This document shows, one piece after another, positions 1 to 64,000 of a DNA stretch of 64,000 nt. The position numbers and the translations under genes were made by a program. The DNA comes from an uncultured Nitrososphaerota archaeon. GTDB lineage: Archaea; Thermoproteota; Nitrososphaeria; Nitrososphaerales; CADDZS01. Location: the NCBI GenBank assembly GCA_963799845.1, contig CAWCYI010000006.1:928001-992000 (forward strand). The letters are read 5' to 3'. The notes under the pieces were generated by a model, which searched no databases, had not been told where the DNA came from, and worked only from the letters and a program-made list of their open reading frames with translations. Position 1 is the first letter of the stretch; each line of letters begins with the position of its first letter.

Positions 1-889
1 ACAGTACATAGAAGACATGCGCTTTCTTGTGACCCAACAGATAGAGATTGGCGCAAAGATATCGAGAGTAAAGAACCAGATCCAAGCTCTACTGGAGAGA
101 AACATGGTCCAGAGCGAGTTCTCAGAATTCTCTGACGTGTTCAGTAACGGAGGTCTTCAAAAGCTCGGAGAGATAGAGCTTCCAAAGCAAGACAGGCTGG
201 CTCTCGCATTGCATCTTTCGGAGCTCAAGTTCTATGCAACCCAGCATACGGAGGTTGAGACCGAGATTGCAAAGATGGCAGCCTCAGACGAAGACTGCCA
301 GCTTCTGTTCAGTCACCCTGGCATCAATGCTTTCACCGCAGTAGCCATCAAGGCAAGAATAGGAGACGCTTCAAGGTTCCCCACAAAGAAACATCTCTGC
401 TCGTATGCCGGAGTCGTTCCAGGTGCTGACAACAGTGGAGAGCGTGAGTCCCACCACGAACACGTAAAGCACGGCGACGTCATATTGAAGTACGCTCTAA
501 CATGCGCAGTGAGTGGAGCCGTGAAAGCCAAGACGGATTCTGCTGTCAAAAGAGTCTACCTGAAGCACATCAAGAGGGGGAAAGCTCCTCAGGAGGCTCA
601 GGTTGATGCTGCAAGGAAACTCGCCTGCATTGTCTGGAAGATGCTTACATTCAAGCAGAGGTACGTCGAGGAGGACAAGTATCTGACAGCGAAGAAGATG
701 AGGCAAACATCCTTCAATGCTCAAAGAGTCATCAAAGACGCGATACTACCAGAGAGCGTTCCAGAGCTAGCCAAAAGCCTTTCATCGGACGTTAGCGTAC
801 TGGAGCAGTACTCAACGAATCTTGATCGCATGCTTGGCCGTCACAATCGGAGAAAAAAGGAAAATAGCAGGCAGACAGGAGTGACTTGA
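1..889 (+). CDS. IS110 recombinase, C-terminal part
   Basis: HPGINAFTA...SYAGVVP...SG...ARKLA motifs; same sequence as the 409-aa ORF at 31683-32912. Confidence 0.93.
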   Translation, partial: QYIEDMRFLVTQQIEIGAKISRVKNQIQALLERNMVQSEFSEFSDVFSNGGLQKLGEIELPKQDRLALALHLSELKFYATQHTEVETEIAKMAASDEDCQLLFSHPGINAFTAVAIKARIGDASRFPTKKHLCSYAGVVPGADNSGERESHHEHVKHGDVILKYALTCAVSGAVKAKTDSAVKRVYLKHIKRGKAPQEAQVDAARKLACIVWKMLTFKQRYVEEDKYLTAKKMRQTSFNAQRVIKDAILPESVPELAKSLSSDVSVLEQYSTNLDRMLGRHNRRKKENSRQTGVT

Positions 890-932
890 TGATGTTTAAT
901 ATTCCTTCTTCAATAGAAGATTTTCACGGGAG
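1..932 (+). mobile_element. IS110-family element type A, copy 1 (left part outside the window)
   Basis: Matches the reverse complement of 31640-32572; the match ends at TTTTCACGGG|AG (core AG 931-932). Confidence 0.93.
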
Positions 933-968
933 CGATTCGGACCCCTCCGGCTAAGAAATCTTTGCAAT

Positions 969-1003
969 TTCGCTAGTAAATTCGTGCGGAAATCATCTTG
1001 CAC
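969..1003 (-). repeat. Degenerate copy of the tRNA-like/TTTACTAGTAAA repeat
   Basis: Reverse complement reads GATTTCCGCACGAATTTACTAGCGAA. Confidence 0.6.
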
Positions 1004-1326
1004 AAGTGTTCTTCATTCCGCCAGGATCGACTTTTGCGGACTAATCAGTATCGAATCCTATCGGGACGTTGCAATTAGAGCAATTTGTATGCGATTTGAA
1101 CGAAAAACGCCTATTTTTACGGTCTCATCATAAATTCGATTCGAACACCACTCAATTCAAACCTCCATCCACCTTGTTTCCTTTCCGCAATAAGGTCCGC
1201 GTTCTGATGAGACTAGGAGCATTTGGTCAAGAATTGAAGTCGTAACGAGCAACAGACTGGTGGTCTGGAAGTGCAGACAACACTCCTAATGTAACCCCTC
1301 AGTTCTGACGCATGGTTTGAAAAAGT

Positions 1327-1789
1327 ATGATGGAAGTTAAGCTGAGATGAAAAAAGGTGGATCCAGGATAATGAGAATCAAAAGTCACCGAAACGCAGGC
1401 AGGCCAGACCGATCAGAGAAATCAGGCAATTAAGAGTACGAGCACCTTCGTGCGCGAGTTGCGAGCTACCGATCCTATCGACGCTTTCAGCGGGTCCGGA
1501 TAGTGGATTGCCAACCAAGGAAGTAATTCAAGAAGTAATCATGAATTGGTTTAGCGATCTATCTGAAGATGATTGTCAAGCGAAATATCCCAGTTCTCGG
1601 AAAAAGATAATTCAGACGATTATCAAATTTTCAAAAAAGAATCTTGCGCTGAAAGATCAGGTCTGCTCAGCGCCCATCGGAACTTGGAGAATTACGCCAA
1701 AGGGGGCGGAGAGAGTGATTAAGGGCATGGGCGAGTGGGTGCCAAGATATTCCTTTCACGATGCTATCATCGAAGAGGTTAAGAAATGA
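1327..1789 (+). CDS. Mrr N-terminal-like winged-helix protein, apparent +1 frameshift near 1345
   Basis: ELPIL..LS..EVI..WF.DLSEDD...KKNL...GTWRITPKG pattern; paralog of 31251-31640. Confidence 0.6.
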
Positions 1790-1849
1790 CGGATGTCCAT
1801 AACTTTCGGGCGTGCGCCAAATACAATACTCTTGGAATAGGTGATAGCA

Positions 1850-2201
1850 GTGCCTCAACCCCACCTGGACCGTTCCGGTTAATTTTAGGGCACAGGATAG
1901 ATCTGTTCTGGACGCAGCCCTGAATATAGCGAAGAACGAAGGTCGCGATGTCACTTCAGTTTTTCGCACCGCCCTGACAGAATTCGTGGGAAGAAAAAAT
2001 CTTCAACACGAGGGTCCAAAAATGGATGAATTCATTCGTGATTCGATGATATCGGAACCAATTTACAGTAAGATGCTAACTCCTAAAGTTCTAGGACTGT
2101 GGTCGGAAAGCGACCTGCTGAGCGCTGCCAAGAAAGTACGCTCGCGAAAATGGGAACTAGACTGCGAACTTCGCTTGCGGGGATTTCACTTTGACTGGTA
2201 G
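1850..2201 (+). CDS. Ribbon-helix-helix-like DNA-binding protein, extra C near 1860
   Basis: AGGTGA SD then GTG; the frame upstream of the 1986 ORF reads TVPVNFRAQDRSVLDAALNIAKNEGRDVTSVFRTALTEFV. Confidence 0.5.
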
Positions 2202-2238
2202 CATAAGGGAAAGAGGAAAGCAAGCCGACGTTCTAAGC

Positions 2239-2700
2239 TTAGGCTGGAAATATTTCGATTAATTCCTGCGGAGTCACGACCTTACCCTTTAGCTTGGGGA
2301 TTCTCGCGAAATGGTCTTCGTTTTCGGTCAGCAGAAAGTCGCAACCCTCGGCAAGACAAGAAGCCGCAATTGCGACATCTTGGTATTCGATCGGTAGGCC
2401 CTTGGATATTAGGTATGCGTTGAGCTGACCGACGAGCTTAGCGACCTCACCGTCCAGAAGGACCCAGCTAAATTGACCGAGCACCTTTTCCGCTTTATCG
2501 ACCGCCGTCTTGTAGTCTTTCCTCAGGTAAGCTCCCGTCAAGATCTCCGAAACGCTAACCGTACCTATGAATGCACGATTTGCGCGGGTAAGCCGCTTGC
2601 ATAGATCTATTGTGTTTTGCCTTCCCCTATCGACATCTACTATTATTGAGGTGTCGACGAGAACTGATATTTCCTCTAGTGTTTTCTTTCTGTTGCTCAA
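2239..2700 (-). CDS. vapC: VapC-like PIN-domain toxin
   Basis: VLVDTSIIVD...SEI...DVAIAAS...LLTENEDHF PIN motifs. Confidence 0.9.
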   Translation of the reverse strand: MSNRKKTLEEISVLVDTSIIVDVDRGRQNTIDLCKRLTRANRAFIGTVSVSEILTGAYLRKDYKTAVDKAEKVLGQFSWVLLDGEVAKLVGQLNAYLISKGLPIEYQDVAIAASCLAEGCDFLLTENEDHFARIPKLKGKVVTPQELIEIFPA

Positions 2701-2703
2701 AAA

Positions 2704-2955
2704 TCAAGGAACCAGCCCGAGACGCTTGAATCTGTCTCTAGAGTCGGCGCGGAGCGATTTCATCAACTTTTCAAAATCTTCAGGCAAAAAGTCAGTGCAG
2801 TCTTTCCATACGTCCTCGCTCGATTTCTCGACTAGAATCTTGTTACCTTCCACGATCATCATCCTCACGGTGTCTCCCTCTCTTATTCCCGCAGCTTCTC
2901 GTATCTTCTTGGGTATGGTAACCTGAGAGTGCCTCGTAACTGTAGCAGATGCCAT
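2704..2955 (-). CDS. vapB: AbrB/MazE-type antitoxin
   Basis: VTRHSQVTIPKKIREAAGIREGD; directly upstream of the PIN gene. Confidence 0.9.
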   Translation of the reverse strand: MASATVTRHSQVTIPKKIREAAGIREGDTVRMMIVEGNKILVEKSSEDVWKDCTDFLPEDFEKLMKSLRADSRDRFKRLGLVP

Positions 2956-3312
2956 CGGTTTTCTTCGTCACCAGAATTACTACACAGATATACTACTTAA
3001 TAATTACTATATTTCTGTAGTAAATCTCTTCTTTGCATTCGTGGGCTAGGAAGTTGAGGTTCCTATCAATTATCGTTGTTATCTTACTCTCCAGACTACC
3101 GACACTGCATTTGTTGATAACTTAGCGGGGTCTTCAAGGAAAGAGGACATATCGGTGGGAGGTAGATCGGGGCGCAGCATCGAGTCCCATTCGGAGTTTC
3201 AGCGTATTTTCATAGATCTCTTGAAGGGTTGGATTGGTGCTTTCACCGCAACGATCACAAGTAAAGGTGAAGCTATCCGAATTGAACAGAGCTTGAATGT
3301 AACTCTCCATCT

Positions 3313-3528
3313 CTAATTGAAGTACAGCGGATCCGACAGTCTTGAAACTCTTTTTCGTGGAGGAGGAATACCAAGTCTAGCGCTGGCCCTTCGTCTGGCC
3401 GCGGTTGCGCTGCATCTTTCTGAACAGTACTTCCTTCTAGCCGGGAGTCCTTCCATATCCTCCATAGGCGTGCCGCAGAATTCACGGTCCTGCTGAACCA
3501 CTACTTGTTTTGTCTTTCTTTGAGGCAT
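3313..3528 (-). CDS. Small basic protein with a partial zinc-ribbon motif
   Basis: EFCGTP...RKYCSERC. Confidence 0.4.
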   Translation of the reverse strand: MPQRKTKQVVVQQDREFCGTPMEDMEGLPARRKYCSERCSATAARRRASARLGIPPPRKRVSRLSDPLYFN

Positions 3529-4044
3529 GATCTGAAGGCAATGAAGTATTATCTTGCTGCGATACATATGATTCAGAGTGCAAACTCGCAAGCCATAACG
3601 ATTTTTTTATTGAAAACGGCAATGCGGTTACACGCGCGGTTGCGAAACGACAGAATTTTTTCTTTAAGAAGTGCTTACAATCTGTCGGTGTTTTTCAACG
3701 CTTTCTATTACACATATCAGTTGCAGCCGGGTAATGCGATAGCGATTCTTCAAACATTAGTAGATACTAATGGAATTATGTTAGGATTTTCTGCCGTTGC
3801 ATTCACAACTCTCTTACCGACAGGGGCGATAAAGAAGCATTGGGGCAATATTCTTGGGGCGATAGCCTATACTATCACATTATACCTATTTTCAATATTC
3901 ATATGCTTCTTGACAATGGTCAGACTACCAAATATTACAGAAGACATTCTTAGTCGATCTTTCGCCGTATCATTAATTCTCATGACACTTGCAACGACTA
4001 TGAAATATTTAGGTCCTCGCTTGCGTTTACTATTTCTTCGATAG
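3505..4044 (+). CDS. Hypothetical membrane protein (start uncertain)
   Basis: Several hydrophobic segments. Confidence 0.45.
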   Translation: MFCLSLRHDLKAMKYYLAAIHMIQSANSQAITIFLLKTAMRLHARLRNDRIFSLRSAYNLSVFFNAFYYTYQLQPGNAIAILQTLVDTNGIMLGFSAVAFTTLLPTGAIKKHWGNILGAIAYTITLYLFSIFICFLTMVRLPNITEDILSRSFAVSLILMTLATTMKYLGPRLRLLFLR

Positions 4045-4048
4045 TTGC

Positions 4049-4522
4049 TTAGGTCACATTAAAGATGATGATATTAGAAACTGCTTGATTTCCAGCCGTG
4101 TTTGCAGAAGCAAAAAAAGTAAAGTTGCCGGCCCTAACCAGTTCCTTCCGATCAGTAAAGGTCCACGTCCCTTGGGCGGTCGTGGTAACTTTGTGGACAT
4201 TCTCGATATGGCCCTTCCTGTTAATATCGGTGACAAGTACGTAGATCAGCACTTTGGAAGCAGGTTTTCCATTGCTCAAGGTGGCTGTACCGGAAACGGT
4301 AGCTATGCACGTGAAAGTGCAGGTAAGAGTGTGAGGCGAATAATTAGTAATCTTAGTCGATGAAACACTTGTAGCACTGAGAGAGCTTGGTACAGATGAG
4401 CTAGTTTGTGCAAAAACCGATGGAGTCCAAAAAGCCATCAAAAGCAAACTTACGGCGATAAATGTAAACAGGATTGACACTCCATTGTTTTTCGATTCGA
4501 AATCAATTAACGTCATACTCAC
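4049..4522 (-). CDS. Secreted Ser/Thr-rich protein with a possible Ig-like domain
   Basis: Signal peptide ...PSVFA|Q, S/T linker, VTTTAQGTWTF motif. Confidence 0.55.
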   Translation of the reverse strand: MSMTLIDFESKNNGVSILFTFIAVSLLLMAFWTPSVFAQTSSSVPSSLSATSVSSTKITNYSPHTLTCTFTCIATVSGTATLSNGKPASKVLIYVLVTDINRKGHIENVHKVTTTAQGTWTFTDRKELVRAGNFTFFASANTAGNQAVSNIIIFNVT

Positions 4523-4875
4523 AAAACAGTAACTATGAAAAATAAGGATGTTGTGGAGGGATGATCAGAATTGAAGACATGCACGGATGAAACTTTAGTT
4601 CTTGAATTGATTACACTCCTTGAACTATCGTCTGAGCTGCAATGGGGTCGATCCACTTAAAGTCCGCGGTGATACAAAAGTTCAGGTTGGCTCGAGGCTT
4701 TACAATGTTCTTTGCCGTGGGCGCGATTGGCACTGCACATAGCACCTCAGAAGAATGGCGACACTTTAGCTTTGCTCAGTTCGTAATTTTTGTCAGATCC
4801 AAAGAAGACAAACTGGCTCTTCGCCTTCAAGAGCGGACCTGTTCATCCAAAGATACGATTAAACATTTAACTAGA

Positions 4876-5349
4876 CTACGCAGAACGTCTTAGAAATAAA
4901 CCTATTAGGGCAACCACGGTAATTCTTGCATAAATACTCCCCGCCATGAGAAAACTAGACACCGGAATCTGCATGATACCGAATTGCGCGGTCCACGTCG
5001 TGACGTTTCCCGCGAAGCCCAGATTGAACGTATACATCCACCTATAGTTCAATTGGGTGGCCCCAAAACTATACCAAGAGAGACCTAGACCCAAATCGTT
5101 GCACAGTGTCACAAAGAGACCAAAACCCAGCACGATGAGAATGCGCTTGTAACGGGTTCTTATCTGGTGTCGGGTCGCCCAAATACTTAGAGGTAAAAAG
5201 GGCAAACCACAAAGCGCAACAAAGAAAAAGGAATACCATCCGTTGGGTGCCCAATTCCGGATTAGATACTGATTCAGATCAATGTAGTTTATCAAGGCAA
5301 GGCCGTAGAGAACGGCAAAGATACTCACCGCTAACAGTCTCTTGTTCAT
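4876..5349 (-). CDS. Hypothetical multi-pass membrane protein
   Basis: 157-aa ORF with about 4 hydrophobic helices. Confidence 0.6.
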   Translation of the reverse strand: MNKRLLAVSIFAVLYGLALINYIDLNQYLIRNWAPNGWYSFFFVALCGLPFLPLSIWATRHQIRTRYKRILIVLGFGLFVTLCNDLGLGLSWYSFGATQLNYRWMYTFNLGFAGNVTTWTAQFGIMQIPVSSFLMAGSIYARITVVALIGLFLRRSA

Positions 5350-5643
5350 ATTTCCTTCGTCTAGGACTGGGGATTCGTTCCTTGTTGTCCTATCCGACGA
5401 ATATTGACTTTAAGCGCAGTGAATTTCGGATATAGAGCCGGGCGGTGTTTCTTGCTAGTTGCACTATCCAATACGTTCCGAGTGATTGCGTCCCACCCCT
5501 GTAGGACACAGACGATTTCACCGAAAATCCATCCAAATAGCTTATTCCTTCATGTTGATCCCATGGTGAGGACCCACGCACATTAGACACACCCCAATAT
5601 GGAGAACCTTTTACTGCAAGCAGTGGAGGTCCAAGATAGAAGC

Positions 5644-5937
5644 ATGCCAAGAAACTCGAGGTGGAGTCCTGATGACAAGATCAGGATAGTCCTTGAATCT
5701 TTGAACACCAACATCTCCATGTCCGAGCTCTGCAGGAAGTACAACCTCACTCCAGGGACATTCTACCAGTGGAGGGAGAAATTCATTCACGGTGGAAAGC
5801 TTGCCCTCACTGGAGGTCTGAAGGATCCGGGGAAGGAGAAGGAGGCAGAGGTGGAGCGATTGAAGAAGCTCATTGGAGAACTAACAATCGCAAACGACGC
5901 AATGAAGCAGGTACTGCAGGGATCGGGGAAAAAATGA
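5644..5937 (+). CDS. IS3 OrfA (HTH)
   Basis: WSPDDKIRIVLE..SELCRKY..FYQWR; ends GGGGAAAAAATGA overlapping orfB. Confidence 0.9.
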   Translation: MPRNSRWSPDDKIRIVLESLNTNISMSELCRKYNLTPGTFYQWREKFIHGGKLALTGGLKDPGKEKEAEVERLKKLIGELTIANDAMKQVLQGSGKK

Positions 5938-6764
5938 GCGTCGCAATAATGGTTAACAAAGGATTGAGCTTGAGGAAAGCTCTCCGGTCCGTTGGGTCTT
6001 CGCAGGGAGCGTATTACTACAAGCGTCACACAAGGCAGGATAAAGGAGCTCTCCGCGATCCGTCCATCATCTCGACAGTCAGGGACATTGCTCTAAAGAA
6101 GCCTATGTACGGAACTAGGATGATGGCAGCTCTTCTATCAAAAGAACTTCGAAGACCCATCAATAGAAAGCAAGTGCAGCACGCCTACCGCATGATGGGC
6201 TGGATCACACCTCGATTGACGAGGAATGAGGTACTGAAATCTGTCTCGGATAAGATCCCGAAACCCAATGGAATAAATCAGTCATGGCAGACCGATCTCA
6301 CATACATCCGCTGCGGAATAGATGGCTTTGGATATCTCTTCAACGTCATCGACGTGTTTTCAAGAGAATGGCTTGCGTATGTCTTTGATGGTTTTGCACG
6401 TAAGGAGAATGCAGTACAGGCTGTCGTAAAAGCTCTCGAGAAGCATCCCGAAGCTTCTGGAAAAGTGACTCTCTACAGCGACAACGGATCCCAGTACATC
6501 AGCGAGACATTCAAGCAGTCGATGAAAGCTTTAGGCATTAAGCAAAGATACATCGCCTACAACACTCCCGAGCAGAATGGATCAATTGAATCGTTCCACG
6601 GACGATTCAAGCGTGAATATGTTTGGCCGTACGATTTTAGATCCTTCCAGGAAGCTGATTCACACATAGCAGAAGCCTTCATAGATTACAACGAGAGGAG
6701 ACCTCACTCGGCACTCGGTTACATGAGTCCGTACGAATTCGTCTCCCAGATAGTAGTGAAATAG
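5934..6764 (+). CDS. IS3 OrfB DDE transposase
   Basis: WQTDLTYI, SDNGSQY, PEQNGSIESF, YNERRPHSALGY. Confidence 0.93.
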   Translation: MSVAIMVNKGLSLRKALRSVGSSQGAYYYKRHTRQDKGALRDPSIISTVRDIALKKPMYGTRMMAALLSKELRRPINRKQVQHAYRMMGWITPRLTRNEVLKSVSDKIPKPNGINQSWQTDLTYIRCGIDGFGYLFNVIDVFSREWLAYVFDGFARKENAVQAVVKALEKHPEASGKVTLYSDNGSQYISETFKQSMKALGIKQRYIAYNTPEQNGSIESFHGRFKREYVWPYDFRSFQEADSHIAEAFIDYNERRPHSALGYMSPYEFVSQIVVK

Positions 6765-7129
6765 AAGATGACACAAAATAATATGCAGTCAAACGAGTCA
6801 AAAGTGTGTCTAAAAGATGGGGTCCAGATCACCCAAAAGCTATATCATAGTCCGATCCGAGTACGAAATGATCGTTGTTGTTTGTTATTCAGTGAAAGAT
6901 CTCTTCGTTAAAAAATAAAAAAGGAATAATAGCTAATTCATAAAGGAATAAATAGGCCGGTACGACCGGAACGAACCTACGGATCGAAGAAATTGCGAAG
7001 TATCTATAGTTTTTCCGCGAGATCGGGAAGATAGTAAAATAAAACTGTGAGATTGTACATTTTCAAATATGGGTTTCATATGGATTGGTGAGACAGTCAT
7101 ATGGTTGTGAGATTTCAGGATGAGACCTT

Positions 7130-7399
7130 ATGCTAGAAAGCATTTGGTTGGTTATAGATCTTATTTTTTATCTCTTCTTGCTTGCTTTTGTAGTTCTGAT
7201 AATTAGCTATCTTTCTAGTCCTGGATTGAATCTGGCTTGCAAGATTAGTCATAAGAAAAAGGATTTCTTTTTGGGGAATTCAATAAATGGAATGACGTTT
7301 TCGTGTGATGATTATGAAACAGTTTGCGAGAGATGCTTTGCCAGATTTGGGTTCAAGAGTATTTGTTATCCTCTCTCGGATGATTTGTTGAATAAATAG
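7130..7399 (+). CDS. Small membrane-anchored Cys-containing protein
   Basis: N-terminal TM segment, C..H and CERC motifs. Confidence 0.45.
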   Translation: MLESIWLVIDLIFYLFLLAFVVLIISYLSSPGLNLACKISHKKKDFFLGNSINGMTFSCDDYETVCERCFARFGFKSICYPLSDDLLNK

Positions 7400-7912
7400 T
7401 GAAGCTTCTGTCATCAATGTGATGTCTTAACAAAGTGAAAAGAAAATGAAACGAATAAGAAGTTCTACCAGTCGGCAATTCGGTCTTTATTTGTGCAGAG
7501 CTTCTTATTTTACCGGAATCCTAGACTGCGAACAGACTTCTCTTGGAGAATGTCAAAACGTATCAGTCACAGCAGAGTGATTTCGTTTGGTGAATATGGA
7601 TGATAGTAGATGAGTGATGAGGAAAGGTCAACCCTCAAAAGGCCTTTTCGAGAGCGAAGAGGGATATATAGAATCTCGAATTTTCTAACGTGCCAGTAAA
7701 CGCATCGCAATTCGCCACCGCAAGACCGCTATTGGATTGACCAACGATCCCGTTCCGTCCGAAGCTTGATCAGTGCATTCCATTGGTGCCTGAAGGATAG
7801 GAGTTTCTGTGTTAGCACTACAAAACTCAGAAGCTTCACGTGCTTTTGGAGCTCTCAGGTGGGCTAAGGGATTTAACTCTCCCCCGCTGCCAGTTTGATG
7901 GAGCAGTCCTAG

Positions 7913-9873
7913 ATGTCAGAGAATTCGACCCGAAAACTGGCTGCTATAATGTTCACTGACATCGTCGGATATCGTACTCTAACCCAATCGGACGAATCTT
8001 TAGCATTACAAGTACTCGAAAGGCATCACCGACTTCTAAGACCATTCTTCGTAAGATACACCGGAAAAGAGATCAATACTATGGGCGACTCTTTCCTCGT
8101 TGAGTTTGAAAGCGCACTGGATGCCACAAATTGCGCCGTAAAGATTCAGGAATACCTTCACGACTATAATTTATCCTCTCATGAGGATTGGAAGATACAG
8201 TTGAGAATCGGAATACACCTTGGTGATGTAGTACATCGAGATGACGATACCCTCGGAGATGCCGTTAATATTGCTTCAAGAATTCAGCCGCTAGCAGAAC
8301 CAGAAGGAGTCTGTATCTCGGAACAGGTCTACTATCAAGTTAGAAACAAGACCGGTTATACTTTCGAAAAATTAGAGCAGCCTCAGCTGAAGAATATCAA
8401 ATTTTCTCCAGCATCTTCAAGGTCGTCATGCCTTGGCAGATTAAGGAAGTGAACAAATCAACTTTAACAAATAATGCATCTGTTCTGGATAAGAGAAGAA
8501 TTGCGGTACTTCCATTTTCAAACATAAGCCCTGATCCCAAAGACGAATACTTTGCAGACGGGATGACTGAGGAATTGATTTCGACGTTATCTAGAATTCG
8601 AGGGATGAAAGTCATCTCCCGCACTTCGGTATTGAGGTACAAGCAGACTAACAAGAGTCTTTCGGAAATCGCCAGGGAACTGAACGTTGGTGCAATACTG
8701 GAAGGGAGTGTGAGGAAGGCGGCAGACGATCTGCGGATTACGGCGCAGTTAATAGACGTGGTAAATGACGAGCATCTGTGGTCTCGAGATTACGATAGGA
8801 AATTCGAGAATGTATTTTCATTGCAGAAAGAGATCGCTCAAAAGGTCGCTGATTCTCTTCAGATCACTATACTAGCAAATGAAAGCAAAGAATTAGGAAA
8901 GAAACCGGCTCAGAACTTGGAAGCTTATACACTGTATCTGAAGGGTCGATCTTACAGGCACCGAGTGACACTTGATTCATTCAAGAAAACAATAGATTAT
9001 TGCGAGCAGGCTATTCGAAAGGATCCAAATTATGCGCAAGCTTACGCCGAGATCGCCAGATCTTACGCTTACCTTGGTACTCATGAGTTGCTTCCTTCGA
9101 ATGAAGCTTATCCACAGGCCGAGAGGTTTGCTGAAAGGGCAATCCAATTGGATCCTTCCGTTCCTGAATCCCATCTCGCACTCGGCCAGGTTCTGCTTGT
9201 TGATAAATGGAATTTCGGAGCTGCCGAAATAGAAATCAGACGAGCCCTTGAACTTAGTCCCAATCTAGTGGAAGGTCATTTATCACTCGCCGATTTGCTC
9301 GTGTTAGTAAGAAGATTCGATGAATCGGTTTTGGAATGCAAAAGTGCTCTCGAACTGGATCCATTGTCGGCTTATACTTGCACATTGGCAGGTACGTCGC
9401 TTTGTTATTCTCATCGAGTAGACGATGCAATAGAACAGCTCAGAAATGCCATTGAACTAGATCCAAATTCAGCTTGGGCGCATAACAATCTGGGCATTGC
9501 ATATGCCATGAAAGGAATCTTTGAGAAAGGGATTTCTGAAATCAAAAAAGCCCTAGAAATTTCTGGCGGGAATAATATGATGCAAAGGAGTGATCTCGCC
9601 TTCGTGTATGCTAGAGAAGGAAAAATGGATGAAGTGAGAAACATTCTTTCCGACTTGCTTAGAATGAGGGAACAAGGCCAGAGTTCACAAACAGAAATTG
9701 CAGCAGTTTATGCGAGTTTGGGTGAAAAGGACAAGGCGGTAGAGGCGCTAGAGATTGCTTACGAGCAGCATGCGGGTTATATTGTAGCGATCAACAGCGA
9801 TTTTGCTTTCGACGCACTTCGGGCAGATCCCAGGTTCCAGGCTTTGTTGAAGAAAATTGGTTTCCGAAATTGA
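7913..9873 (+). CDS. Class III nucleotide cyclase + TolB-N-like + TPR protein, frameshift near 8410
   Basis: AIMFTDIVG, GDSFL, RIGIHLGDV, GDAVNIASR; then RIAVLPFSNIS..YFADGMTEELI and TPR repeats. Confidence 0.85.
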
Positions 9874-9972
9874 TAAAGTTATGAGTCGAAACCTTGCAAA
9901 CTTTTCAACCTGAAGCGTTTGCTACTTACCCAGTCAGATATATTACAAACTGCAATCTTATCTTTGACGCAG

Positions 9973-10312
9973 ATGAAGACGCTTCCAGATTCTGTCAAGA
10001 AGCTTATCGAGGCAAAGACTTTCGCAAACGTTGCCACATTGATGGCAGATGGCTCTCCTCACGTCACGCCGACGTGGGTCGATCACGACGGGGATATTGT
10101 CCTAATCAATACTTTTGAAGGTAGCCAACAATACACAAACGCTATCAAGGATGCCAGGATCGCGCTCGATATCTTCGACACAACGAATCCCTACGACAGG
10201 GCAGTAATCCGTGGGCGTGTCAGGGATGTGACCTTCGATGGAGCAGAGGAGCACTTGGACGGAATGGCAAAGAAATACCTCGGGCTGGACAAATACCAAT
10301 TTACTAGTAAAA
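9973..10312 (+). pseudogene. PPOX-class (F420-type) oxidoreductase, 3'-truncated at a repeat
   Basis: FANVATLMADGSPHVTPTWVD...AKKYLGLDKY; homology stops at CAATTTACTAGTAAAA. Confidence 0.7.
10296..10312 (+). repeat. Palindromic core of the repeat
   Basis: CCAATTTACTAGTAAAA, identical to 12189-12205. Confidence 0.8.
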
Positions 10313-10499
10313 TGATGTCTTGTTCGACCACATTACGGACACGCCTATTGACAATATTTCTGACTTTTTTGGTCCTTTCTTACTCAACGGTATCGCAGCA
10401 GCATAATGATGCCTCCATCTTAAATAATTCGTAGTTGTGTGTCGTTCCGATCAAAAGTTGTCGACGGAAGGACAGTCAACTAAAAATTTTAAGACCCCA

Positions 10500-12185
10500 A
10501 TGAATGCCGCACAACTCCTAGTGCGATGTTTGGAAAATGAGGGTGTCAAGTACGTCTTTGGAATACCCGGTGAGGAAAATATTCACATGGTCGATGCTTT
10601 CAATGGTTCGTCCATTCGTTTTATTCTAGTTCGTCACGAGCAAGCCGCTTCTTTCATGGCTGATATTTACGGCAGACTCACGGGACATGCTGCAGTGTGC
10701 ATTGCAACGTTAGGACCTGGAGCGCTCAATCTAGTGCTCGGCACGGCAGATGCGAACACTGACAGTGTTCCGCTCGTTGCAATAAGCGCGCAGGTAGGAC
10801 TGAATCGTATCTACAAAGAATCTCACCAAAGCGTTGACTTGGTAAGCCTGTTCAAACCGCTCACAAAGTGGTCTGACCTGATCCGATCAGCAGAGGCTAT
10901 TCCAGAGATGGTGCGCAGTGCCTTCAAGCAGGCCCAGACAGAACGACCTGGAGCTGTGTATCTGTCTCTCCCTGAGGATGTCGAAGCCCTCCCAGCCCCT
11001 GAAGGATCCCACCCGCTCGAGATCAATGTCGTTCGCGACTCCTCCCCATCGGCTTCCCAAATAGAGAGAGCCGCCAAGGTTCTAGGAGGTGCAAAAAGAC
11101 CAATCGTACTGGCTGGACATGGGGCTGTCCGTGATCATGCAAGTGAAGCACTTACACGCTTCTCTGAGCGTCTTGGAATACCTGTGGCAACGACCTTTAT
11201 GGGAAAGGGCGTTTTTCCAGACAATCAGCCAAATTCTCTGGGGGCCGCAGGATTCATGCGCCATGATTACGTGAATTTTGCATTCGATCAGGCTGACGTG
11301 ATTCTATGCGTCGGCTACGATCTGCAGGAATTCGATCCCGAGAGCATCAATCCAAAAGGGGACAAAGAAATTCTTCACATACATCGTTATCCAGCGGGAG
11401 TCGACGCTCATTATCATGTCGCCGTCGGTATACAAGGCAGCATTTCAGAGTCACTTGACATTCTTTCTCAACAAGTTAGGGCAACGACTGGATTGAATAC
11501 AACAGATATCAAGATTCGCAGCCTCCTTCGTGAAGAGCTAGACAAAGGAAGAAAAGACGACTCTTATCCGGTCAAGCCCCAACGAATCGTAGCAGACATC
11601 AGAGCAGCAATGGGCGAAGAAGATATCGTACTTGTTGATACGGGGGCTATCAAGATGTGGATGGCTCGTCTTTACCCCACTTACCGGCCGAACACATGTC
11701 TTATTTCCAATGGTCTCGCAACCATGGCCTTTTCGTTCCCAGGCGCAATTAGTGCGAAGCTTGCATTCCCTGATCGTAAAGTCCTGGCGGCGTCTGGTGA
11801 CGCTGGATTCCTCATGAACTCGCAGGAACTCGAGACAGCGATACGCGAAAAAATTCCTGTTGTAGTGTTGGTATGGGAAGACAGGAGCTATGGGCTGATC
11901 AAGTGGAAAATGGATCTTGAGTTAGGCCATCATTCGCTAGTTGACTTTGGTAACCCAGACTTCGTAAAGTTAGCCGAAAGCTACGGCGCCAATGGATACG
12001 CAATAAAACGAACAGAAGATTTGCTCCCCACTCTGCAAACAGCCCTTGTGGATAACACCGTCTCCGTAATCGCTTGTCCCGTTGATTATTCAGAAAATCT
12101 GGAGCTGACTGAGACGCTGGGAAAACTGGCGCCTCACTCTCTAGACATCGAGGGTTATTGCGAAAATGCGAGAAGTGGGATTTGA
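10500..12185 (+). CDS. Acetolactate synthase large subunit-like ThDP enzyme
   Basis: VFGIPGEEN, RHEQAASFMA, TLGPGALN, GDAGFLMNSQEL. Confidence 0.92.
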   Translation: MNAAQLLVRCLENEGVKYVFGIPGEENIHMVDAFNGSSIRFILVRHEQAASFMADIYGRLTGHAAVCIATLGPGALNLVLGTADANTDSVPLVAISAQVGLNRIYKESHQSVDLVSLFKPLTKWSDLIRSAEAIPEMVRSAFKQAQTERPGAVYLSLPEDVEALPAPEGSHPLEINVVRDSSPSASQIERAAKVLGGAKRPIVLAGHGAVRDHASEALTRFSERLGIPVATTFMGKGVFPDNQPNSLGAAGFMRHDYVNFAFDQADVILCVGYDLQEFDPESINPKGDKEILHIHRYPAGVDAHYHVAVGIQGSISESLDILSQQVRATTGLNTTDIKIRSLLREELDKGRKDDSYPVKPQRIVADIRAAMGEEDIVLVDTGAIKMWMARLYPTYRPNTCLISNGLATMAFSFPGAISAKLAFPDRKVLAASGDAGFLMNSQELETAIREKIPVVVLVWEDRSYGLIKWKMDLELGHHSLVDFGNPDFVKLAESYGANGYAIKRTEDLLPTLQTALVDNTVSVIACPVDYSENLELTETLGKLAPHSLDIEGYCENARSGI

Positions 12186-12206
12186 ACCCCAATTTACTAG
12201 TAAAAA
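12167..12206 (+). repeat. tRNA-like/TTTACTAGTAAA repeat
   Basis: TGCGAGAAGTGGGATTTGAACCCCAATTTACTAGTAAAAA. Confidence 0.85.
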
Positions 12207-12353
12207 TCACTTCGAGATGTATAGCGATGTTGGGCTAGGAACTTTTCACTTCGTAAAGTCTCCATCTTTAGGGCATTCCTTTCAAGGCGTGCACTCCTAA
12301 GTCCTTGAATTCCAGGCCGGACTCGCAAAAAAAAAGAATGAACCCACTTACTG

Positions 12354-12758
12354 TTACATATTTGCGCGATTCCCGCCAAAGGGGTCGTCGATTACAAAGC
12401 GCCAAGTTCCGTCAGGCTGCTTTCTAACCACTTCTAGAGTATTGATTAAGTTGCGCACTTCTTTCCCGGTTTTGGGATCCATATCGATGGATGTAATTTT
12501 CATTCGAGTTGTGGCTATCGTACCATCTCCACTCATCACGGTTTTGATATCGTGAATGATGAATTTTGATTTCGAAGCGATGCCCTTCTCATTTTGTTTG
12601 CGAATTGCATCCTTTCCTTTGAGGAGCTCATCTGGTCCCGCGAAAAGCACGGCATCGGGCTCGTAAAGAGCCACAGACGTTTCAATGTCACCCTTCTCTA
12701 TTGCTTCAACAATCAGACGATCACAGTCCTCTGGTTTGTTTGCCGGGATAAATTTCAT
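12354..12758 (-). CDS. SnoaL/NTF2-like (YybH-type) protein
   Basis: GDIETSVALYEPDAV...EVVRKQPDGTWRFVIDDP. Confidence 0.85.
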   Translation of the reverse strand: MKFIPANKPEDCDRLIVEAIEKGDIETSVALYEPDAVLFAGPDELLKGKDAIRKQNEKGIASKSKFIIHDIKTVMSGDGTIATTRMKITSIDMDPKTGKEVRNLINTLEVVRKQPDGTWRFVIDDPFGGNRANM

Positions 12759-12972
12759 GGCTTTCCTTCGATTTCGGCTTCGCTAAAAGAGTTAGCAAAA
12801 GCCCTTTAATTGTCCAGAACCGTCCCCGACGAAAACATCCCAATTAGGGATATCCGACCACTCGATTGCTAAAAATATTCGAGTGGCAGGACCCAACGGT
12901 TTTCTCAGTTTACCGGAGCTGCTGTCTGCACCTGCGGAGTTGTGGCTCTCGCTTTTGATTGCGGGGCAGAGG

Positions 12973-14577
12973 CTACTCGGGCGGAATCTCAGAGAATATC
13001 GTCCTAAGTGTGGTACCTGCCTTGTGAGCATTGTACCTGCCCCAGGCGAGTATCAGCAGGGCGATGAGGATGATTACCCCAACCTCCGCGTATGCATCAC
13101 CGAGGCTCGCTCCGAGGTAGGTTCCGCTCACCAGGGGCGATGTCTCGGAGATGACGTATATCGCAAATCCCGCCGCTCCCACGAAGCCAGCTACCGACAT
13201 CAACCAAGCGCCCTTCATTGATCCGTAGAGTCTTTTGTAGAGGCTGGGCCTTATGATCGGAAACAGGCCAGCAGCGAGGAGTGGCATGCCGAGCCCTATG
13301 GGGATCATGGTGGATGAATTCAGGATAGATGCAATCGCACCATATTCCCAGTATACTGTCAAGTACGCCCCAGAGAGCACACCGATGAGAATCGTCGCGA
13401 CGTGCGGCGAATGGAACCTGTCGCTCACATTCGCGAAGCTCTTCGGGAGAATCCTGTCCATGGAGGCCGCAAAGACCATTCGCGAGGAGAAAATAACGAG
13501 TCCCGTTGAGTTGATCATCCATCCCAGGAACAAGCCTATTCCAACTATCGCGCCGATGGCAGGGTCTTGCAGTGACAGAAGGAAATTGGGGAAAGGATCA
13601 ACGGGGAACGCGGTAGGGTGGACCCCCGCAACGTAGGCGAGAGAATTGAGAAATTGCGTAGTGAAACTGCTATAGACGAGGAAGGTCAGGATTTCAAGCG
13701 CGACTATCGTGGTTACCCAGGACAGTATGTATGCTCTATAGATGCTCGTCTTGACGTTCCTCGTCTCCCCCGCAGCGTATGAGCTGAAGTTGAAACCGAC
13801 GTAGGTAAGGAATCCCCACGGAATAGCGGCCAGGAGTGTGTTGGGCAGGCTGAACGCGGTCGCGGAATAGCCACCTGCGGTTGTGGTGGATAACACACTC
13901 TGATATGTGGTGTTGGAGCCCACGAAGGACATCGCGCTGTTGAAGCTCGTCGCGACGTCGGGTCTTGATAGGATGCCGACGCCGATAGCGAACAAGGTCA
14001 CAACGAGAAGGTACATGGGCACACTGATTCTGCAGAAGATGGAGTACGCCCGTATCCCTAGCAGGGCAATCAGTATTATCACAATAAGCACGACGAAGGA
14101 GAGCGGAAAGCCCCAGGCGGTTGAGGCGAGGTTCGTGGCCAGGCTCGTGAGACTGGCGCTCTTGATTGCCGCTCCCACGCCAAAGAACGACGGCCCAAGC
14201 CCTATGACGAACTGGTCCCAGAGGTTAAAGACATTGTAATAGACCAGAGCACCGATGAGGAACACGACCTGAATCGTGCCATAAATCGGACCCACGATAC
14301 GCGTCGACCAAACATAGTCTCCACCGCTTCGGGACATCCCTGCGCTGAGCTTCCCGTAGACATACGCCATGCACAGCGGAGGTATCCCACCCAAGGCGAA
14401 AACGGCGTACAGATTGGCGCCCGGGAAGAAGTAGGGCGCGAAGAGGACGGTCGTTACGAATCCGTTGATGATTAGGACGATCCCCTGCGAGATGAGTAAA
14501 TGGTCTCTAAAACCGAGTTCCCGCACCAGGCCCGTGGCATCCCTGGCGAAGACCTTCGTCTGAGTTGGTTGTGCCAA
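12973..14577 (-). CDS. APC-family amino acid permease (archaeal type)
   Basis: VFARDATGLVRE, MSRSGGDYVW, DRILPK..VSDRFHSP; about 12 TM helices. Confidence 0.9.
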   Translation of the reverse strand: MAQPTQTKVFARDATGLVRELGFRDHLLISQGIVLIINGFVTTVLFAPYFFPGANLYAVFALGGIPPLCMAYVYGKLSAGMSRSGGDYVWSTRIVGPIYGTIQVVFLIGALVYYNVFNLWDQFVIGLGPSFFGVGAAIKSASLTSLATNLASTAWGFPLSFVVLIVIILIALLGIRAYSIFCRISVPMYLLVVTLFAIGVGILSRPDVATSFNSAMSFVGSNTTYQSVLSTTTAGGYSATAFSLPNTLLAAIPWGFLTYVGFNFSSYAAGETRNVKTSIYRAYILSWVTTIVALEILTFLVYSSFTTQFLNSLAYVAGVHPTAFPVDPFPNFLLSLQDPAIGAIVGIGLFLGWMINSTGLVIFSSRMVFAASMDRILPKSFANVSDRFHSPHVATILIGVLSGAYLTVYWEYGAIASILNSSTMIPIGLGMPLLAAGLFPIIRPSLYKRLYGSMKGAWLMSVAGFVGAAGFAIYVISETSPLVSGTYLGASLGDAYAEVGVIILIALLILAWGRYNAHKAGTTLRTIFSEIPPE

Positions 14578-15152
14578 CTGGATAGCTCGAGTAGCGCGAA
14601 AGAGCCAGCTCGATAAAAGCCTTGTGGCCGATTGTAATTGTTAACTGGCCCGACCCTAAGTGTGCACTCCGTAAAAGCACCAATATCATACTAGAAATCT
14701 TTTCTAGCTTTCCGCGGCCTTAGAAGTGGTTTCTCTTTTGACTAGTTACTATGCGGCTTGAGCTGGGCTTCTGCTTCGCATTGATTAACACTTGCTGTCA
14801 CCGATATCTTGGCAACACATTGACGACACACTGAAATTCTAGCAAAGAACAGTGAAAGAGTCGGAACACTACGTCTGGTCGGTCTGAAATCGACCACGCG
14901 GCAATACAACATTGACGCCCTGCTTATTTCACGGTCATAGGAACGTCTATTTCCGCACCTTGATCATCTACTGCTCATCAGTCCGCGATGTTGCATGAGT
15001 CAGCGAGGATCCTCCTCAAGCCCTGATAGTTGGATCTGACCAAAAGTGCTAGTCTTCCACGTATTCAATAATAAGACTGCACCAATGGAAAATTCTCATT
15101 TATAGGGGCGAAACAGTCCCTTTGACGATAATAATCAGGCGTGATTAACAAG

Positions 15153-16318
15153 ATGAAGATCAGCGATGTCAGAACAATTCTTGCAGGAGGAACAGCTGGA
15201 CGAAACTGGCTTTTCGTCAAAGTTGAAACCTCTGACGGATTGGTTGGATACGGGGAATCTACACTTGAGAGTAGAGAACAAACAACTGAGACAGCTATTT
15301 TGGAATTAAAGCGATATCTTATTGGCAAAGATGCCACTGAAATCGAAAGACACTGGCAGGCCATGTATAGGGGGTCCTTTTGGCGCGGGGGCCTGTTCTA
15401 TGCAGCGCAATTTCGGGAGTGGACCAATGCCTATGGGATCTCTTGGGCAAAAGCTTAGGATGCCCCGTTTTCAAATTACTCGGGGGCCCTTGTCGTGACA
15501 AGGTCAAAACATACACTCATGTCGCAGGACTTACTCCCGAAGATCTGGCGGAAAATGCAAAACGGATGGTGAATAAAGGATTCAAGGCCCTGAAACTTCT
15601 GACAGACGGAGCCAACAGCTACGACATCATCTCAATCCCCAACAAAGTTGAGGTCATGGAACGCAGGCCTATCAAGCAAACTTTAGCTCGAGTGGAAGCA
15701 GTAAGAAATGCTGTTGGCGAGGGAGTTGATATAATGCTCGATGCACATGGAAGACTGGATCCGGCTACTGCCTCCATTCTCGCTTCTGAACTTGAGCCGT
15801 ATGATTTGCTATTCTTGGAAGAACCCGTTCCTCCTGACAGCCTTGGTGCTCTTCAACGCGTTGCGGAAAAAAGTAAAGTGCCTATCGCTGCTGGGGAAAG
15901 GTCCTACACCAAATTTGGATTCTGGGACCTCATCCAAAGTAGAGCTGTGGACGTCATCCAACCTGATTTATGCCACGCAGGTGGAATTACCGAATGCAAG
16001 AAAATTGCCTCTGTCGCTGAATGCAACTATATTTCAGTCTCACCCCACAACCCTAATAGCCCATTAGCAACTGCCGTTTCGCTTCATCTGGACTTTAGTA
16101 CGCCTAATTTTCTTATTCAAGAAATGATTCCGAACGAAATTGGCGCTCGAAAGGGCGTGCTAAAGAAACAACTGGAATTTGAGGATGGTTACTTGAAATT
16201 ACCAATGGGACCAGGATTCGGGGTAGAGCTAGATGAAGACTCTCTCTGGAATTATCCGTTTAAAGGGGAAGATCTTCCTCATGTATCTTATGATGATGGC
16301 TCGGTTGCCGATTGGTGA
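15153..16318 (+). CDS. Galactonate dehydratase-like enolase-superfamily enzyme, frameshift near 15390
   Basis: NWLFVKVET, FWRGG, DAHGR, EEP, GER, QPDLCHAGGI, PHNP. Confidence 0.85.
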
Positions 16319-16524
16319 TTATGACTTGAGTTCAATCAACAATACACGATTGAACTTGACTTAAGAGCTCGCTAGCCTGGCACCGCTGAAATTGAGTCTC
16401 AGAGTGACACTAACTGACAACTTAGAAACGAGTCCACTCGTAAGTGGAACAATGATTCTCATATCCTTGGTGATAAGGTACTTTTTGAAATAATTCCAAA
16501 GGAGGAGAATATATCGCCATCGAC

Positions 16525-16606
16525 TTCACTAGTAAAATCCACTTGCAGAATAATTCAGTGCGCGGAAAGTGGGATTTGAACTGCATTTTACTAGCGAGCC
16601 CTAACC
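16525..16606 (+). repeat. Tandem repeat unit (two palindromic cores plus tRNA-like segment)
   Basis: ACTAGTAAAATC...TGCGCGGAAAGTGGGATTTGAACTGCATTTTACTAGCGAG. Confidence 0.8.
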
Positions 16607-16811
16607 ACAACTTCCTCCCCCCCACTCATCCATCCGTACATACGTCCGAGCTCATCTGAGCGACAACTATCCCCTGAGCGACTGTAAGTGAGAACTCTCG
16701 GTCTTTTCTTGTTAAATGAAAATAGTTTTCTTTTCGTTGGGAATGTATGGACTCGCGATGAGAATAAAAGTGGTATACGATTTCGTGTGGACTGATCGCG
16801 TTAAGAAAAAT

Positions 16812-17321
16812 ATGAAGTCAGAGCTCGATTCTATCCGCGAATGGTACGAATACAATTCGTTTGTGAGAAAGAAATACTTGCGACTTATTTTCAGCGAAAA
16901 AGTCCCCGAGGCAGAGAGGTACAGGAATAGGGGAGCTTCATATCCCTCCATTGTGGACATATTCGTTCATGTATTGGATGCTTACAGATGGTGGTTTGTC
17001 TATGTCTACAATAACCGGACGTCGGACGCGACGACGATGAGCGAGCAAAAGAAGTATACCGAGCTCGAGGTGGTCGACGACGAACGAAAGATCGACTCTT
17101 TGGTCATAGATATTGTGAGATCGATGACACCGACGGATCTGGAAAGAGTCCTCTCGGTTCATGAGGCACCTGATCAAACCTGGAGCATCAAGCTTCGGGA
17201 AATTCTCATGCACATGGTCGAGGAAGGACTACAGCACAGGGGGGAAATGAACGCGTTGCTGTGGCAGATAAACGTCGAGCCTCCTATCACTGAATTGCAA
17301 GATTATCTGAGGCAGCGCTAA
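16812..17321 (+). CDS. DinB/YfiT-family metalloprotein
   Basis: SIVDIFVHVLDAYRWW...ILMHMVEEGLQHRGE. Confidence 0.85.
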   Translation: MKSELDSIREWYEYNSFVRKKYLRLIFSEKVPEAERYRNRGASYPSIVDIFVHVLDAYRWWFVYVYNNRTSDATTMSEQKKYTELEVVDDERKIDSLVIDIVRSMTPTDLERVLSVHEAPDQTWSIKLREILMHMVEEGLQHRGEMNALLWQINVEPPITELQDYLRQR

Positions 17322-17381
17322 CAGATACGCGACCACAGTTTTGGAGGCTGACGGGCGAAATGCGGTGAGCTGAGCTTCATG

Positions 17382-17412
17382 GGTTTGGGCTCGCTAGTAA
17401 ATCCCGAGTGCG
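17382..17412 (-). repeat. Inverted partner of 16587-16606
   Basis: GGTTTGGGCTCGCTAGTAAA matches the reverse complement of TTTACTAGCGAGCCCTAACC at 19/20 positions. Confidence 0.8.
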
Positions 17413-17592
17413 AGATCAATTCTTTGTGGGACGATCTTTAGCCATAGCCGAGAACTCCAATACTGGCTCTACGTCACAGGTTCAGTGACTTGCTAAAGAA
17501 CTATCGCTTTGACTTTTGCTGAAGCTGATTGAAAGTAATCGAAGTTTGCGTTAAGAGAATTCCTTGAATATCAGTATGAGTATGATCCTTAC

Positions 17593-18034
17593 TATGAAGG
17601 AACGAGCTCGGAGAAGCAATTCTGGTTCGGCACTTCCAATAGTTCACACCAGAAATCTGGAGCAACCTCCATGGTGTTACTTGCTTTGGGGAGTACCTGC
17701 GCTTCTTGTGTTTGTCAGTTCATACGCATACGGTCACGCTTTTCTCACGGTAACTGAGGCAGGTATATTCTGGACTATCTCCGTAACATGGATTGGAATA
17801 GGGTGTTTTCTCAATGGTAGGTCTTGCGGCAGAGTCCATTGTCTGATCGATGGGATCGGATTTCCTGCGCTTGCTGTTATTGGTGCGTTTGGAGTTCTTT
17901 CAGTGCTAGCAATAAATTGGAGTCTGTTCTGGCTTGCATTCCTTGCGATCCTCGCTGCAAGTTTTGGCGCAGAGTTTGTCTGGGGAAGATATTCTACTAA
18001 GGTCTGGAATCAACATGCAGATCAAATGCGCTGA
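17593..18034 (+). CDS. Membrane protein with a CxxNxRxCGRxHC motif, possibly metal handling (start uncertain)
   Basis: 4 TM segments; GCFLNGRSCGRVHC. Confidence 0.65.
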
Positions 18035-18056
18035 TTGTAACTGTCTTCCCACCGAG

Positions 18057-18219
18057 TGCGGGATGTGGGACCCCCGCACGAATTTACTAGTAAAAATGCA
18101 AACCCTCTGTAATCCTGCAAAACCAGAAGTCGGGCAGGAAACGGGATTTGTGCGCGAAGTTTACGAGCAAATCACGAGTACGTGAATGTGGGATTTGGGC
18201 ACGAATTTACTGGTAAAAA
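18057..18219 (+). repeat. Three tandem copies of the repeat
   Basis: Copies at 18057-18096, ~18133-18172 (degenerate) and 18179-18219. Confidence 0.85.
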
Positions 18220-18402
18220 GTGATAGCAAAAATGTTGGGATCTTTCGGGATTCATCGAAGCGCTTATGACGATGAACATGGGGATTAGGTCCTTGTTGCT
18301 CTGCCTGCCTATATGGCTCTAGGCTTTCAACGCTTTTGTTTATTTTCTACCCTTTCGTTGAATAGGGTTTAACCATCAGAACCCCGTCCTCCAGAATTGC
18401 AG

Positions 18403-18573
18403 ATGGCTTCCAAATTAGGCGCAGATTGCCCCTGTGGCTTCTCCTTCGCAACTCCACACGGCGAAGACGAAGCGATAGCCGTGGTACAGGAACATGTTCG
18501 GCGTATCCATTCGAAGGACTACCCCAACGGCCTCAGCAGGGACGAAGCAAAGAGCGAACTAAAGAGCAAGTAG
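18403..18573 (+). CDS. DUF1059-like small metal-binding protein (56 aa, not in the ORF track)
   Basis: MASKLGADCPCGFSFATPHGEDEAIAVVQEHVRRIH...; TTTAA box about 30 nt upstream. Confidence 0.7.
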   Translation: MASKLGADCPCGFSFATPHGEDEAIAVVQEHVRRIHSKDYPNGLSRDEAKSELKSK

Positions 18574-18933
18574 CACAGGGGCCCACTGGCGGCAGGAGAA
18601 ATCTGTCTCATTTTCCTGTCGCGGTCCCCCTACCCCCTTTTTTTTCTCTTCAGGGCAATAATGCTCGCAACATGAAATAATGTCCTCTCGAAAATTGGCA
18701 GACCGCCGCTCAGTCAGCTTCAATTATTCCCACTCCAGAGTTTTCTCTAGGGAGCGTAATGGCCATGGTCCCACGCCTTTTTGCTCTCATCGCGTTTCTC
18801 ACAATCATGTCAAGGATTGCCCGAAGAAGTTCAATCTGAAACAATATGCAAGGGAGTCCAAGGCCCCAGCTTGAGTGTTCGGAGCCGAGATTTGATTCTT
18901 TTCAATAGCTTAGTCGCATTAGTGAATTCCATC

Positions 18934-18967
18934 TGCGGGATGGGGGGATTCGAACACGAATTTACTT
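18934..18967 (+). repeat. Repeat copy
   Basis: TGCGGGATGGGGGGATTCGAACACGAATTTACTT. Confidence 0.75.
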
Positions 18968-19068
18968 GACGCGCATCAGTTGTTTGTAAAGTACCGTCGC
19001 CTAGACTGTATAGTGAAAGAAATTATCCTTTCCAATGAAGTAGTGGCGAGAGCGAAGTGCCTTATCCC

Positions 19069-19226
19069 TTACTAGTAAAATCAACTTTCAGAATGATCCC
19101 ACGCGCGGAATGTGGGACCCCCGCACGAATTTATTAGTAAAAATACATGTCAATTCACAGGATTTTTGAAAGATGAAACGTACAGATCAGGCGAGGTACG
19201 GGATTCGCGCACGTATTTACTAGTAA
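19069..19226 (+). repeat. Tandem repeat cluster
   Basis: Core at 19069-19080, copies at 19103-19143 and 19191-19226. Confidence 0.85.
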
Positions 19227-19310
19227 CACTAAGAAAAGCTCGGGGTTCTTTACTCGTGATGGTGCGAAAGAGATATTATCTGAGACACCATCGACCACAA
19301 TGAAAGAATT

Positions 19311-19502
19311 ATGGCAAAGTACGAGTGCTGCGGACTGATGTACGACAATTCGGAAATTCTGACGTCTCACATGAGAAAAGATCACAACGTTCCTGCTTTT
19401 GACGTCTCGCTGGCTTGCTGTGAGATGACCTTCGTCAATTCAAAGCAGTTGAGCGACCACATGAAGGGCACTCATCACATAGACATGGCCGTGGAGATAT
19501 AA
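19311..19502 (+). CDS. Double C2H2-like zinc-finger microprotein
   Basis: ECCG...HMRKDH and ACCE...HMKGTH. Confidence 0.75.
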   Translation: MAKYECCGLMYDNSEILTSHMRKDHNVPAFDVSLACCEMTFVNSKQLSDHMKGTHHIDMAVEI

Positions 19503-19514
19503 TCTCCGCTTCTA

Positions 19515-20285
19515 TTACCGGTGGGAAAGTTCTTCCTCTAATTTCGGCGGCCAGCGCGGAGAGGCCGCTTGCCACATCGAATTGAAAAGATCCAAGCACC
19601 ACTTTTGAAAGATCTGGTCATAACCAATAAAACCGGATCTCAAGTCCATCCGTCCTTCGGTATCCGGAAAAACCACTCCCGCCAGGCGTTCGTTTAAGGC
19701 AATTCCTACTTTCACTTCTTCGGCGAAGCGAAATTCCGGCCGGCCTCCCACAATTTCCCTGGCTCTTTGAACAGCTTCTGCGGTTGTAGATGCCGGCAAG
19801 AGGATTTTAACGAAGGTCTCCGAAGGTAGTTTCTTTGTATTGAACCAGGGAAGTGGTTCGTCGATGCTCCAGCAGAAATACTTCTCTGCAATGCCGAGCA
19901 GGTGCTGGCACTCCACAAGAACGTTTGTTACATGATCTTGAAATTTGCTTTCCGACAGCTGGCCGATCTGCATCAGGAGATCTTTGGGAAGAAATGAGAT
20001 GTCGTGGGTGAGGAAATACTTTCTGTATCGGGAAACGAAGCTAATAGAGGGCAATATATCGCTCGTCAGTTTTCCAAACGGGGTGAGACTGTAGGTTCCC
20101 CCAGAAGTCTTCTCGATGAGTTTGCAATCGGTCAAGCGAGTCAGATGCTTGGAAGTTTCCTGTACAGAAGAGCTCAAACGTGCGGCCAGGTCGGTGAGGC
20201 GTAAATCTTGCGATTTTATCTCGGAGAAGAGTTTCATTCGATCTTCGCTGGAAAGCGCGAAAAGCACCTCCTCCATTTCTTCCAT
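19515..20285 (-). CDS. ArsR-like wHTH regulator with an archaeal C-terminal domain
   Basis: LFALSSEDR..ETSKHLTRL..YSLTPFG; F..WC.DLF..MW. Confidence 0.85.
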   Translation of the reverse strand: MEEMEEVLFALSSEDRMKLFSEIKSQDLRLTDLAARLSSSVQETSKHLTRLTDCKLIEKTSGGTYSLTPFGKLTSDILPSISFVSRYRKYFLTHDISFLPKDLLMQIGQLSESKFQDHVTNVLVECQHLLGIAEKYFCWSIDEPLPWFNTKKLPSETFVKILLPASTTAEAVQRAREIVGGRPEFRFAEEVKVGIALNERLAGVVFPDTEGRMDLRSGFIGYDQIFQKWCLDLFNSMWQAASPRWPPKLEEELSHR

Positions 20286-20402
20286 TGATTGGATCTACCG
20301 GAATGAATTGGGAATTTTGTCTTTCAACGTTTTGGTTTAATTTCCCCTTTTTCGTTGAGGACAGTTTAACGTCACACCCGGAGCCTGTGCTATTGAAACA
20401 AA

Positions 20403-21462
20403 ATGGACTTGGATCAAGTCAAATTGAATGAATTCGTAGGAAAGTTCGTAGCCGACTTTGGTGCAGCGCTTCATGCGCCCACCATAATTCTCGGAGAAAA
20501 GTTGGGCCTCTACAAGGCAATGGCGGGAGCGGGAGAGCTCGAGTGCCCAAGAGCTGGCCTCTAAAACAGGCACCAGGGAGAGATACGTACAGGAGTGGCT
20601 CGCTTCTCAGGCGGCCGCAGGTTATGCAATGTACAACCCGAAGACGGGAAAATATTGGCTCACGCCAGAACAGGCATTTACTCTGGCAGATGACTCCAGC
20701 CCTGCGTATCTTCCGGGTGCCTTTTACATTGCTTCCGCCATTTTCCGGGACGAGCCCAAGGTTGTCGATGCGTTTAGGACAGGAAGAGGCCTAGGATGGC
20801 ATGAGCATGACGGATACCTGTTCCGTGGTACGGAGATGTTCTTCCGACCGGGATACGCTGCAAACTTGGTTCCGTCCTGGCTTCCCTCGCTCGAGGGCGT
20901 GGTAGCCAAGCTTGAGCGAGGCGCAAATGTAGCAGATATCGGTTGCGGGCACGGTGCATCGACGATCATCATGGCGCAAGCCTATCCTAATTCCTCATTT
21001 GTGGGCTACGATTATCACGAGCTCTCTATTCAAACCGCGAGGAAAATTGCAGAGAGGAAAGGGCTAGCGGACCGGATAAAGTTCGTGGTCGCAGACGCAA
21101 AAGCCTACCCTGGAGAGAATTTCGATCTTGTGACCGTTTTCGACGCGCTTCACGATATGGGAGACCCCACAGGAGCGGCAAGACATGTTTGCCAATCCTT
21201 GAACCCGGACGGAACGTGGATGATCGTGGAACCGATGGCGAACGAGTTGACTGCGGATAATCTGAATCCGGTGGGAAGGATCTTTTACAGCGCATCCACG
21301 ATGCTCTGCACTCCGGCCTCAATATCCCAAGAGGTAGGTCTCGCGTTGGGAGCTCAGGCGGGTGATTCTCAAATAGAGAAGGCAGTCAAAGCTGGCGGCT
21401 TTACCAGATTTAGGCGGGCCACTCAGACGCCGTTCAACCGGATCTTCGAGGCGCGCCCATAG
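20403..21462 (+). CDS. Rv2258c-like SAM-dependent methyltransferase, frameshift near 20540
   Basis: LGEKLGLYKAM...ERYVQEWL; VADIGCGHG, FDALHDMGDP. Confidence 0.88.
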
Positions 21463-21470
21463 AAAAGAGG

Positions 21471-21776
21471 ATGATCGGCTTGATCATCATCTGGAAAGCG
21501 GATTATGAAGGAGAGCACTTCGAGGAGGACCTCCGGAAACTGCAGGCGCTTCAAAAGCACATTCAGGAGGAGATCGGCGGAACAGCAGAGGGACCGTTTC
21601 TGCCGCAAGACGCTTCCGTCGTGTACATCTTCCATGTGAAGGAATATGAATGGCTCAACAAGGCCGGCCGAATCTACTTTTCCGAAGTCGCAAAGCAAAA
21701 TCTCGCCTTGTTCCAAAATCGTACGAGGTCGCAGTGACTCCGGAAGAATTTTTCGGAAAGTAGCATTTTGAAATAG
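21471..21776 (+). CDS. Hypothetical protein, 3' end possibly frameshifted
   Basis: Follows the methyltransferase closely; GGTAEGPFLPQD. Confidence 0.5.
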
Positions 21777-21831
21777 AATAGGGGCTCTCAACGCCTTTTT
21801 CCTTTTCTTTTTTTCAGTAGCTTATTGTAAA

Positions 21832-22920
21832 TAGGAGTTACGCGGTTGACCCAAGAAGATAGATTGGGTGTGCAATGTAGCTCCTTATCGCATCTCTGAC
21901 GATTCTCGCCTTCGCTTCGTACCAGCTTATCCCGGTCATCAATCTGCACAATTCTAGACGTATGAACGCCCTTATTGACATGTGGATGTGATTCAGAATG
22001 GATGTCGCCTTCCTGACCTGAGCCCTCTCAATGCCACAACACTGCTTGACTCCTCTGTGGTACTCCTCGATTCCCCATCCTTGGTCAGAGAGTTCATCTC
22101 TCTTTTCCTCATTCATCCCAACGTCATCGGTAGCCCAGTGTTCAATGTCTCCTTTCTTGGAGGCTGTCCTGAACACCCTGACCATTCCGAATCCCATGAG
22201 ATGAACCGTGGTTCCCTCAGGCGGGATCTCCACGTCCTTGATTGGTTTGTTTCCTTTTTTTCTGCCCGTTGGATTGACGAGCCTGTTCTCCTTGAGGCGG
22301 CAGAAGAAATGCCACCCGAGCTCCCTTGCGATGAGCTTCAGATTTTCCATGCTCGAGTACCAGCTGTCAAAGAGGACGTATTTTGGTTCCATCCCTCTCT
22401 GCTTTGCAACCAACAACATGTCCTGGAAGTGATCGTTCTTGGTGAGACCGTCTTTTGACGCATTGTAGAGTCTAAAGTCACATGGAATGAGGGCGTTACC
22501 ATCGCTCCATAGTGTTGTGATGAGATTTATCCCCTTCACCACACTGTGGTGTTTTCCGCTCCAGTGGTACGTGACGTAATCCATCTTCTCCGCGTACGGT
22601 TTGTCCAGAGTTGAATCATCGACTATCAGTACTCCTCCCGCAGTAACGGCGATGATCCTCTTCGCCTCATCCCAGAGCGCTTCTGTATCCGCAGGCAGTC
22701 TCTCCAGAAGGCGGGTGAAGCTATCGTGTGCTGGCGGCGTGACTCCTGCATCATCATCAGGCTGACATCTAGCAGCTTCGGTGCAAGCGAATGATTTCTG
22801 GGATGCTATCAGGAAGTCTATGTAGTCATTGTCATCGCATTTTGGAGGGTTCATGCAGCGTCTGATGAACCAGAGAAACAATCCTGGCCAAATTCTTTTC
22901 GGCCAAATGCGTAACTCCTA
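21832..22920 (-). mobile_element. IS701-family insertion sequence
   Basis: IR TAGGAGTTACGC / GCGTAACTCCTA. Confidence 0.88.
21838..22854 (-). CDS. IS701-type DDE transposase
   Basis: LIVDDSTLDKPY, VLFDSWY, WGIEEYHRGVKQ. Confidence 0.9.
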   Translation of the reverse strand: MNPPKCDDNDYIDFLIASQKSFACTEAARCQPDDDAGVTPPAHDSFTRLLERLPADTEALWDEAKRIIAVTAGGVLIVDDSTLDKPYAEKMDYVTYHWSGKHHSVVKGINLITTLWSDGNALIPCDFRLYNASKDGLTKNDHFQDMLLVAKQRGMEPKYVLFDSWYSSMENLKLIARELGWHFFCRLKENRLVNPTGRKKGNKPIKDVEIPPEGTTVHLMGFGMVRVFRTASKKGDIEHWATDDVGMNEEKRDELSDQGWGIEEYHRGVKQCCGIERAQVRKATSILNHIHMSIRAFIRLELCRLMTGISWYEAKARIVRDAIRSYIAHPIYLLGSTA

Positions 22921-23060
22921 GTAAAGATAACGTAATAAAACAGTGCGCCGTATTCTGCCCGCTCCCACAGGCAATCCAGATAAGAGTAGGAAGGAGTTCC
23001 TTGCGTATAAATGCCAAGCAAAGTCAGCTAGCTGACTGACTAGCTAGGTAGTTAGCTAAG

Positions 23061-23147
23061 AGACTAGACTAAATAAGAAAGACATAGAAGCATAAGCAAG
23101 AAGAGAGGCTACCCAACACACGCAACACACACACACACACACACTCA
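23061..23147 (+). repeat. Left terminal inverted repeat with (AC)10
   Basis: AGACTAGACTAAATAAGAAAGACATAG...CGCA(AC)10TCA. Confidence 0.95.
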
Positions 23148-23846
23148 ATAGTAATCTGAATAGTAAATGCTCGAAGGGGTCTTATTATTCAAAACCTTCA
23201 TTGTCCTTTCATTATTCCAAAATTTGATGTAAGTATCTAGGTTCTTTTGAGTTAGATCGTCTCGAAACTCGTATTGTAATCTCCCGAAAAATGCTTCGAG
23301 TGTTGAACTTAGAAACTTACTCTCGCTAGTAATTGGAAAGGTATCTATCCATTTACCCAAAACACTCTTTGAATATTTTCTCTGAATCATTGAATCTAAA
23401 GCGAAATGAAGTTTATGAGAATAGTTAGGCAGAGTTTGAAGAGATTGTTTAAGGCATTCGTCTAATTTGAACCAGTGAGGATACTGATAAGACCGTGAAA
23501 CAATTTCTTTTGGTGCATGTTTTAGACAAGCATGCACTATCAGACGAGATGCCACATCTTGAATAGCGAATAGAACCACTGGAGAATCATAGACTTTGAT
23601 TCTATCTTTAGGTTTGAATTCTCGTCTAGTCCATTTATTGAACTGAGAACTATCGTAATTCCAACGCAACCATTTAGGCAGAAAGACTACATTTTCCCCG
23701 ATATTGATTCGTGTATTTCCTCTAGGTCTAGGAGTGTGCGGTTTATTGTATAGACGGTAATCGTGAAACTTCTTAGGCATTCTTCGAGTGAGAAAACAGA
23801 AATCTGCAACCCAAAGAGAATTCGGCTTTGTGATAACTTCGAGCAT
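23145..23846 (-). CDS. Divergent retroviral-type (rve/IS3/IS481-like) DDE integrase
   Basis: PNSLWVADF, FAIQDVASRLI, FALDS, LEAFFGRLQYE, YIKFWNNER...LNNKTP. Confidence 0.8.
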   Translation of the reverse strand: MLEVITKPNSLWVADFCFLTRRMPKKFHDYRLYNKPHTPRPRGNTRINIGENVVFLPKWLRWNYDSSQFNKWTRREFKPKDRIKVYDSPVVLFAIQDVASRLIVHACLKHAPKEIVSRSYQYPHWFKLDECLKQSLQTLPNYSHKLHFALDSMIQRKYSKSVLGKWIDTFPITSESKFLSSTLEAFFGRLQYEFRDDLTQKNLDTYIKFWNNERTMKVLNNKTPSSIYYSDYY

Positions 23847-23850
23847 ACTA

Positions 23851-24974
23851 ACCTGGCCGACATAAGTTCATAGACACCTGTTGGTCAGAAGGAATTTCTT
23901 CATGTCAAGATGCGAGCAAAACCTTCGCGTTCGATAGTATTCTGCCAGGATTGATTTCAGTTCTTTCAATGACGTCGGAAAGGTTGGAAGCCTTGAGAGA
24001 TCCTTCTCACCCTCGCGCCAACACTCCTCCATCATGTTGAACTCTGGCGAAGCTGTCGGGATCCATCTGACTCTGAGAGTCTTCCTGTTCTTACCCAAAT
24101 AATCAGTTACGATCCTGGTTTTGTGGTGTTGCCTTGCTTTGTCAAGGAAGAGATAGAGTGATCCAAACTTCCTGTGCACCTTCTTCAGGTAGTCGAGGAA
24201 TGTCTCGCCATTGAATTTCTCGTACTGCCTGAAGATTTGTGTCCCGTCCAGGCTGATCGCTCCAAACACCACGGTGTTGCCGTGCGAGCCTGACACAATC
24301 CGAATCGGTCGAATCCCTTTGACCGCCCACACCCTTTTGGTTTCTATGTTCTGGACGAAGATTGATTCGTCTTCGGATGCTACGGTGAAGCCTTCCGGGA
24401 TATTCCTGAGGAGTCTTGCGGTCCTTTTTTAAATTCGAGCCTCTCTTCGAGGGAAGCCTTGTGAAGTAACCTCTTGTCAGGGACAATTGCTCTCACTCCC
24501 CACTTCTGCATCAACCTGTAGATGTGTCTCTCAGTGTATGCCACGTCTGCTTCCTTGCGGATCATCTCCCTGACCTCCTTCACGGTCCAGCCGCATTCGT
24601 TCTTCACGACCTTCCTCTTCACCGCAATGAACTTGTTGTGATCGAGCTTCGGAGGTCTCCCGCTCCTTTCCATCGTCTTGAGTCCTTCTAGCCCATCTTT
24701 CTCGAAACGTCTAAGCCACGGTGTCGTCCATGATTTGTGCCGGTGAACTTCCCTTGCTACGTGCGACGCCGGGACACCCTCGTACTTGACCTTCAGAACG
24801 AGGAATATCCTCTTGCTTACGTTTGCGTCCCTCTCCTCTCTATAAGCCTCTTCAACAATCTCCTTCGGTGCCTGTAATCGAGACATACAACCTGAGATAG
24901 GAAGGGAAGTTGGCCAAAAATGAGAATGTCTAGGTCTGTGGCCCTTTCAGTCTAATAATTTATGTCGGCCAGGT
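23851..24974 (-). mobile_element. IS630-family element, copy 1
   Basis: IR ACCTGGCCGACATAA, TA duplication; matches 38843-39966. Confidence 0.95.
23868..24886 (-). CDS. IS630 transposase (two ORFs, probable programmed frameshift)
   Basis: HTH ORF 24380-24886 plus DDE ORF; TTTAAAAAAG slippery site is present in both copies. Confidence 0.9.
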
Positions 24975-25435
24975 TAAATTCTCCCCTTAAGATAAATCTC
25001 GAAATATCTCTCTGTAGCACGCAGATATTTCGGTTCAAATTGTTGAACGAGTTTTTGTATTGGCAAAGTGCGAGCGTTTTTTATTTTCCAATAATATTCG
25101 GCAACATACCTAAGAAAGAATTCGTAATTGGGTTCAGAATCAAATTGCTGAATGGTTTTCATCAATTCTAAAATTGTTTCTTCCGTCTTGAATTCATTCT
25201 CATTAAGGTTAGGATTATGTTTCACAATTTTCTTTGAAAGCGAGTCTGCTCTTTCTCTAAGGGTATTTTCCTCAGTTATCGTATTACTGATTGGAGAATC
25301 TCCGAGTTTTGAAAATCTCTTCCTTCGTTGTCTCATTCGCATTCTAGACGCAATTTTATCTTCAAATTGATAATCAGGATTCCTCTTACGGTATTTTTTC
25401 ATGTAGTCTTTCATTCGTTCCTTACTAAGTGGCAT
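24974..25435 (-). CDS. Basic helical protein (orfA) co-transcribed with the integrase
   Basis: MPLSKERMKDYMKKYRKRNP; with IS630 removed its TAG lies 1 nt before the integrase ATG. Confidence 0.75.
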   Translation of the reverse strand: MPLSKERMKDYMKKYRKRNPDYQFEDKIASRMRMRQRRKRFSKLGDSPISNTITEENTLRERADSLSKKIVKHNPNLNENEFKTEETILELMKTIQQFDSEPNYEFFLRYVAEYYWKIKNARTLPIQKLVQQFEPKYLRATERYFEIYLKGRI

Positions 25436-25670
25436 GAGGTTAGTTTTACTTTAAGGCGATAGTTAAGGGTTTACGAACCCTATCTTTTGGGAAAGAAATA
25501 ATGTTAGAGACTCAGTATGAAGAAAATCACCTGACTTATTACAAATGCGGATACTGCAAGAATCAAGTGAGGGATTTAGAACTATGTTGGATTGTCTCTC
25601 AACGTATCGGAATATGCTATAGTTGTGCTGAACGTGTAGGTTTACGAACAGTATATAGTGAGAACTGAAA

Positions 25671-25958
25671 ATGGTTTTTGGCACTATAGACCCGATGGAT
25701 GATAATAAGAAAAGTAGGCAGTTTGCCTTCAAAGTTTTGAAAACGATTGTTCCATGTGCGAAGCGAAAGGCAATCGCGGTTCTTGCTCTAAAATCAGGAC
25801 ATACGAGCCGTTATGTAAAAGATGAAGTTATTAAACTACTAATTGACTCTGGAGAATTAATCGAAGATGAAAACGAAAATATTTCTTTTGCTCCGCTAGA
25901 AACTGGAGAACTTTCCACTGATTCAAACGGGAATCATATTCCTGAAAAAAAGAAGTGA
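25671..25958 (+). CDS. Element cargo: possible winged-helix protein
   Basis: 95 aa; ...YVKDEVIKLLIDSGELIEDENENI. Confidence 0.6.
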   Translation: MVFGTIDPMDDNKKSRQFAFKVLKTIVPCAKRKAIAVLALKSGHTSRYVKDEVIKLLIDSGELIEDENENISFAPLETGELSTDSNGNHIPEKKK

Positions 25959-25965
25959 ATGAATT

Positions 25966-26265
25966 ATGCTCTCGAAGATAGAAAGCGTAAACAGTGATCG
26001 TTCCTCAAAGAATTTTGAGGATTTAGTCTACAACTCGCCAGTTTCCAATAATGGAAGCGTTAGAGTGAGAGATGGGAGTCTACGCGATACCTTCGATATT
26101 TCCTTATCTCGAAGTCGTCGATTTTGCTCAGAATGTAACATACGAAAAACAGTATGGTTATTTTGCTCTAACTATGAGAGCGTTATCAATATGCCGTTTA
26201 GGCTTTGTTTCTTTTGCATTCAAAGACACTCGATTATTCTAGCACAATTTAGAAGTGAATATTAG
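25966..26265 (+). CDS. Element cargo: CxxC...CxxC zinc-binding protein
   Basis: FCSECN...LCFFCIQRH. Confidence 0.6.
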   Translation: MLSKIESVNSDRSSKNFEDLVYNSPVSNNGSVRVRDGSLRDTFDISLSRSRRFCSECNIRKTVWLFCSNYESVINMPFRLCFFCIQRHSIILAQFRSEY

Positions 26266-26267
26266 TT

Positions 26268-26597
26268 TTGGTGCATAGACGTTCTGAACATTCTCACTAT
26301 AAGGATGCACTCGATTTTCTAAAACGCATTGTTAGAGAAGAGGGTAGAAAGGATGAATCACAACTTGTTAATCTCTTCAATGGAAACGATAGACTAGTTC
26401 AAGCACAATTAGACCAATGGAAAGAAAAGGGACTAGTAAAACCAGAACGTCTAAGCGTTAAAGAAAGAAAAATCGTAGAAAGACCTAGACCTAGAATTTC
26501 CCCATTTTACAGATTAGACACTGTTAATCGAAATGGTAGAAAGATACTCGTTGCTAGGGCGAAGAACGGCAGATTTGTAAAATTAACATCAAGTTGA
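26268..26597 (+). CDS. Element cargo: basic protein
   Basis: 109 aa; ends RAKNGRFVK. Confidence 0.6.
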   Translation: MVHRRSEHSHYKDALDFLKRIVREEGRKDESQLVNLFNGNDRLVQAQLDQWKEKGLVKPERLSVKERKIVERPRPRISPFYRLDTVNRNGRKILVARAKNGRFVKLTSS

Positions 26598-26601
26598 GAC
26601 T

Positions 26602-26754
26602 ATGGACAGAATAAAGCAATTAGAAAATAAAGTGTATAGACTTGAACGTTTGGTCTACCAAACAAAGTATTACTACACGCATAGAAGAGAACGCATAGAA
26701 TATCAGTTACAGCGCTATTATGCCCTAAAGGCTAAACGGAAAACTGCGAAGTGA
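26602..26754 (+). CDS. Element cargo: 50-aa basic microprotein
   Basis: MDRIKQLENKVYRLERLVYQTKYYYTHRRERIEYQLQRYY...; overlaps the next gene by GTGA. Confidence 0.6.
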   Translation: MDRIKQLENKVYRLERLVYQTKYYYTHRRERIEYQLQRYYALKAKRKTAK

Positions 26755-26921
26755 ATTTAAGAAAATACATTTTGGAAGTGTTTGAAACGACAAAAGTTCA
26801 CGGAGAAAGGGCAGAGAAAATGAAACAAGAAATTAGAGCAAAACGATTACAAAGAGAAAAGGAAGCAATTCAGAGAGAAGAGGAAATCAGTTATGATGAA
26901 CGGTATAAAGACAGAGTTTGA
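26751..26921 (+). CDS. Element cargo: 56-aa coiled-coil microprotein
   Basis: GTG start; TTGA overlap with the next gene. Confidence 0.55.
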   Translation: MNLRKYILEVFETTKVHGERAEKMKQEIRAKRLQREKEAIQREEEISYDERYKDRV

Positions 26922-27115
26922 TTAAATTGTTAGGACTACATAGAAAACAGAAAACTTACTACTGCACTTATCCAACATGCAGAGGGTATCTCAATTCGAA
27001 AAAAGACGCAATTGCTCATACAAAACAGCAACATCAAGTATTCGAAGTGAAAAATTTAGAGGAATTTCAGAAAAAGTATGGCGATAAATCTAGAGGTAAA
27101 GTTGAGAAATTATGA
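26918..27115 (+). CDS. Element cargo: C2H2 zinc-finger protein
   Basis: YYCTYPTCRGYLNSKKDAIAHTKQQH. Confidence 0.75.
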   Translation: MIKLLGLHRKQKTYYCTYPTCRGYLNSKKDAIAHTKQQHQVFEVKNLEEFQKKYGDKSRGKVEKL

Positions 27116-27258
27116 ATGATAAAGCAAAGTATGAAGAAACAGAAAACGAAATAGACGCACAGAAATTAAGAAAAATGAAACTCGAAGAGGAAGAGAGAAA
27201 GAGAAAACAGCGTTTGAATATGGTTCAAAGTGCTAGAACCGCATTAGAGAGAATGTGA
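27112..27258 (+). CDS. Element cargo: 48-aa charged coiled-coil microprotein
   Basis: ATGA overlap; MNDKAKYEETENEIDAQKLRKMKLEEEERKRKQR. Confidence 0.6.
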   Translation: MNDKAKYEETENEIDAQKLRKMKLEEEERKRKQRLNMVQSARTALERM

Positions 27259-27262
27259 GAAA

Positions 27263-27400
27263 ATGGTAGACAGAGAAATCAAGAAAGCATTCAGGAATAT
27301 TCGAAAAGAACTTTCTAAACAAGAAAGAGAGATTTTGAAAGCAGACCTGAAGGCAGACAGAGAGCGCTCTAAACTAAAGAGAAATACAGAAAGAATGTAG
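27263..27400 (+). CDS. Element cargo: 45-aa charged microprotein
   Basis: MVDREIKKAFRNIRKELSKQEREILKADL... Confidence 0.6.
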   Translation: MVDREIKKAFRNIRKELSKQEREILKADLKADRERSKLKRNTERM

Positions 27401-27535
27401 ATGCAAACTCTGGAAACATGCGCAGATTGTAATAGAGCATTATCAGTTTATTTCAGATATTGCCCTTTTCACAATTCTAAAGTTTGTGAGTATTGTTTCA
27501 AGAATCATAGAGCACTTTGTTTCAATAAGAAATGA
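27401..27535 (+). CDS. Element cargo: 44-aa Cys/His zinc-finger microprotein
   Basis: CADC...CPFH...CEYCFKNH...C; its stop codon is the first triplet of the right TIR. Confidence 0.7.
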   Translation: MQTLETCADCNRALSVYFRYCPFHNSKVCEYCFKNHRALCFNKK

Positions 27536-27613
27536 GTGTGTGTGTGTGTTGCGTGTGTTGGGTAGCCTCTCTTCTTGCTTATGCTTCTATGTCTTTCTTA
27601 TTTAGTCTAGTCT
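27533..27613 (-). repeat. Right terminal inverted repeat with (AC)7
   Basis: Reverse complement of the left TIR apart from microsatellite length. Confidence 0.95.
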
Positions 27614-28294
27614 GTTAGCTAAGTAAATTTGGCTCCTGTAACTCAGCTCCGAATCGCTTGGATTGTCTGATTAGGGCGGAAGCCCAATGCATCAAGTTCG
27701 AAGTGTTTATGGGCGGACAAAAAGTTCTGATCTACGGTGCTTCTGGAAGCGATATAACGCCCATCAACTCCAAAATACCGCCTACTTTCTTTGCGGTAGA
27801 CCTGACTTCTTAACTGGTCCTTTGTAATGTTCGTTTCTAGGGCAGTGAACGCTACATTTCTCACTAACGGAATGATTGTGCCCCTTCACTTCTTCTAAGA
27901 GCTTCTCTTTTAGTTCCTCTCTTTTGCGATAAGCCGACAATTTACGAGATCTAACCAAAGTACAGTTTTGATTCCTAATAAAAAAAGATGTCAAAATATA
28001 AGATAGTAGCAGTAAGTTGGTATCAAGTAGAGAATTCACTATAGAATAATTGACAATAAGCAGATCGGTGTGATCCACGCTTTTGACCGTTAATTCGAGA
28101 ACGTAGCAAATTCCATGTCGAGTTCAATTGAGTAATTGCCCACTTCCGAGATGTGAATAGCTGAAAGACCTAAAAGAAGCTCGACTCGTCCCCGAAACCA
28201 AACATTTTCAAGAGCTCGGTGACGACCTTGTGAAATGATCCATTAGCTATCCTTGATCTCCTTCTTCGCGTCCGGGTGGTCTGAGAAGTAGAAT

Positions 28295-29230
28295 TTGATT
28301 GAGTTCTTAGACGTCCACAAGAGCTACAAGGCCTTCCAGGCCGTAAGGGGTGTAACTTTCACCATAGAAGACAAAGAGGTCTTCGGCCTGCTCGGACCAA
28401 ACGGGGCAGGCAAGTCGACCCTGATAATGACGATGGCAACAGTCTATCGGCCGACATCCGGCGATATCCGGGTCGACGGCCACAGCGTCTTGGAGGAGCC
28501 GGGAAAGGTGAAGGAGCTGATCGGCATCAGCTTCCAGGATCCAAAGTATGACAGAATCCTTTCGGCTAGGGAGATCCTGGAATGGCACGCCAGAGTGACC
28601 GGCGTAGAAAGACAGGAAGCCAGAAGGCGCATCGACGAGGTTCTCGGTAAATTTGGCATACTGGAAGAAGCCAACAAGCGGACATGGATGCTGAGCGGGG
28701 GCACGAAGAAAAAGATCGAGAACGCCAAAGTGTTTGTCCAGCGGCCGAAGGTCGCGGTGTTTGACGAGCCTACCGCGTACCTCGACGTTCCTTCGCGTCT
28801 CATGGTCTGGAACATGATCGATGAATTGCGACAGGAGGGCACGACAGTCCTTCTTGCGACCAACATGATGGATGAGGCCGACCGAATGTCCGACAGGGTG
28901 GGAATAGTCAATAGAGGGCAGATGGCAAAGGTTGGAACCCCGTCCGAGCTCAAGGCAAGCCTGAAGGGCAAGGATATCATCGAAATGAAACTCTCAAAGA
29001 ACGCGTCCCTGTTTGTCAATGAGCTAGAGCAAATCGACGAAGTCGAGCGCGTGGCACTTTTGGACGAAGAAGATGACGCGCTCTCGATCTACCTCAGCAA
29101 TGGCCGCACCCTGCTCCCGCTGATAATCAACAAGATATCATCGAAGGGTGGGATCATCCAGAGCGTCAGCCTGAACGAACCGACTCTCGAGGACGTGTTC
29201 CTGAACTATACCGGGAGCAAGCTCGCTTGA
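28295..29230 (+). CDS. ABC-2 exporter ATP-binding subunit
   Basis: GPNGAGKST, LSGG, FDEPT. Confidence 0.92.
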   Translation: MIEFLDVHKSYKAFQAVRGVTFTIEDKEVFGLLGPNGAGKSTLIMTMATVYRPTSGDIRVDGHSVLEEPGKVKELIGISFQDPKYDRILSAREILEWHARVTGVERQEARRRIDEVLGKFGILEEANKRTWMLSGGTKKKIENAKVFVQRPKVAVFDEPTAYLDVPSRLMVWNMIDELRQEGTTVLLATNMMDEADRMSDRVGIVNRGQMAKVGTPSELKASLKGKDIIEMKLSKNASLFVNELEQIDEVERVALLDEEDDALSIYLSNGRTLLPLIINKISSKGGIIQSVSLNEPTLEDVFLNYTGSKLA

Positions 29231-29994
29231 CCGTAAGATCTCAACTCTTTATACTCTGGGCGATTGTCGCAAGGGATCTCCGAATCCTGGTAAAGTCCCC
29301 GTGGATCCTCATCCAGCGATCGGTCTTCTTCCTTATCTCGCTGTTTGTATTTGCAAATATAATCAACAAACTTGTTTCATTCCCCGGCTTCAACTACTTT
29401 GACTTCTACTCCGTCGGCGCAGTTGTTTCCACCATTACGTCAATAGCATTCATCATCGGCGCCGATCTTTTCGAGGAAGAGGAGCTCGGCATGCTGGACT
29501 ACCTCCTGAGCCTCCCATTTGGTCACACTCTCTTCGTGGTGGGAAGATCTCTCGGCGGTGCCCTAAGAGGACTTATCTACACAGCTCCTATGCTTCTTTT
29601 GGTCGCGGTCATTGACGGTTACTATTCTCCCGTGGGTATCCTCGAATCCTACGTCGTCATGTTCATTCTCGCTACCGGCATATCCGGGCTCTCAATTACA
29701 GTGGCGATGAATATCAGAAGCGAGAATCGGTTCGATGTCGTCATAGCGACCGCGGAGCTCGTAACCGTCCGCGTCAGCGCGGCGATATACCCGCTCATCT
29801 ATATTCCGCGGGCACTGCAACCAATCGCTTCCGTCTCGCCGGTTTCATCGACCGCAGACATCCTGAGAGCAATCATACTGGGTAATCCTTCGGGCCCGAC
29901 GGACATTATTCTCCTTCTCGCGTTTGTAGCCGTCTTCTTCGGACTCGGATCGGCACTGCTATTTCGAAAACTGGAGGGCGGCCGCTTTGGGTAG
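29227..29994 (+). CDS. ABC-2 permease
   Basis: 6 TM segments; operonic overlap. Confidence 0.85.
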   Translation: MTVRSQLFILWAIVARDLRILVKSPWILIQRSVFFLISLFVFANIINKLVSFPGFNYFDFYSVGAVVSTITSIAFIIGADLFEEEELGMLDYLLSLPFGHTLFVVGRSLGGALRGLIYTAPMLLLVAVIDGYYSPVGILESYVVMFILATGISGLSITVAMNIRSENRFDVVIATAELVTVRVSAAIYPLIYIPRALQPIASVSPVSSTADILRAIILGNPSGPTDIILLLAFVAVFFGLGSALLFRKLEGGRFG

Positions 29995-30802
29995 CGAGAG
30001 AAACATGGTGGAACTCATAATCGAGCGTGACTTTCGTACATTCTTTACCGACCGCTTCCTTCTCGTTGTGATGTTCGTGAACTTTACGATAGACCTGGGA
30101 GTCACCGGCTTGAGCCTCGCGGCAATGGTAAAGGGGTTCAACTATTTCCTGTATGTCGCGCCGGGAGCGAACCTGGTAACGGCGACGGTCGCCGCATTCC
30201 AGTCCGGCAGGGACATATGGCGGGAACGGATCCTCCACAATACGCAGGACTATTTGCTGACACTGCCATTCTCCAGAAGAAAGTTTGCCTTCTCAAGGCT
30301 CCTCTCCGGCATGCTCAGGACGACCGTCACGACGCTTCCGGGAACAATCGTGGTATCTCTACTTTACCGCCTCTCGTTTCCACTGTTTTTGGTGGGACTC
30401 ACGATAATGTTCATTTTTTCAGCAAGCGTGATAGGTTTGTCCGTCGTCGCGGCCGCACTAGCCAATGGGCTAGAACTTTTCACGACAGCTAGGAGCACCG
30501 TAACTGTGTATCTTTCGTTCTTCAGTACGCAATTTTATCCAGCATCCATTCTTCCGGCGCCGATTGTGATTGTTGCACAGTTCAATCCGATGACTTGGGC
30601 GGTTGATGCGTTCCGGAGTTTGCAGGTTGGTACAGTTGACCTTTCCCAGCTCAGCTGCGCTCTCAGCTCTTTCACTTGTTCTTCTACTGACGGGATACGC
30701 ATGCTACAGAAAAGTGATGATCTTCTAACGTTACCAACGAGCCTCCTGACCTTTCACAAGGCAGGCTTCTCCACGATTAATAGCTCAGTCATTCCAGTCT
30801 AG
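29987..30802 (+). CDS. ABC-2 permease, 3' end probably frameshifted
   Basis: FYPASILP...NPMTWAVDAFR. Confidence 0.82.
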   Translation: MGSERNMVELIIERDFRTFFTDRFLLVVMFVNFTIDLGVTGLSLAAMVKGFNYFLYVAPGANLVTATVAAFQSGRDIWRERILHNTQDYLLTLPFSRRKFAFSRLLSGMLRTTVTTLPGTIVVSLLYRLSFPLFLVGLTIMFIFSASVIGLSVVAAALANGLELFTTARSTVTVYLSFFSTQFYPASILPAPIVIVAQFNPMTWAVDAFRSLQVGTVDLSQLSCALSSFTCSSTDGIRMLQKSDDLLTLPTSLLTFHKAGFSTINSSVIPV

Positions 30803-30976
30803 GCTTAGCTTCTATTCCAGCTTGGCAAGAGCCCTTTAGCGGAACCCCGGCTTGAACAAATACTCTCTGCTTGGTATGATATCTGCTACATTTCGGTTTC
30901 TAGTAGCCGCCGGATTTTTCGCGATAACCAAACATGATAATAATATGGGAGTCTCGGATTATCATGATAAATCGGT

Positions 30977-31147
30977 ATGAAGGGTAAAAATACGAGTGGA
31001 CGTGCTGGAAAAAGGAAACTGAAGACGGGTTTCGCTGCAATGTCAAAGGAAAAGCGGATAGAAGCAGCAAGAAAGGGAGGGAGGGCGACAGCTGAGAGCA
31101 AGGGCGAGGCGTCATTAACCGTCCTAGTGTTCCCTCAAATGTCTTGA
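30977..31147 (+). CDS. KGG-motif stress microprotein (not in the ORF track)
   Basis: KTGFAAMSKEKRIEAARKGG. Confidence 0.7.
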   Translation: MKGKNTSGRAGKRKLKTGFAAMSKEKRIEAARKGGRATAESKGEASLTVLVFPQMS

Positions 31148-31250
31148 TCCTGTAGTTCTATATTATAAGACTCCGGCAGACTGGGTCGTCTGCACTAACA
31201 GACGACAAGTTTAATGAAACCCCTCGGTCCTGGCGCGGCTCTTGAAGCTC

Positions 31251-31640
31251 ATGAAGGAAATCCAGCCAATTAAAATAAAGTGGATTCAAGGAAACGAGAA
31301 TCAAAAGTGGCCGAAACACGGGCGATCCAAATCAATCAAGGTGGTCACGCAAATAAGAGCACGAGCACCTTCGTGCGCGAGTTGCGAGCTACCAATCTTA
31401 TTCACGCTGTCAAAGGCTCCTGATGGAATGCGAGCCAAGGCAATAATTCAAGAAGTAATCGCAAACTGGTTTAGCGACTTCTCAGAGGACGACCGTCGGG
31501 CGAGGTATGCAGAGTCTAGGAAAAAGGTAACTCAGACGATCATAAAATTTTCAAAGAAGAATCTTGCACTGAAGGATCAAGTCTTCTCAGAGCCCATCGG
31601 AACTTGGAGAATTAAGCCAAAGGGGGCGCGTCCGAGTGTC
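31251..31640 (+). pseudogene. Mrr N-terminal-like wHTH protein, 3' end interrupted by IS110
   Basis: Paralog of 1327-1789; similarity ends at KGA just before the IS core. Confidence 0.65.
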
Positions 31641-31682
31641 TCCCGTGAAAATCTTCTATTGAAGAAGGAATATTAAACATCA

Positions 31683-32912
31683 TCAAGTCACTCCTGTCTG
31701 CCTGCTATTTTCCTTTTTTCTCCGATTGTGACGGCCAAGCATGCGATCAAGATTCGTTGAGTACTGCTCCAGTACGCTAACGTCCGATGAAAGGCTTTTG
31801 GCTAGCTCTGGAACGCTCTCTGGTAGTATCGCGTCTTTGATGACTCTTTGAGCATTGAAGGATGTTTGCCTCATCTTCTTCGCTGTCAGATACTTGTCCT
31901 CCTCGACGTACCTCTGCTTGAATGTAAGCATCTTCCAGACAATGCAGGCGAGTTTCCTTGCAGCATCAACCTGAGCCTCCTGAGGAGCTTTCCCCCTCTT
32001 GATGTGCTTCAGGTAGACTCTTTTGACAGCAGAATCCGTCTTGGCTTTCACGGCTCCACTCACTGCGCATGTTAGAGCGTACTTCAATATGACGTCGCCG
32101 TGCTTTACGTGTTCGTGGTGGGACTCACGCTCTCCACTGTTGTCAGCACCTGGAACGACTCCGGCATACGAGCAGAGATGTTTCTTTGTGGGGAACCTTG
32201 AAGCGTCTCCTATTCTTGCCTTGATGGCTACTGCGGTGAAAGCATTGATGCCAGGGTGACTGAACAGAAGCTGGCAGTCTTCGTCTGAGGCTGCCATCTT
32301 TGCAATCTCGGTCTCAACCTCCGTATGCTGGGTTGCATAGAACTTGAGCTCCGAAAGATGCAATGCGAGAGCCAGCCTGTCTTGCTTTGGAAGCTCTATC
32401 TCTCCGAGCTTTTGAAGACCTCCGTTACTGAACACGTCAGAGAATTCTGAGAACTCGCTCTGGACCATGTTTCTCTCCAGTAGAGCTTGGATCTGGTTCT
32501 TTACTCTCGATATCTTTGCGCCAATCTCTATCTGTTGGGTCACAAGAAAGCGCATGTCTTCTATGTACTGTGAGGGAACGTAGCACCTTCTCAAGTAGCC
32601 CAGTGCATCCTCCTTGACGATACGCTCGCAGTCTCTCTTATCGGTTTTCACAGATGCTTTCTTCTCTGGTGGCGCAACCATGTGAATCACGTGCTGGTTT
32701 GATGCGAAAGAAGAAATCATTCTCGTGACCGCCTTTCCAGTTGTGCTAGATTCGATGACAAATACAGATTTGTCCGGAATCTTTGCTAGCATCTCAGAGA
32801 CTCCTGCCCTGCTCGTCTTGAAGACGAAGGATTGTATGGGTGACTCTTCTCCGTCCGCGAAGACCTGCGTGGTGCAGCTCTTCTTATGTGCGTCTATTCC
32901 GACTCTCGTCAT
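31683..32912 (-). CDS. IS110 recombinase (DEDD)
   Basis: VGIDAHK, VIESS, KTDKRDC, SG motif. Confidence 0.95.
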   Translation of the reverse strand: MTRVGIDAHKKSCTTQVFADGEESPIQSFVFKTSRAGVSEMLAKIPDKSVFVIESSTTGKAVTRMISSFASNQHVIHMVAPPEKKASVKTDKRDCERIVKEDALGYLRRCYVPSQYIEDMRFLVTQQIEIGAKISRVKNQIQALLERNMVQSEFSEFSDVFSNGGLQKLGEIELPKQDRLALALHLSELKFYATQHTEVETEIAKMAASDEDCQLLFSHPGINAFTAVAIKARIGDASRFPTKKHLCSYAGVVPGADNSGERESHHEHVKHGDVILKYALTCAVSGAVKAKTDSAVKRVYLKHIKRGKAPQEAQVDAARKLACIVWKMLTFKQRYVEEDKYLTAKKMRQTSFNAQRVIKDAILPESVPELAKSLSSDVSVLEQYSTNLDRMLGRHNRRKKENSRQTGVT

Positions 32913-32949
32913 TGGTTTCGATTCATACTCCTATTGTTTGACTGGTTGT

Positions 32950-33135
32950 TTGCGTCATGGATCCCAGACCGACAATCTCCCGTACGTCCATTATGGACAA
33001 GCGGGCCGGTCGTTTCGATCATCGTCAATTGTGACGATGACTGTGCAGCCATGCTGGGGAACATGCACAAGGCACAAGAGATTCGAAGGCTGCGGGGATC
33101 CATGACCACAACTCCAGCTGTCTCTTGCTGGAGGG
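32950..33135 (-). ncRNA. Putative bridge RNA of IS110 type A
   Basis: Enclosing stem 32954-32965/33095-33106; internal loops match the target and donor junctions. Confidence 0.8.
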
Positions 33136-33327
33136 GAGAGGCTAATCTAAGATTTTCATGCCCGCTGGGGATTCGCACCTAATTAGGTACCAGTACCAAA
33201 GAATCGTTTTATGGCAAGGAAATAGCCGAAATGGTAAAAATAATATGAGGTTCCACGTGGGGATTTGACTCGGATAACTTAGCTTAGTGAATCGATGTAT
33301 ATTTGTCGTTACTTATCTGAAACCTCA

Positions 33328-33385
33328 CGTGCGGGGGTCCCACATTCCGCGCCCGGAATCTTATCCTTTTGTGATTATTTACTAG
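33328..33385 (-). repeat. Repeat copy, palindrome split by IS110 type B
   Basis: CGTGCGGGGGTCCCACATTCCGCGC...ATTTACTAG. Confidence 0.85.
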
Positions 33386-33433
33386 GTGACATGATCGACA
33401 GAGTTAACGGAAGGTAAAGCCACAGCCAAGCAC

Positions 33434-34414
33434 ATGTACGCAGCTATAGATCTTCATCAAAGAACCGTCCAGCTGAGTACTCAAGGACGAAAGAGGACAG
33501 ATTGCAGGTGAGACGAAAATTGGCAAGGATGCAAGGAGCATACTCGAGTTTCTCGATGGCACTGACGCCAGAGTAGTCATGGAATCGGGCTACAACCATG
33601 AACACATCTACGATCTCCTCAAAGAAGAGGGATACGATGTTAAGGTAGCTCATCCGCTGTTGGTTAAGGCGATCGCCTACGCAAAGGTGAAAAATGACAA
33701 GGTGGACGCAAGGATGCTCGCAGATTTATTGAGACTAGACATGATTCCAGAGTGCTACATTCCAAGGAAAGAGACGAGAGAACTAAGAGACCTCGCAAGG
33801 AGGAGGCACTATTTCGTCTCGACAAGAACCACGTTCAAAAACAAAATCCATGCTGAGCTCAGCAGGAGATGGATTGATTACAGCAAAACAGATCTCTTCA
33901 CGCAGGTCGGAAGAGACCATCTAAAATCCCTTCATATTGCAGCAGTAGATGACTATCTCGACTCGATAGAGTTCCTAGATGCGAAAATAAAGGAGCTTGA
34001 CAGCCAAATCAAGGAACAGGCTCTTCAAGACAAGTACGCAAAACTACTTGTGACGGTGCCTGGAATATCTTACTACGGAGCTCTGCTAATCTCGAGCGAG
34101 ATTGCAGGACATCAATAGATTCCCAGATGCCGAACACTTGTGCTCGTACGCAAAATTAGCTCCTGGAACACACCAATCGGGAGAGACTCAATTCCAGAAA
34201 CCAGATCGAAAAGGAAATCGCATGCTCAACTGGATAATGATCCAGTGCGCACACATCCACGTCCTAAACTGCAATTCATCTATAACCAGGCATTACAACA
34301 AAATCAAGGAGACAAAAGGAGCAAAGATCGCTATCGTCGCAGCGGCGAGAAAGCTCGACGTGCGCAATCTACATGATGCTGAAGGAAGAAAGAGCCTTCA
34401 GGCTGGACGGCTAA
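33434..34414 (+). CDS. IS110 recombinase B (several apparent frameshifts)
   Basis: MYAAIDLH, VMESG, KNDKVDA, TVPGIS, CSYAKLAPGTHQSG, AARKL. Confidence 0.85.
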
Positions 34415-34419
34415 ACCAT

Positions 34420-34570
34420 AGACTGGGCTCGAGAATTTACTGCATCGCCAGGATGCGTTTACTAGGATGAGCCAAAGGCAATAAGCGAAAGCCACAATGT
34501 TCCATTTGGGAACGAATGGGAGTATGCTCGTCCAGCATAGGAATGGATATTAGGTGATAGAGCCCAGCCG
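34420..34570 (+). ncRNA. Putative bridge/seek RNA of IS110 type B
   Basis: GGCTC-[GAATTTACT]-GCATC..GATGC-[TTTACTAG]-GAGCC loop; second loop contains ATGGGAG. Confidence 0.78.
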
Positions 34571-34577
34571 ACATGGG

Positions 34578-34647
34578 AGTAAATTCGTGCGGGGGTCCCA
34601 CATTGGGCACACGGAATTATCCGTTCTTTGGAATTTACTAGTAAAAT
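34578..34647 (-). repeat. Repeat copy
   Basis: AGTAAATTCGTGCGGGGGTCCCACATT...AATTTACTAGTAAAAT. Confidence 0.85.
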
Positions 34648-34727
34648 TGTGTGTGACAATCCCATCGACCGACCTTCCCTGGCCCTTATCAATTAGAGCT
34701 GGAAAAGCTAATCATATTCAGACAAAG

Positions 34728-37700
34728 TCACCAACGTATTGGAGTCTGCGAAGGACTCGGCTGAGGTAATCCTAACCGCCTGATGAACGAATCCCATCTT
34801 CGATCCTCCCGCACGGGAGCAAACAACGGTAATAATCTAAGGTCCAAAAGGTAGCTTCCATGCTGCGTAAAAAGGGAGTGATCTTCCCGCGCCTCTTCGA
34901 GAAGACGGAAGCCTTCGTCTTTCTTTCCTAGCGAAAAGTATACCTGCGCTATCTTCATTTTAGAGATATATTCGCCCTTGGAGCTCTCTTCGAGCTCTCT
35001 GAGAATTTTACTAGCTTCCTCTCTTTGACCCACAAACCCTAGTGCAATAGCCAGATCGGCCTTCCATATCGGATCACCCCCAGACATTGTCACCGCCTTT
35101 CGAAATTCACTGATCCCTTCCTCCGTTCTGGAATCACAATAGTACGCCCAGCCAAGAGCGCTGTGATTAGGTGGATATTCAGGATCTACCTTTAGTGCAG
35201 TTTCAAGCTGTTCCACGGCCTCGCCAGGTCTACCAGCGTAAAAAGGAACTGCGGCCAGATTCAAGTTTCCAGGGCGAAGGAGCGGATCAAGTTCGACTGC
35301 CAACTTTATCTGTTCTCGGGCCTCTTCAAATCTTGTAAGAAAACCGAGCAACAGTCCATACCACATATGGGCTTTAGCGTAGCTTGGCTTGAGTTCGAGA
35401 GCGATTTTGTATTCAGCTTCAGATTCCTTCCACTTGCCTTCGTAATCGTTGAATACATCTGCGAGTGTAGTATGCGGCTCAGCCAGCCTTGGATCTATTT
35501 CTATGGATTTTAGCGCGTATTGTTTAGCCTTCGGAAATGAATCTTCCGGTTTCATCCAGGTGCGAGAACCATAAAGTATGTAGCAATCTGCTAGTCCGGA
35601 ATAAGCTAGTGCATATTTGGAGTCCAACTTGGCTGCCTCCTCGAAGTATCTTACCCCTTTATCCGTACTTTCTCTTGTTCTCTCCTCCCAGAAGTAACGT
35701 CCTCTTAGGTAGAGCATGTAGGCTTGTGTGTTTCCAGTTGCCCTCATTTCTAGATCCCTTTTTTCGACTGATAGCAACTGGACCGTCAAAGCCTGGGAGA
35801 CGTTCATGGCAATCTCTTTCTGTACTCCGAAGACGCTATCCAGCTTCCTATCATAGTCCTGGGACCACAGATGTTCATCGCTACGGGTGTCAATCAGTTG
35901 CACAGTTATTCTTAAGTTGTCGGAGTCTTTTCTCACAGTGCCTTCAAGAATACTTCCAACGTGCAGCTCCTCAGAAATTTCTTCGATATTCTTGCTGGTA
36001 GTCTTGTAGCGCATTATGGAAGTCCGAGAGATCACTTTGAGCCCTCGGATCTTGGACAGATTGGATATTATTTCATCAGTCATACCATCAGCAAAATACT
36101 CATCCCCAGAATCCGGACTGATGTTTGCAAATGGCAGGACTGCAACACGGTGAATATCAAGCTGGTCGCCGGGTTTCTTCGAATCCGGTCTGCTCTCTTC
36201 CACGGGGAGCTCTATCTTGTAAACATTTTCTTGGGCTTGGAGCCCAATTTTCTTCATGAACGCGACAAATCTCGGGTCTTTTTTCATGCCACTAAACCAT
36301 GGCCACCAGTTGAGATAGGGAATCGTGTTTGACCTTTCCTGGTAGGCTTTCTCAAGGTAAGTGAACCCTTCATCGATTCTTCCGGCACCGAAGAGAGCAT
36401 AGGCTATTAGCCCACTGTCAACATAAGAGGTGTTGGAAAGCGCAATTAGCTCTTGTACTACTTCACTTGCTTCGTCGTGCTTCCCAGAGAATCCAAGCAA
36501 ACAAGCGAGATGAGCCCTGCAATTTGGATCTTCATGGGATATTTCGACAGACTTGCGAACTGCTCTGATGGCTTCGTCTATCCGTGATGCCATGTAATAT
36601 GCCCAGCCAAGCCAAACATATGCAAAGGCATAATCTTGATTTTCTTCGATGACCTTTTCGAATTGCCTAATGGCCTCGCTGATTTTGCCATTCGCATATA
36701 ATACCTCACCCACGTTAACCCCGATTACACGTGACAGCGGGTCAAGCTCATGAGCACGCGCGATATTCGTGTATGCTTCGTCTAGTCTGCCTTGTGAACG
36801 AAGGATGAGTGATAGCCAGTGGTAAGCTGTCGCGTAGCTGGGATTAAGCTCGATAGCCCGTTTCAACTCTATCTCCCCCTCGTTCCACTTGAAATCATAA
36901 TTTGAGAGCGCTATTCCGAAGGAAGCGTGTGGTTCGGCTAATCGAGGATCCAACGAAATAGCCTGCAACGAAAACTCCTTGACTCGCAGAAACGCTTCTT
37001 TGGGAGCCAGCCATAGATAGTCGGCATAGATGATGTAGCAATCTGCCAGCGCTCCATACGCTAGCCCAAATCTAGCGTCAAGCCCAATCGCTTTTTCGAA
37101 GTATTTTACGGCCTTGTCGACTGCTTCTCTGCTTCTCTCGTTGAGGTAGTATCTTCCCTTCAGGAACAATGTGTAAGCTTCATCACTCTTCGTGGGAAGG
37201 TTATTTTCGATTTCCTTTTTTTCTTTTGAAAAGAGGTTGATCTCAAGAGCGGCAGCTACTCGCTGGGCAATCTCGCTCTGAATAGCGAAAATGTCTTCGA
37301 GCTCTTTGTCGTAGCTTTGATTCCAAAGATGTACGTCACTAATCGAATCAATGAGCTGTGTTGTAATTCTTAATTTGTTGCCCGATTTCCTCACACTCCC
37401 TTCCAGGATTTTTCCCACGTTGAGCTCTTTTCCTATTTCCGTTGCAGTTTTCTTCGAATTTTTGAACTTCATCGCAGAAGTTCTGGAAATTACGATCAGG
37501 TTTGGAATTTTTGACACCGAGGAGATCATTTCCTCGGTCATGCCGTCAGCGAAGTACTCGTCATTGGGATCCTGACTCATGTTCGCGAAGGGGAGGACTG
37601 CGATCCTATTGCTGTCGATTTTTCCCTTTGGCTCTAATCCTCTTTCATCCCAAGGGAGATCGATCTTGTACACCTCAATCGGGAGAATCTACATTCTTGA

Positions 37701-38568
37701 GTAATTTTTCTCCCAAGCTGGTAAATGTCAAATCAATCTTATTTCGCACTTGATCGTAAACCTGTCGCGTCAAACAGACACCACCACTATCTGCAAGAGG
37801 TTCAATCCTGGAAGCTACATTGACTGCATCACCAAAAATGTCCCCACCGTATTCGACGACGTCTCCAAGATGGATCCCAATCCTTAAACTGAACCTTTTA
37901 TCGACGGGCAGAACAATATTGAATTCCCTCACAGCTCTCTGAATATCATACCCACACCTCACGCCATTTAGGGCATCTGGGAACTGTACTAAAAATGCAT
38001 CCCCGATCATTTTCACTATCGTTCCTCCATGCCTTTGGAATATGGGTCGGAGCAGTTTACTGCTTTCTTGAAGTAGAGCAAGTGAAATCGACTCATCTTT
38101 TTGTCCCAGCGCCGTGAAGCCCACCATATCGGTAAACATTATTGTAGCAAGATGACGGTGACCTTGTTCTAAGATCTGTTTTTCCTGGTTCGATACTTCA
38201 TGGACTTGGGGAACTATGGCTGCTTCGATTTCTTGATCTGTGCGCTGCGATTGTATTCTTTTTTGTATCGCAGCTCTGGGATCAGAAATTCTGAACCGCA
38301 TCACTTCACCATCGCGGCCGCGCTCGCCCTCGATGTACCTCATCTCAATCAGACCATTCGTTATGAGATCTTGAAGATCCGTGCCGACCTGTCCTGGTCT
38401 TTTGCCATACAGGGTGTTGGGGACAGATCCAGTCCCCTCCGCGATCTGAACCAGACTCCTCCACCCGCATCGATCCAGCGGGATTCTCAATACCTCGTCA
38501 TCTTTCACATAGGCATCTTTCAGAAATTCAAATAGCCGCTTTGACTTTGAATCTCTGAATTCTTCCAA
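34728..38568 (-). CDS. wHTH + adenylate cyclase + two (TolB-N-like + TPR) modules, frameshift near 37675
   Basis: GWRSL..TLYG..GERGRDGEVMRFRI; TIMFTDMVG, VKMIGD, DIFGDAVNVASR; two AVLPFAN modules. Confidence 0.85.
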
Positions 38569-38842
38569 ACCGTGTTCTCTTGAAAATCACGTGTAAGGCA
38601 TAAAAAAAGTTAAGCAGAATTATCGACAGAAAAGCCCCCTTTTGATGCCGCTGCTTGAGAGAAGAGACCAGGTCGAGAACATTCTCGAAAAACTGAAGCG
38701 GTATTTCACAAAAGGCAGTTACATTTAGTTGAATTCCACAGGTTTTCGGCACAGAGCAACTCGCTGGGGATCGAATTACTTACTGCGTTGCTGAGTCTGG
38801 ATACGAACAGAGGGGTCCTGGGAGTCAGAGTTGAACGAGTTA

Positions 38843-39966
38843 ACCTGGCCGACATAAATTATTAGACTGAAAGGGCCACAGACCTAGACATTCTCATTTT
38901 TGGCCAACTTCCCTTCCTATCTCAGGTTGTATGTCTCGATTACAGGCACCGAAGGAGATTGTTGAAGAGGCTTATAGAGAGGAGAGGGACGCAAACGTAA
39001 GCAAGAGGATATTCCTCGTTCTGAAGGTCAAGTACGAGGGTGTCCCGGCGTCGCACGTAGCAAGGGAAGTTCACCGGCACAAATCATGGACGACACCGTG
39101 GCTTAGACGTTTCGAGAAAGATGGGCTAGAAGGACTCAAGACGATGGAAAGGAGCGGGAGACCTCCGAAGCTCGATCACAACAAGTTCATTGCGGTGAAG
39201 AGGAAGGTCGTGAAGAACGAATGCGGCTGGACCGTGAAGGAGGTCAGGGAGATGATCCGCAAGGAAGCAGACGTGGCATACACTGAGAGACACATCTACA
39301 GGTTGATGCAGAAGTGGGGAGTGAGAGCAATTGTCCCTGACAAGAGGTTACTTCACAAGGCTTCCCTCGAAGAGAGGCTCGAATTTAAAAAAGGACCGCA
39401 AGACTCCTCAGGAATATCCCGGAAGGCTTCACCGTAGCATCCGAAGACGAATCAATCTTCGTCCAGAACATAGAAACCAAAAGGGTGTGGGCGGTCAAAG
39501 GGATTCGACCGATTCGGATTGTGTCAGGCTCGCACGGCAACACCGTGGTGTTTGGAGCGATCAGCCTGGACGGGACACAAATCTTCAGGCAGTACGAGAA
39601 ATTCAATGGCGAGACATTCCTCGACTACCTGAAGAAGGTGCACAGGAAGTTTGGATCACTCTATCTCTTCCTTGACAAAGCAAGGCAACACCACAAAACC
39701 AGGATCGTAACTGATTATTTGGGTAAGAACAGGAAGACTCTCAGAGTCAGATGGATCCCGACAGCTTCGCCAGAGTTCAACATGATGGAGGAGTGTTGGC
39801 GCGAGGGTGAGAAGGATCTCTCAAGGCTTCCAACCTTTCCGACGTCATTGAAAGAACTGAAATCAATCCTGGCAGAATACTATCGAACGCGAAGGTTTTG
39901 CTCGCATCTTGACATGAAGAAATTCCTTCTGACCAACAGGTGTCTATGAACTTATGTCGGCCAGGT
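38843..39966 (+). mobile_element. IS630-family element, copy 2 (transposase 38931-39949)
   Basis: Same IRs, TA duplication and ORFs as copy 1. Confidence 0.95.
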
Positions 39967-39995
39967 TAGTTCGGAATCCCATCGTAATTTGGCAA

Positions 39996-40081
39996 TTTTT
40001 ACTAGTAAATCCGTGCGGGGGTCCCACATCTCGCATTCATGATTTACTAGGAAAACTCATGTACGAATCCCGTACCTCGCA
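39996..40081 (-). repeat. Two tandem repeat copies
   Basis: TTTACTAGTAAATCCGTGCGGGGGTCCCACATCTCGCA; TTTACTAGGAAAACTCATGTACGAATCCCGTACCTCGC. Confidence 0.85.
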
Positions 40082-40168
40082 AACCCCTTTACCAACAAAG
40101 TCTAACTTGTATCATCTAAGAATATCCGACGATCGTAACAACAAATCATTGACGGCCTTCGCAACTAA

Positions 40169-42282
40169 TCAGACTGAGTCAGGAAAACCAATTTTTTTCA
40201 GCAAAGCCTGAAACCTGGGATCTGTTTGAAGAGCTTCTAAAGTAAGACGGCTTTTGATCACAGTAATCATACCCTGATGCTGATCATAAGCTCGCTCGAG
40301 CCACTCCATTGCCTTGTCCTTTTCACCTAAACTCAAGTAAACTGAGGCAATCGCTATATCTGACCTGTGACTTTGTTCACTCATTCTGAGCAAGTCGGCG
40401 AGTATGTCTCTAACCTGATCCATTTTTCCAGCTCTTGCGTAAGCATAGGCAAGATCACCCTTTGGCATCGCGTTATCACCAAAGATTTCTATGGCTATTT
40501 TGATTTCAGAAATTCCTTCCTCGATAATTCCCTTCTCAACGTATGCAATACCCAGATTTTGGTGAGCCAGAGGTGAATTAGGATCTAGTTCAATAGCGTT
40601 TCTCAACAATTTTATAGCCTCGTCATAATGGCGCGACCCATTAAGCGCAGTTCCTGCCCAGGTGCAGGTAAAAGCTGACAACGGATCTAATTCCAAAGCA
40701 CGTTTACATTCCAAAACAGATTCCTGAAATCTACTCAAAAACATAAACGCAACTGCGAGGTCTAAATGACCATCCGCAAGGTTGGGATTTAGTTCGAGGG
40801 CTCGCCTGAATTCGATTTCCGCACTTCGAAAATCCCATTTATGCATAAACAGAACGAGCCCGAGTGCAAGATGAGATTGAGGAACGGAATAATCCAATTG
40901 GATTGCTCTTTCGGCAAACCGCTCGGCCTGAGGGTAGACTTCTTTCGACGGAAGAAGTTCGAAAAAGCCAATGTAAGCATAACTTCGGGCAATCTCGGCG
41001 TAGGCTTGCGCGTAATTCGGATCCTTTTGAATTGCCTGCTCGTAATAATCTATAGCTCTTCTGTAGGAATCAAGAACCGTTCGATGCCTGTAAGTACGGC
41101 CCTTCAGGTACAAAGTGTAAGCTTCCAAGTTATCGGTTGGTCTCTTTGCTAACTCCTTGCTTTCCTTCGCTAGAATGGTGATCTGGAGTGAGTCAGCGAC
41201 CTTTTGAGCGATCTCTTTCTGTATTGAAAACACATTCTCGAATTTTCTATCATAATCCTGAGACCACAGATGCTCGTCATTTTCGACATCGATTAGCTGT
41301 GCCGTAATCCGCAGATCGTCTGCCGCCTTCCTGACACTTCCTTCTAGTACCGCACCGACCTTCAATTCCTTCGCGATTTCTGAAAGACTCTTTTTCGTTT
41401 GTTTGTACCTCATGACTGAAGTACGGGAGATGACTTTCAGCCCACTAATTTTAGAAAGTGTCGAAATAAGTTCTTCAGTCATGCCATCGGCGAAGTACTC
41501 ATCGTTCGGGTGGGACTTATATTTGCAAATGGAATGATAGCAATTCGATTTTTGTCCAGAGTCATTGCTTTCGTTGGTTTCGTCGCCGCATTGATTGACA
41601 CTGCTATTACTGGCTTTCCTAGTGAGGGGATCGCGAATAATTCGCTTCGGGATTCGTCAACGGGGAACGCAATTACATCAGATTTAATCTTGATTCCTCT
41701 CATCTTGATTACGTGAAGCTCTCTTCGCCCTTCTTCGGTTTGTCCGAACGATACAACGCCCGCAAAGAGCTGCTCCAATGCCGCAAGCACTCTAGGCTCA
41801 TGCATCCCTTCTTCCAATGTAGCTAGTAAGACTGTGTCATATTTTTTCACTTCAAGAAAGAGTTGATCCAGAAATTTGTAAATTGTGTCGGGTGGGTTCA
41901 ACATCAGAAGTGGGGAACAAACGTCTAGAACGATTCTAGTTTTGCGTTCGCTATTCTTCTTCAAGAGTTCCTTTATGCCGAACGACAGTTTAGTTAGGTC
42001 ATTCCCGTCGTACTTCATCTGTCCTCCTTCAGCGGATATCCAATTAACTAACCCGTTCCCCTTTAATTGGAACCCAAGAGAACTAGCATCTTGGAGTACT
42101 TCTCGGACAGATAATCTCGTCACATACAGACAGAAATCGCCCTGATGAAGTCCTGTTTGGATAAATTTGTAACCGAGAACCTCTTTTCCAATTCCTGTGG
42201 ATCCCGTTACAAGAATGACTGACTTGTTAGGGTATCCATCCCCCAAGAGCTGATCGAGAGAAGCAAGCCCAGTCGAGAACAA
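40169..42282 (-). CDS. KaiC/RAD55-like ATPase fused to TolB-N-like + TPR, frameshift near 41510
   Basis: TGLASLDQLLGDG, GSTGIGKE, VIKMRG; RIAIIPFANISP joins DEYFADGMTEELI. Confidence 0.82.
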
Positions 42283-42483
42283 GATTACTGCGGTTTCTCA
42301 GCGATGAGTCAGATAAACCTATCCTGCGATCGTTAATTCTTTGTAAGAAACTAAAAAGAAATGGTTCCTTGAAGATTTCGTTAAGTGAATTTCTCTCGGT
42401 TAAGCGTCTGATCGTTAAGAAGACGACAGACTTCATTAGTTAAGCCATAATCTTCAGGTTTTTTTCGTTGTATTCTTTGCGAT

Positions 42484-42876
42484 TTACTTCCATTCCCAGA
42501 CCTTGGTACTGAACTCGTTTGTGGCAAGATTTAACTCGCCCTCCCAAATGCCCACAACCTTGTTCAGTCTTTCAAATCTCTTCGAAGTTGTCCAAAAGCA
42601 GCTAGCTCCGCGAATGTGCCTACCATCTTTGTCAGTCCATGAAACTCCAGTGTGCTCAGCTGTCACCACTTCACCATCCTTTGACGTAAGAATGCCGCTT
42701 CCCTCGACTGAGGATGTTCCATCGGGTCTTGGTTCCGAAGTGAGAGTGAGAAGATGCGTTGTCTCTATGCCGAGCAGTTTACCCATCCCCTGGGCATTGC
42801 TCTCGGTCCTCCCTGCTGAAAGTACTCTTATTCCCATCCCTTTTCCCTTTTCTTCGCGTATGAGTTCGCCTAACAT
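42484..42876 (-). CDS. Conserved hypothetical beta-rich protein
   Basis: MLGELIREEKGK..G.RVL...LNKVVGIWE...KVWEWK. Confidence 0.65.
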   Translation of the reverse strand: MLGELIREEKGKGMGIRVLSAGRTESNAQGMGKLLGIETTHLLTLTSEPRPDGTSSVEGSGILTSKDGEVVTAEHTGVSWTDKDGRHIRGASCFWTTSKRFERLNKVVGIWEGELNLATNEFSTKVWEWK

Positions 42877-43047
42877 GTTAGGGATTCTACTCTCCTTCGC
42901 ACTAGAACCAGATCGGAGCCGCGTGAATCTTTCCATCCTCATTGTGGATGCAAAGAGTTGCGATCGGCGCTTGTCTAAGAAAAGTTTCCAATTCCGCTTG
43001 AGTGAGAGGGGGCTCTTGAAATACCAAATTATTTTTCCCCAATCTCA

Positions 43048-44396
43048 TTATTTTATGATGACGGTCGTATTCCCAGAGACTACGTGTGCATGCCCCTGAA
43101 AGTTGACGATTGCCTCTCCCGGAATGTAAGTGATTATTTCGACCTTTATCGGGACATGGTTGAAAGAGTTTGAAACTATGTTGGTCGTGAAAGGAGTACT
43201 GTCCGAAAGGAAGACCCCGGCATTAACGACCGCTGTTCCAATCGGGCTTCCGGAGAAGCTATTACCGGCCACCTTGTAGGTTCCAGCTCCGTCTTCTGTG
43301 GACACTGCTACAAAAGTAGAATCGGTGATCTTGTTGTTCAATACAGAAGTTGTGTCCGCAAAGACACTGATGCCGAGGTCATTATCCGCTAGTGTGTTAT
43401 CCCTCAAGATTGTCCCTGCCGCTGACGCGGAAGTGAGGATTCCCGATGCTTGAAACTCCGTAACGAGATTGGGGCCGCAAATGGCATTAGTGCATATATT
43501 GCCGCTGGCAGAATTATAGGCAACGTTAGCTGACGGCCCCTCCAAGAATAGCAATCCCCGCGGGCGCTGTAGTGGGCGAGTACGGAGAGTAGAATGACAC
43601 TTTGTTGTTGCTTATCATGCAAGTTTGCAGAGGACCCCAGCAACCGATCCCGAACTCTCCGTAATTAGGAATGAAATTATTGGATAAAGTGACAGTCTCG
43701 GCAGGCGAGAGGTTGTTGTTAATGTCGACGTCAATGCCTCCGCCATCTCCGCAACCATCCTGGGCAAGCGGCATATACATATTCTTGATCGTGTTGTCTG
43801 TGATCGAGCCGGATGCACCGTCAAAGTTTATTCCGGCAAAATCTGCATAGCAAAGCGGATAATTATTGATAGAAGAACGAGCTCCATCGCCATCGATTAC
43901 TAGGTTTCTAATGTTGATGTTCTTCAGCGTTGCACCGGTGCCATTGTTGCCCGCTAGGATTATGGCCGCTTGAGCAAAAGTGCAACAATTGAGAATAGTA
44001 TCATAGTTATTTACAACGACCGACGAGGGATCAATTACTGTAGGATTTGCCAATGTACCCCTTCCCATCAACGAAATTCCTCCCCTGGAAGTAATGTTTA
44101 GCTGCTCAGGAAAAATTCCCGAACCAACACAAACTGTAATCGATGAGATTTTGCTCTTCAGCTGCTGCATTTAGGGCAAGCTGTATCGCATCATTCTTAG
44201 GATTTTCATGACTCACAGTAATCCCACAAGAACTACTCGAAGTGGAGAGGGTACTCGAAGAGACGTTTTCAGAAGAAACACCGTTTGAAAAAGCGAAGGA
44301 GATTAGTGAAATCGACGACGATGCAAATAGTAGGAAGAGAAGAGCCATTGTTACGAGAACGCCTGTTTTTTTGATTTCTTGACGATTACCATTCAT
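43048..44396 (-). CDS. Secreted right-handed beta-helix protein (three frameshifted pieces)
   Basis: Signal peptide, IQLALNAA, G.FPEQL.I, Asn-ladder repeats. Confidence 0.7.
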
Positions 44397-44437
44397 GGAT
44401 TGACGTCGACTCCACGGATAAGAAAGATACGATTGCC

Positions 44438-45160
44438 CTACCACGGCGACTCTAAAGTCCCTTGCATTATCCAACAGGCTTTGCCAGTGAGGTCTCCCGA
44501 AGGTGGAGCGATCAAATCCGCGTTCTGCGGTAAAATTCCCGTGGAACCCGGAAAATCTTCGGAGCCCGGAGCCGTGGCGATCGGGGCGAACCCTTGAAGC
44601 ACCGTATGGCCCTTCGCACCGGCTAGTTGGCCAGTGCCGCCCGTAAATTTCAACTCGTAATGGATTCCAAGGAAAGTGGCATTTGCCGGATTGGAGCTGA
44701 GATAGCCATTGACCGAGGAGGTCACGGTGCTAGCCCCGTTGGCAGTAGTGATGGTCTGCGCTCCGGCCACCGTGTAGGGCCGAGTGGATGAACCCGTCGA
44801 GGTTACTACAAGATCGAAATGGACTGTGCAGTCGCCCAGGGAAGACACCTGCACGACGCCGTCCACAGTATGCGTAAATTCCTGAGGACTCGTACTAGGG
44901 ACCGGGACCAGGATGAAAGTCGTGCCCGCATGCGCGAAAAATATCTGCGTGCTTAAAGTGGAGGATAATTTACTACTGCTCGTTTGTGTTCCTTGAGTGG
45001 CTGCAGCAGCCCTCAAAGGAGAGAGTATGTTGGCGCCACTTGCTACAACCGCCACGCCAGCAGCTCCCAGTGCAGCGTATTCCAGAAATTTTCTGCGTGT
45101 CGAATTAGAAATAGTTTCAGAGTCTTCTTTCGTATTTTCCGTCATACTAATCTTCAGCAT
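44438..45160 (-). CDS. Tat-exported hypothetical protein
   Basis: TRRKFLEY twin-arginine motif; FTGGTG..AGAKG. Confidence 0.7.
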   Translation of the reverse strand: MLKISMTENTKEDSETISNSTRRKFLEYAALGAAGVAVVASGANILSPLRAAAATQGTQTSSSKLSSTLSTQIFFAHAGTTFILVPVPSTSPQEFTHTVDGVVQVSSLGDCTVHFDLVVTSTGSSTRPYTVAGAQTITTANGASTVTSSVNGYLSSNPANATFLGIHYELKFTGGTGQLAGAKGHTVLQGFAPIATAPGSEDFPGSTGILPQNADLIAPPSGDLTGKACWIMQGTLESPW

Positions 45161-45209
45161 CCCCTTTCTTTTGATTTCTTAGATCTCATTGCTGCAGCTC
45201 TAATAGTAG

Positions 45210-45758
45210 TTAGACCAGCCCGACCGCCAATTCTGCACTGACGCCGGTGGGGCATGATGCGACTTCAAAATACTCGGCACAATTGAAGATGAGTGCATGA
45301 CCCGGGATACCGGTGTCGAAGGTAAAGTGACTGCGAGTAGTCGTCGCATGATTTCCGGCAACGACGGTTGTGGTGTTAAGTCCCGATAGTACAAAGTTAC
45401 CGTCTGCTCCGACCACCCAACTTCCTACCCAGTTGGTTGTGTATGTGTATGCAACCTGTCCCTTCGCATTCCATTGCTCGCCAAACCAGACAACTGTCTG
45501 ATGGCCGTCCTTGTACAGTGCAGCTCCGATATTTGCAGTCCAACTCGGTCCTGGAGTGGCGGGAGGAATGGTGTATCCGTGCTCCCCAAATGGTCCGCAA
45601 AAGGTTGGATTGAAGCATGCTATGTTGATCGAGATCAGATACTCTGGTCGTTGCTGAGTCGATGCGCTCGCGAAAGAGAGTGCCACGAAAGAGAGAGCGA
45701 AGATGGACGTGATTGATATTAGTCCTATTTTTCTTGCCGTAACTTTCAGATTAATCAT
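45210..45758 (-). CDS. Secreted hypothetical protein
   Basis: Signal peptide ...LSFASA; paired Cys. Confidence 0.65.
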   Translation of the reverse strand: MINLKVTARKIGLISITSIFALSFVALSFASASTQQRPEYLISINIACFNPTFCGPFGEHGYTIPPATPGPSWTANIGAALYKDGHQTVVWFGEQWNAKGQVAYTYTTNWVGSWVVGADGNFVLSGLNTTTVVAGNHATTTRSHFTFDTGIPGHALIFNCAEYFEVASCPTGVSAELAVGLV

Positions 45759-45772
45759 GACCCAAGATAGAA

Positions 45773-45800
45773 GTGGACAAATACTTGGGTATTTTTCCAC
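45773..45800. promoter_or_regulatory. Palindromic operator, copy 1
   Basis: GTGGACAAATACTTGGGTATTTTTCCAC about 15 bp upstream of the ATG. Confidence 0.7.
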
Positions 45801-45862
45801 CTCATCGAGCTAATTTTTCACGGGTCACACAAATGACAATTCAAAGCTGACAGTTTAAGTTC

Positions 45863-46354
45863 TCAAATTGGAAGACCCTTCGTTCCTGAGCTAAATACTG
45901 GTTTCGCAGAGACCGCGAGACCTACAAAAAGGAAGATAATTAATATCGCGGCGTAGCCAACATGTGAAAAATTCGTGTCACCTATCGAAACATGGGCAAT
46001 TAGTGCAGAGACAAACAGACCAATCGACCAGAGAGCGGTCAAGCCCCAAGCAAGCTTGGAACCCTTTGAGATTTCAAACCAAGCCAATATGGCTACCATC
46101 GCGGGAACGAGGAATATCGCAGAGCCGTACAATACTGAGTCGTGCCAGAAGAGATTTGCTAATTTTGGTTGAGTCAACAACAACTGGGTATACGTTGTCC
46201 CCGCATACGATGCTTCTCCCCACAGGGGGATGAGCGTGTCGATAACACCGTAAACCATGAACGCCACGCTTGCGAAGAACGTTATCATCCATCCAGCTTT
46301 GAGGTATCTGTCGAGTGATCGTTGGTCTTTGACACCAGCTAGATCCTCCTACAT
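45863..46354 (-). CDS. 4-TM membrane protein (start uncertain)
   Basis: ORF 45863-46288, in frame with an upstream ATG at 46354 that is followed by TAG. Confidence 0.65.
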
Positions 46355-46371
46355 ATCTTGCCAAAGATCGG

Positions 46372-46399
46372 GTGGACAAATACTTGGGTATTTTTCCAC
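46372..46399. promoter_or_regulatory. Palindromic operator, copy 2
   Basis: Identical 28-mer. Confidence 0.7.
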
Positions 46400-46541
46400 G
46401 CACACTAAATTCGATTAATTTTTGCCCTCTTTACTTCACATGAATTTGTCACGAGCATTGATCACAGAGAGATCGTGGAGGTGGGCAAATCAAGATCATA
46501 AAGAACCTTGTGAGATGAAACTTGCGCACATCGTCGCAATC

Positions 46542-48974
46542 CTATTTTAGGACTCGGGCCTTCATATCGGAAAGCTCTTGCACATAGTTTCTCACTTCGT
46601 CGCGGTCGTAATTAATTCTGAATCGTGTTACTTCGCCTCCCCTCCCCCGCTCGCCTGGAAAAGACTTTGCAATGACGAGATGACTCGAAACAAGCTCCCG
46701 GATCGCTGGAGTGGAGCCCACTTGTCCACCAATCTTGCCGTACAATGTGGACCTGGCCAATCCGACGTTTTTGGCAAGGTCTCCCAGAGTCCGCCAGCCT
46801 GACGAACCAGGATTGAGATCCTTGACTCCATGATCTTGAATGTACGAATCGACCAAAAAGTCAAAGATGGTTCTAGTTTTTACCTCTGCAAATTCTGGCA
46901 CTCGAATAGTCGCTTTCATCGTCTTCCGCCACCGGTCGCACCCTTCTTGGTCCAACCTTGCCCCAAGTCGGGAAAAGATCTCTTTCGCGTTACCGCTGTA
47001 TCTTTTTGCATTAATCGGATCGTGGATTTTATGATAAACTACCGCCAACTCTAACGCAGTCCTTGCTTCCTCGTACGGCCAACCGAGCTCTTGCCAACAC
47101 TCCATGCTCTTTTCCAGCGATTGGATGGCCTTTTCAAAATCCATCTGATTTGACGCAAGAATGCCTTCAGCTCTAAATGAGTAGGCGAAAGCCCAATTCT
47201 CGTCGATTATTTTTGCGCTCTCTTTCATCTCGCTAAGATGGGTTAATGCTTGCTCCAGTGAGCTCCTCTTTTGAGATCTAATTCAACCATGGCCGAGAGC
47301 AATTCGATAAAGTGTAACCCAACCTCCACAACAAGGCCGCACCTTTTGGCTAGCTCATAGCCCTGATCCAAATATTTTCCTGCTTCTTCGAAATTATTTT
47401 TCGCGGTGTACAGACGCCCAAGATAGAGGTAGGGAGCGATTCTTAATACAAGAGCCCCAAAACCCTTCGTGATGGCTACGACGCTCTTGAGATGAGTCTC
47501 AGCTGAGATCAAGATCTCCTCGATTAACGAGCAAACAACCCAGTGTAACTGTGCCAATTAATCTGACCAGAGAAGGAGCAGCTGGCATACTTGTTACGGA
47601 TTCATAGAGTTTTGTTGCTATTTCGTTTGCTTTGTCCCAGTATCCAAGCCTTGAATAAACTTCGGACACAAGCATAGAGGTCAGCCATAATTCAATTGGC
47701 GAAAACCCCACTTTCGATGCATATTCGAGACCTTCAACGAATAGACGTTCGGCGTCTTTGGATGCTCCCCTTACGAGGACGTTAAAGACTGCCCTGTGAA
47801 AATATCCATACGATGCTATTTGGAAGTAGTCGTGTTCCAACGCTAGTTGCAGACCTTTATCGATTGATTCCAGTGCTTGATTTTTCATTGAGAAGGGGAA
47901 ACCAGCAACTAGTTGATACCCCATGGACTCGGTCTCGAAAACCTTCGATTTCTTGGAAAGGATCATCGCTTCTTCTAACAATTCACTTCCTCCACCCACA
48001 TCCCCATCCCAAAATTTGATCACGGATAGGTTCATGAGTACATCCGAGAGCGATCCATCTGAAGTTCCGTTGTCCAAGAGACTCTTCGCCCTCTCGTAAG
48101 AGGCGAGGGCATTCACCTTGTCATAAGCGCCCAGATGGTACATCAACCCCAACTTACTCCAGAAAGAACCCGCCCTAATTTTATCTCCAAGATCCTCGTA
48201 AAGCTTGGCCGTTTCAGTCCAGTACTTCACGGTGTCGCCGGACTGACCTAGATACCACTTCTGGATGGCCAGCTGTTCGAGAACTTCGCCCTTCTTTACC
48301 AGTTCGTCGTGCAATAGTACCGTCCCAGATAGTATTTTCAATGCTTCCTCAAAGTGCCTACAGGCTACATGATGTGCGTAAAGTTCAGACGCATTCTTCC
48401 CTGCGATAATGTACTGTTCCAAAGCTTTGGCAGCAGAGCCCCCGAGCTGAAAATGAAAAGCTAAATTTGCCGAATGCTGCCCTAGTGCTTCACTCCCCAT
48501 TTGGGAAAAAGTTTGCTCAAGAATTTGAGCTACTCGCAAATGATAATCTTGTCGCTTTATCGGATTGAGTTCGCCATACAATACTTCTCTTACTGATTCG
48601 TCCGAAAAGAAATATCTCGATCCTACAACACTTTTACTATCAGTTTTCAGTCTGAACACTAGTCTGGATTTCAGAGCCTTCTCCGTTTGAGCATGCAACT
48701 CTTCCGGTTTGATTTCATGTAATACCTTTTCTAAAAAATCAAAATCAAAGCTTTCACCGATAACCGAAGCGGTTCTTAGTACTTCACGGGTCTCTCGGTC
48801 TAATCGTTGCAACCGCTGTCGGATAACTTCGACTATATTCTGCGGAATTTCAATTTTCGAGATGGGCCTCCTCTCCCATTGACCCTTGTCGTTGGTAAAA
48901 ATGTCTCTTTTTTCGAAAAGGGATTTTAATACCTCTTCAATGAATAGAGGGTTACCCTGCCGGAGTCGTGCCAC
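46542..48974 (-). pseudogene. STAND/AAA-type TPR regulator with a C-terminal wHTH; N-terminal ATPase missing, frameshifted
   Basis: Begins at GNPLFIEEVL, LRTASVIGESF, LAFHF; ends GWRTL..TLYG..GERGRGGEVTRFRI. Confidence 0.75.
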
Positions 48975-49024
48975 CAGCCATTACATTTGCTTGGATCAAT
49001 ATTAGCAAAGGTCAAATTTTCGTG

Positions 49025-49050
49025 TGCGGGGGGTGGGACCCGTTGCACGT
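49025..49050 (+). repeat. Degenerate repeat copy
   Basis: TGCGGGGGGTGGGACCCGTTGCACG. Confidence 0.5.
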
Positions 49051-49206
49051 ACTGCTCCCCAAAGACGTATCTCCAAAACGCAGTTCAATTTTCTAGTCCG
49101 AAAAGTAGCAATTGGGGAGCCGTTCGTTGTGGAAAATATTTCCTGCAAACCCAACAATTGGATCGGATGGGAATCAGAAATCTTCTACCATAGAGTTTTT
49201 GAGAGC

Positions 49207-50271
49207 CTAGATCGGCTTCGCTGGCTGGAATTCTGATCGGTAAGGAAACAATGCTGGAACGCCACCCGTGTGCATGAAGCATACTGTCTCGTCTTTCTTG
49301 AATTCCCCACCTTTTACAGAATCTATTATGAACGCCAATGTCTTTGCCGTGTAAACTGGATCGATGATCAGGCCTTCCTTCCTTGCAACGAGCCGCAGTG
49401 CATTGTTTGAAGACTTTGTCGGAAATCCGTAACCCTTTCCGGCATATTCGTCTCTTACGTCCACATCCTTTTTTTGAAGTTCTACATTAGTTCCGAATAG
49501 CCTGGAAGCTCCTGATGCAGTCTCGAGGATGGTTTCGGTGACCTTGCTTGTCTCGTAAGCGCCGATGTTGATCCCTATTACTCTAGTCTTCAGGCCCAGC
49601 ATCTTGGCACCCAGAGCGAGACCCGCGTGGGTCGGCCCGGAACCATTGGCAACTACGATCGCATCAATTTGTATTCCAGCTTTGTTCACTTGCTTTTGCA
49701 TTTCGAAAACACATTCTGCATAGGCGGCAGCTGCAGGTGGAGAGGAGGACATCTTTGGCCCTAACACGATGGGGTTGAACCCCTTTTTTCGCAGCTTCTT
49801 TGCCTCCTCCTGGAGGTATACCTCGGGGTCTTCGTCGATTCCCATGTCAACTATTCTAATGTCTGCGCCCATTATGTGGTCCAGGAGGATATTGCCATCC
49901 AAGACTTTTGGCTTCTTTTTGAATTGGGCGGTTCGAAGAACGAGAGACGGTTTCATTCCAAGTTTGATCGCAGCTGCGACGGTTTGCCTCGACCAATTGG
50001 ATTGAATACCGCAGGTCGTGATCACAGCGTCAGCTTTCTTTTTCTTTGCCTCAACAAGAAGATAGTCTAGAACTCTCGTCTTATTTCCTCCCATCGCGAG
50101 TCCAGTCATATCTTCCCTTTTCACATACAATCTTCCCCCACCCAATTCATCCGATAACCTTGGCATCGACTCGAGCGGAGTTGGGAAGTTTCCAATTCCT
50201 AATCGTTCTAATTGTCGGTACTCCAAATCTTCTTTCGGGACGATACCTGTTATCGTACAGTATTTAGGCAT
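49207..50271 (-). CDS. D-cysteine desulfhydrase/ACC deaminase family PLP enzyme
   Basis: KREDMTGLAMGGNKTR, QSNW, DPVYTAK, HTGG. Confidence 0.9.
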   Translation of the reverse strand: MPKYCTITGIVPKEDLEYRQLERLGIGNFPTPLESMPRLSDELGGGRLYVKREDMTGLAMGGNKTRVLDYLLVEAKKKKADAVITTCGIQSNWSRQTVAAAIKLGMKPSLVLRTAQFKKKPKVLDGNILLDHIMGADIRIVDMGIDEDPEVYLQEEAKKLRKKGFNPIVLGPKMSSSPPAAAAYAECVFEMQKQVNKAGIQIDAIVVANGSGPTHAGLALGAKMLGLKTRVIGINIGAYETSKVTETILETASGASRLFGTNVELQKKDVDVRDEYAGKGYGFPTKSSNNALRLVARKEGLIIDPVYTAKTLAFIIDSVKGGEFKKDETVCFMHTGGVPALFPYRSEFQPAKPI

Positions 50272-50338
50272 TAGAGTAATATCTAGATCTGAACTAAATT
50301 TCTTTAAATAAATCCCGATAAACTTCTGATGTTCAAGC

Positions 50339-52408
50339 TTGTCATCCCAATTCAAACATCTGTTTACTCCAATCGATGTCGGTCCCGTTCGTCTCAGAAA
50401 CAGAATCTCTGTTACTCCACATGCAACCATGTTTACATCTGACGCAAGAGACAACCTCCCTGGAGAGATGCTAGCTAACTACTGCGCTGAAAGGGCAAAG
50501 GGGGGAGTAGCTCTTGTTGAGATCTCGATGGCAATTGTCAGTAAGGAAGTTGGTCAGACCGCTCCGGATACCGATGCACACTTTAGTCATTTGAGCGGCG
50601 GCCACCCGATGATCCTCACCGGACGGTGGCCCCTTCGCGCTACCGACCCGCGGATTGTCTACGGATACTCGAAGCTCGCAAGGAAAGTGCATGAATACGG
50701 AGCAAAGTGTTTCATCGAGCTCGCTTCCGGCGGCACAAACGTCGGTAACGACAAGGGAGTTTCTAGGTTCCCGTGGCCCTCTCGCCCAATTCACGTCTTA
50801 CCAATTACTCCACGCGAGATGAACGAAGAAGACATCGAGTCACAGATCGAGGCATATGGTTACGGAGCAAAGCTCGTAAAAGACTCCGGTCTGGATGGAG
50901 TCGACCTACACGGCACGCACGGTGCCCTAATTTCCGAATTTCTTTCTCCGCTGATGAACCGGAGAAACGACCGGTGGGGCGGCTCACTGGATAATCGCAT
51001 GCGCTTCCTGGAACTTGTGATCAAAAGGATCAGGGAAAACGTGGGCAGCGACATCGCGCTGGGCATGCGGCTTATCGGGTACGAGCGGTTCGAGGGTGGA
51101 AATTCCCCGAAAGACGCCGCTGAAATTGCGAGAAGACTAGACGGCAAGATCGACTGGATCACCGCGGACCAGGGCTACTCGCCACAACAGGAAGCGTGGC
51201 AGGCAGTCCCGATGTACGTCGAGAGCGGTTACAATCTGGGGATCACAGATGCCGTGAAATCTTCTGTCCAGAAAACAAAGGTCTGCATCGTCGGCAAGTA
51301 CGTGGACGTGACGTATGCGGAGAGCCTCATTGCAAGCGGCAAAGCGGATATTGTTGCGATGACAAGGGCCCTGATCGCTGATCCGGAGCTCCCGAACAAG
51401 GCGATGGAGGGCAGGATTGACGAGATCCGACCGTGCATAGGAGTGCTCCAGGATTGCTGGGGGAGGATGATCCGCGGACTGCCGATCTCCTGCACCGTCA
51501 ACCCGGTCGTCAGCAGGGAAAAGGAGTGGGGCATCGGGACGATCAAAGAGGCACCGGTCAGGAAAAAAATCTTGGTGATCGGCGGGGGAATCGCTGGACT
51601 GGAATTTGCAAGGCTAGCTGCTGAAAGGGGACACGAAGTCGTGATCTACGAAAAGTCAACAAGCAGTGGCGGGCTCGCCATGACAGCCGCCAAGCTCCCG
51701 GGCCGCGAGAACATTCGCGCGATAGTAAGCTGGTTATCAGATCAGGTAAAGCGAGCCGGCGTGGAAGTAAAGTACGGTCTGGAGGTGACGCAGGACCCAG
51801 ATGTCATCGAATACGTCCTCGGTGAAGAAAAAGCTGACGCGGTCGTCATCGCAACAGGATCAAATCCTATTCGCTCCGGCTTCCAGCCGTATACCATGAA
51901 CGAAATCCGCGGCTGGGATCAACCGATCGTCTGCACTGATCAGGACGTTATCGAGCGAAAAACAGTTTTAGGGCATAGAGTAATCGTCGCCGATACACTC
52001 AGTTTCATTGAAGCTCCCGGAGTCGCCGAGTACATCGCAAAGCAGGGGCGGGAGGTCGAAGTGGTCACTCCGCTTGAGAACATCGCCCTGGAGCTAGATC
52101 TCTACAACCATCTCGAGCACGTGCTTCCTCGAATATTTGCTGCCGGTGTCAAGATATCTCCCTACACATGGGTCAGGAGAGTCGAGGGAAGAAAGGTTAC
52201 TCTTTACAACATCTACTACGAGCGAGAGGAGAGAGTCGAGGAAGTCGATAACCTCGTCCTGATCACCGGGCGAATGCAGAACGATTCACTGTACACCGCT
52301 TTCGTCCGAAAAGCGAAAGAAGTTTACCTGATCGGCGATGCGAGAATTGGCGGAGCGCGTATCGGAAACGCGATGTACGACGCGGGGAAACTGGCGAGAG
52401 AAATTTAG
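50339..52408 (+). CDS. NADH:flavin oxidoreductase (OYE TIM barrel + FAD domain)
   Basis: ERAKGG, HGTHGALISEFLSP..N.R.D.WGG, RALIADP, IGGGIAG. Confidence 0.9.
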   Translation: MSSQFKHLFTPIDVGPVRLRNRISVTPHATMFTSDARDNLPGEMLANYCAERAKGGVALVEISMAIVSKEVGQTAPDTDAHFSHLSGGHPMILTGRWPLRATDPRIVYGYSKLARKVHEYGAKCFIELASGGTNVGNDKGVSRFPWPSRPIHVLPITPREMNEEDIESQIEAYGYGAKLVKDSGLDGVDLHGTHGALISEFLSPLMNRRNDRWGGSLDNRMRFLELVIKRIRENVGSDIALGMRLIGYERFEGGNSPKDAAEIARRLDGKIDWITADQGYSPQQEAWQAVPMYVESGYNLGITDAVKSSVQKTKVCIVGKYVDVTYAESLIASGKADIVAMTRALIADPELPNKAMEGRIDEIRPCIGVLQDCWGRMIRGLPISCTVNPVVSREKEWGIGTIKEAPVRKKILVIGGGIAGLEFARLAAERGHEVVIYEKSTSSGGLAMTAAKLPGRENIRAIVSWLSDQVKRAGVEVKYGLEVTQDPDVIEYVLGEEKADAVVIATGSNPIRSGFQPYTMNEIRGWDQPIVCTDQDVIERKTVLGHRVIVADTLSFIEAPGVAEYIAKQGREVEVVTPLENIALELDLYNHLEHVLPRIFAAGVKISPYTWVRRVEGRKVTLYNIYYEREERVEEVDNLVLITGRMQNDSLYTAFVRKAKEVYLIGDARIGGARIGNAMYDAGKLAREI

Positions 52409-52421
52409 CCTAGAATATCCC

Positions 52422-53087
52422 CTATTTTTCCACGGCATCGAAAACACTCGCGTTGCCCACCACCATAGAACCCACCTTGTTTTCTATCGAGTACCTCTTT
52501 TCGCAACGCGAAATTATCTCCGAGGCATGTCTTTCCGGAAGCACGACCACTCCGTCACCGTCGCCCAGGACAAGATCACCTGGATTCACTTTTACTCCGC
52601 CACAGTTTATCTCCAGGTCGTACTTTACGTACTCCAGTCGTCCCTTCGCATCCAGCGGCGTGATATTTCGCGCGAACACCTGAAACGGCGGTTTGATATT
52701 CAGTATTCTCGGTGTGTCTCTTACAGCGCCGTCCGTAACCACTCCACGCGCGCCCCGGGTGCGTGCAGTCTTGCTCATTATCTCTCCCCACGTCGCGATC
52801 GAATCAGATCCCTCGCTGTGTACCAAATAGATCGTTTGAGGCCCGCCGGTCTCGAGAAATTCCAGCATGACCTTCGCCCAGTCAATGAACTCTTTTTTTG
52901 TGTACCGCGCGTACTTGACAGCAAGTGCGGTGACGGCCTCGCCGGCGATCTTGACCGATGGATGGAGCGGGCGTATGGAAAGGTCGAGTACGTACCCCCG
53001 AAGATCCATCTCGTCCATAATATCGGAGACCAGCGTGCTGTACAGTCTTTCCAGTCTGTCGACCAGAGTGCTACCTTTTCTCGGCAT
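52422..53087 (-). CDS. RraA/HMG aldolase-like protein
   Basis: LVSDIMD, WGEIMS, DGAVRD, PGDLVLGDGDGVV. Confidence 0.88.
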   Translation of the reverse strand: MPRKGSTLVDRLERLYSTLVSDIMDEMDLRGYVLDLSIRPLHPSVKIAGEAVTALAVKYARYTKKEFIDWAKVMLEFLETGGPQTIYLVHSEGSDSIATWGEIMSKTARTRGARGVVTDGAVRDTPRILNIKPPFQVFARNITPLDAKGRLEYVKYDLEINCGGVKVNPGDLVLGDGDGVVVLPERHASEIISRCEKRYSIENKVGSMVVGNASVFDAVEK

Positions 53088-53091
53088 GAGC

Positions 53092-55131
53092 TTAGCCGAA
53101 AGTTACTGTATTGATTATCGGTGTCGTCGTCATTCCGTTCCAGACTGGATCAAGAAGAAGCTCTTGATCACGCCGGTCTGCCATACGAACGATCCGCTCT
53201 CGTACCACAGCCCTGGAAAACCGATCCACGCATACGGCGCATCGTTATAGATCTGTCCCTGTGCTGTCGTGCAGACAGACTGTATGTATGATGCATTTGC
53301 GCTGCTCGTAAATGCGTTCACACACGCCTGAACCGTTGGGTTGGCATAGCCGGCCCAGTTGCCCCACAACGAGGCGTTGTTGACAAAGCCGATCCAGTAG
53401 TCAGCTGGAGTAAGCGCGGCCGGTGCCCAGACCGATCCTCCGAGGATTGACATCTGTCCCATCTCATTGCCGTTCTTCACGTTAGTTGCATACGTGCCGT
53501 ACGGAGCGTAGTACGAGCTTGACTCCTGCTCTTCGACGTTGACCGTTATCCCGAGCTGGGCGAGGTCACCCTGAACGATCTGACCGATCTCCGAGCAATA
53601 GACGCAGGTCGAGATGGCAGTAAAGGTGAGCGTAGGCATGTTTGTGATATTTGCCTTGGCAAGATCTGCCTTCGCAAGCGTCATATTGAACTGATAAGGT
53701 GTGTAATTACCCAGATCGTCGTACTGCGACCACGCGGGATATTCCGGTCCCATTCCCGGCGTCATCTTGCCGAAAAACACCTTCTGGTCAATGTCCGAGT
53801 AATTGATCGCGTGGACGATCGCCTGTCTGACGAGAGTAATGTTAGTTGGATATTCATTCACGTCAAGTGGAATAGCCAGGATCTGAGCGGTATACGGTGG
53901 ATTTGTCACGTATGAGTACTTTGACGCACTTGCAAGGACAAGACTCCAATCCTGCGACTGGATGGCGACCAGCTGTGCGGCTCCCGTTGAAAGATCAGTA
54001 TATCTCGAAAGATCGTCAGTCTTGTACAGAATGGTGATGGTCTTCGCGTGTCCCGGATCCAGTTCACCGTTCGCGGCAATTTCGGAAGCACTTAGACTGT
54101 TTCCCCAATAATTCGGATTCTGGGCAAACGTCATGTACGCGTCCTCAGAGTACCCCGACACCGTGTAAGGCCCGGTTCCCGGAATGGAGTGCTGGTTGAA
54201 GTACGAATTGTACGAAGTTGGTGTTCCGAATCCGCCGTGATCCATTACCCACTGGGTGTCAAACACCATACCAGAGTACACGACCATGATCCCCAAAAAG
54301 TAGATGAATGGGGATTGAAGGTGGAATACAATCGTATTCGGTCCGGTCACGTAAATCGGCCATGATGAATTTTCCATGATCGCGAGTGCCTGCGGCGATG
54401 GATTGATCAAACCCGACTGGTTGATTAGGGCAATCGTGTCAGGACCGAAATGTACGCCCGTCATGTTGAAGATATCATAAGATTCCATCCACGCGCTGCT
54501 GTTGCCGGACAGGTAGTAAAATCCATACATCTCCATCCAGTACCTGGTACGCGTTGAATGGATCGCCGTTTGAAAAGTTCACGTTCTGCCTCAGTGTAAA
54601 GTTGTAGTAAGTGCTCGCAGAATTGATTGTCCAGTTGGACGCCAGTCCCGGCAGGTATTGAATGACTCCCTGCCCATACTCCGCGCCGAGGTTAACGTCA
54701 ACCATCGTCTGGTAGACTGCGAACGCGTACCACTGCGGCCACGGCAGCTCTGTCGGTTCGTAAAGGACGTTCATGTCATCGATCGGCCAGTTAAAGTCCT
54801 CCAGGGTTAGCGACTGCGCGAGCTGACCTGAAGACGAGGTGGAAGTTGAAGATGAGCTCGATGAGGACGAGCTGGAAACTGAAGAACTGCTAGAACTACT
54901 AGAGCTGCTCGACGAGCTCGTGCTGGGGGCGGCGCTTGATGAAGAACCGGACGTCGTCGGAGGGGCCTGGGTTGTGCTCGACGTAGTGGAAGTCGTCGAC
55001 GTGGTTGAGGTCGCCTTATTTGCAAGCGCGAGGAACCCGCCTGCAGCAATTATTATGATTACAATTACAACAATACCGATCGTCGCCGCCCTGCTCAGTG
55101 CATGCTTTACTCTAGATCTAGTAGAGAGCAT
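53092..55131 (-). CDS. Archaeal peptide ABC substrate-binding protein with an S/T linker, frameshifts near 54540 and 53150
   Basis: N-terminal TM segment, Ser-rich linker, FSNGDPFNA, PGTGPY, VRQAI.HAINY. Confidence 0.85.
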
Positions 55132-55472
55132 GAACGAAAAAATTGCTGACGATACTTAAAGAGTTTGTTACCATCAGCATGCATTAAAAATTCAGGAGCA
55201 GCGGCGCACTTGGGACATGTAAGAAGATCATAATTCATGTTCACAAACACAAGATAAGGAAGTTTGAGCAGGAAAATAATGGCCTGTATATGTTCACAAG
55301 AAATACCAGAATCGGTAAAACTCGTGCAGCTGCACCTCCAGTTCGGTTTCTGCCAGCTGACTTCATGCCAGATAGAGTCGCCTGGTCGGGCCCGGACTCA
55401 CCTCAAGTAAATAATAATAGATGGCCTCTGGAGCAGAGTCCTCGGGAGTTGCCCTAATTAGCATCAAGGAAA

Positions 55473-56516
55473 TTGAGGATCGGTCTCATTGGATCGGGTT
55501 TTGTAATTGACAGCTTTCACGTTCCTGCCCTGAAATCACTTTCGGACGTTGAAGTGGTAGCCGTCGCCGGTAATGACCCTAATCGGTCTTCCAAGTTCGC
55601 TGCAAAGTGGGGAATAAAGGAAGTCTATAGTGGCGAAGGTGCAATCGAGAAACTTTGCAAGAGCAAATCAGTCGATGCTGTTGACATCGCAATCCCAAAC
55701 AACCTTCATCTCATAGCGATCGAAGCTGCGGCCGAGAATCACAAGGCCGTGATATGCGAAAAGCCTCTTGGGAGAAACTCGGAGGAAGCAAAAAAGGCTC
55801 TGAGGGCAGTTGAAAAAAACGGGGTGATCCACTGCTATGCTGAAAATGAGGTGTTCGCTCCTCAGATCACGCGAGCAAAAGTGTTTGTAGATAGCGGAGC
55901 GGTAGGAAGGTTGACCTGGGTCAGGGCGAGAGAGGCGCACTCGGGCCCTCACAGCAAGTGGTTCTATGATCCCGCCCGCTCCGGTGGCGGGACCATCATC
56001 GATATGGGTTGCCACTCAATCGAAACCGGTCGCTACTTCCTTGGTAAGAAGCCGCAAAGCGTGTTTGCTTGGACGGCAACTCTATTTCACAAGACTAGTG
56101 CCGAGGACAATAGCCTCGTCTTGATCAAGTATGACGGAGGCTCGCTCAGCCAGAACGAGAACAGCTGGACGGCCAAAGGAGGGGTAGACGGCCGGTTCGA
56201 AGTATACGGGACGGAGGGATCCATCTTTGTCGATACTGCAAGGGAGACCGGGATCAGAGCTTTCACAACTGGTCATGAAGGCAAAGCGGGGTATATCGTC
56301 GAAAAGGCCGATGCAAGCGTTGGATGGATGTATCCGGTGTGGGGCGAGTACATAACTGGCGGCTTCCTTGACGAGATGAAACACTTTACTCGTTGCATCC
56401 GGAATGACGAGCTTCCGCGTGAAACTTTCAAAGATGGTGTGATCGTCAACGAGCTAATGGACGCTGCTTACCGATCCGCAAAGAACTCATGCTGGGTTCC
56501 AATATCTTCGAAGTGA
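55473..56516 (+). CDS. Gfo/Idh/MocA oxidoreductase
   Basis: IGLIGSG, CEKPL, GGGTIIDMGCH. Confidence 0.92.
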   Translation: MRIGLIGSGFVIDSFHVPALKSLSDVEVVAVAGNDPNRSSKFAAKWGIKEVYSGEGAIEKLCKSKSVDAVDIAIPNNLHLIAIEAAAENHKAVICEKPLGRNSEEAKKALRAVEKNGVIHCYAENEVFAPQITRAKVFVDSGAVGRLTWVRAREAHSGPHSKWFYDPARSGGGTIIDMGCHSIETGRYFLGKKPQSVFAWTATLFHKTSAEDNSLVLIKYDGGSLSQNENSWTAKGGVDGRFEVYGTEGSIFVDTARETGIRAFTTGHEGKAGYIVEKADASVGWMYPVWGEYITGGFLDEMKHFTRCIRNDELPRETFKDGVIVNELMDAAYRSAKNSCWVPISSK

Positions 56517-56534
56517 CGTCCTCCTACGAATGAA

Positions 56535-58168
56535 GAGACTGTGTTAAAACTCATTTGATCCGCTCCCACGATGAGATCTATTCGATGTTACTTCATAAAG
56601 AGGGCTAGTGGATCTCGACTACAGTCCGAGCGATCCTATCAATGCCTTTGTTCCGAGTACATTGATTGCTCTCCTCATGTTATATGCAAGCATGGTGAAT
56701 CCGACTTCACCGCCAACCTTCCTTAATCCTTTGAGAAGAAGGTAGCCCTGGTTGAACGCCCTCTTCATCGTACCAAACGGATGCTCGCAGAGCTCCTTCC
56801 TAAATTTTGTTTTGGAAGGGTCGTCCTTGATTCTTTGCCTCATCTCTTCGATTAGCTCTTCGTGAAGTCCTCTGTATATCTTCCTGCCAGTTCTGTCGGC
56901 TGTACATTTTGTAAGGAAGAATGGGCAGTTGGAGCACGCCGTTGTCCCGTAGACCCTCATTCGCTTACCCTTCCCCTTGTCCATTACGTACATGGACCAA
57001 AGATTCTCTCCCGCGGGACAAGTGTACGCATCTGCTTCTTTGTCGTAGAAGAACTCGCTCTTGTAAAATTCCGGCGTTGGTATGCCTCTCCTCTTCGCAC
57101 TCCCGATGGACTTCTGCTCGGTGACGTACGGAGTTATCCCATTTTGGATGCATTCTCTGATATGCTCCGCGTCGAAGAATCCGCTATCTGCGGTTGCATC
57201 AAGCTTTCCGACGCCCAGTGTCTTCATAGCTCCTATTGCAACATTTGCAAGTTCGTTCTTGTCACTAGGATGATTCGTGATATAATACTCACAAACCATG
57301 TGGTACTTTGAATCGACGGCAGATTCTACGTTGTAGCACACGTCGAGCCCCCTGCCAGCCTTCATCAGTCTGCTCTCCGGGTCGTTGAGCGTCATCTCTT
57401 TCTTTCCGCTCTCCTTCATCTCATTCTGTATTCGAATGTATTCGTTCCGCTTCTCCTCAAGCTTGCCAATCTTCTCTTTGAGCTCCCTAGTCTCCTGCTC
57501 TTTGTCGTTATCATCGTCAACGTCATTTTTGTCATTCTCCTCGATCTCCTTCAGGTATCGTTCTATCTTTTCGTTCGTGAGTTTCAAGCTGTTCTCGAGT
57601 TTTCTTTCGTTAAAGTAGCTCTTGTCTTTGGAGTTGACAGCTTTGAACTTACTCCCGTCGATGCCGACGAGCTCAAGCCCGAAGAGATCAAGGCTCTTGC
57701 AAAGAAAGACGAATTCCTTGAAGACTGGCTTGATCGAGTCTACGTTGTTCTTCCGAAAATCGGATATGGTCTTGAAGTCCGGAGTGAGTTTCTTCATGAG
57801 CCAGACGAGTTCAAGATTTCTCCTGCACTCTCGCTCGAGCTTTCTGCTGGAACGAATCTGGTTCAGGTATCCATAGATGTATAGCTTGAGAAGATCTGCG
57901 GGGTCGTACGACGGTCTTCCAGTCTCGCTTGGGACGGAATGCTTGAATCCGAGCTTCTTCAGGCTGAGCTTGTCTACAAATGCATCAATGAACCTGACTG
58001 GATTGTCTTCGTCTACGTATTCGTCCAACATGTCTGGAAGGAGTATCCTCTGCCTTCGCTCACTACCCTCCACGTGACCGCTATTACTCACGTTCATGCA
58101 TTAGGGCGTACTCGTAGATAGGCCTGTCGGCCAAAGTATTTGCCTTTAAATAGTTCTCACACAGTCTC
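56535..58168 (-). mobile_element. IS1182-family insertion sequence
   Basis: IR GAGACTGTGTTAAAACT / AGTTCTCACACAGTCTC. Confidence 0.88.
56619..58097 (-). CDS. IS1182 transposase
   Basis: GRPSYDP, SSRKLE, PDFKTISDFR, IDGSK, ADSGF, EHPFGTMK. Confidence 0.93.
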   Translation of the reverse strand: MNVSNSGHVEGSERRQRILLPDMLDEYVDEDNPVRFIDAFVDKLSLKKLGFKHSVPSETGRPSYDPADLLKLYIYGYLNQIRSSRKLERECRRNLELVWLMKKLTPDFKTISDFRKNNVDSIKPVFKEFVFLCKSLDLFGLELVGIDGSKFKAVNSKDKSYFNERKLENSLKLTNEKIERYLKEIEENDKNDVDDDNDKEQETRELKEKIGKLEEKRNEYIRIQNEMKESGKKEMTLNDPESRLMKAGRGLDVCYNVESAVDSKYHMVCEYYITNHPSDKNELANVAIGAMKTLGVGKLDATADSGFFDAEHIRECIQNGITPYVTEQKSIGSAKRRGIPTPEFYKSEFFYDKEADAYTCPAGENLWSMYVMDKGKGKRMRVYGTTACSNCPFFLTKCTADRTGRKIYRGLHEELIEEMRQRIKDDPSKTKFRKELCEHPFGTMKRAFNQGYLLLKGLRKVGGEVGFTMLAYNMRRAINVLGTKALIGSLGL

Positions 58169-58732
58169 TAAATTCGTGGGTTTTCCCGCTCGCAAGTGAT
58201 AAACTGCAATCCTCTGGAGATTCGATCCTATTACTATAACTGAGATTAATTCGGTAGCCGCGATGAGGCTTTCCTATTCCAATATCGTGTATGTCGATAA
58301 GTGTAATTTGTTGATCGCTGAGATCTAGATCAGCAGACGGGTGGACCGCAAGGGTAAGGGTACCACAACGTGATAAATCCGAGCAATTTTGATCGCAGAG
58401 TCGGCAACCTCAGAACCTCCGGTTGTAAAAAAACCTCTTTCATTCGCCTGGCAAAATGCTCGAATCCCTCAATTTTATTTCAACAAAAGCGTTTATCTAC
58501 GCACGTGGCAGGGTTTGATCGCGCCGATGATGTAGCGGTGTATTTTCCATACACCATTTTCCCGCCGATGGGATATGGAGTTGGCTGCTGGTTGCCTAGT
58601 TTTCCTTACCTGAAGTTAGATCTTTGCATATTTGCACGTGGAAACTGCGCTTGCCCAAGCTATTTTGCCCATTGTGCCAGCAGCTCTCGACAGTTGAGCT
58701 CATTCTTGGTCAAGAGAGAGGGGGGCGGGTTG

Positions 58733-60793
58733 CTAGACTAACCTGCCAATTCGCTGTCCATCGTACATTGCAAAGCCGATCCTAGCGCCTGCAATGTTTC
58801 CATCACCCACAAGATAGACTTCTCGATGCTTTTTCCTGAACGTTTGATACAGGGTGTCATTTTGTATTCTGCCGGTTATCAGAATTATGTTGTCAACCTC
58901 ACGAAGCATCTCAGTTTGCTTTTCGTAAAAATTGTACAATATTACGCTGTACTTCTCTATCTTCTTGATCCATGTGAAAGGCGTAATCTTTATTCCGGAC
59001 ACTACGAGCCTCGGGAATAGGTGCTCCCAGTGGTTCATCAAATTAAGCTCAAGAGCTATATTTTCGAGCGGAGTTACAATCTCGACTTTCTTTCCCTGGT
59101 TTGCCAGATGCTCGGCAAGAGCCGGAGCCTCGATGAAACTCAGAGTATCTGCGATAAGGATCGTTTGTCCTAGATGCGATCTTCCCTCCCAAACATCCTC
59201 GTCCGTACAAACATTCGGTTGATTCCAGCCTTCTATTTCGTTAAATGTATAGGGCTGGAATCCATTCTTTATGGGGGTTGAGCCAGTGGCTATCACAACG
59301 GCGTCAGGTTTTTCTTCGTTTAGAACATAGTCGACAACTTCTTGATCGTCAGTAACTTCCAAGCCATATTTGATATCTACGCCGAGTACCTTAACTTGAT
59401 CAATAAGCCAGCTGACAATTGCCCTTAGATTGGCTCTGCCGGGCAGTTTTCCTGCAATCAGTGCTTGGCCACCCGCTAGTGTCGACTTTTCATAGATTCT
59501 TACTCTGTGACCCCTTAAAGCTGCGATCCTCGCAGCTTCCAGACCTGCCACACCTCCACCGATTATCAATACGTTTTTCTTGGTTATGGCTGACGTTAGC
59601 GTATCCATTCCCCACGTCTCCTCTCTTCCAGCTGCTGGATTCACAGTGCACGAAATCGGAAGACCGCGAAGCATTCTTCCCCAACAGTCCTGAAGAGCAC
59701 CGATACACGGACGAATTTCCATCAATCTTCCGTCTCTCGCTTTATTGGGAAGCTCAGGGTCAGCTATTAGGGCGCGCGTCATCGCTACCATGTCTGCCTG
59801 ACCATTGGCAATCAAGCTTTCCGCATATCCCGGATCGGCATATTTTCCGACCACGCCCACCTTGGTCTTTCTTAGCACTGCCTTAATTGGATTAGTTATT
59901 CTGAGATTGTAACCGCTTTCCACATACATTGGGACAGCTTGCCAATCCTCTTGATGAGGAGAGTAACCTCTGTCTGGCGTAATCCAGTCAACCTGTCCAT
60001 CAAGAGAAGATGCAATCCGTGACGCGATCTCGGGCGTGTTTCCGCCCTCGTACCGCTCATCTCCCATCAATCTCATCCCAACAGCAATTTCGCCATTTGT
60101 ATATTCCTTTACGCGTTTTATGACTTCTTTGAGGAATCTCATTCTATTTTCCAAGGTGCCGCCCCACTTGTCCTTGCGCTTGTTCATCACCCCGGATAGG
60201 AACTGAGAAATTAACGCACCATGAGTGCCATGCAAATCTATTCCGTCCAGTCCTGAATCTCTAACGAATTTCGCCCCGTTTCCAAAAGCCTCAATTTCGG
60301 CTTCTATGGTAGTCTCATCCATTTCCCTTTTTGTGAAGGGCAAGGCATGAATGGGATGAGAGGGTACTGGATAGGACGACACTCCCATTCCACTCGCCAC
60401 CGCAGAAGAGAGTTCAATGAAACACTTCGCGCCATACTTGTGTACTTGTTTTGTAAGCTTTGAGTATCCCTCTACTACTCTTGGATCCGAAGCCTGAATA
60501 GGAAATCTTCCTGTCAGATCCATGGGATGACCCAGGTTCAAGGGGCTAAAATGAGAGTCCGTAAAAATCGCTGTCTCTCCCGGGCCGGCAACAACCCTTC
60601 CCATCGAAACTTCGATTAGCCCCACTCCCCCTTTCGCTCTCTCAGCGCAATAGTAGGATAGCCTGTCTCCTGGCAGATTATCGCGATTATCGGAAGCGAA
60701 CATCGTTGCATGTGGGGTAATGTATATTCTATTTTTGATAGTCATTGGTCCTAATTCGATAGGAGAAAAAAGATGCTCGAAAGCTTGGGACAT
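58733..60793 (-). CDS. NADH:flavin oxidoreductase, paralog of 50339-52408
   Basis: Same motifs, high similarity. Confidence 0.9.
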   Translation of the reverse strand: MSQAFEHLFSPIELGPMTIKNRIYITPHATMFASDNRDNLPGDRLSYYCAERAKGGVGLIEVSMGRVVAGPGETAIFTDSHFSPLNLGHPMDLTGRFPIQASDPRVVEGYSKLTKQVHKYGAKCFIELSSAVASGMGVSSYPVPSHPIHALPFTKREMDETTIEAEIEAFGNGAKFVRDSGLDGIDLHGTHGALISQFLSGVMNKRKDKWGGTLENRMRFLKEVIKRVKEYTNGEIAVGMRLMGDERYEGGNTPEIASRIASSLDGQVDWITPDRGYSPHQEDWQAVPMYVESGYNLRITNPIKAVLRKTKVGVVGKYADPGYAESLIANGQADMVAMTRALIADPELPNKARDGRLMEIRPCIGALQDCWGRMLRGLPISCTVNPAAGREETWGMDTLTSAITKKNVLIIGGGVAGLEAARIAALRGHRVRIYEKSTLAGGQALIAGKLPGRANLRAIVSWLIDQVKVLGVDIKYGLEVTDDQEVVDYVLNEEKPDAVVIATGSTPIKNGFQPYTFNEIEGWNQPNVCTDEDVWEGRSHLGQTILIADTLSFIEAPALAEHLANQGKKVEIVTPLENIALELNLMNHWEHLFPRLVVSGIKITPFTWIKKIEKYSVILYNFYEKQTEMLREVDNIILITGRIQNDTLYQTFRKKHREVYLVGDGNIAGARIGFAMYDGQRIGRLV

Positions 60794-61147
60794 AGGCAAT
60801 TTGGTTTTTTGAATAATATTTAGCACTTTTATTCTTTGAGCAAGTAGTTGCTACGATTTTCAGAGTTTTTTGTTGGCCGGGTGTCTTCAATGAAATGCCC
60901 TAACATTTCATTCTCGAACAGAAAAAACCATCGATGACAAACCCCTCATTTCATACGTCATAGAAGCCGTGCAGGACTCATGTCACAAATGGGTGGTTAT
61001 GGCCGAGAGAATACCCGTTGAAAGCTTCCAAGCAATCTTTGGAAGAGACGATCCGCGTATTGCAGTTATCATCGACGAGTTCCCATGGAAAGTCCTTCCT
61101 CATAAGCAGTTTTTGAGCAAGTGGGATCATGGAATAAATATTCGCTG

Positions 61148-61207
61148 TTTTACCAGAAAATTCGTGCTCAAATCCCAAATCACCCACTCGGGATTTACTG
61201 GTAAAAT
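61148..61207 (-). repeat. Repeat copy plus a second core
   Basis: TTTACCAGAAAATTCGTGCTCAAATCCCA...GGATTTACTGGTAAAA. Confidence 0.7.
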
Positions 61208-61624
61208 CTCAAGCGATCAAGATTCGCTCTTTCATAATGTTGAATAGGTAATCATACTTTAGAAGCAACTCGCGAGTCTGACATGATGAAAGCTACTGCA
61301 AAAGGTGTCTCCGATACAAAAGCCCGAGGATATTAGACTGCGAGTAATTCCGAAACCCACGGGAAGTGAGAGGTCAGTGATCGTTGCTAGTCAGATTCAG
61401 GCTTTCAGAGGAAAGAACTGCGGTTTCACGGTTCACCCTTCTTTTTAGACAAGGTGTAGAAACAGAATTTTGAATTCTCCGAAGGAATGGGCGCTTTCCA
61501 TTGGTCCTGCGGTAGCTGGAATCATTTCAGGAAACTACCTTCAGTTAGCATTTACCGTTCCTGCAGTTGTATTCGTCTACCAAGTATCTTGTTAACTTTC
61601 TATGGCACGGGAGAAGATTCGAAA

Positions 61625-62914
61625 TCACTTCACGAAGCGAGAGAATGATTCTCTCCCACAATACTTTGCGCTGCCGCCCAATTTCTCTTCAAGCCTTAGC
61701 AGCTGATTGTACTTGGCGGTTCGCTCTGATCTTGCGATCGAGCCGATTTTAATTTGCCCAGCTGCCGAGCCAACAGCCAAATCAGCAATGAATGTGTCTT
61801 CGGTCTCCCCAGATCTCGCCGAAATTACAGGAGCATAACCAATCTCTCTACAAAGTTTGATAGCAGCTACTGTCTCTGATAGAGTGCCTATTTGATTGAG
61901 CTTGATCAAGACGGCATTTGCGACACCGAGCATTTTTCCCTTTCTAATCTGGTCAACACTTGTGGTGAACAAATCGTCTCCGATAAGCTGTACTTCCGAA
62001 CCAAGTTTTTCAGTGAGCATTTTCCATCCTTCCCAGTCCTCCTCGGCGCATCCATCCTCAATTGAAAGGATCGGATATCTTGAGCACCAGTTCGCGAGCT
62101 CATGAATCATATCTTTGGGGTGGAGAGTGAGGCCTTCTGTAGTGAGATTGTAGATTCCATTTTTGTAGAAATGAGATGAAGCAACATCAATCGCGATTGA
62201 AATCTCTTCCTTCGGAACGAGGCCTGACACCTGTATGGCTTGATTCAGAATATCAAGTGCCTCGGAGTGACTTTTCAATTTTGGACTGAATCCACCCTCG
62301 TCCGCCAGTAATGTCGAGTATCCATTATTGTTCAGAATTTGCTTGGTAGAGTGATAGATCTTTCCTACCCAGTCCAGCGCTTCACGAAATGAGGAAGCTC
62401 CAACAGGAATAACTAGAAAGTCCTGAATATCGAGATTTCCTTGCGCGTGAAGACCACCGCTTATTATGTTCACCATCGGAGTGGGAATTGATAGTTCATC
62501 AGTATCGGAAATTTCCCTTACCAGTTCGTAAAGCGGTATCTTTCTACTCTCAGAGATGGCTCTAGCATTTGCAAGGGAGACGGCAAGAATCGCATTCGCC
62601 CCTAATCTTTTCTTGTTTGGAGTCCCGTCTAAATCGCGGAGTAGATCATCGACTTGATTTACATCCGCATCTTTTCCCCGGAGGGCATCATTAATTTCGA
62701 AATTAATATTCGAGACAGCCTTTCTCACTCCTTTTCCGATCCAACGGTCTGGCTCTGAATCCCTCAGTTCGAACGCCTCGCTTTTTCCCGTCGAAGCACC
62801 GGATGGAACAATCGCGCTTCCAACTATGTCATTGTCGAGCAATACTTCAGCCTCAACGGTGGGGAATGCACGTGAATCTAGAAGCTCTCTGCCCGTAATT
62901 TTCGAGATTTTCAT
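61625..62914 (-). CDS. eno: Enolase-like protein with an atypical active site
   Basis: PSGASTG, DEGGF, SIED, GDDLF, IKLNQIG, but SARSGETED and IQDF. Confidence 0.85.
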   Translation of the reverse strand: MKISKITGRELLDSRAFPTVEAEVLLDNDIVGSAIVPSGASTGKSEAFELRDSEPDRWIGKGVRKAVSNINFEINDALRGKDADVNQVDDLLRDLDGTPNKKRLGANAILAVSLANARAISESRKIPLYELVREISDTDELSIPTPMVNIISGGLHAQGNLDIQDFLVIPVGASSFREALDWVGKIYHSTKQILNNNGYSTLLADEGGFSPKLKSHSEALDILNQAIQVSGLVPKEEISIAIDVASSHFYKNGIYNLTTEGLTLHPKDMIHELANWCSRYPILSIEDGCAEEDWEGWKMLTEKLGSEVQLIGDDLFTTSVDQIRKGKMLGVANAVLIKLNQIGTLSETVAAIKLCREIGYAPVISARSGETEDTFIADLAVGSAAGQIKIGSIARSERTAKYNQLLRLEEKLGGSAKYCGRESFSRFVK

Positions 62915-62932
62915 TGTTTAGATCACGATGTT

Positions 62933-63913
62933 CTATCGTAGATGGTTGGAAACCGAAGCCGAGACCACTTGGAAATCATCAATACGATCATAAATCAGTT
63001 TTGTCGAAAGCGCTCTTACCATTTCCTTATCGGGGATTGTCAGATACTCTGCCGGGGATTTACCATCGACCCGGGCAAGCATAAGGACTGCAAGTGTCCT
63101 TGTCGCATTTTCCTCCTGTTTTAGAGACTTTGCCAATTTCCAGTATTCAGTCCACAATATTTCTGCCTGTTCCAGATGATCTGGTGATTTCAGATGAATT
63201 GCTTTGAGAAGTAGATGATTCGTGCAAAATGCGATGTCAAATGCCGGATTTCCCCAGTGGGCAACCTCGCAGTCCACAATCCAGATTCTGCCGTCTGACA
63301 GCAGCAGGATGTTCTTGGGCGAGAAATCCCCATGAACAAGACAGATTCTTTCTTGAAGCAATGATCGAATTATCTCCTCGATCTTATCCTTCATATCGGG
63401 ATGCCGTGTTTCGAGCGTCTTAAAATACGGATCAATCCTGAGCTCCACAAAATTCGAAACATCATCGAATTTTTCTTGAATTACTCGGTCGTGAGCAGTT
63501 TCCAGGTGAAATTTGGCCAGAATTTTGGAGACTTCATATGTTATTCTTCTGTCTGCTATATCCGAAAGCAGATCTTGCTTCCAGGTTCTATTTAGAGCGT
63601 ACTCTAGTGCACAAGCATACTGTTCGCGATCCTCTGCGATGACTTCGGGCGCGTATTCTTTTCCTACTACATCCCTTATTACATTCAGACAAGAAGTCTC
63701 TTTGAAAATCCTGGACCTGTCTGCGAACCATTCGTCCTGCACTCGTAGTTGTTTCAGGGCTTGCTTCACAACCCAGGTGCCCCGCTTGGTCTCAATCTTC
63801 ACCACGAGATTAGAAATCCCGCCTCCCAAGATGGTGATCGTTGGCTTCTCGCCCTGTTGAGCAAGGCCCCACTTGTGCGCGAGCTCTTCGAGTTGAAGAA
63901 GATCGTCTTCCAA
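62933..63913 (-). CDS. Aminoglycoside phosphotransferase/methylthioribose kinase-like kinase
   Basis: LGGGISN, VVKQAL, HGDFSPKNIL, DCEVAHWG. Confidence 0.85.
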   Translation of the reverse strand: MEDDLLQLEELAHKWGLAQQGEKPTITILGGGISNLVVKIETKRGTWVVKQALKQLRVQDEWFADRSRIFKETSCLNVIRDVVGKEYAPEVIAEDREQYACALEYALNRTWKQDLLSDIADRRITYEVSKILAKFHLETAHDRVIQEKFDDVSNFVELRIDPYFKTLETRHPDMKDKIEEIIRSLLQERICLVHGDFSPKNILLLSDGRIWIVDCEVAHWGNPAFDIAFCTNHLLLKAIHLKSPDHLEQAEILWTEYWKLAKSLKQEENATRTLAVLMLARVDGKSPAEYLTIPDKEMVRALSTKLIYDRIDDFQVVSASVSNHLR

Positions 63914-64000
63914 TTCTGACGAAACACTTCAACAACAATTCCAAATACGGTTATAAAAGGGGCGGTAATATCGATACGCTATTGAAGATACGAAAATTAC

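Follow-up and report, generated by a model that had tools for sequence, protein, structure and literature searches.

A dispersed repeat that combines a tRNA-like core with palindromic arms is confirmed as real in the genome of a soil archaeon (4.6 Mb; 86.7% complete), which holds about 57 units of it. We tentatively read these units as recombination sites that bound mobile gene cassettes, that is, as an integron-like or integrase-less attC-type array with a new type of site. Support comes from the anatomy of the units, their hairpin potential, their clustering, the polarity of their arrays and the one- and two-gene blocks between them, and also from homology that ends at units, reassortment of unit halves, a gain at one locus and the site-specific insertion of an IS110-family element in the palindrome.

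Anatomy and occurrence of the repeat

A complete unit runs from a 12-base perfect palindrome, P (TTTACTAGTAAA), through the tRNA-like core and CACGAA to a second P. On the opposite strand, the core reads as the T-loop of a tRNA followed by the 3' strands of its T-stem and acceptor stem; the original prediction, made from the sequence of the window (the whole 64-kb stretch of DNA analysed), had correctly made out these parts together with discriminator A. That prediction recognized the repeat and its tRNA part, but missed the P on both sides, the several subtypes and the uniform direction within arrays. The tRNA-derived piece is only ∼20 nt long, set between two conserved palindromic arms. Right halves fall into CCCCC, TTTGAAC (T-loop-like) and TTTGAGC subtypes, with a B subtype also distinguished, and left halves are either short or long. 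Alignment to the host's tRNAs, proposed as a check, gave a match for B, whose core agrees in 18 of 18 bases with the tRNA gene at C7:113855-113947, at the gene's 3' end; for the A subtype, no tRNA with an A-type acceptor is present in the 86.7% complete assembly. The window contains no intact tRNA (ARAGORN 0; Rfam 0), none stands at the head or end of any array, and no Rfam family matches the unit. Units fold as imperfect hairpins, the short ones on either strand as single-stranded DNA (z-scores −3.3 to −7.0); covariation is low, with a compensatory change in one of 16 predicted pairs, and the sequence is highly conserved. Many copies are degenerate or shortened.

P occurs 12 times in the window with at most one mismatch, against a mean of 0.09 expected, and none of 100 shuffles reached 12; genome-wide there are 40 exact copies, compared with 0.41 expected from base composition. 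The figure of about 57 units comes from an nhmmer search with a profile made from 12 window copies, and the matches in the window (Table 1) agree with the copies originally listed apart from three. The copy placed at 10296 does contain P, but as a solitary palindrome and not a unit; that at 17382 is a left half and not a full unit; that at 49025 is a degenerate fragment, missed by the profile and of doubtful membership.

Table 1. Repeat units, partial units and associated elements in the window
Feature	Position	Strand	nhmmer profile match	Remarks
Partial unit: right arm CGCACGAA and degenerate palindrome (969-980)	953..994	-	968-994 (E 0.0051)	Repeat family D5
End of IS110-A	adjoins 953..994
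Solitary P	10300..10311	.		Exact match; joins 3'-truncated PNPOx-like gene to ATG of TPP-enzyme gene
TTTGAAC-subtype unit, P at 12193-12204	12166..12208	+	12166-12208 (E 1.8e-7)	Contains the stop codon of TPP-enzyme ORF 10437-12185
Long-form unit: left P 16525-16536, TTTGAAC core, degenerate right P	16525..16599	+	16555-16599	Repeat family D11
Left half-unit (half P and TCCCGAGTGCGAGAT)	17382..17416	+	missed	Sequence reading; between DinB and 156-aa ORF
CCCCC-subtype unit, P at 18083-18094	18052..18097	+	18052-18097 (E 2.5e-11)	Top match in the window
Weak B-like unit (18135-18171), then second unit (18175-18219, P-like 18206-18217)	18135..18219	+	18135-18170 (weak, E 9.3); 18175-18219 (E 2e-7)
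Unit with degenerate right palindrome	18929..18969	+	18929-18969 (E 3.8e-6)
Composite: long-form CCCCC unit 19068-19144, 46-nt spacer, B unit 19191-19230	19068..19230	+	19100-19144; 19191-19230	B core equals tRNA 3' end; second copy of this type at C4:1371962-1372088
Long-form unit, outer palindrome 33378-33385 (TTTACTAG) split by IS110-B	33317..33385	-	33317-33357	Other arm stops after CGCACG at 33328
IS110-family element IS110-B	33386..34579	+		DEDD and Transposase_20 (Pfam), two overlapping ORFs; insertion at TTTACTAG^TAAA
Long-form unit beginning with TAAA half of split palindrome; intact P 34634-34645	34580..34645	-	34577-34615
Short unit, P on both sides (39998-40009, 40043-40054), then B unit 40043-40084	39994..40084	-	39994-40038; 40043-40084
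Degenerate core-only fragment (GGGTCCCACCCCCCGCAC-like), without palindrome	49025..49060	-	missed	Sequence reading; membership doubtful
Short unit, palindromes with complementary changes (TTTACCAG.. / ..CTGGTAAA)	61147..61207	-	61147-61192	Pair 15/62, UA -> CG

Placement and polarity

The units are clustered rather than evenly spread: 56 units occupy 18 of ∼92 50-kb bins, whereas 2000 random placements filled 42 on average and never fewer than 33; some lone units lie outside the islands, in ordinary gene neighbourhoods. Intergenic positions account for 46 of the 57, and convergent gaps make up 19 of the 36 gaps that units occupy, against 18% of all gaps. Units sit mainly at gene 3' ends, and not at a fixed distance from start codons as a transcription-factor site might. 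A cyclase-TPR operon has its conserved leader downstream of the unit pair at 39994..40084.

Within arrays the units share one direction: of the 37 pairs of neighbours closer than 20 kb, 35 are on the same strand, as are 25 of the 27 whose members are at least 300 bp apart, and the genes between co-oriented units face both directions. In the host genome, units faced by the 3' end of just one of their two neighbours are split 11 against 9 in orientation to that gene. This split bears on the idea that the unit is a cis-acting gene-end signal (one that terminates transcription in both directions, or a tRNA-like 3'-UTR element for processing or stability) or is bound by a conserved DNA-binding protein, and is preserved through selection and not mobility. 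The enrichment at 3' ends and in convergent gaps fits such a role, as do an ORF that terminates on the TAG-TAA of the palindrome (contig L048), units ∼20 nt past the stop codon of FeoB (L040 and L065), and a 19-nt arm conserved across contigs labelled Thaumarchaeota, Bathyarchaeota and Thermoplasmatales. We nevertheless consider it highly improbable: orientation to the neighbouring gene is not fixed, the copies are island-confined instead of being spread across the genome's operons, units are absent from 107 of the 108 genomes searched from the order's other families, many copies are truncated or degenerate, and Rfam offers no match.

Gene blocks and breakpoints

The islands carry accessory genes (short-chain dehydrogenases, methyltransferases, DinB, SnoaL, glyoxalase and cupin), as well as TetR regulators, ABC-2 transporters, and PIN/MazE and UPF0175 modules. 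That intervals between copies often hold one gene or a small operon is partly borne out by one- and two-gene blocks. In the window, the TPP-enzyme gene stands between the solitary P at 10300 and the unit at 12166, and further along the order is unit (16555), DinB, half-unit (17382), 156-aa ORF and unit (18052). Co-oriented neighbours at least 300 bp apart enclose 25 intervals; counting ORFs of at least 90 aa, 13 of these have 0–2 and 12 have 4–10.

Homology ends at units. For the PNPOx-like ORF, similarity to six homologous loci ends at window positions 10284-10301, at the solitary P, where the homologues continue and the window departs; of the several genes said to break off at a copy, this is the one for which it was demonstrated. 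Between C6:900492 and C4:1971760, the unit and its right flank are shared (∼90% identity) and homology stops at TTTACTAG|TAAAT, while C4:1371999 and C7:22218 are 99% identical as far as ..GAATCCCGT|ACCTCGC, within the core. These three mapped breakpoints lie at differing sites (palindrome centre, core and solitary P); homologous or illegitimate recombination among repeats accounts for them as well as one fixed crossover site does. Left and right halves also reassort freely within the genome: short left halves are joined six times to CCCCC and six times to TTTGAAC right halves (plus two TTTGAGC), and long left halves four times to CCCCC and three times to TTTGAAC. Gene conversion could be an alternative source of this reassortment.

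Units coincide with a gain as well. At one orthologous locus, a convergent gap, the host genome (G000) has ∼290 bp, starting with a B unit right after the stop codon, that is missing in all three same-genus genomes with the locus; the insert is non-coding, and is neither a bare unit nor a clean cassette. A MITE would have terminal inverted repeats with a target-site duplication, empty sites lacking just the element, and an autonomous relative; here inverted arms are present, this single orthologous comparison shows the ∼290-bp insert, and the ends of the genome's IS630, IS110, IS605 and casposon elements do not resemble the unit.

An IS110-family element that targets the palindrome

An IS110-family element uses the palindrome site-specifically. 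It sits at TTTACTAG^TAAA in three of three full copies, and the split palindrome flanks these three and one fragment. REPs are targeted by IS621. They are also described as the target of the IS110-family element ISPpu10 in part of 10.64898/2026.03.19.712850, and IS110-family recombinases reportedly also insert specifically into REP elements in PMC11208160.

This recalls the alternative offered in the original prediction, a REP/SINE-like element, of which the SINE-like half finds no support and the REP-like half stays viable. The unit would then be a REP/BIME-like extragenic palindrome, selfish or structural, self-spreading via a putative and possibly lost transposase; block edges, reassortment and truncation would be by-products of recombination between homologous copies and of IS activity, and the blocks themselves would not be mobile. 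Like REPs and BIMEs, the units are short, extragenic, hairpin-folding imperfect palindromes at gene 3' ends, in many clustered copies and subject to a specific IS110-family insertion, and both the varied position of breakpoints within the unit and the 12 of 25 intervals with at least four ORFs suit this explanation. Yet we hold it to be rather unlikely. No REP-associated (RAYT-type) Y1 transposase was found in the genome, its two PF01797 genes belonging to IS605-type elements that carry TnpB and whose hairpin, CCCGTGCCACGGG, is unrelated; moreover, the host is archaeal and the arrays are co-oriented, with neither alternating units nor inverted pairs. The neighbours of blocks differ between paralogous copies, and four contigs from other lineages again show single-gene or toxin-antitoxin blocks with a direct unit on each side. 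Finally, the core is tRNA-like and follows lineage-specific tRNA tails while the arm stays constant, a pattern unexplained by self-copying of one repeat.

Searches for a recombinase or parent element

In line with the original remark that the window lacks a cognate tyrosine recombinase, none is near any array: the genome's PF00589 matches number four, are weak, and lie more than 100 kb from arrays or on array-free contigs. Against NF040815, the archaeal XerA/integron-integrase model with a cut-off of 220, the top full-length integrase candidate reaches 29 bits. No serine recombinase was found in the 86.7% complete genome, and a scan of ∼250 ORFs from the arrays and their surroundings gave no integrase gene or fragment. 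The ends of the genome's IS630, IS110, IS605 and casposon elements, including the casposons' terminal repeats, are unrelated to the unit. Neither circular junctions nor excision products or presence/absence variants were seen; the apparent joints in soil-metagenome contigs are accounted for by copies of the unit elsewhere in the genome.

The tRNA-like core raises a further explanation, that the units are scars (attL/attR or tandem-element junctions) of self-mobile, integrase-encoding elements inserted one after another into tRNA genes, since decayed and rearranged by IS elements, with the apparently captured blocks left between partial tRNA repeats. As covered in parts of PMC6563490, 39 of 68 thaumarchaeal integrated elements used a tRNA gene, almost always at its 3' part; att sites were short, and elements could stand in tandem. 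According to passages of PMC9897764, islands flanked by partial tRNA genes are common in archaea. With such sites, including those of PYG1 of Pyrococcus yayanosii, the units share the copied tRNA 3' end (18 of 18 bases for B) and, through tandem insertion, direct repeats. In another lineage, one segment occurs both behind an intact tRNA-Glu (L031 and L033) and with the arm replacing the 5' part of the tRNA (L014). Unlike at those sites, a ∼20-nt tRNA piece here lies between palindromic arms in about 57 copies and flanks single genes, with no linked integrase and no adjoining intact tRNA from which an array begins, and the A-type acceptor tRNA is absent from the assembly. Many blocks are one metabolic or toxin-antitoxin gene of 0.7–2 kb, less than a self-mobile element would need; both flanks of the core are conserved, as in an attP or attC-like site and unlike attL or attR; and the casposons, as noted, have different termini. 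We regard the scar explanation as improbable.

A proposed role as recombination sites of gene cassettes

As first proposed, the units formed an integron-like system derived from a tRNA att site. Clustering, polarity, blocks and breakpoints partly support this, as do the variable distance from start codons, the gain at one locus and the flanked cassettes in other lineages, and against it stand the missing integrase, attC core, heading tRNA and circles. The 12 of 25 intervals that are too large, the differing breakpoints, the low covariation, the non-coding gain and the lone units outside islands also weigh against a cassette system. For the cassette reading that we favour, a putative recombinase supplied in trans would bind the palindromic arms, and strand exchange might take place at or beside the conserved GTGGGA (T-stem 3' strand) or at the palindrome centre. 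Circular cassettes with one unit could then integrate at any chromosomal unit, which would leave co-oriented units on either side of the insert and so build polar arrays in accessory islands. The site itself may have originated from the att site of tRNA-targeting elements.

Integrons and CALINs likewise present polar arrays of imperfect-palindromic hairpin sites between small unrelated accessory genes and toxin-antitoxin pairs, with sites exploited by an IS110-superfamily element; attC sites are used by IS1111-attC elements. CALINs are attC clusters lacking an integrase, and an array of this kind has two or more co-oriented sites less than 4 kb apart around cassettes that are mostly single ORFs; here 35 of 37 pairs of neighbours are co-oriented, and the intervals divide 13 to 12 between those with 0–2 and those with 4–10 ORFs. 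The attC core consensus is RYYYAAC ... GTTRRRY, whereas the ends of the unit read ATTTAC...GTAAAT, without the AAC/GTT triplet, has a tRNA-derived core, and is strongly conserved in sequence with a 12-base perfect palindrome on both sides. Unlike in integrons, no IntI lies near the arrays, many blocks are multi-gene, and genes are in both orientations. Group IIC-attC introns, too, reportedly use attC sites (PMC3001079). Reported archaeal integrons are mostly integrase-less attC clusters (10.1101/2022.02.06.479319), and the available part of that preprint contains 0 occurrences each of Nitrososphaeria and Thaumarchaeota.

Units in other lineages

It is conceivable, if doubtful, that the repeat represents an independently evolved archaeal counterpart of integrons, with integrase-less cassettes, TTTACTAGTAAA-armed tRNA-tail hairpins and a non-IntI recombinase acting in trans, common to lineages of Nitrososphaeria, Bathyarchaeia and Thermoplasmata, and with the core retargeted to different tRNAs. 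Such an enzyme might come from the tyrosine recombinases, as a divergent member, from the RNA-guided IS110-type enzymes or from a new family. Were this so, the cassettes would often be toxin-antitoxin pairs or single accessory enzymes. In other lineages the arm is unchanged while the core mimics other tRNA tails, and two co-oriented units flank, in turn, a toxin-antitoxin pair of ParE type (contig labelled Bathyarchaeota), a PIN/MazE pair (L046), an Nre gene (L013) and a 315-aa ORF (L037).

Anatomy, copy number and tRNA likeness of the unit

We describe a repeat unit in which two arms, each the 12-base palindrome P (TTTACTAGTAAA), enclose a core that mimics, as its reverse complement, the 3′ end of a tRNA; we tentatively read the units as recombination sites of an integron-like cassette system with a new type of site and a recombinase acting in trans. 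P occurs 12 times in the window (at most one mismatch) as compared to 0.09 expected, with 12 reached in 0 of 100 shuffles, and 40 times exactly in the whole genome as compared to 0.41 expected from base composition. A profile built from 12 window copies gave 92 genomic matches at E <= 10 and 57 at E < 0.001, or 56 units once one C7/C8 contig duplicate is removed; 12 of these 56 fall in the window, where 0.8 are expected. The dispersed repeat of the original prediction is thus confirmed, and its listed positions agree with those of the profile, except that the copy at 17382 is only a half-unit and that at 49025 a fragment of doubtful membership. Alignment of genomic copies gives a full unit that is longer than its ~40-bp unit and has P on both sides: P - TCCCGAGTGCGAGAT - GTGGGA - (CCCCC or TTTGAAC) - GCACGAA - P(AAAAT). 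A long form has ~20 additional bases behind the left P. Besides these A-type units there is a B form, GCGAGGTACGGGATTCGCGCACGTA-P; A and B units are frequently found in succession, separated by a spacer of ~45 nt that is one of two conserved types.

The proposed tRNA likeness holds, in that the other strand of the core reads as T-loop, T-stem 3′ strand, acceptor 3′ strand, and discriminator. The B core is identical over 18 of 18 bases to the 3′ end of an intron-bearing host tRNA gene (see the table). Comparison with host tRNAs, for which Leu had been suggested first, succeeded in part: the A core resembles the tRNA-Leu T arm, but its acceptor matches no tRNA of the assembly. That the units are decayed scars of tRNA att sites is unlikely, yet still a serious reading; the B-core identity bears on it, as do published accounts of thaumarchaeal integrated elements (PMC6563490) and of tRNA gene fragments (PMC9897764), and no array has an intact tRNA at its head. 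Neither the window nor any of 20 external loci matched an Rfam family, if two true tRNAs close by are set aside. Split-tRNA 3′ halves were judged an unlikely reading, most cores having GGGGGT in place of the T-loop.

When folded as single-stranded DNA, short units form imperfect hairpins on either strand (z-scores −7.0, −6.3, −3.3, and −5.4). This is a property that a REP-like repeat spreading by self-copying might share, a reading that is possible if on the improbable side, and likewise still serious. The hairpin was not significant in two long-form folds, and covariation is scant, with compensatory change in 1 of 16 predicted pairs.

Placement, polarity and cargo

Most units (46 of 57) are not within an ORF of 90 aa or more, and the 36 intergenic gaps that hold them include 19 convergent and 2 divergent ones, as compared to 18% convergent and 27% divergent among all gaps of the genome. 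They are strongly clustered: the 56 units occupy 18 bins of 50 kb, whereas random placements averaged 42 and never fell below 33. Of 37 pairs of neighbouring units separated by less than 20 kb, 35 are co-oriented, as are 25 of 27 when only those at least 300 bp apart are counted; both polarity switches, one of them in the window, fall at IS-rich stretches. Unit orientation is independent of that of neighbouring genes, and is not clearly related to GC skew (agreement 34–41 of 56) or gene-strand bias (21–35 of 56). A cis-regulatory element could account for the excess of convergent gaps, but with an orientation independent of the genes it is a very unlikely explanation.

Co-oriented neighbours enclose 35 intervals, of which 10 are shorter than 300 bp and represent composite units. 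In the original prediction, one gene or small operon often lies between copies; of the remaining 25 intervals (at least 300 bp), 13 hold 0–2 ORFs and 12 hold 4–10. Three blocks in the window are delimited in the table. In their cargo, the genome's other arrays are of a kind with the window: they contain short-chain dehydrogenases, methyltransferases, DUF1801, glyoxalase, cupin, and RibD_C proteins, together with TetR regulators, ABC-2 transporters, cyclase-TPR genes, PIN, and UPF0175.

Coordinates of features, in the window unless a contig of the source genome (C4, C6, C7) is named
Feature	Left boundary	Right boundary	Remark
PNPOx-like gene	9919		homology stops at 10284-10301
TPP-enzyme block	P(10300), directly before the gene's ATG	gene's stop, inside unit 12166
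DinB block	unit 16555	half-unit 17382
156-aa ORF block	half-unit 17382	unit 18052
Polarity switch	19.2 kb	33.3 kb
Inverted-repeat element	23049	27625	4.6 kb; 93-nt end repeats, 97% complementary
IS630, copy 1	23847	24977	100% identical to copy 2
IS630, copy 2	38840	39970	at TA of leader
IS110-B, window copy	33386	34579	between two tandem units
IS110-B recombinase ORFs	33579	34470
IS110-B recombinase ORFs, other copy	C6:903757	C6:904733
IS110-B, interrupted copy	C4:1954607	C4:1957762	L070 10607-13762
OYE-type paralogue 1	50339	52408
OYE-type paralogue 2	58733	60826	inverted
Solute-binding protein gene	53130	55131	468 + 218 aa
Enolase region	60300	64000
Unit with shared right flank	C6:900492
Unit with shared right flank	C4:1971760
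Near-identical pair, member 1	C4:1371607	C4:1371990
Near-identical pair, member 2	C7:21832	C7:22215
Stretch opening with B unit	C4:597464		~290 bp
Cyclase-TPR leaders	C4:735238; C6:968038; C6:1024519; C7:23912
Casposon-like element 1	C4:196000	C4:212000	L078; protein-primed-type PolB + Cas1
Casposon-like element 2	C4:233600	C4:238772	L079 3600-8772; Cas1 in terminal inverted repeats
Cas1 fragment	C6:1748317	C6:1748640	0.9 kb from a unit
tRNA gene matching B core	C7:113855	C7:113947	intron-bearing
Second tRNA gene	C6:539980	C6:540141	intron-bearing

Units as joints

Homology stops at units in several comparisons. For the PNPOx-like gene it does so at 10284–10301 relative to six homologous loci (one on contig C4 of the source genome, two in the related genome G009, and one each in G004, G005, and G007; another locus, from the unpublished G001, is not relied on), and in the alignment three of the homologues continue where the window changes to P. 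Two units with a shared right flank have the unit and ~380 bp to its right in common at ~90% identity, with homology ending between TTTACTAG and TAAAT. A further pair is 99% identical until the step from GAATCCCGT to ACCTCGC, within a B core. These mapped breakpoints lie at differing bases, which makes a single, fixed crossover point less convincing. Within the genome, every combination of unit halves is found: short left halves are joined to CCCCC right halves in 6 units and to TTTGAAC right halves in 6 (plus 2 with TTTGAGC), and long left halves in 4 and 3, respectively, which therefore suggests exchange around the invariant GTGGGA. On contig C4, a stretch that opens with a B unit directly after a stop codon is missing from the orthologous convergent gap in all three same-genus genomes (G002, G003, and G004) that have both flanks on one contig. 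For loci L092, L094, and L095 and the enolase region, no syntenic relative contig spans the unit.

We compared window positions 9900–20300 with three soil DNA runs of one study, in which DNA of the source genome is present. Metagenome contigs break at units, where depth is three- to six-fold higher. Three metagenome joints, and a 17416-to-18072 junction, were rejected as excision products because they match copies of the unit elsewhere in the genome, among them the one at C4:1971760 and the C7:22305 spacer; such joints are therefore uninformative on excision.

Distribution, and apparent cassettes in other lineages

A covariance model of the double-palindrome unit, with 42 candidates scored per genome, retrieved 32 copies in the source genome and one weak match across 108 genomes of the order's 19 other families; of the 12 further genomes in the family itself, 7 have 1–4 copies. 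The relatives are fragmented MAGs, with units often at contig ends. The exact 19-base arm GCACGAATTTACTAGTAAA was found at eight loci in a collection of 185,579 species, all archaeal (five labelled Thaumarchaeota or Nitrososphaerales, from MAGs, two on one Bathyarchaeota contig, and one Thermoplasmatales), at 59 loci in metagenomes, and at none in viral contigs. In copies that are not of the thaumarchaeal type, the arm is joined to different tRNA-like tails, with acceptor-like strands CCGGAGCA (Glu), CCCCCGCA, CCGGCGC, and CGGGAGC. In one group, the segment lies at two loci (L031 and L033) ~80 nt behind an intact tRNA-Glu, and at three others (L014, L039, and L056) an inverted arm takes the place of the tRNA 5′ part, giving a hairpin of ~150 nt.

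Several of these lineages have apparent cassettes. On the Bathyarchaeota contig two co-oriented units enclose ~940 bp with a ParE-type toxin gene and an upstream partner ORF, adjoined by a HEPN/nucleotidyltransferase pair; elsewhere co-oriented pairs enclose a PIN/MazE pair (L046), an Nre gene (L013), and a 315-aa ORF (L037). Single copies in these lineages have ordinary chromosomal genes as neighbours and no recognisable mobile elements. A 368-aa ORF ahead of the Bathyarchaeota cassette was considered as a recombinase and set aside, having no family match and no motif by eye.

Recombinases and mobile elements

As had been predicted, the window contains no cognate tyrosine recombinase, nor is there one within 100 kb of any array. 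The genome (86.7% complete) has four weak PF00589 matches, the best full-length candidate scoring far below the XerA/integron-integrase cut-off; a divergent tyrosine recombinase at C7:200460–201530 is among the candidate enzymes. Searches of the genome found neither a serine recombinase nor a RAYT; a link to IS605/RAYT was rejected, the Y1 genes being part of IS605-type elements. Casposon ends were likewise rejected as a source of the unit, their terminal repeats being unrelated to it. Of the Cas1 genes, one adjoins PolB, one lies within 127-bp perfect terminal inverted repeats, and one is a fragment. IS630 ends are not the source of the repeat either. The copy at 38840 sits at TA in a conserved leader of ~100 nt; at four loci this leader stands between a unit and the adenylate cyclase-TPR operon downstream of it.

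IS110-B, one of two IS110-family elements in the window, is inserted in P, with TTTACTAG on its left and TAAA on its right in all three full copies; one fragment has the matching palindrome half. Palindrome use is inconsistent among the four copies of the other element, IS110-A. Across the order, PF01548 (IS110) is present in 27 genomes out of 121, but within the family in only 4 of the 12 others, and several MAGs that carry units, themselves fragmented, are without it. Since IS110 genes do not track the repeat, as far as fragmented MAGs allow this to be judged, we reject IS110 as its driver and treat IS110-B as an exploiter. IS621 targets REPs, and IS1111-attC elements use attC sites. The position of IS110-B in the palindrome parallels REP-targeting IS110 elements (10.64898/2026.03.19.712850; REPs are a target of the family also in PMC11208160), and group IIC-attC introns use attC sites (PMC3001079). 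In both copies of IS110-B examined for it, the recombinase is encoded by two overlapping ORFs, DEDD then Transposase_20, which may reflect a programmed frameshift rather than decay. Another copy is interrupted by a group II intron reverse transcriptase/maturase gene.

A proposed integron-like logic and its implications

The combined evidence fits conservative site-specific recombination better than REP/MITE self-copying or a regulatory motif. We prefer it because a conserved dimer-type palindromic arm lies on both sides of a tRNA-mimicking core, because polarity is strict within arrays and independent of gene orientation, because small cargo blocks, including toxin–antitoxin pairs, occur in several lineages, because homology stops at units, and because unit halves reassort. 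Such recombination would take place between unit-bearing circles and chromosomal units. The attC consensus is RYYYAAC ... GTTRRRY. Integrons have IntI and GTT/AAC cores, whereas the unit system has neither and falls outside integrons by membership tests; we therefore say only that it appears to work like one, with a new site and a putative recombinase. Neither “Nitrososphaer” nor “Thaumarchaeo” occurs in a report on archaeal integrons (10.1101/2022.02.06.479319).

If the integron-like reading is true, soil Nitrososphaeria (Thaumarchaeota) and other archaea would gain a route of gene acquisition and shuffling that is invisible to existing tools, since integron finders require IntI or canonical attC. 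The unusual size (4.6 Mb) of this lineage's genome and its wealth of islands would be accounted for in part. The same reading would imply an unrecognised recombinase whose DNA site is simple and well defined, as well as a natural element of the IS110 family that always targets one palindrome of 12 bases. On a more modest reading, the units are a well-defined archaeal REP-like repeat family used as an IS110 landing pad, of which we found no case in the literature searched; P itself was met only in unrelated work, in those parts of the literature that were searched.

Genomic setting

The source assembly comprises 4.6 Mb in nine contigs, with 47% G+C and 86.7% completeness; the window corresponds to C6:928001–992000. 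ARAGORN without intron mode finds 9 tRNA genes and Rfam tRNA gives 12 matches, 11 of them at 90–141 nt; ARAGORN in intron mode makes 35 predictions, some with implausibly large introns. Credible tRNA genes number ~30, few for 4.6 Mb, and nearly all that are detectable bear introns.

The window is an accessory region rich in IS, with the two kinds of IS110-family element, two IS630 copies, and IS3-, IS4-, and IS5-type genes, along with PIN/MazE, paralogous adenylate cyclase-TPR genes, an ABC-2 transporter, and various small enzymes. Apart from an IS630 copy that has inserted into it, the inverted-repeat element contains only hypothetical ORFs; the window's minimum in G+C (36.7%, 26–28 kb) falls in this element. 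A family-5 solute-binding protein gene lies in two ORFs, which suggests a frameshift. Two inverted paralogues, each an OYE-type flavin oxidoreductase fused to an FAD/NAD domain, have an IS5-type transposase and other genes between them; the repeat scan puts their identity at ~72% across 110 nt.

What the first reader, a model, noticed from the sequence alone, without database searches (positions are those of the whole stretch)
33328..34647. IS110 type B is RNA-programmed against the dispersed repeat and sits in its palindrome centre
The flanks rejoin as ATTTACT-AG-TAAATTCGTGCGGGGG, an intact repeat. Downstream of the recombinase, a stem-bounded loop carries GAATTTACT (34433-34441) and TTTACTAG (34458-34465) around a GCATC/GATGC hairpin, i.e. 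the left and right target guides for that site. A second loop carries ATGGGAG (34516-34522), matching the element's right end plus core; the other donor guide matches only partly. This is analogous to IS621 targeting REPs and IS1111-attC elements targeting integron sites, and it independently suggests the repeat is abundant and functional. The recombinase might also rearrange DNA at these sites (inference).
Basis: partly seen in the sequence, partly recalled or inferred. Interest (0 to 1): 0.75.

Follow-up and report, generated by a model that had tools for sequence, protein, structure and literature searches.

The report
Archaeal RNA-guided transposon targeting palindromic repeats
A small jumping gene in what is likely a soil archaeon carries a predicted guide RNA whose two guide stretches spell out a 12-base palindrome repeated about 40 times in the genome, its copies sit in that palindrome facing either way, and it is best read as a new natural example of a known RNA-guided mechanism rather than a new one.

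Summary
A 1,192-bp IS110-family element (33386-34577) lies between two AG cores inside TTTACTAGTAAA. All 4 own-genome copies have TTACT-AG on the left, and the 3 complete ones have AG-TAAA on the right. The 163-bp tail has a conserved five-helix fold with compensatory changes. Across related elements its two target guides change together with the flanks (70/75 and 87/95 positions match, against about 33 and 34 by chance). One correction: the first guide reads the right flank on the bottom strand and the second reads the left flank, the IS1111 order. About 5+2+5/6 bp is read. Unusual points: insertion in both orientations (6 vs 5), a guide frozen within one clade, and one independent second origin of the same guide. 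The repeat is a palindrome plus a tRNA-3'-like arm, probably a tyrosine-integrase att-like site. Rearrangement of the repeats by this recombinase is not supported. This copy's gene has three frameshifts; a short-read contig suggests a sister copy is intact. RNA expression is untested. The scan had already noted this repeat elsewhere in the genome and repeat-guided IS110s in other genomes. New member of a known kind.

The parts
33328..33383 (+). Left flank: type-A repeat unit (tRNA-3'-like arm) ending in TTTACT, the left half of the target palindrome; this unit lacks its own upstream palindrome
   Evidence: arm score 28.3; 99% null 10.2
33384..33385 (+). AG core, left copy (CT on the bottom strand, as in IS621)
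33386..33433 (+). Left end, 48 bp; short imperfect subterminal repeat starting 7 bp in if the core is counted; conserved AAAGCCAC motif at 33416-33423
   Evidence: AAGCC in 54 of 55 distinct left ends
33434..34414 (+). IS110-family DEDD recombinase gene, broken in this copy by +1 insertions at 33475, 34107 and 34356; codons for D6, E50, D88, D91 and S248 are present in the pieces
34402..34536 (+). Predicted bridge/seek RNA; outer helix 34402-09 with 34529-36 overlaps the last codons of the gene
   Evidence: 99.2% of cells paired, 10 of 23 pairs with compensatory change
34433..34441 (+). Target guide 1: reverse complement of core plus right flank
34442..34456 (+). Internal hairpin of the target-binding loop
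   Evidence: helix 3
34458..34467 (+). Target guide 2 (left flank plus core, 34458-65), then a handshake-like dinucleotide (GA here; GT, matching the left end, in 58 of 65 rows)
34488..34496 (+). Invariant AAAGCCAC segment; its CAC(C) is the only match to the left donor end
34516..34524 (+). Right-end donor guide plus core (34516-22), then TA, which matches the first bases of the right flank (handshake-like)
   Evidence: A/G position agrees in 52 of 54 rows; handshake base agrees in 35 of 44 pairs
34570..34579 (+). Right end with 3-bp terminal extension (GGG) and right AG core at 34578-79
34580..34645 (+). Right flank: type-A repeat unit with its own closing palindrome at 34634-34645

Best explanation
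This is an IS110-family insertion sequence of IS1111-type layout whose downstream non-coding tail is predicted to be a bridge/seek RNA that likely steers its recombinase into the palindrome of a dispersed, tRNA-tail-like repeat, in either orientation. Shown: element limits, core duplication, guide-flank covariation, conserved fold, the sites of the copies, both orientations. Inferred from IS621/ISEc11: the element circularises at its AG cores; the RNA's target loop opens the site, with the 5' guide pairing to the top strand of the right flank and the 3' guide to the bottom strand of the left flank; the donor loop holds the circle junction mainly through the right-end guide; DEDD plus Ser residues exchange strands next to the core; handshake bases favour the product. 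Because about 12 bp centred on a palindrome are read, each site offers two mirror-image entry points. The repeat is probably an att-like site of tyrosine-integrase gene modules that the element parasitises as an abundant intergenic landing pad. This copy is probably immobile by itself but could be moved in trans by an intact sister copy.
For: Guide vs flank, distinct pairs: right positions 1-6 match in 45,45,44,44,31,22 of 48 (permutation means 25.6,38.0,24.4,25.4,13.9,13.4); left positions 1-5 in 34,32,35,33,27 of 35 (11.9,11.5,13.9,18.3,19.4). One element per distinct 5-mer guide: 70/75 and 87/95, with 0 of 10,000 permutations as high. Fold: 99.2% of cells paired against 24-40% for slid controls. 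Own genome: 4 of 4 left junctions TTACT-AG and 3 of 3 right junctions AG-TAAA. Filled/empty pair: two G004 junction contigs (L009, L015) match the empty G000 site C6:900524 on both sides of the AG (20 bp by eye; 55 bp at 94.5%). Of 8 palindrome-guided insertions with both flanks scored, 5 have a repeat arm above the 95% null (4 above 99%), against 5 and 0 of 73 for other-guide elements. Guide identical in 28 of 28 pairs in the clade against 11 of 125 outside pairs at 80-95% protein identity. L036 carries the same guide in another clade (AU test p=3.5e-48) and sits at a palindrome plus T-loop-like arm. NF033542 score 214 against cut-off 140.
Against: No RNA data were obtained and no circle junction appeared in the contigs laid. 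Related elements are not independent, so the permutation and pair counts overstate significance. The left donor guide is only 3-4 invariant bases without a core match, so donor recognition is not fully explained. Not every palindrome-guided insertion has a detectable arm: L019 has none, L017 and L018 score below threshold (short contigs; arm seen by eye only), and 10 of 13 one-sided cases score below threshold. The subterminal repeats are much shorter than typical IS1111. All 4 copies are broken as assembled.
Confidence: 0.88

Rival explanations
1. The recombinase is also the engine of the repeat arrays: it recombines repeat with repeat (target-target) at the AG core and so shuffles the gene modules between them.
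For: 48 of 57 target sites lie within 100 bp of a repeat unit, and modules between units are shared between arrays. The type-A/type-A tandem rebuilt by rejoining the flanks here is not seen among the 11 other tandem pairs, which could reflect a rearrangement. A symmetric target could in principle be engaged differently from IS621's.
Against: [quoted passage not shown] Arrays are co-oriented in 40 of 45 neighbours, whereas a palindromic core would be expected to give inversions. The one clean breakpoint (C4:1371961 vs C7:22186, 99.2% over 384 bp) ends at +29, in the tRNA-like arm (n=1). A tyrosine-recombinase-like ORF starts about 100 bp after the start of the last unit of a C4 array. G011 has the repeat while its related IS carries other guides.
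Confidence: 0.06
2. The element recognises only the 12-bp palindrome as such (for example a host-protein binding site or any symmetric site), and the link to the tRNA-like repeat is incidental because that is where most such palindromes are.
For: Covariation stops at about 5+2+5/6 bp and does not reach the arm. Some insertions lack an arm (L019). Insertions occur at both leading and trailing palindromes of units.
Against: Compatible with the best explanation on mechanism; it differs only on why the guide is kept. Stasis in one clade and a second origin fit selection for an abundant multi-copy site, and the repeat is what makes it abundant (40 against 0.25 expected).
Confidence: 0.3
3. The matches are chance or a by-product (protein-encoded specificity; the tail is only a terminator or promoter region).
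For: No expression data. Short AT-rich motifs.
Against: Guides change with flanks while the protein barely changes (L051 vs L055 vs L052); compensatory fold; shuffle frequency about 8e-4 for both 7-mers.
Confidence: 0.02

Closest known systems
IS1111-family seekRNA elements ISEc11, ISPa11 (REP), ISKpn4 and ISPst6 (attC); Siddiquee et al. 2024, PMC11187229 (read: parts 1-2 of 9 and passages)
   Same: Non-coding region downstream of the gene; top-strand complement before bottom-strand match; 7-bp/3-bp terminal extensions; targets a multi-copy intergenic or recombination site; natural reprogramming among relatives.
   Different: Archaeal host; subterminal repeat only about 3+3 bp and imperfect instead of 11-13 bp; palindromic target entered in both orientations, whereas the paper describes these families as found in one orientation; target is a tRNA-tail-like repeat.
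IS621 / ISCro4 bridge recombinases; Durrant et al. 2024 PMC11208160 (passages), Hiraizumi et al. 2024 PMC11208158 (passages, section 9); PDB 8wt6, 9t56
   Same: DEDD plus Ser catalytic residues align; CT core on the bottom strand; target loop with two guides round a hairpin; handshake-like bases after the 3' guides.
   Different: RNA is in the right end, not the left; donor bases sit in a multi-branch loop with a 3-4-nt left guide lacking the core match; profile match only E about 1e-16.
ISPpu9 (PMC12288879, search listing only) and ISPpu10 (10.64898/2026.03.19.712850, abstract)
   Same: IS110 elements confined to a multi-copy palindromic intergenic repeat.
   Different: Bacterial REP or stem-loop targets; no tRNA-like arm; a structural gate is reported for ISPpu10 and untested here.
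ISHvo9 of Haloferax volcanii and related haloarchaeal IS110 transposases
   Same: Best named match in the plasmid collection (36% identity over the full length).
   Different: Distant; RNA and target not compared here.
tRNA-targeting integrated elements of Thaumarchaeota; Krupovic et al. 2019, PMC6563490 (passages)
   Same: att sites at tRNA 3' ends and arrays formed by re-use of a site resemble the repeat's arm (up to 20 nt identical to own tRNA-like 3' ends).
   Different: The text has 0 occurrences of 'IS110', and its single 'palindrom' hit is in a reference; no palindrome-framed dispersed family was seen in the passages read.

Membership tests
IS110 family | DEDD RuvC-like domain plus PF02371 domain with catalytic Ser | tested here: met
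IS110 family | Insertion at a short core without a longer target duplication | tested here: met
   AG core at both ends; filled/empty pair
IS110 family | Structured ncRNA with guides matching both target strands | tested here: met
   (computational)
IS110 family | RNA expressed and bound by the recombinase | not testable with these tools
   no RNA holder listed
IS110 family | Circular intermediate | tested here: inconclusive
   no joints in contigs of 4 runs; contigs drop rare forms
IS1111 group | Longer non-coding region downstream of the gene | tested here: met
   163 bp downstream against 48 bp upstream
IS1111 group | Top-strand complement precedes bottom-strand match in the RNA | tested here: met
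IS1111 group | 7-bp left and 3-bp right terminal extensions | tested here: met
   core plus 5 bp before ATG; 3 bp after CAT
IS1111 group | Subterminal inverted repeats of 11-13 bp, near perfect (7-17 bp in Durrant et al.) | tested here: not met
   only ATG/CAT plus TCG/CGA with a 1-nt offset; so it works like IS1111 but is not filed as a member
IS1111 group | Transposase falls in the IS1111 clade of ISfinder sequences | not tested
IS1111-attC group | Target is an integron attC site | not tested
   no attC model was run; by eye the units are a palindrome plus tRNA-like arm
tRNA-targeting tyrosine-integrase att sites (the repeat) | Identity to tRNA 3' end, and a tyrosine integrase beside it | tested here: inconclusive
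   13-20 nt identity in 20 of 65 units; recombinase-like ORF next to one unit, below curated cut-offs; recombination not shown

The most novel reading that the evidence does not exclude
The repeat is the recombination site of an undescribed archaeal integron-like gene-cassette system, and this IS110 lineage is its dedicated parasite, the archaeal counterpart of the IS1111-attC group. It has kept one symmetric guide over about 18% protein divergence, a second lineage has converged on the same guide, and symmetric targeting lets paired copies mobilise or invert whole cassettes.
Probability: 0.25. Interest if true: 0.7.

Novelty: new member of a known kind. Interest (0 to 1): 0.4.

Why it matters
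It gives a compact (325-aa) archaeal bridge-type recombinase family with dozens of naturally reprogrammed guides and readable target, donor and handshake positions, useful as a natural dataset and a possible tool source. A palindromic target removes the usual orientation specificity, which is a simple testable corollary of the bridge model. The frozen and convergent guide independently marks the palindrome-plus-tRNA-arm repeat as a long-lived multi-copy site in Nitrososphaerales, which is where the larger open question lies.

Tried and rejected
Rfam: one chance-level hit, E=3.4. Viral contigs: no relative by protein and no left-junction match. 401 genomes of the class: only one other genome with weak matches to the RNA region. 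Sequencing runs: no RNA holder listed; no joints in the DNA contigs; neither counts for or against. No empty allele of this exact locus in 13 family genomes. The first tree had a mis-stitched window row and long outgroups and was replaced (quick tree, SH-aLRT only). The minimum-energy fold of the single sequence pairs guide 2 away; the alignment-based fold was preferred. The idea that the left-end AAAGCCAC is a distal donor site read by the identical RNA segment was considered: same-strand geometry and no covariation; left unexplained. The idea that the IS creates the palindromes was rejected: the repeat occurs in G011, whose related IS has other guides. Literature: 7 searches listed no paper on an archaeal IS110 targeting tRNA-like or att repeats; the library is incomplete, and supplements (e.g. 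the IS110 tables of Durrant et al.) were not read and may list this family.

Full report
Observation. The element runs from 33386 to 34577 between two AG dinucleotides (33384-85, 34578-79). Removing it with one AG rejoins TTTACT-AG-TAAATTC. The gene (33434-34414) is an IS110-family DEDD recombinase, and its D6, E50, D88, D91 and S248 line up with the IS621 catalytic residues. It carries three +1 insertions against an intact relative. The one at 34107 is also in short-read contigs of three runs (one of them covering it only about 10 bases from its end); the one at 33475 is absent from a 99.6%-identical contig. So at least one break is probably real.

Copies. The genome holds four copies: this one, C6:903707, C4:1954613 (split by an intron-like insert) and a truncated one on C1. 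All four left junctions are TTACT-AG and all three right junctions AG-TAAA. Copies 2 and 3 share a single-base deletion in an A run, which an otherwise identical 857-nt short-read contig does not have; that copy type is therefore probably intact. In a same-genus genome two junction contigs (L009, L015) match both sides of a site that is empty in this genome (C6:900524), with the junction at the AG. That the two contigs belong to one insertion is inferred.

Relatives and covariation. Searches gave 80 metagenome and 17 genome loci, plus 16 loci. The named records are mostly Nitrososphaerales/Nitrososphaerota MAGs, so the host is probably a soil archaeon of that group. Loci under 55% identity, loci without ends, duplicates, L049 (parse shifted) and, for the right-hand test, six elements whose first guide did not parse (L044-46, L052, L054, L061) were left out. 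In five of those six the guide is read by eye as GGGGG against a flank starting CCCC (for L044 from its near-identical sisters). In what remained, guide 1 equals the reverse complement of core plus right flank at positions 1-6 in 45, 45, 44, 44, 31 and 22 of 48 pairs, and guide 2 equals left flank plus core at positions 1-5 in 34, 32, 35, 33 and 27 of 35. Further positions are at chance level. With one element per distinct 5-mer guide the totals are 70/75 and 87/95, against permutation means of 32.6 and 33.7. So the first guide reads the right flank and the second the left, the order reported for IS1111 seekRNAs (PMC11187229). The right-end donor guide agrees with the element end at its one variable base in 52 of 54 rows (not de-duplicated). 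The base after that guide's core matches the first base of the right flank in 35 of 44 pairs, as expected of the handshake guide (PMC11208158); this is weak because it largely follows clades, and L022 and L036 break it. The left donor guide is only an invariant CAC(C) followed by AA, AG or GA instead of the core.

RNA fold. On 45 of 48 non-redundant tails (three with long inserts left out), a five-helix multi-branch structure pairs in 99.2% of cells, with changes on both sides in 10 of 23 pairs; slid controls pair in 24-40%. Helix 4 has no compensatory change. The structure was drawn from the window's sequence, which favours it over the slid controls. RNAalifold independently finds helices 1, 2, 3 and 5. 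Durrant et al. describe donor bases in a multi-loop for many IS1111 orthologues. Rfam has no matching family. Expression could not be tested.

The target repeat. TTTACTAGTAAA occurs 40 times against 0.25 expected under an order-5 Markov model. 64 units score E<0.05 on a profile built from this genome, 48 of 57 target sites lie within 100 bp of a unit, and neighbouring units are co-oriented in 40 of 45 cases. A unit is the palindrome plus a 26-33-bp arm like a tRNA T-arm and acceptor strand; 20 of 65 units share 13-20 nt with five tRNA-like 3' ends of the genome. A tyrosine-recombinase-like ORF starts just after the last unit of one array (NF040815 E=5.5e-11 but far below its cut-off, and no Pfam hit). 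The repeat is also in 6 of 12 family genomes. I read it as an att-like site, as earlier scan notes did; recombination at it is not shown.

Is the guide aimed at the repeat? Of 8 palindrome-guided insertions with both flanks scored, 5 have an arm above the 95% null and 4 above the 99% null; of 73 other-guide elements, 5 and 0. L017 and L018 show T-loop-like arms by eye on short contigs; L019 shows none. Among 13 rows with one or no parsed flank, only L042 and L085 pass; L013 has an evident arm; the rest are uninformative or negative. Orientation relative to the arm is the same in 6 events (window, copy 3, L013, L017, L020, L036) and opposite in 5 (copy 2, L009/L015, L018, L042, L085); L009, L013, L017 and L018 were called by eye. 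This follows from a palindromic site and departs from the single orientation described for these families. In the tree of 54 transposases the palindrome-guided elements form a clade of 10 (SH-aLRT 99). Their 5+4-nt guide is identical in 28 of 28 pairs among the 8 with parsed guides, against 11 of 125 outside pairs at 80-95% identity. L036, 65% identical and sister to an element with other guides, carries the same guide on its own clade's scaffold; holding it with the clade is rejected (p-AU 3.5e-48; the group was defined by guide sequence but after the first tree had been seen). Pairs are not independent, so these counts describe rather than test.

Mechanism and rivals. The best reading is ordinary bridge/seek-RNA transposition into an abundant intergenic site (steps inferred from IS621 and ISEc11). 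One point in its favour remains: the A-A tandem rebuilt here is not among the 11 other tandem pairs, and no empty allele of this locus was found. L042, whose left flank mismatches the guide at two of five bases, may be an imperfect-match insertion of the kind described in 10.64898/2026.08.31.748434 (abstract only).

Verdict. A real and well-supported new member of the RNA-guided IS110 family that works like IS1111 but lacks its long subterminal repeats. Repeat-targeting IS110s are published, and the scan has noted several in other genomes. What is distinctive is the symmetric target, the frozen and convergent guide, and the unexplained tRNA-like repeat. Interest 0.4.

Noticed in passing
window 33416-33424 and 34488-34496: The same AAAGCCAC motif is conserved both in the left end, about 10 nt before the start codon (AAGCC in 54 of 55 distinct left ends), and in the RNA of all 45 aligned relatives. 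It does not covary between the two places. Possibly a protein-binding mimic for autoregulation; unexplained.
   Followed up: partly
G000:C4:1954936-1956883: A 1.9-kb insert with group II intron-like ends (likeness recalled, not tested) splits copy 3 right after the D91 codon; contigs with and without it occur in the runs.
   Followed up: no
window 31683-32912 (-): A second, unrelated IS110 (409 aa) with four copies at 99.5% or more identity; its junctions carry GAATCC-like and GATT-like half sites, suggesting another near-palindromic target.
   Followed up: partly
window 38841-39968 and 23849-24976: Two copies of an element with HTH and DDE_3 ORFs (IS630-like by recall) and 27-bp terminal repeats; one ends 30 bp before the repeat unit at 39998.
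   Followed up: no
L118:2775-4055 (G000:C4), L119:3084-4268, L121:1441-2421: A group of divergent tyrosine-recombinase-like ORFs that Pfam misses or barely hits; one directly follows a repeat unit, another lies between a tRNA-like gene and a repeat unit.
   Followed up: partly
G000:C7:11985 and C8:4634: A 900-bp window around a repeat unit is 99.9% identical on two contigs: recent duplication or assembly overlap.
   Followed up: no
window 34728-38568 (-): Adjacent adenylate/guanylate cyclase-domain ORF and a 981-aa TPR protein, one base apart, possibly one split gene.
   Followed up: no
L045, L046, L052, L054: Relatives whose first guide ends in CA rather than CT yet match a CCCC(C) flank, so the second core base need not pair.
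   Followed up: no
L131:487-560: A right-end-only remnant of the element, with a variant terminus, still joined to a type-A unit in a same-genus genome.
   Followed up: partly
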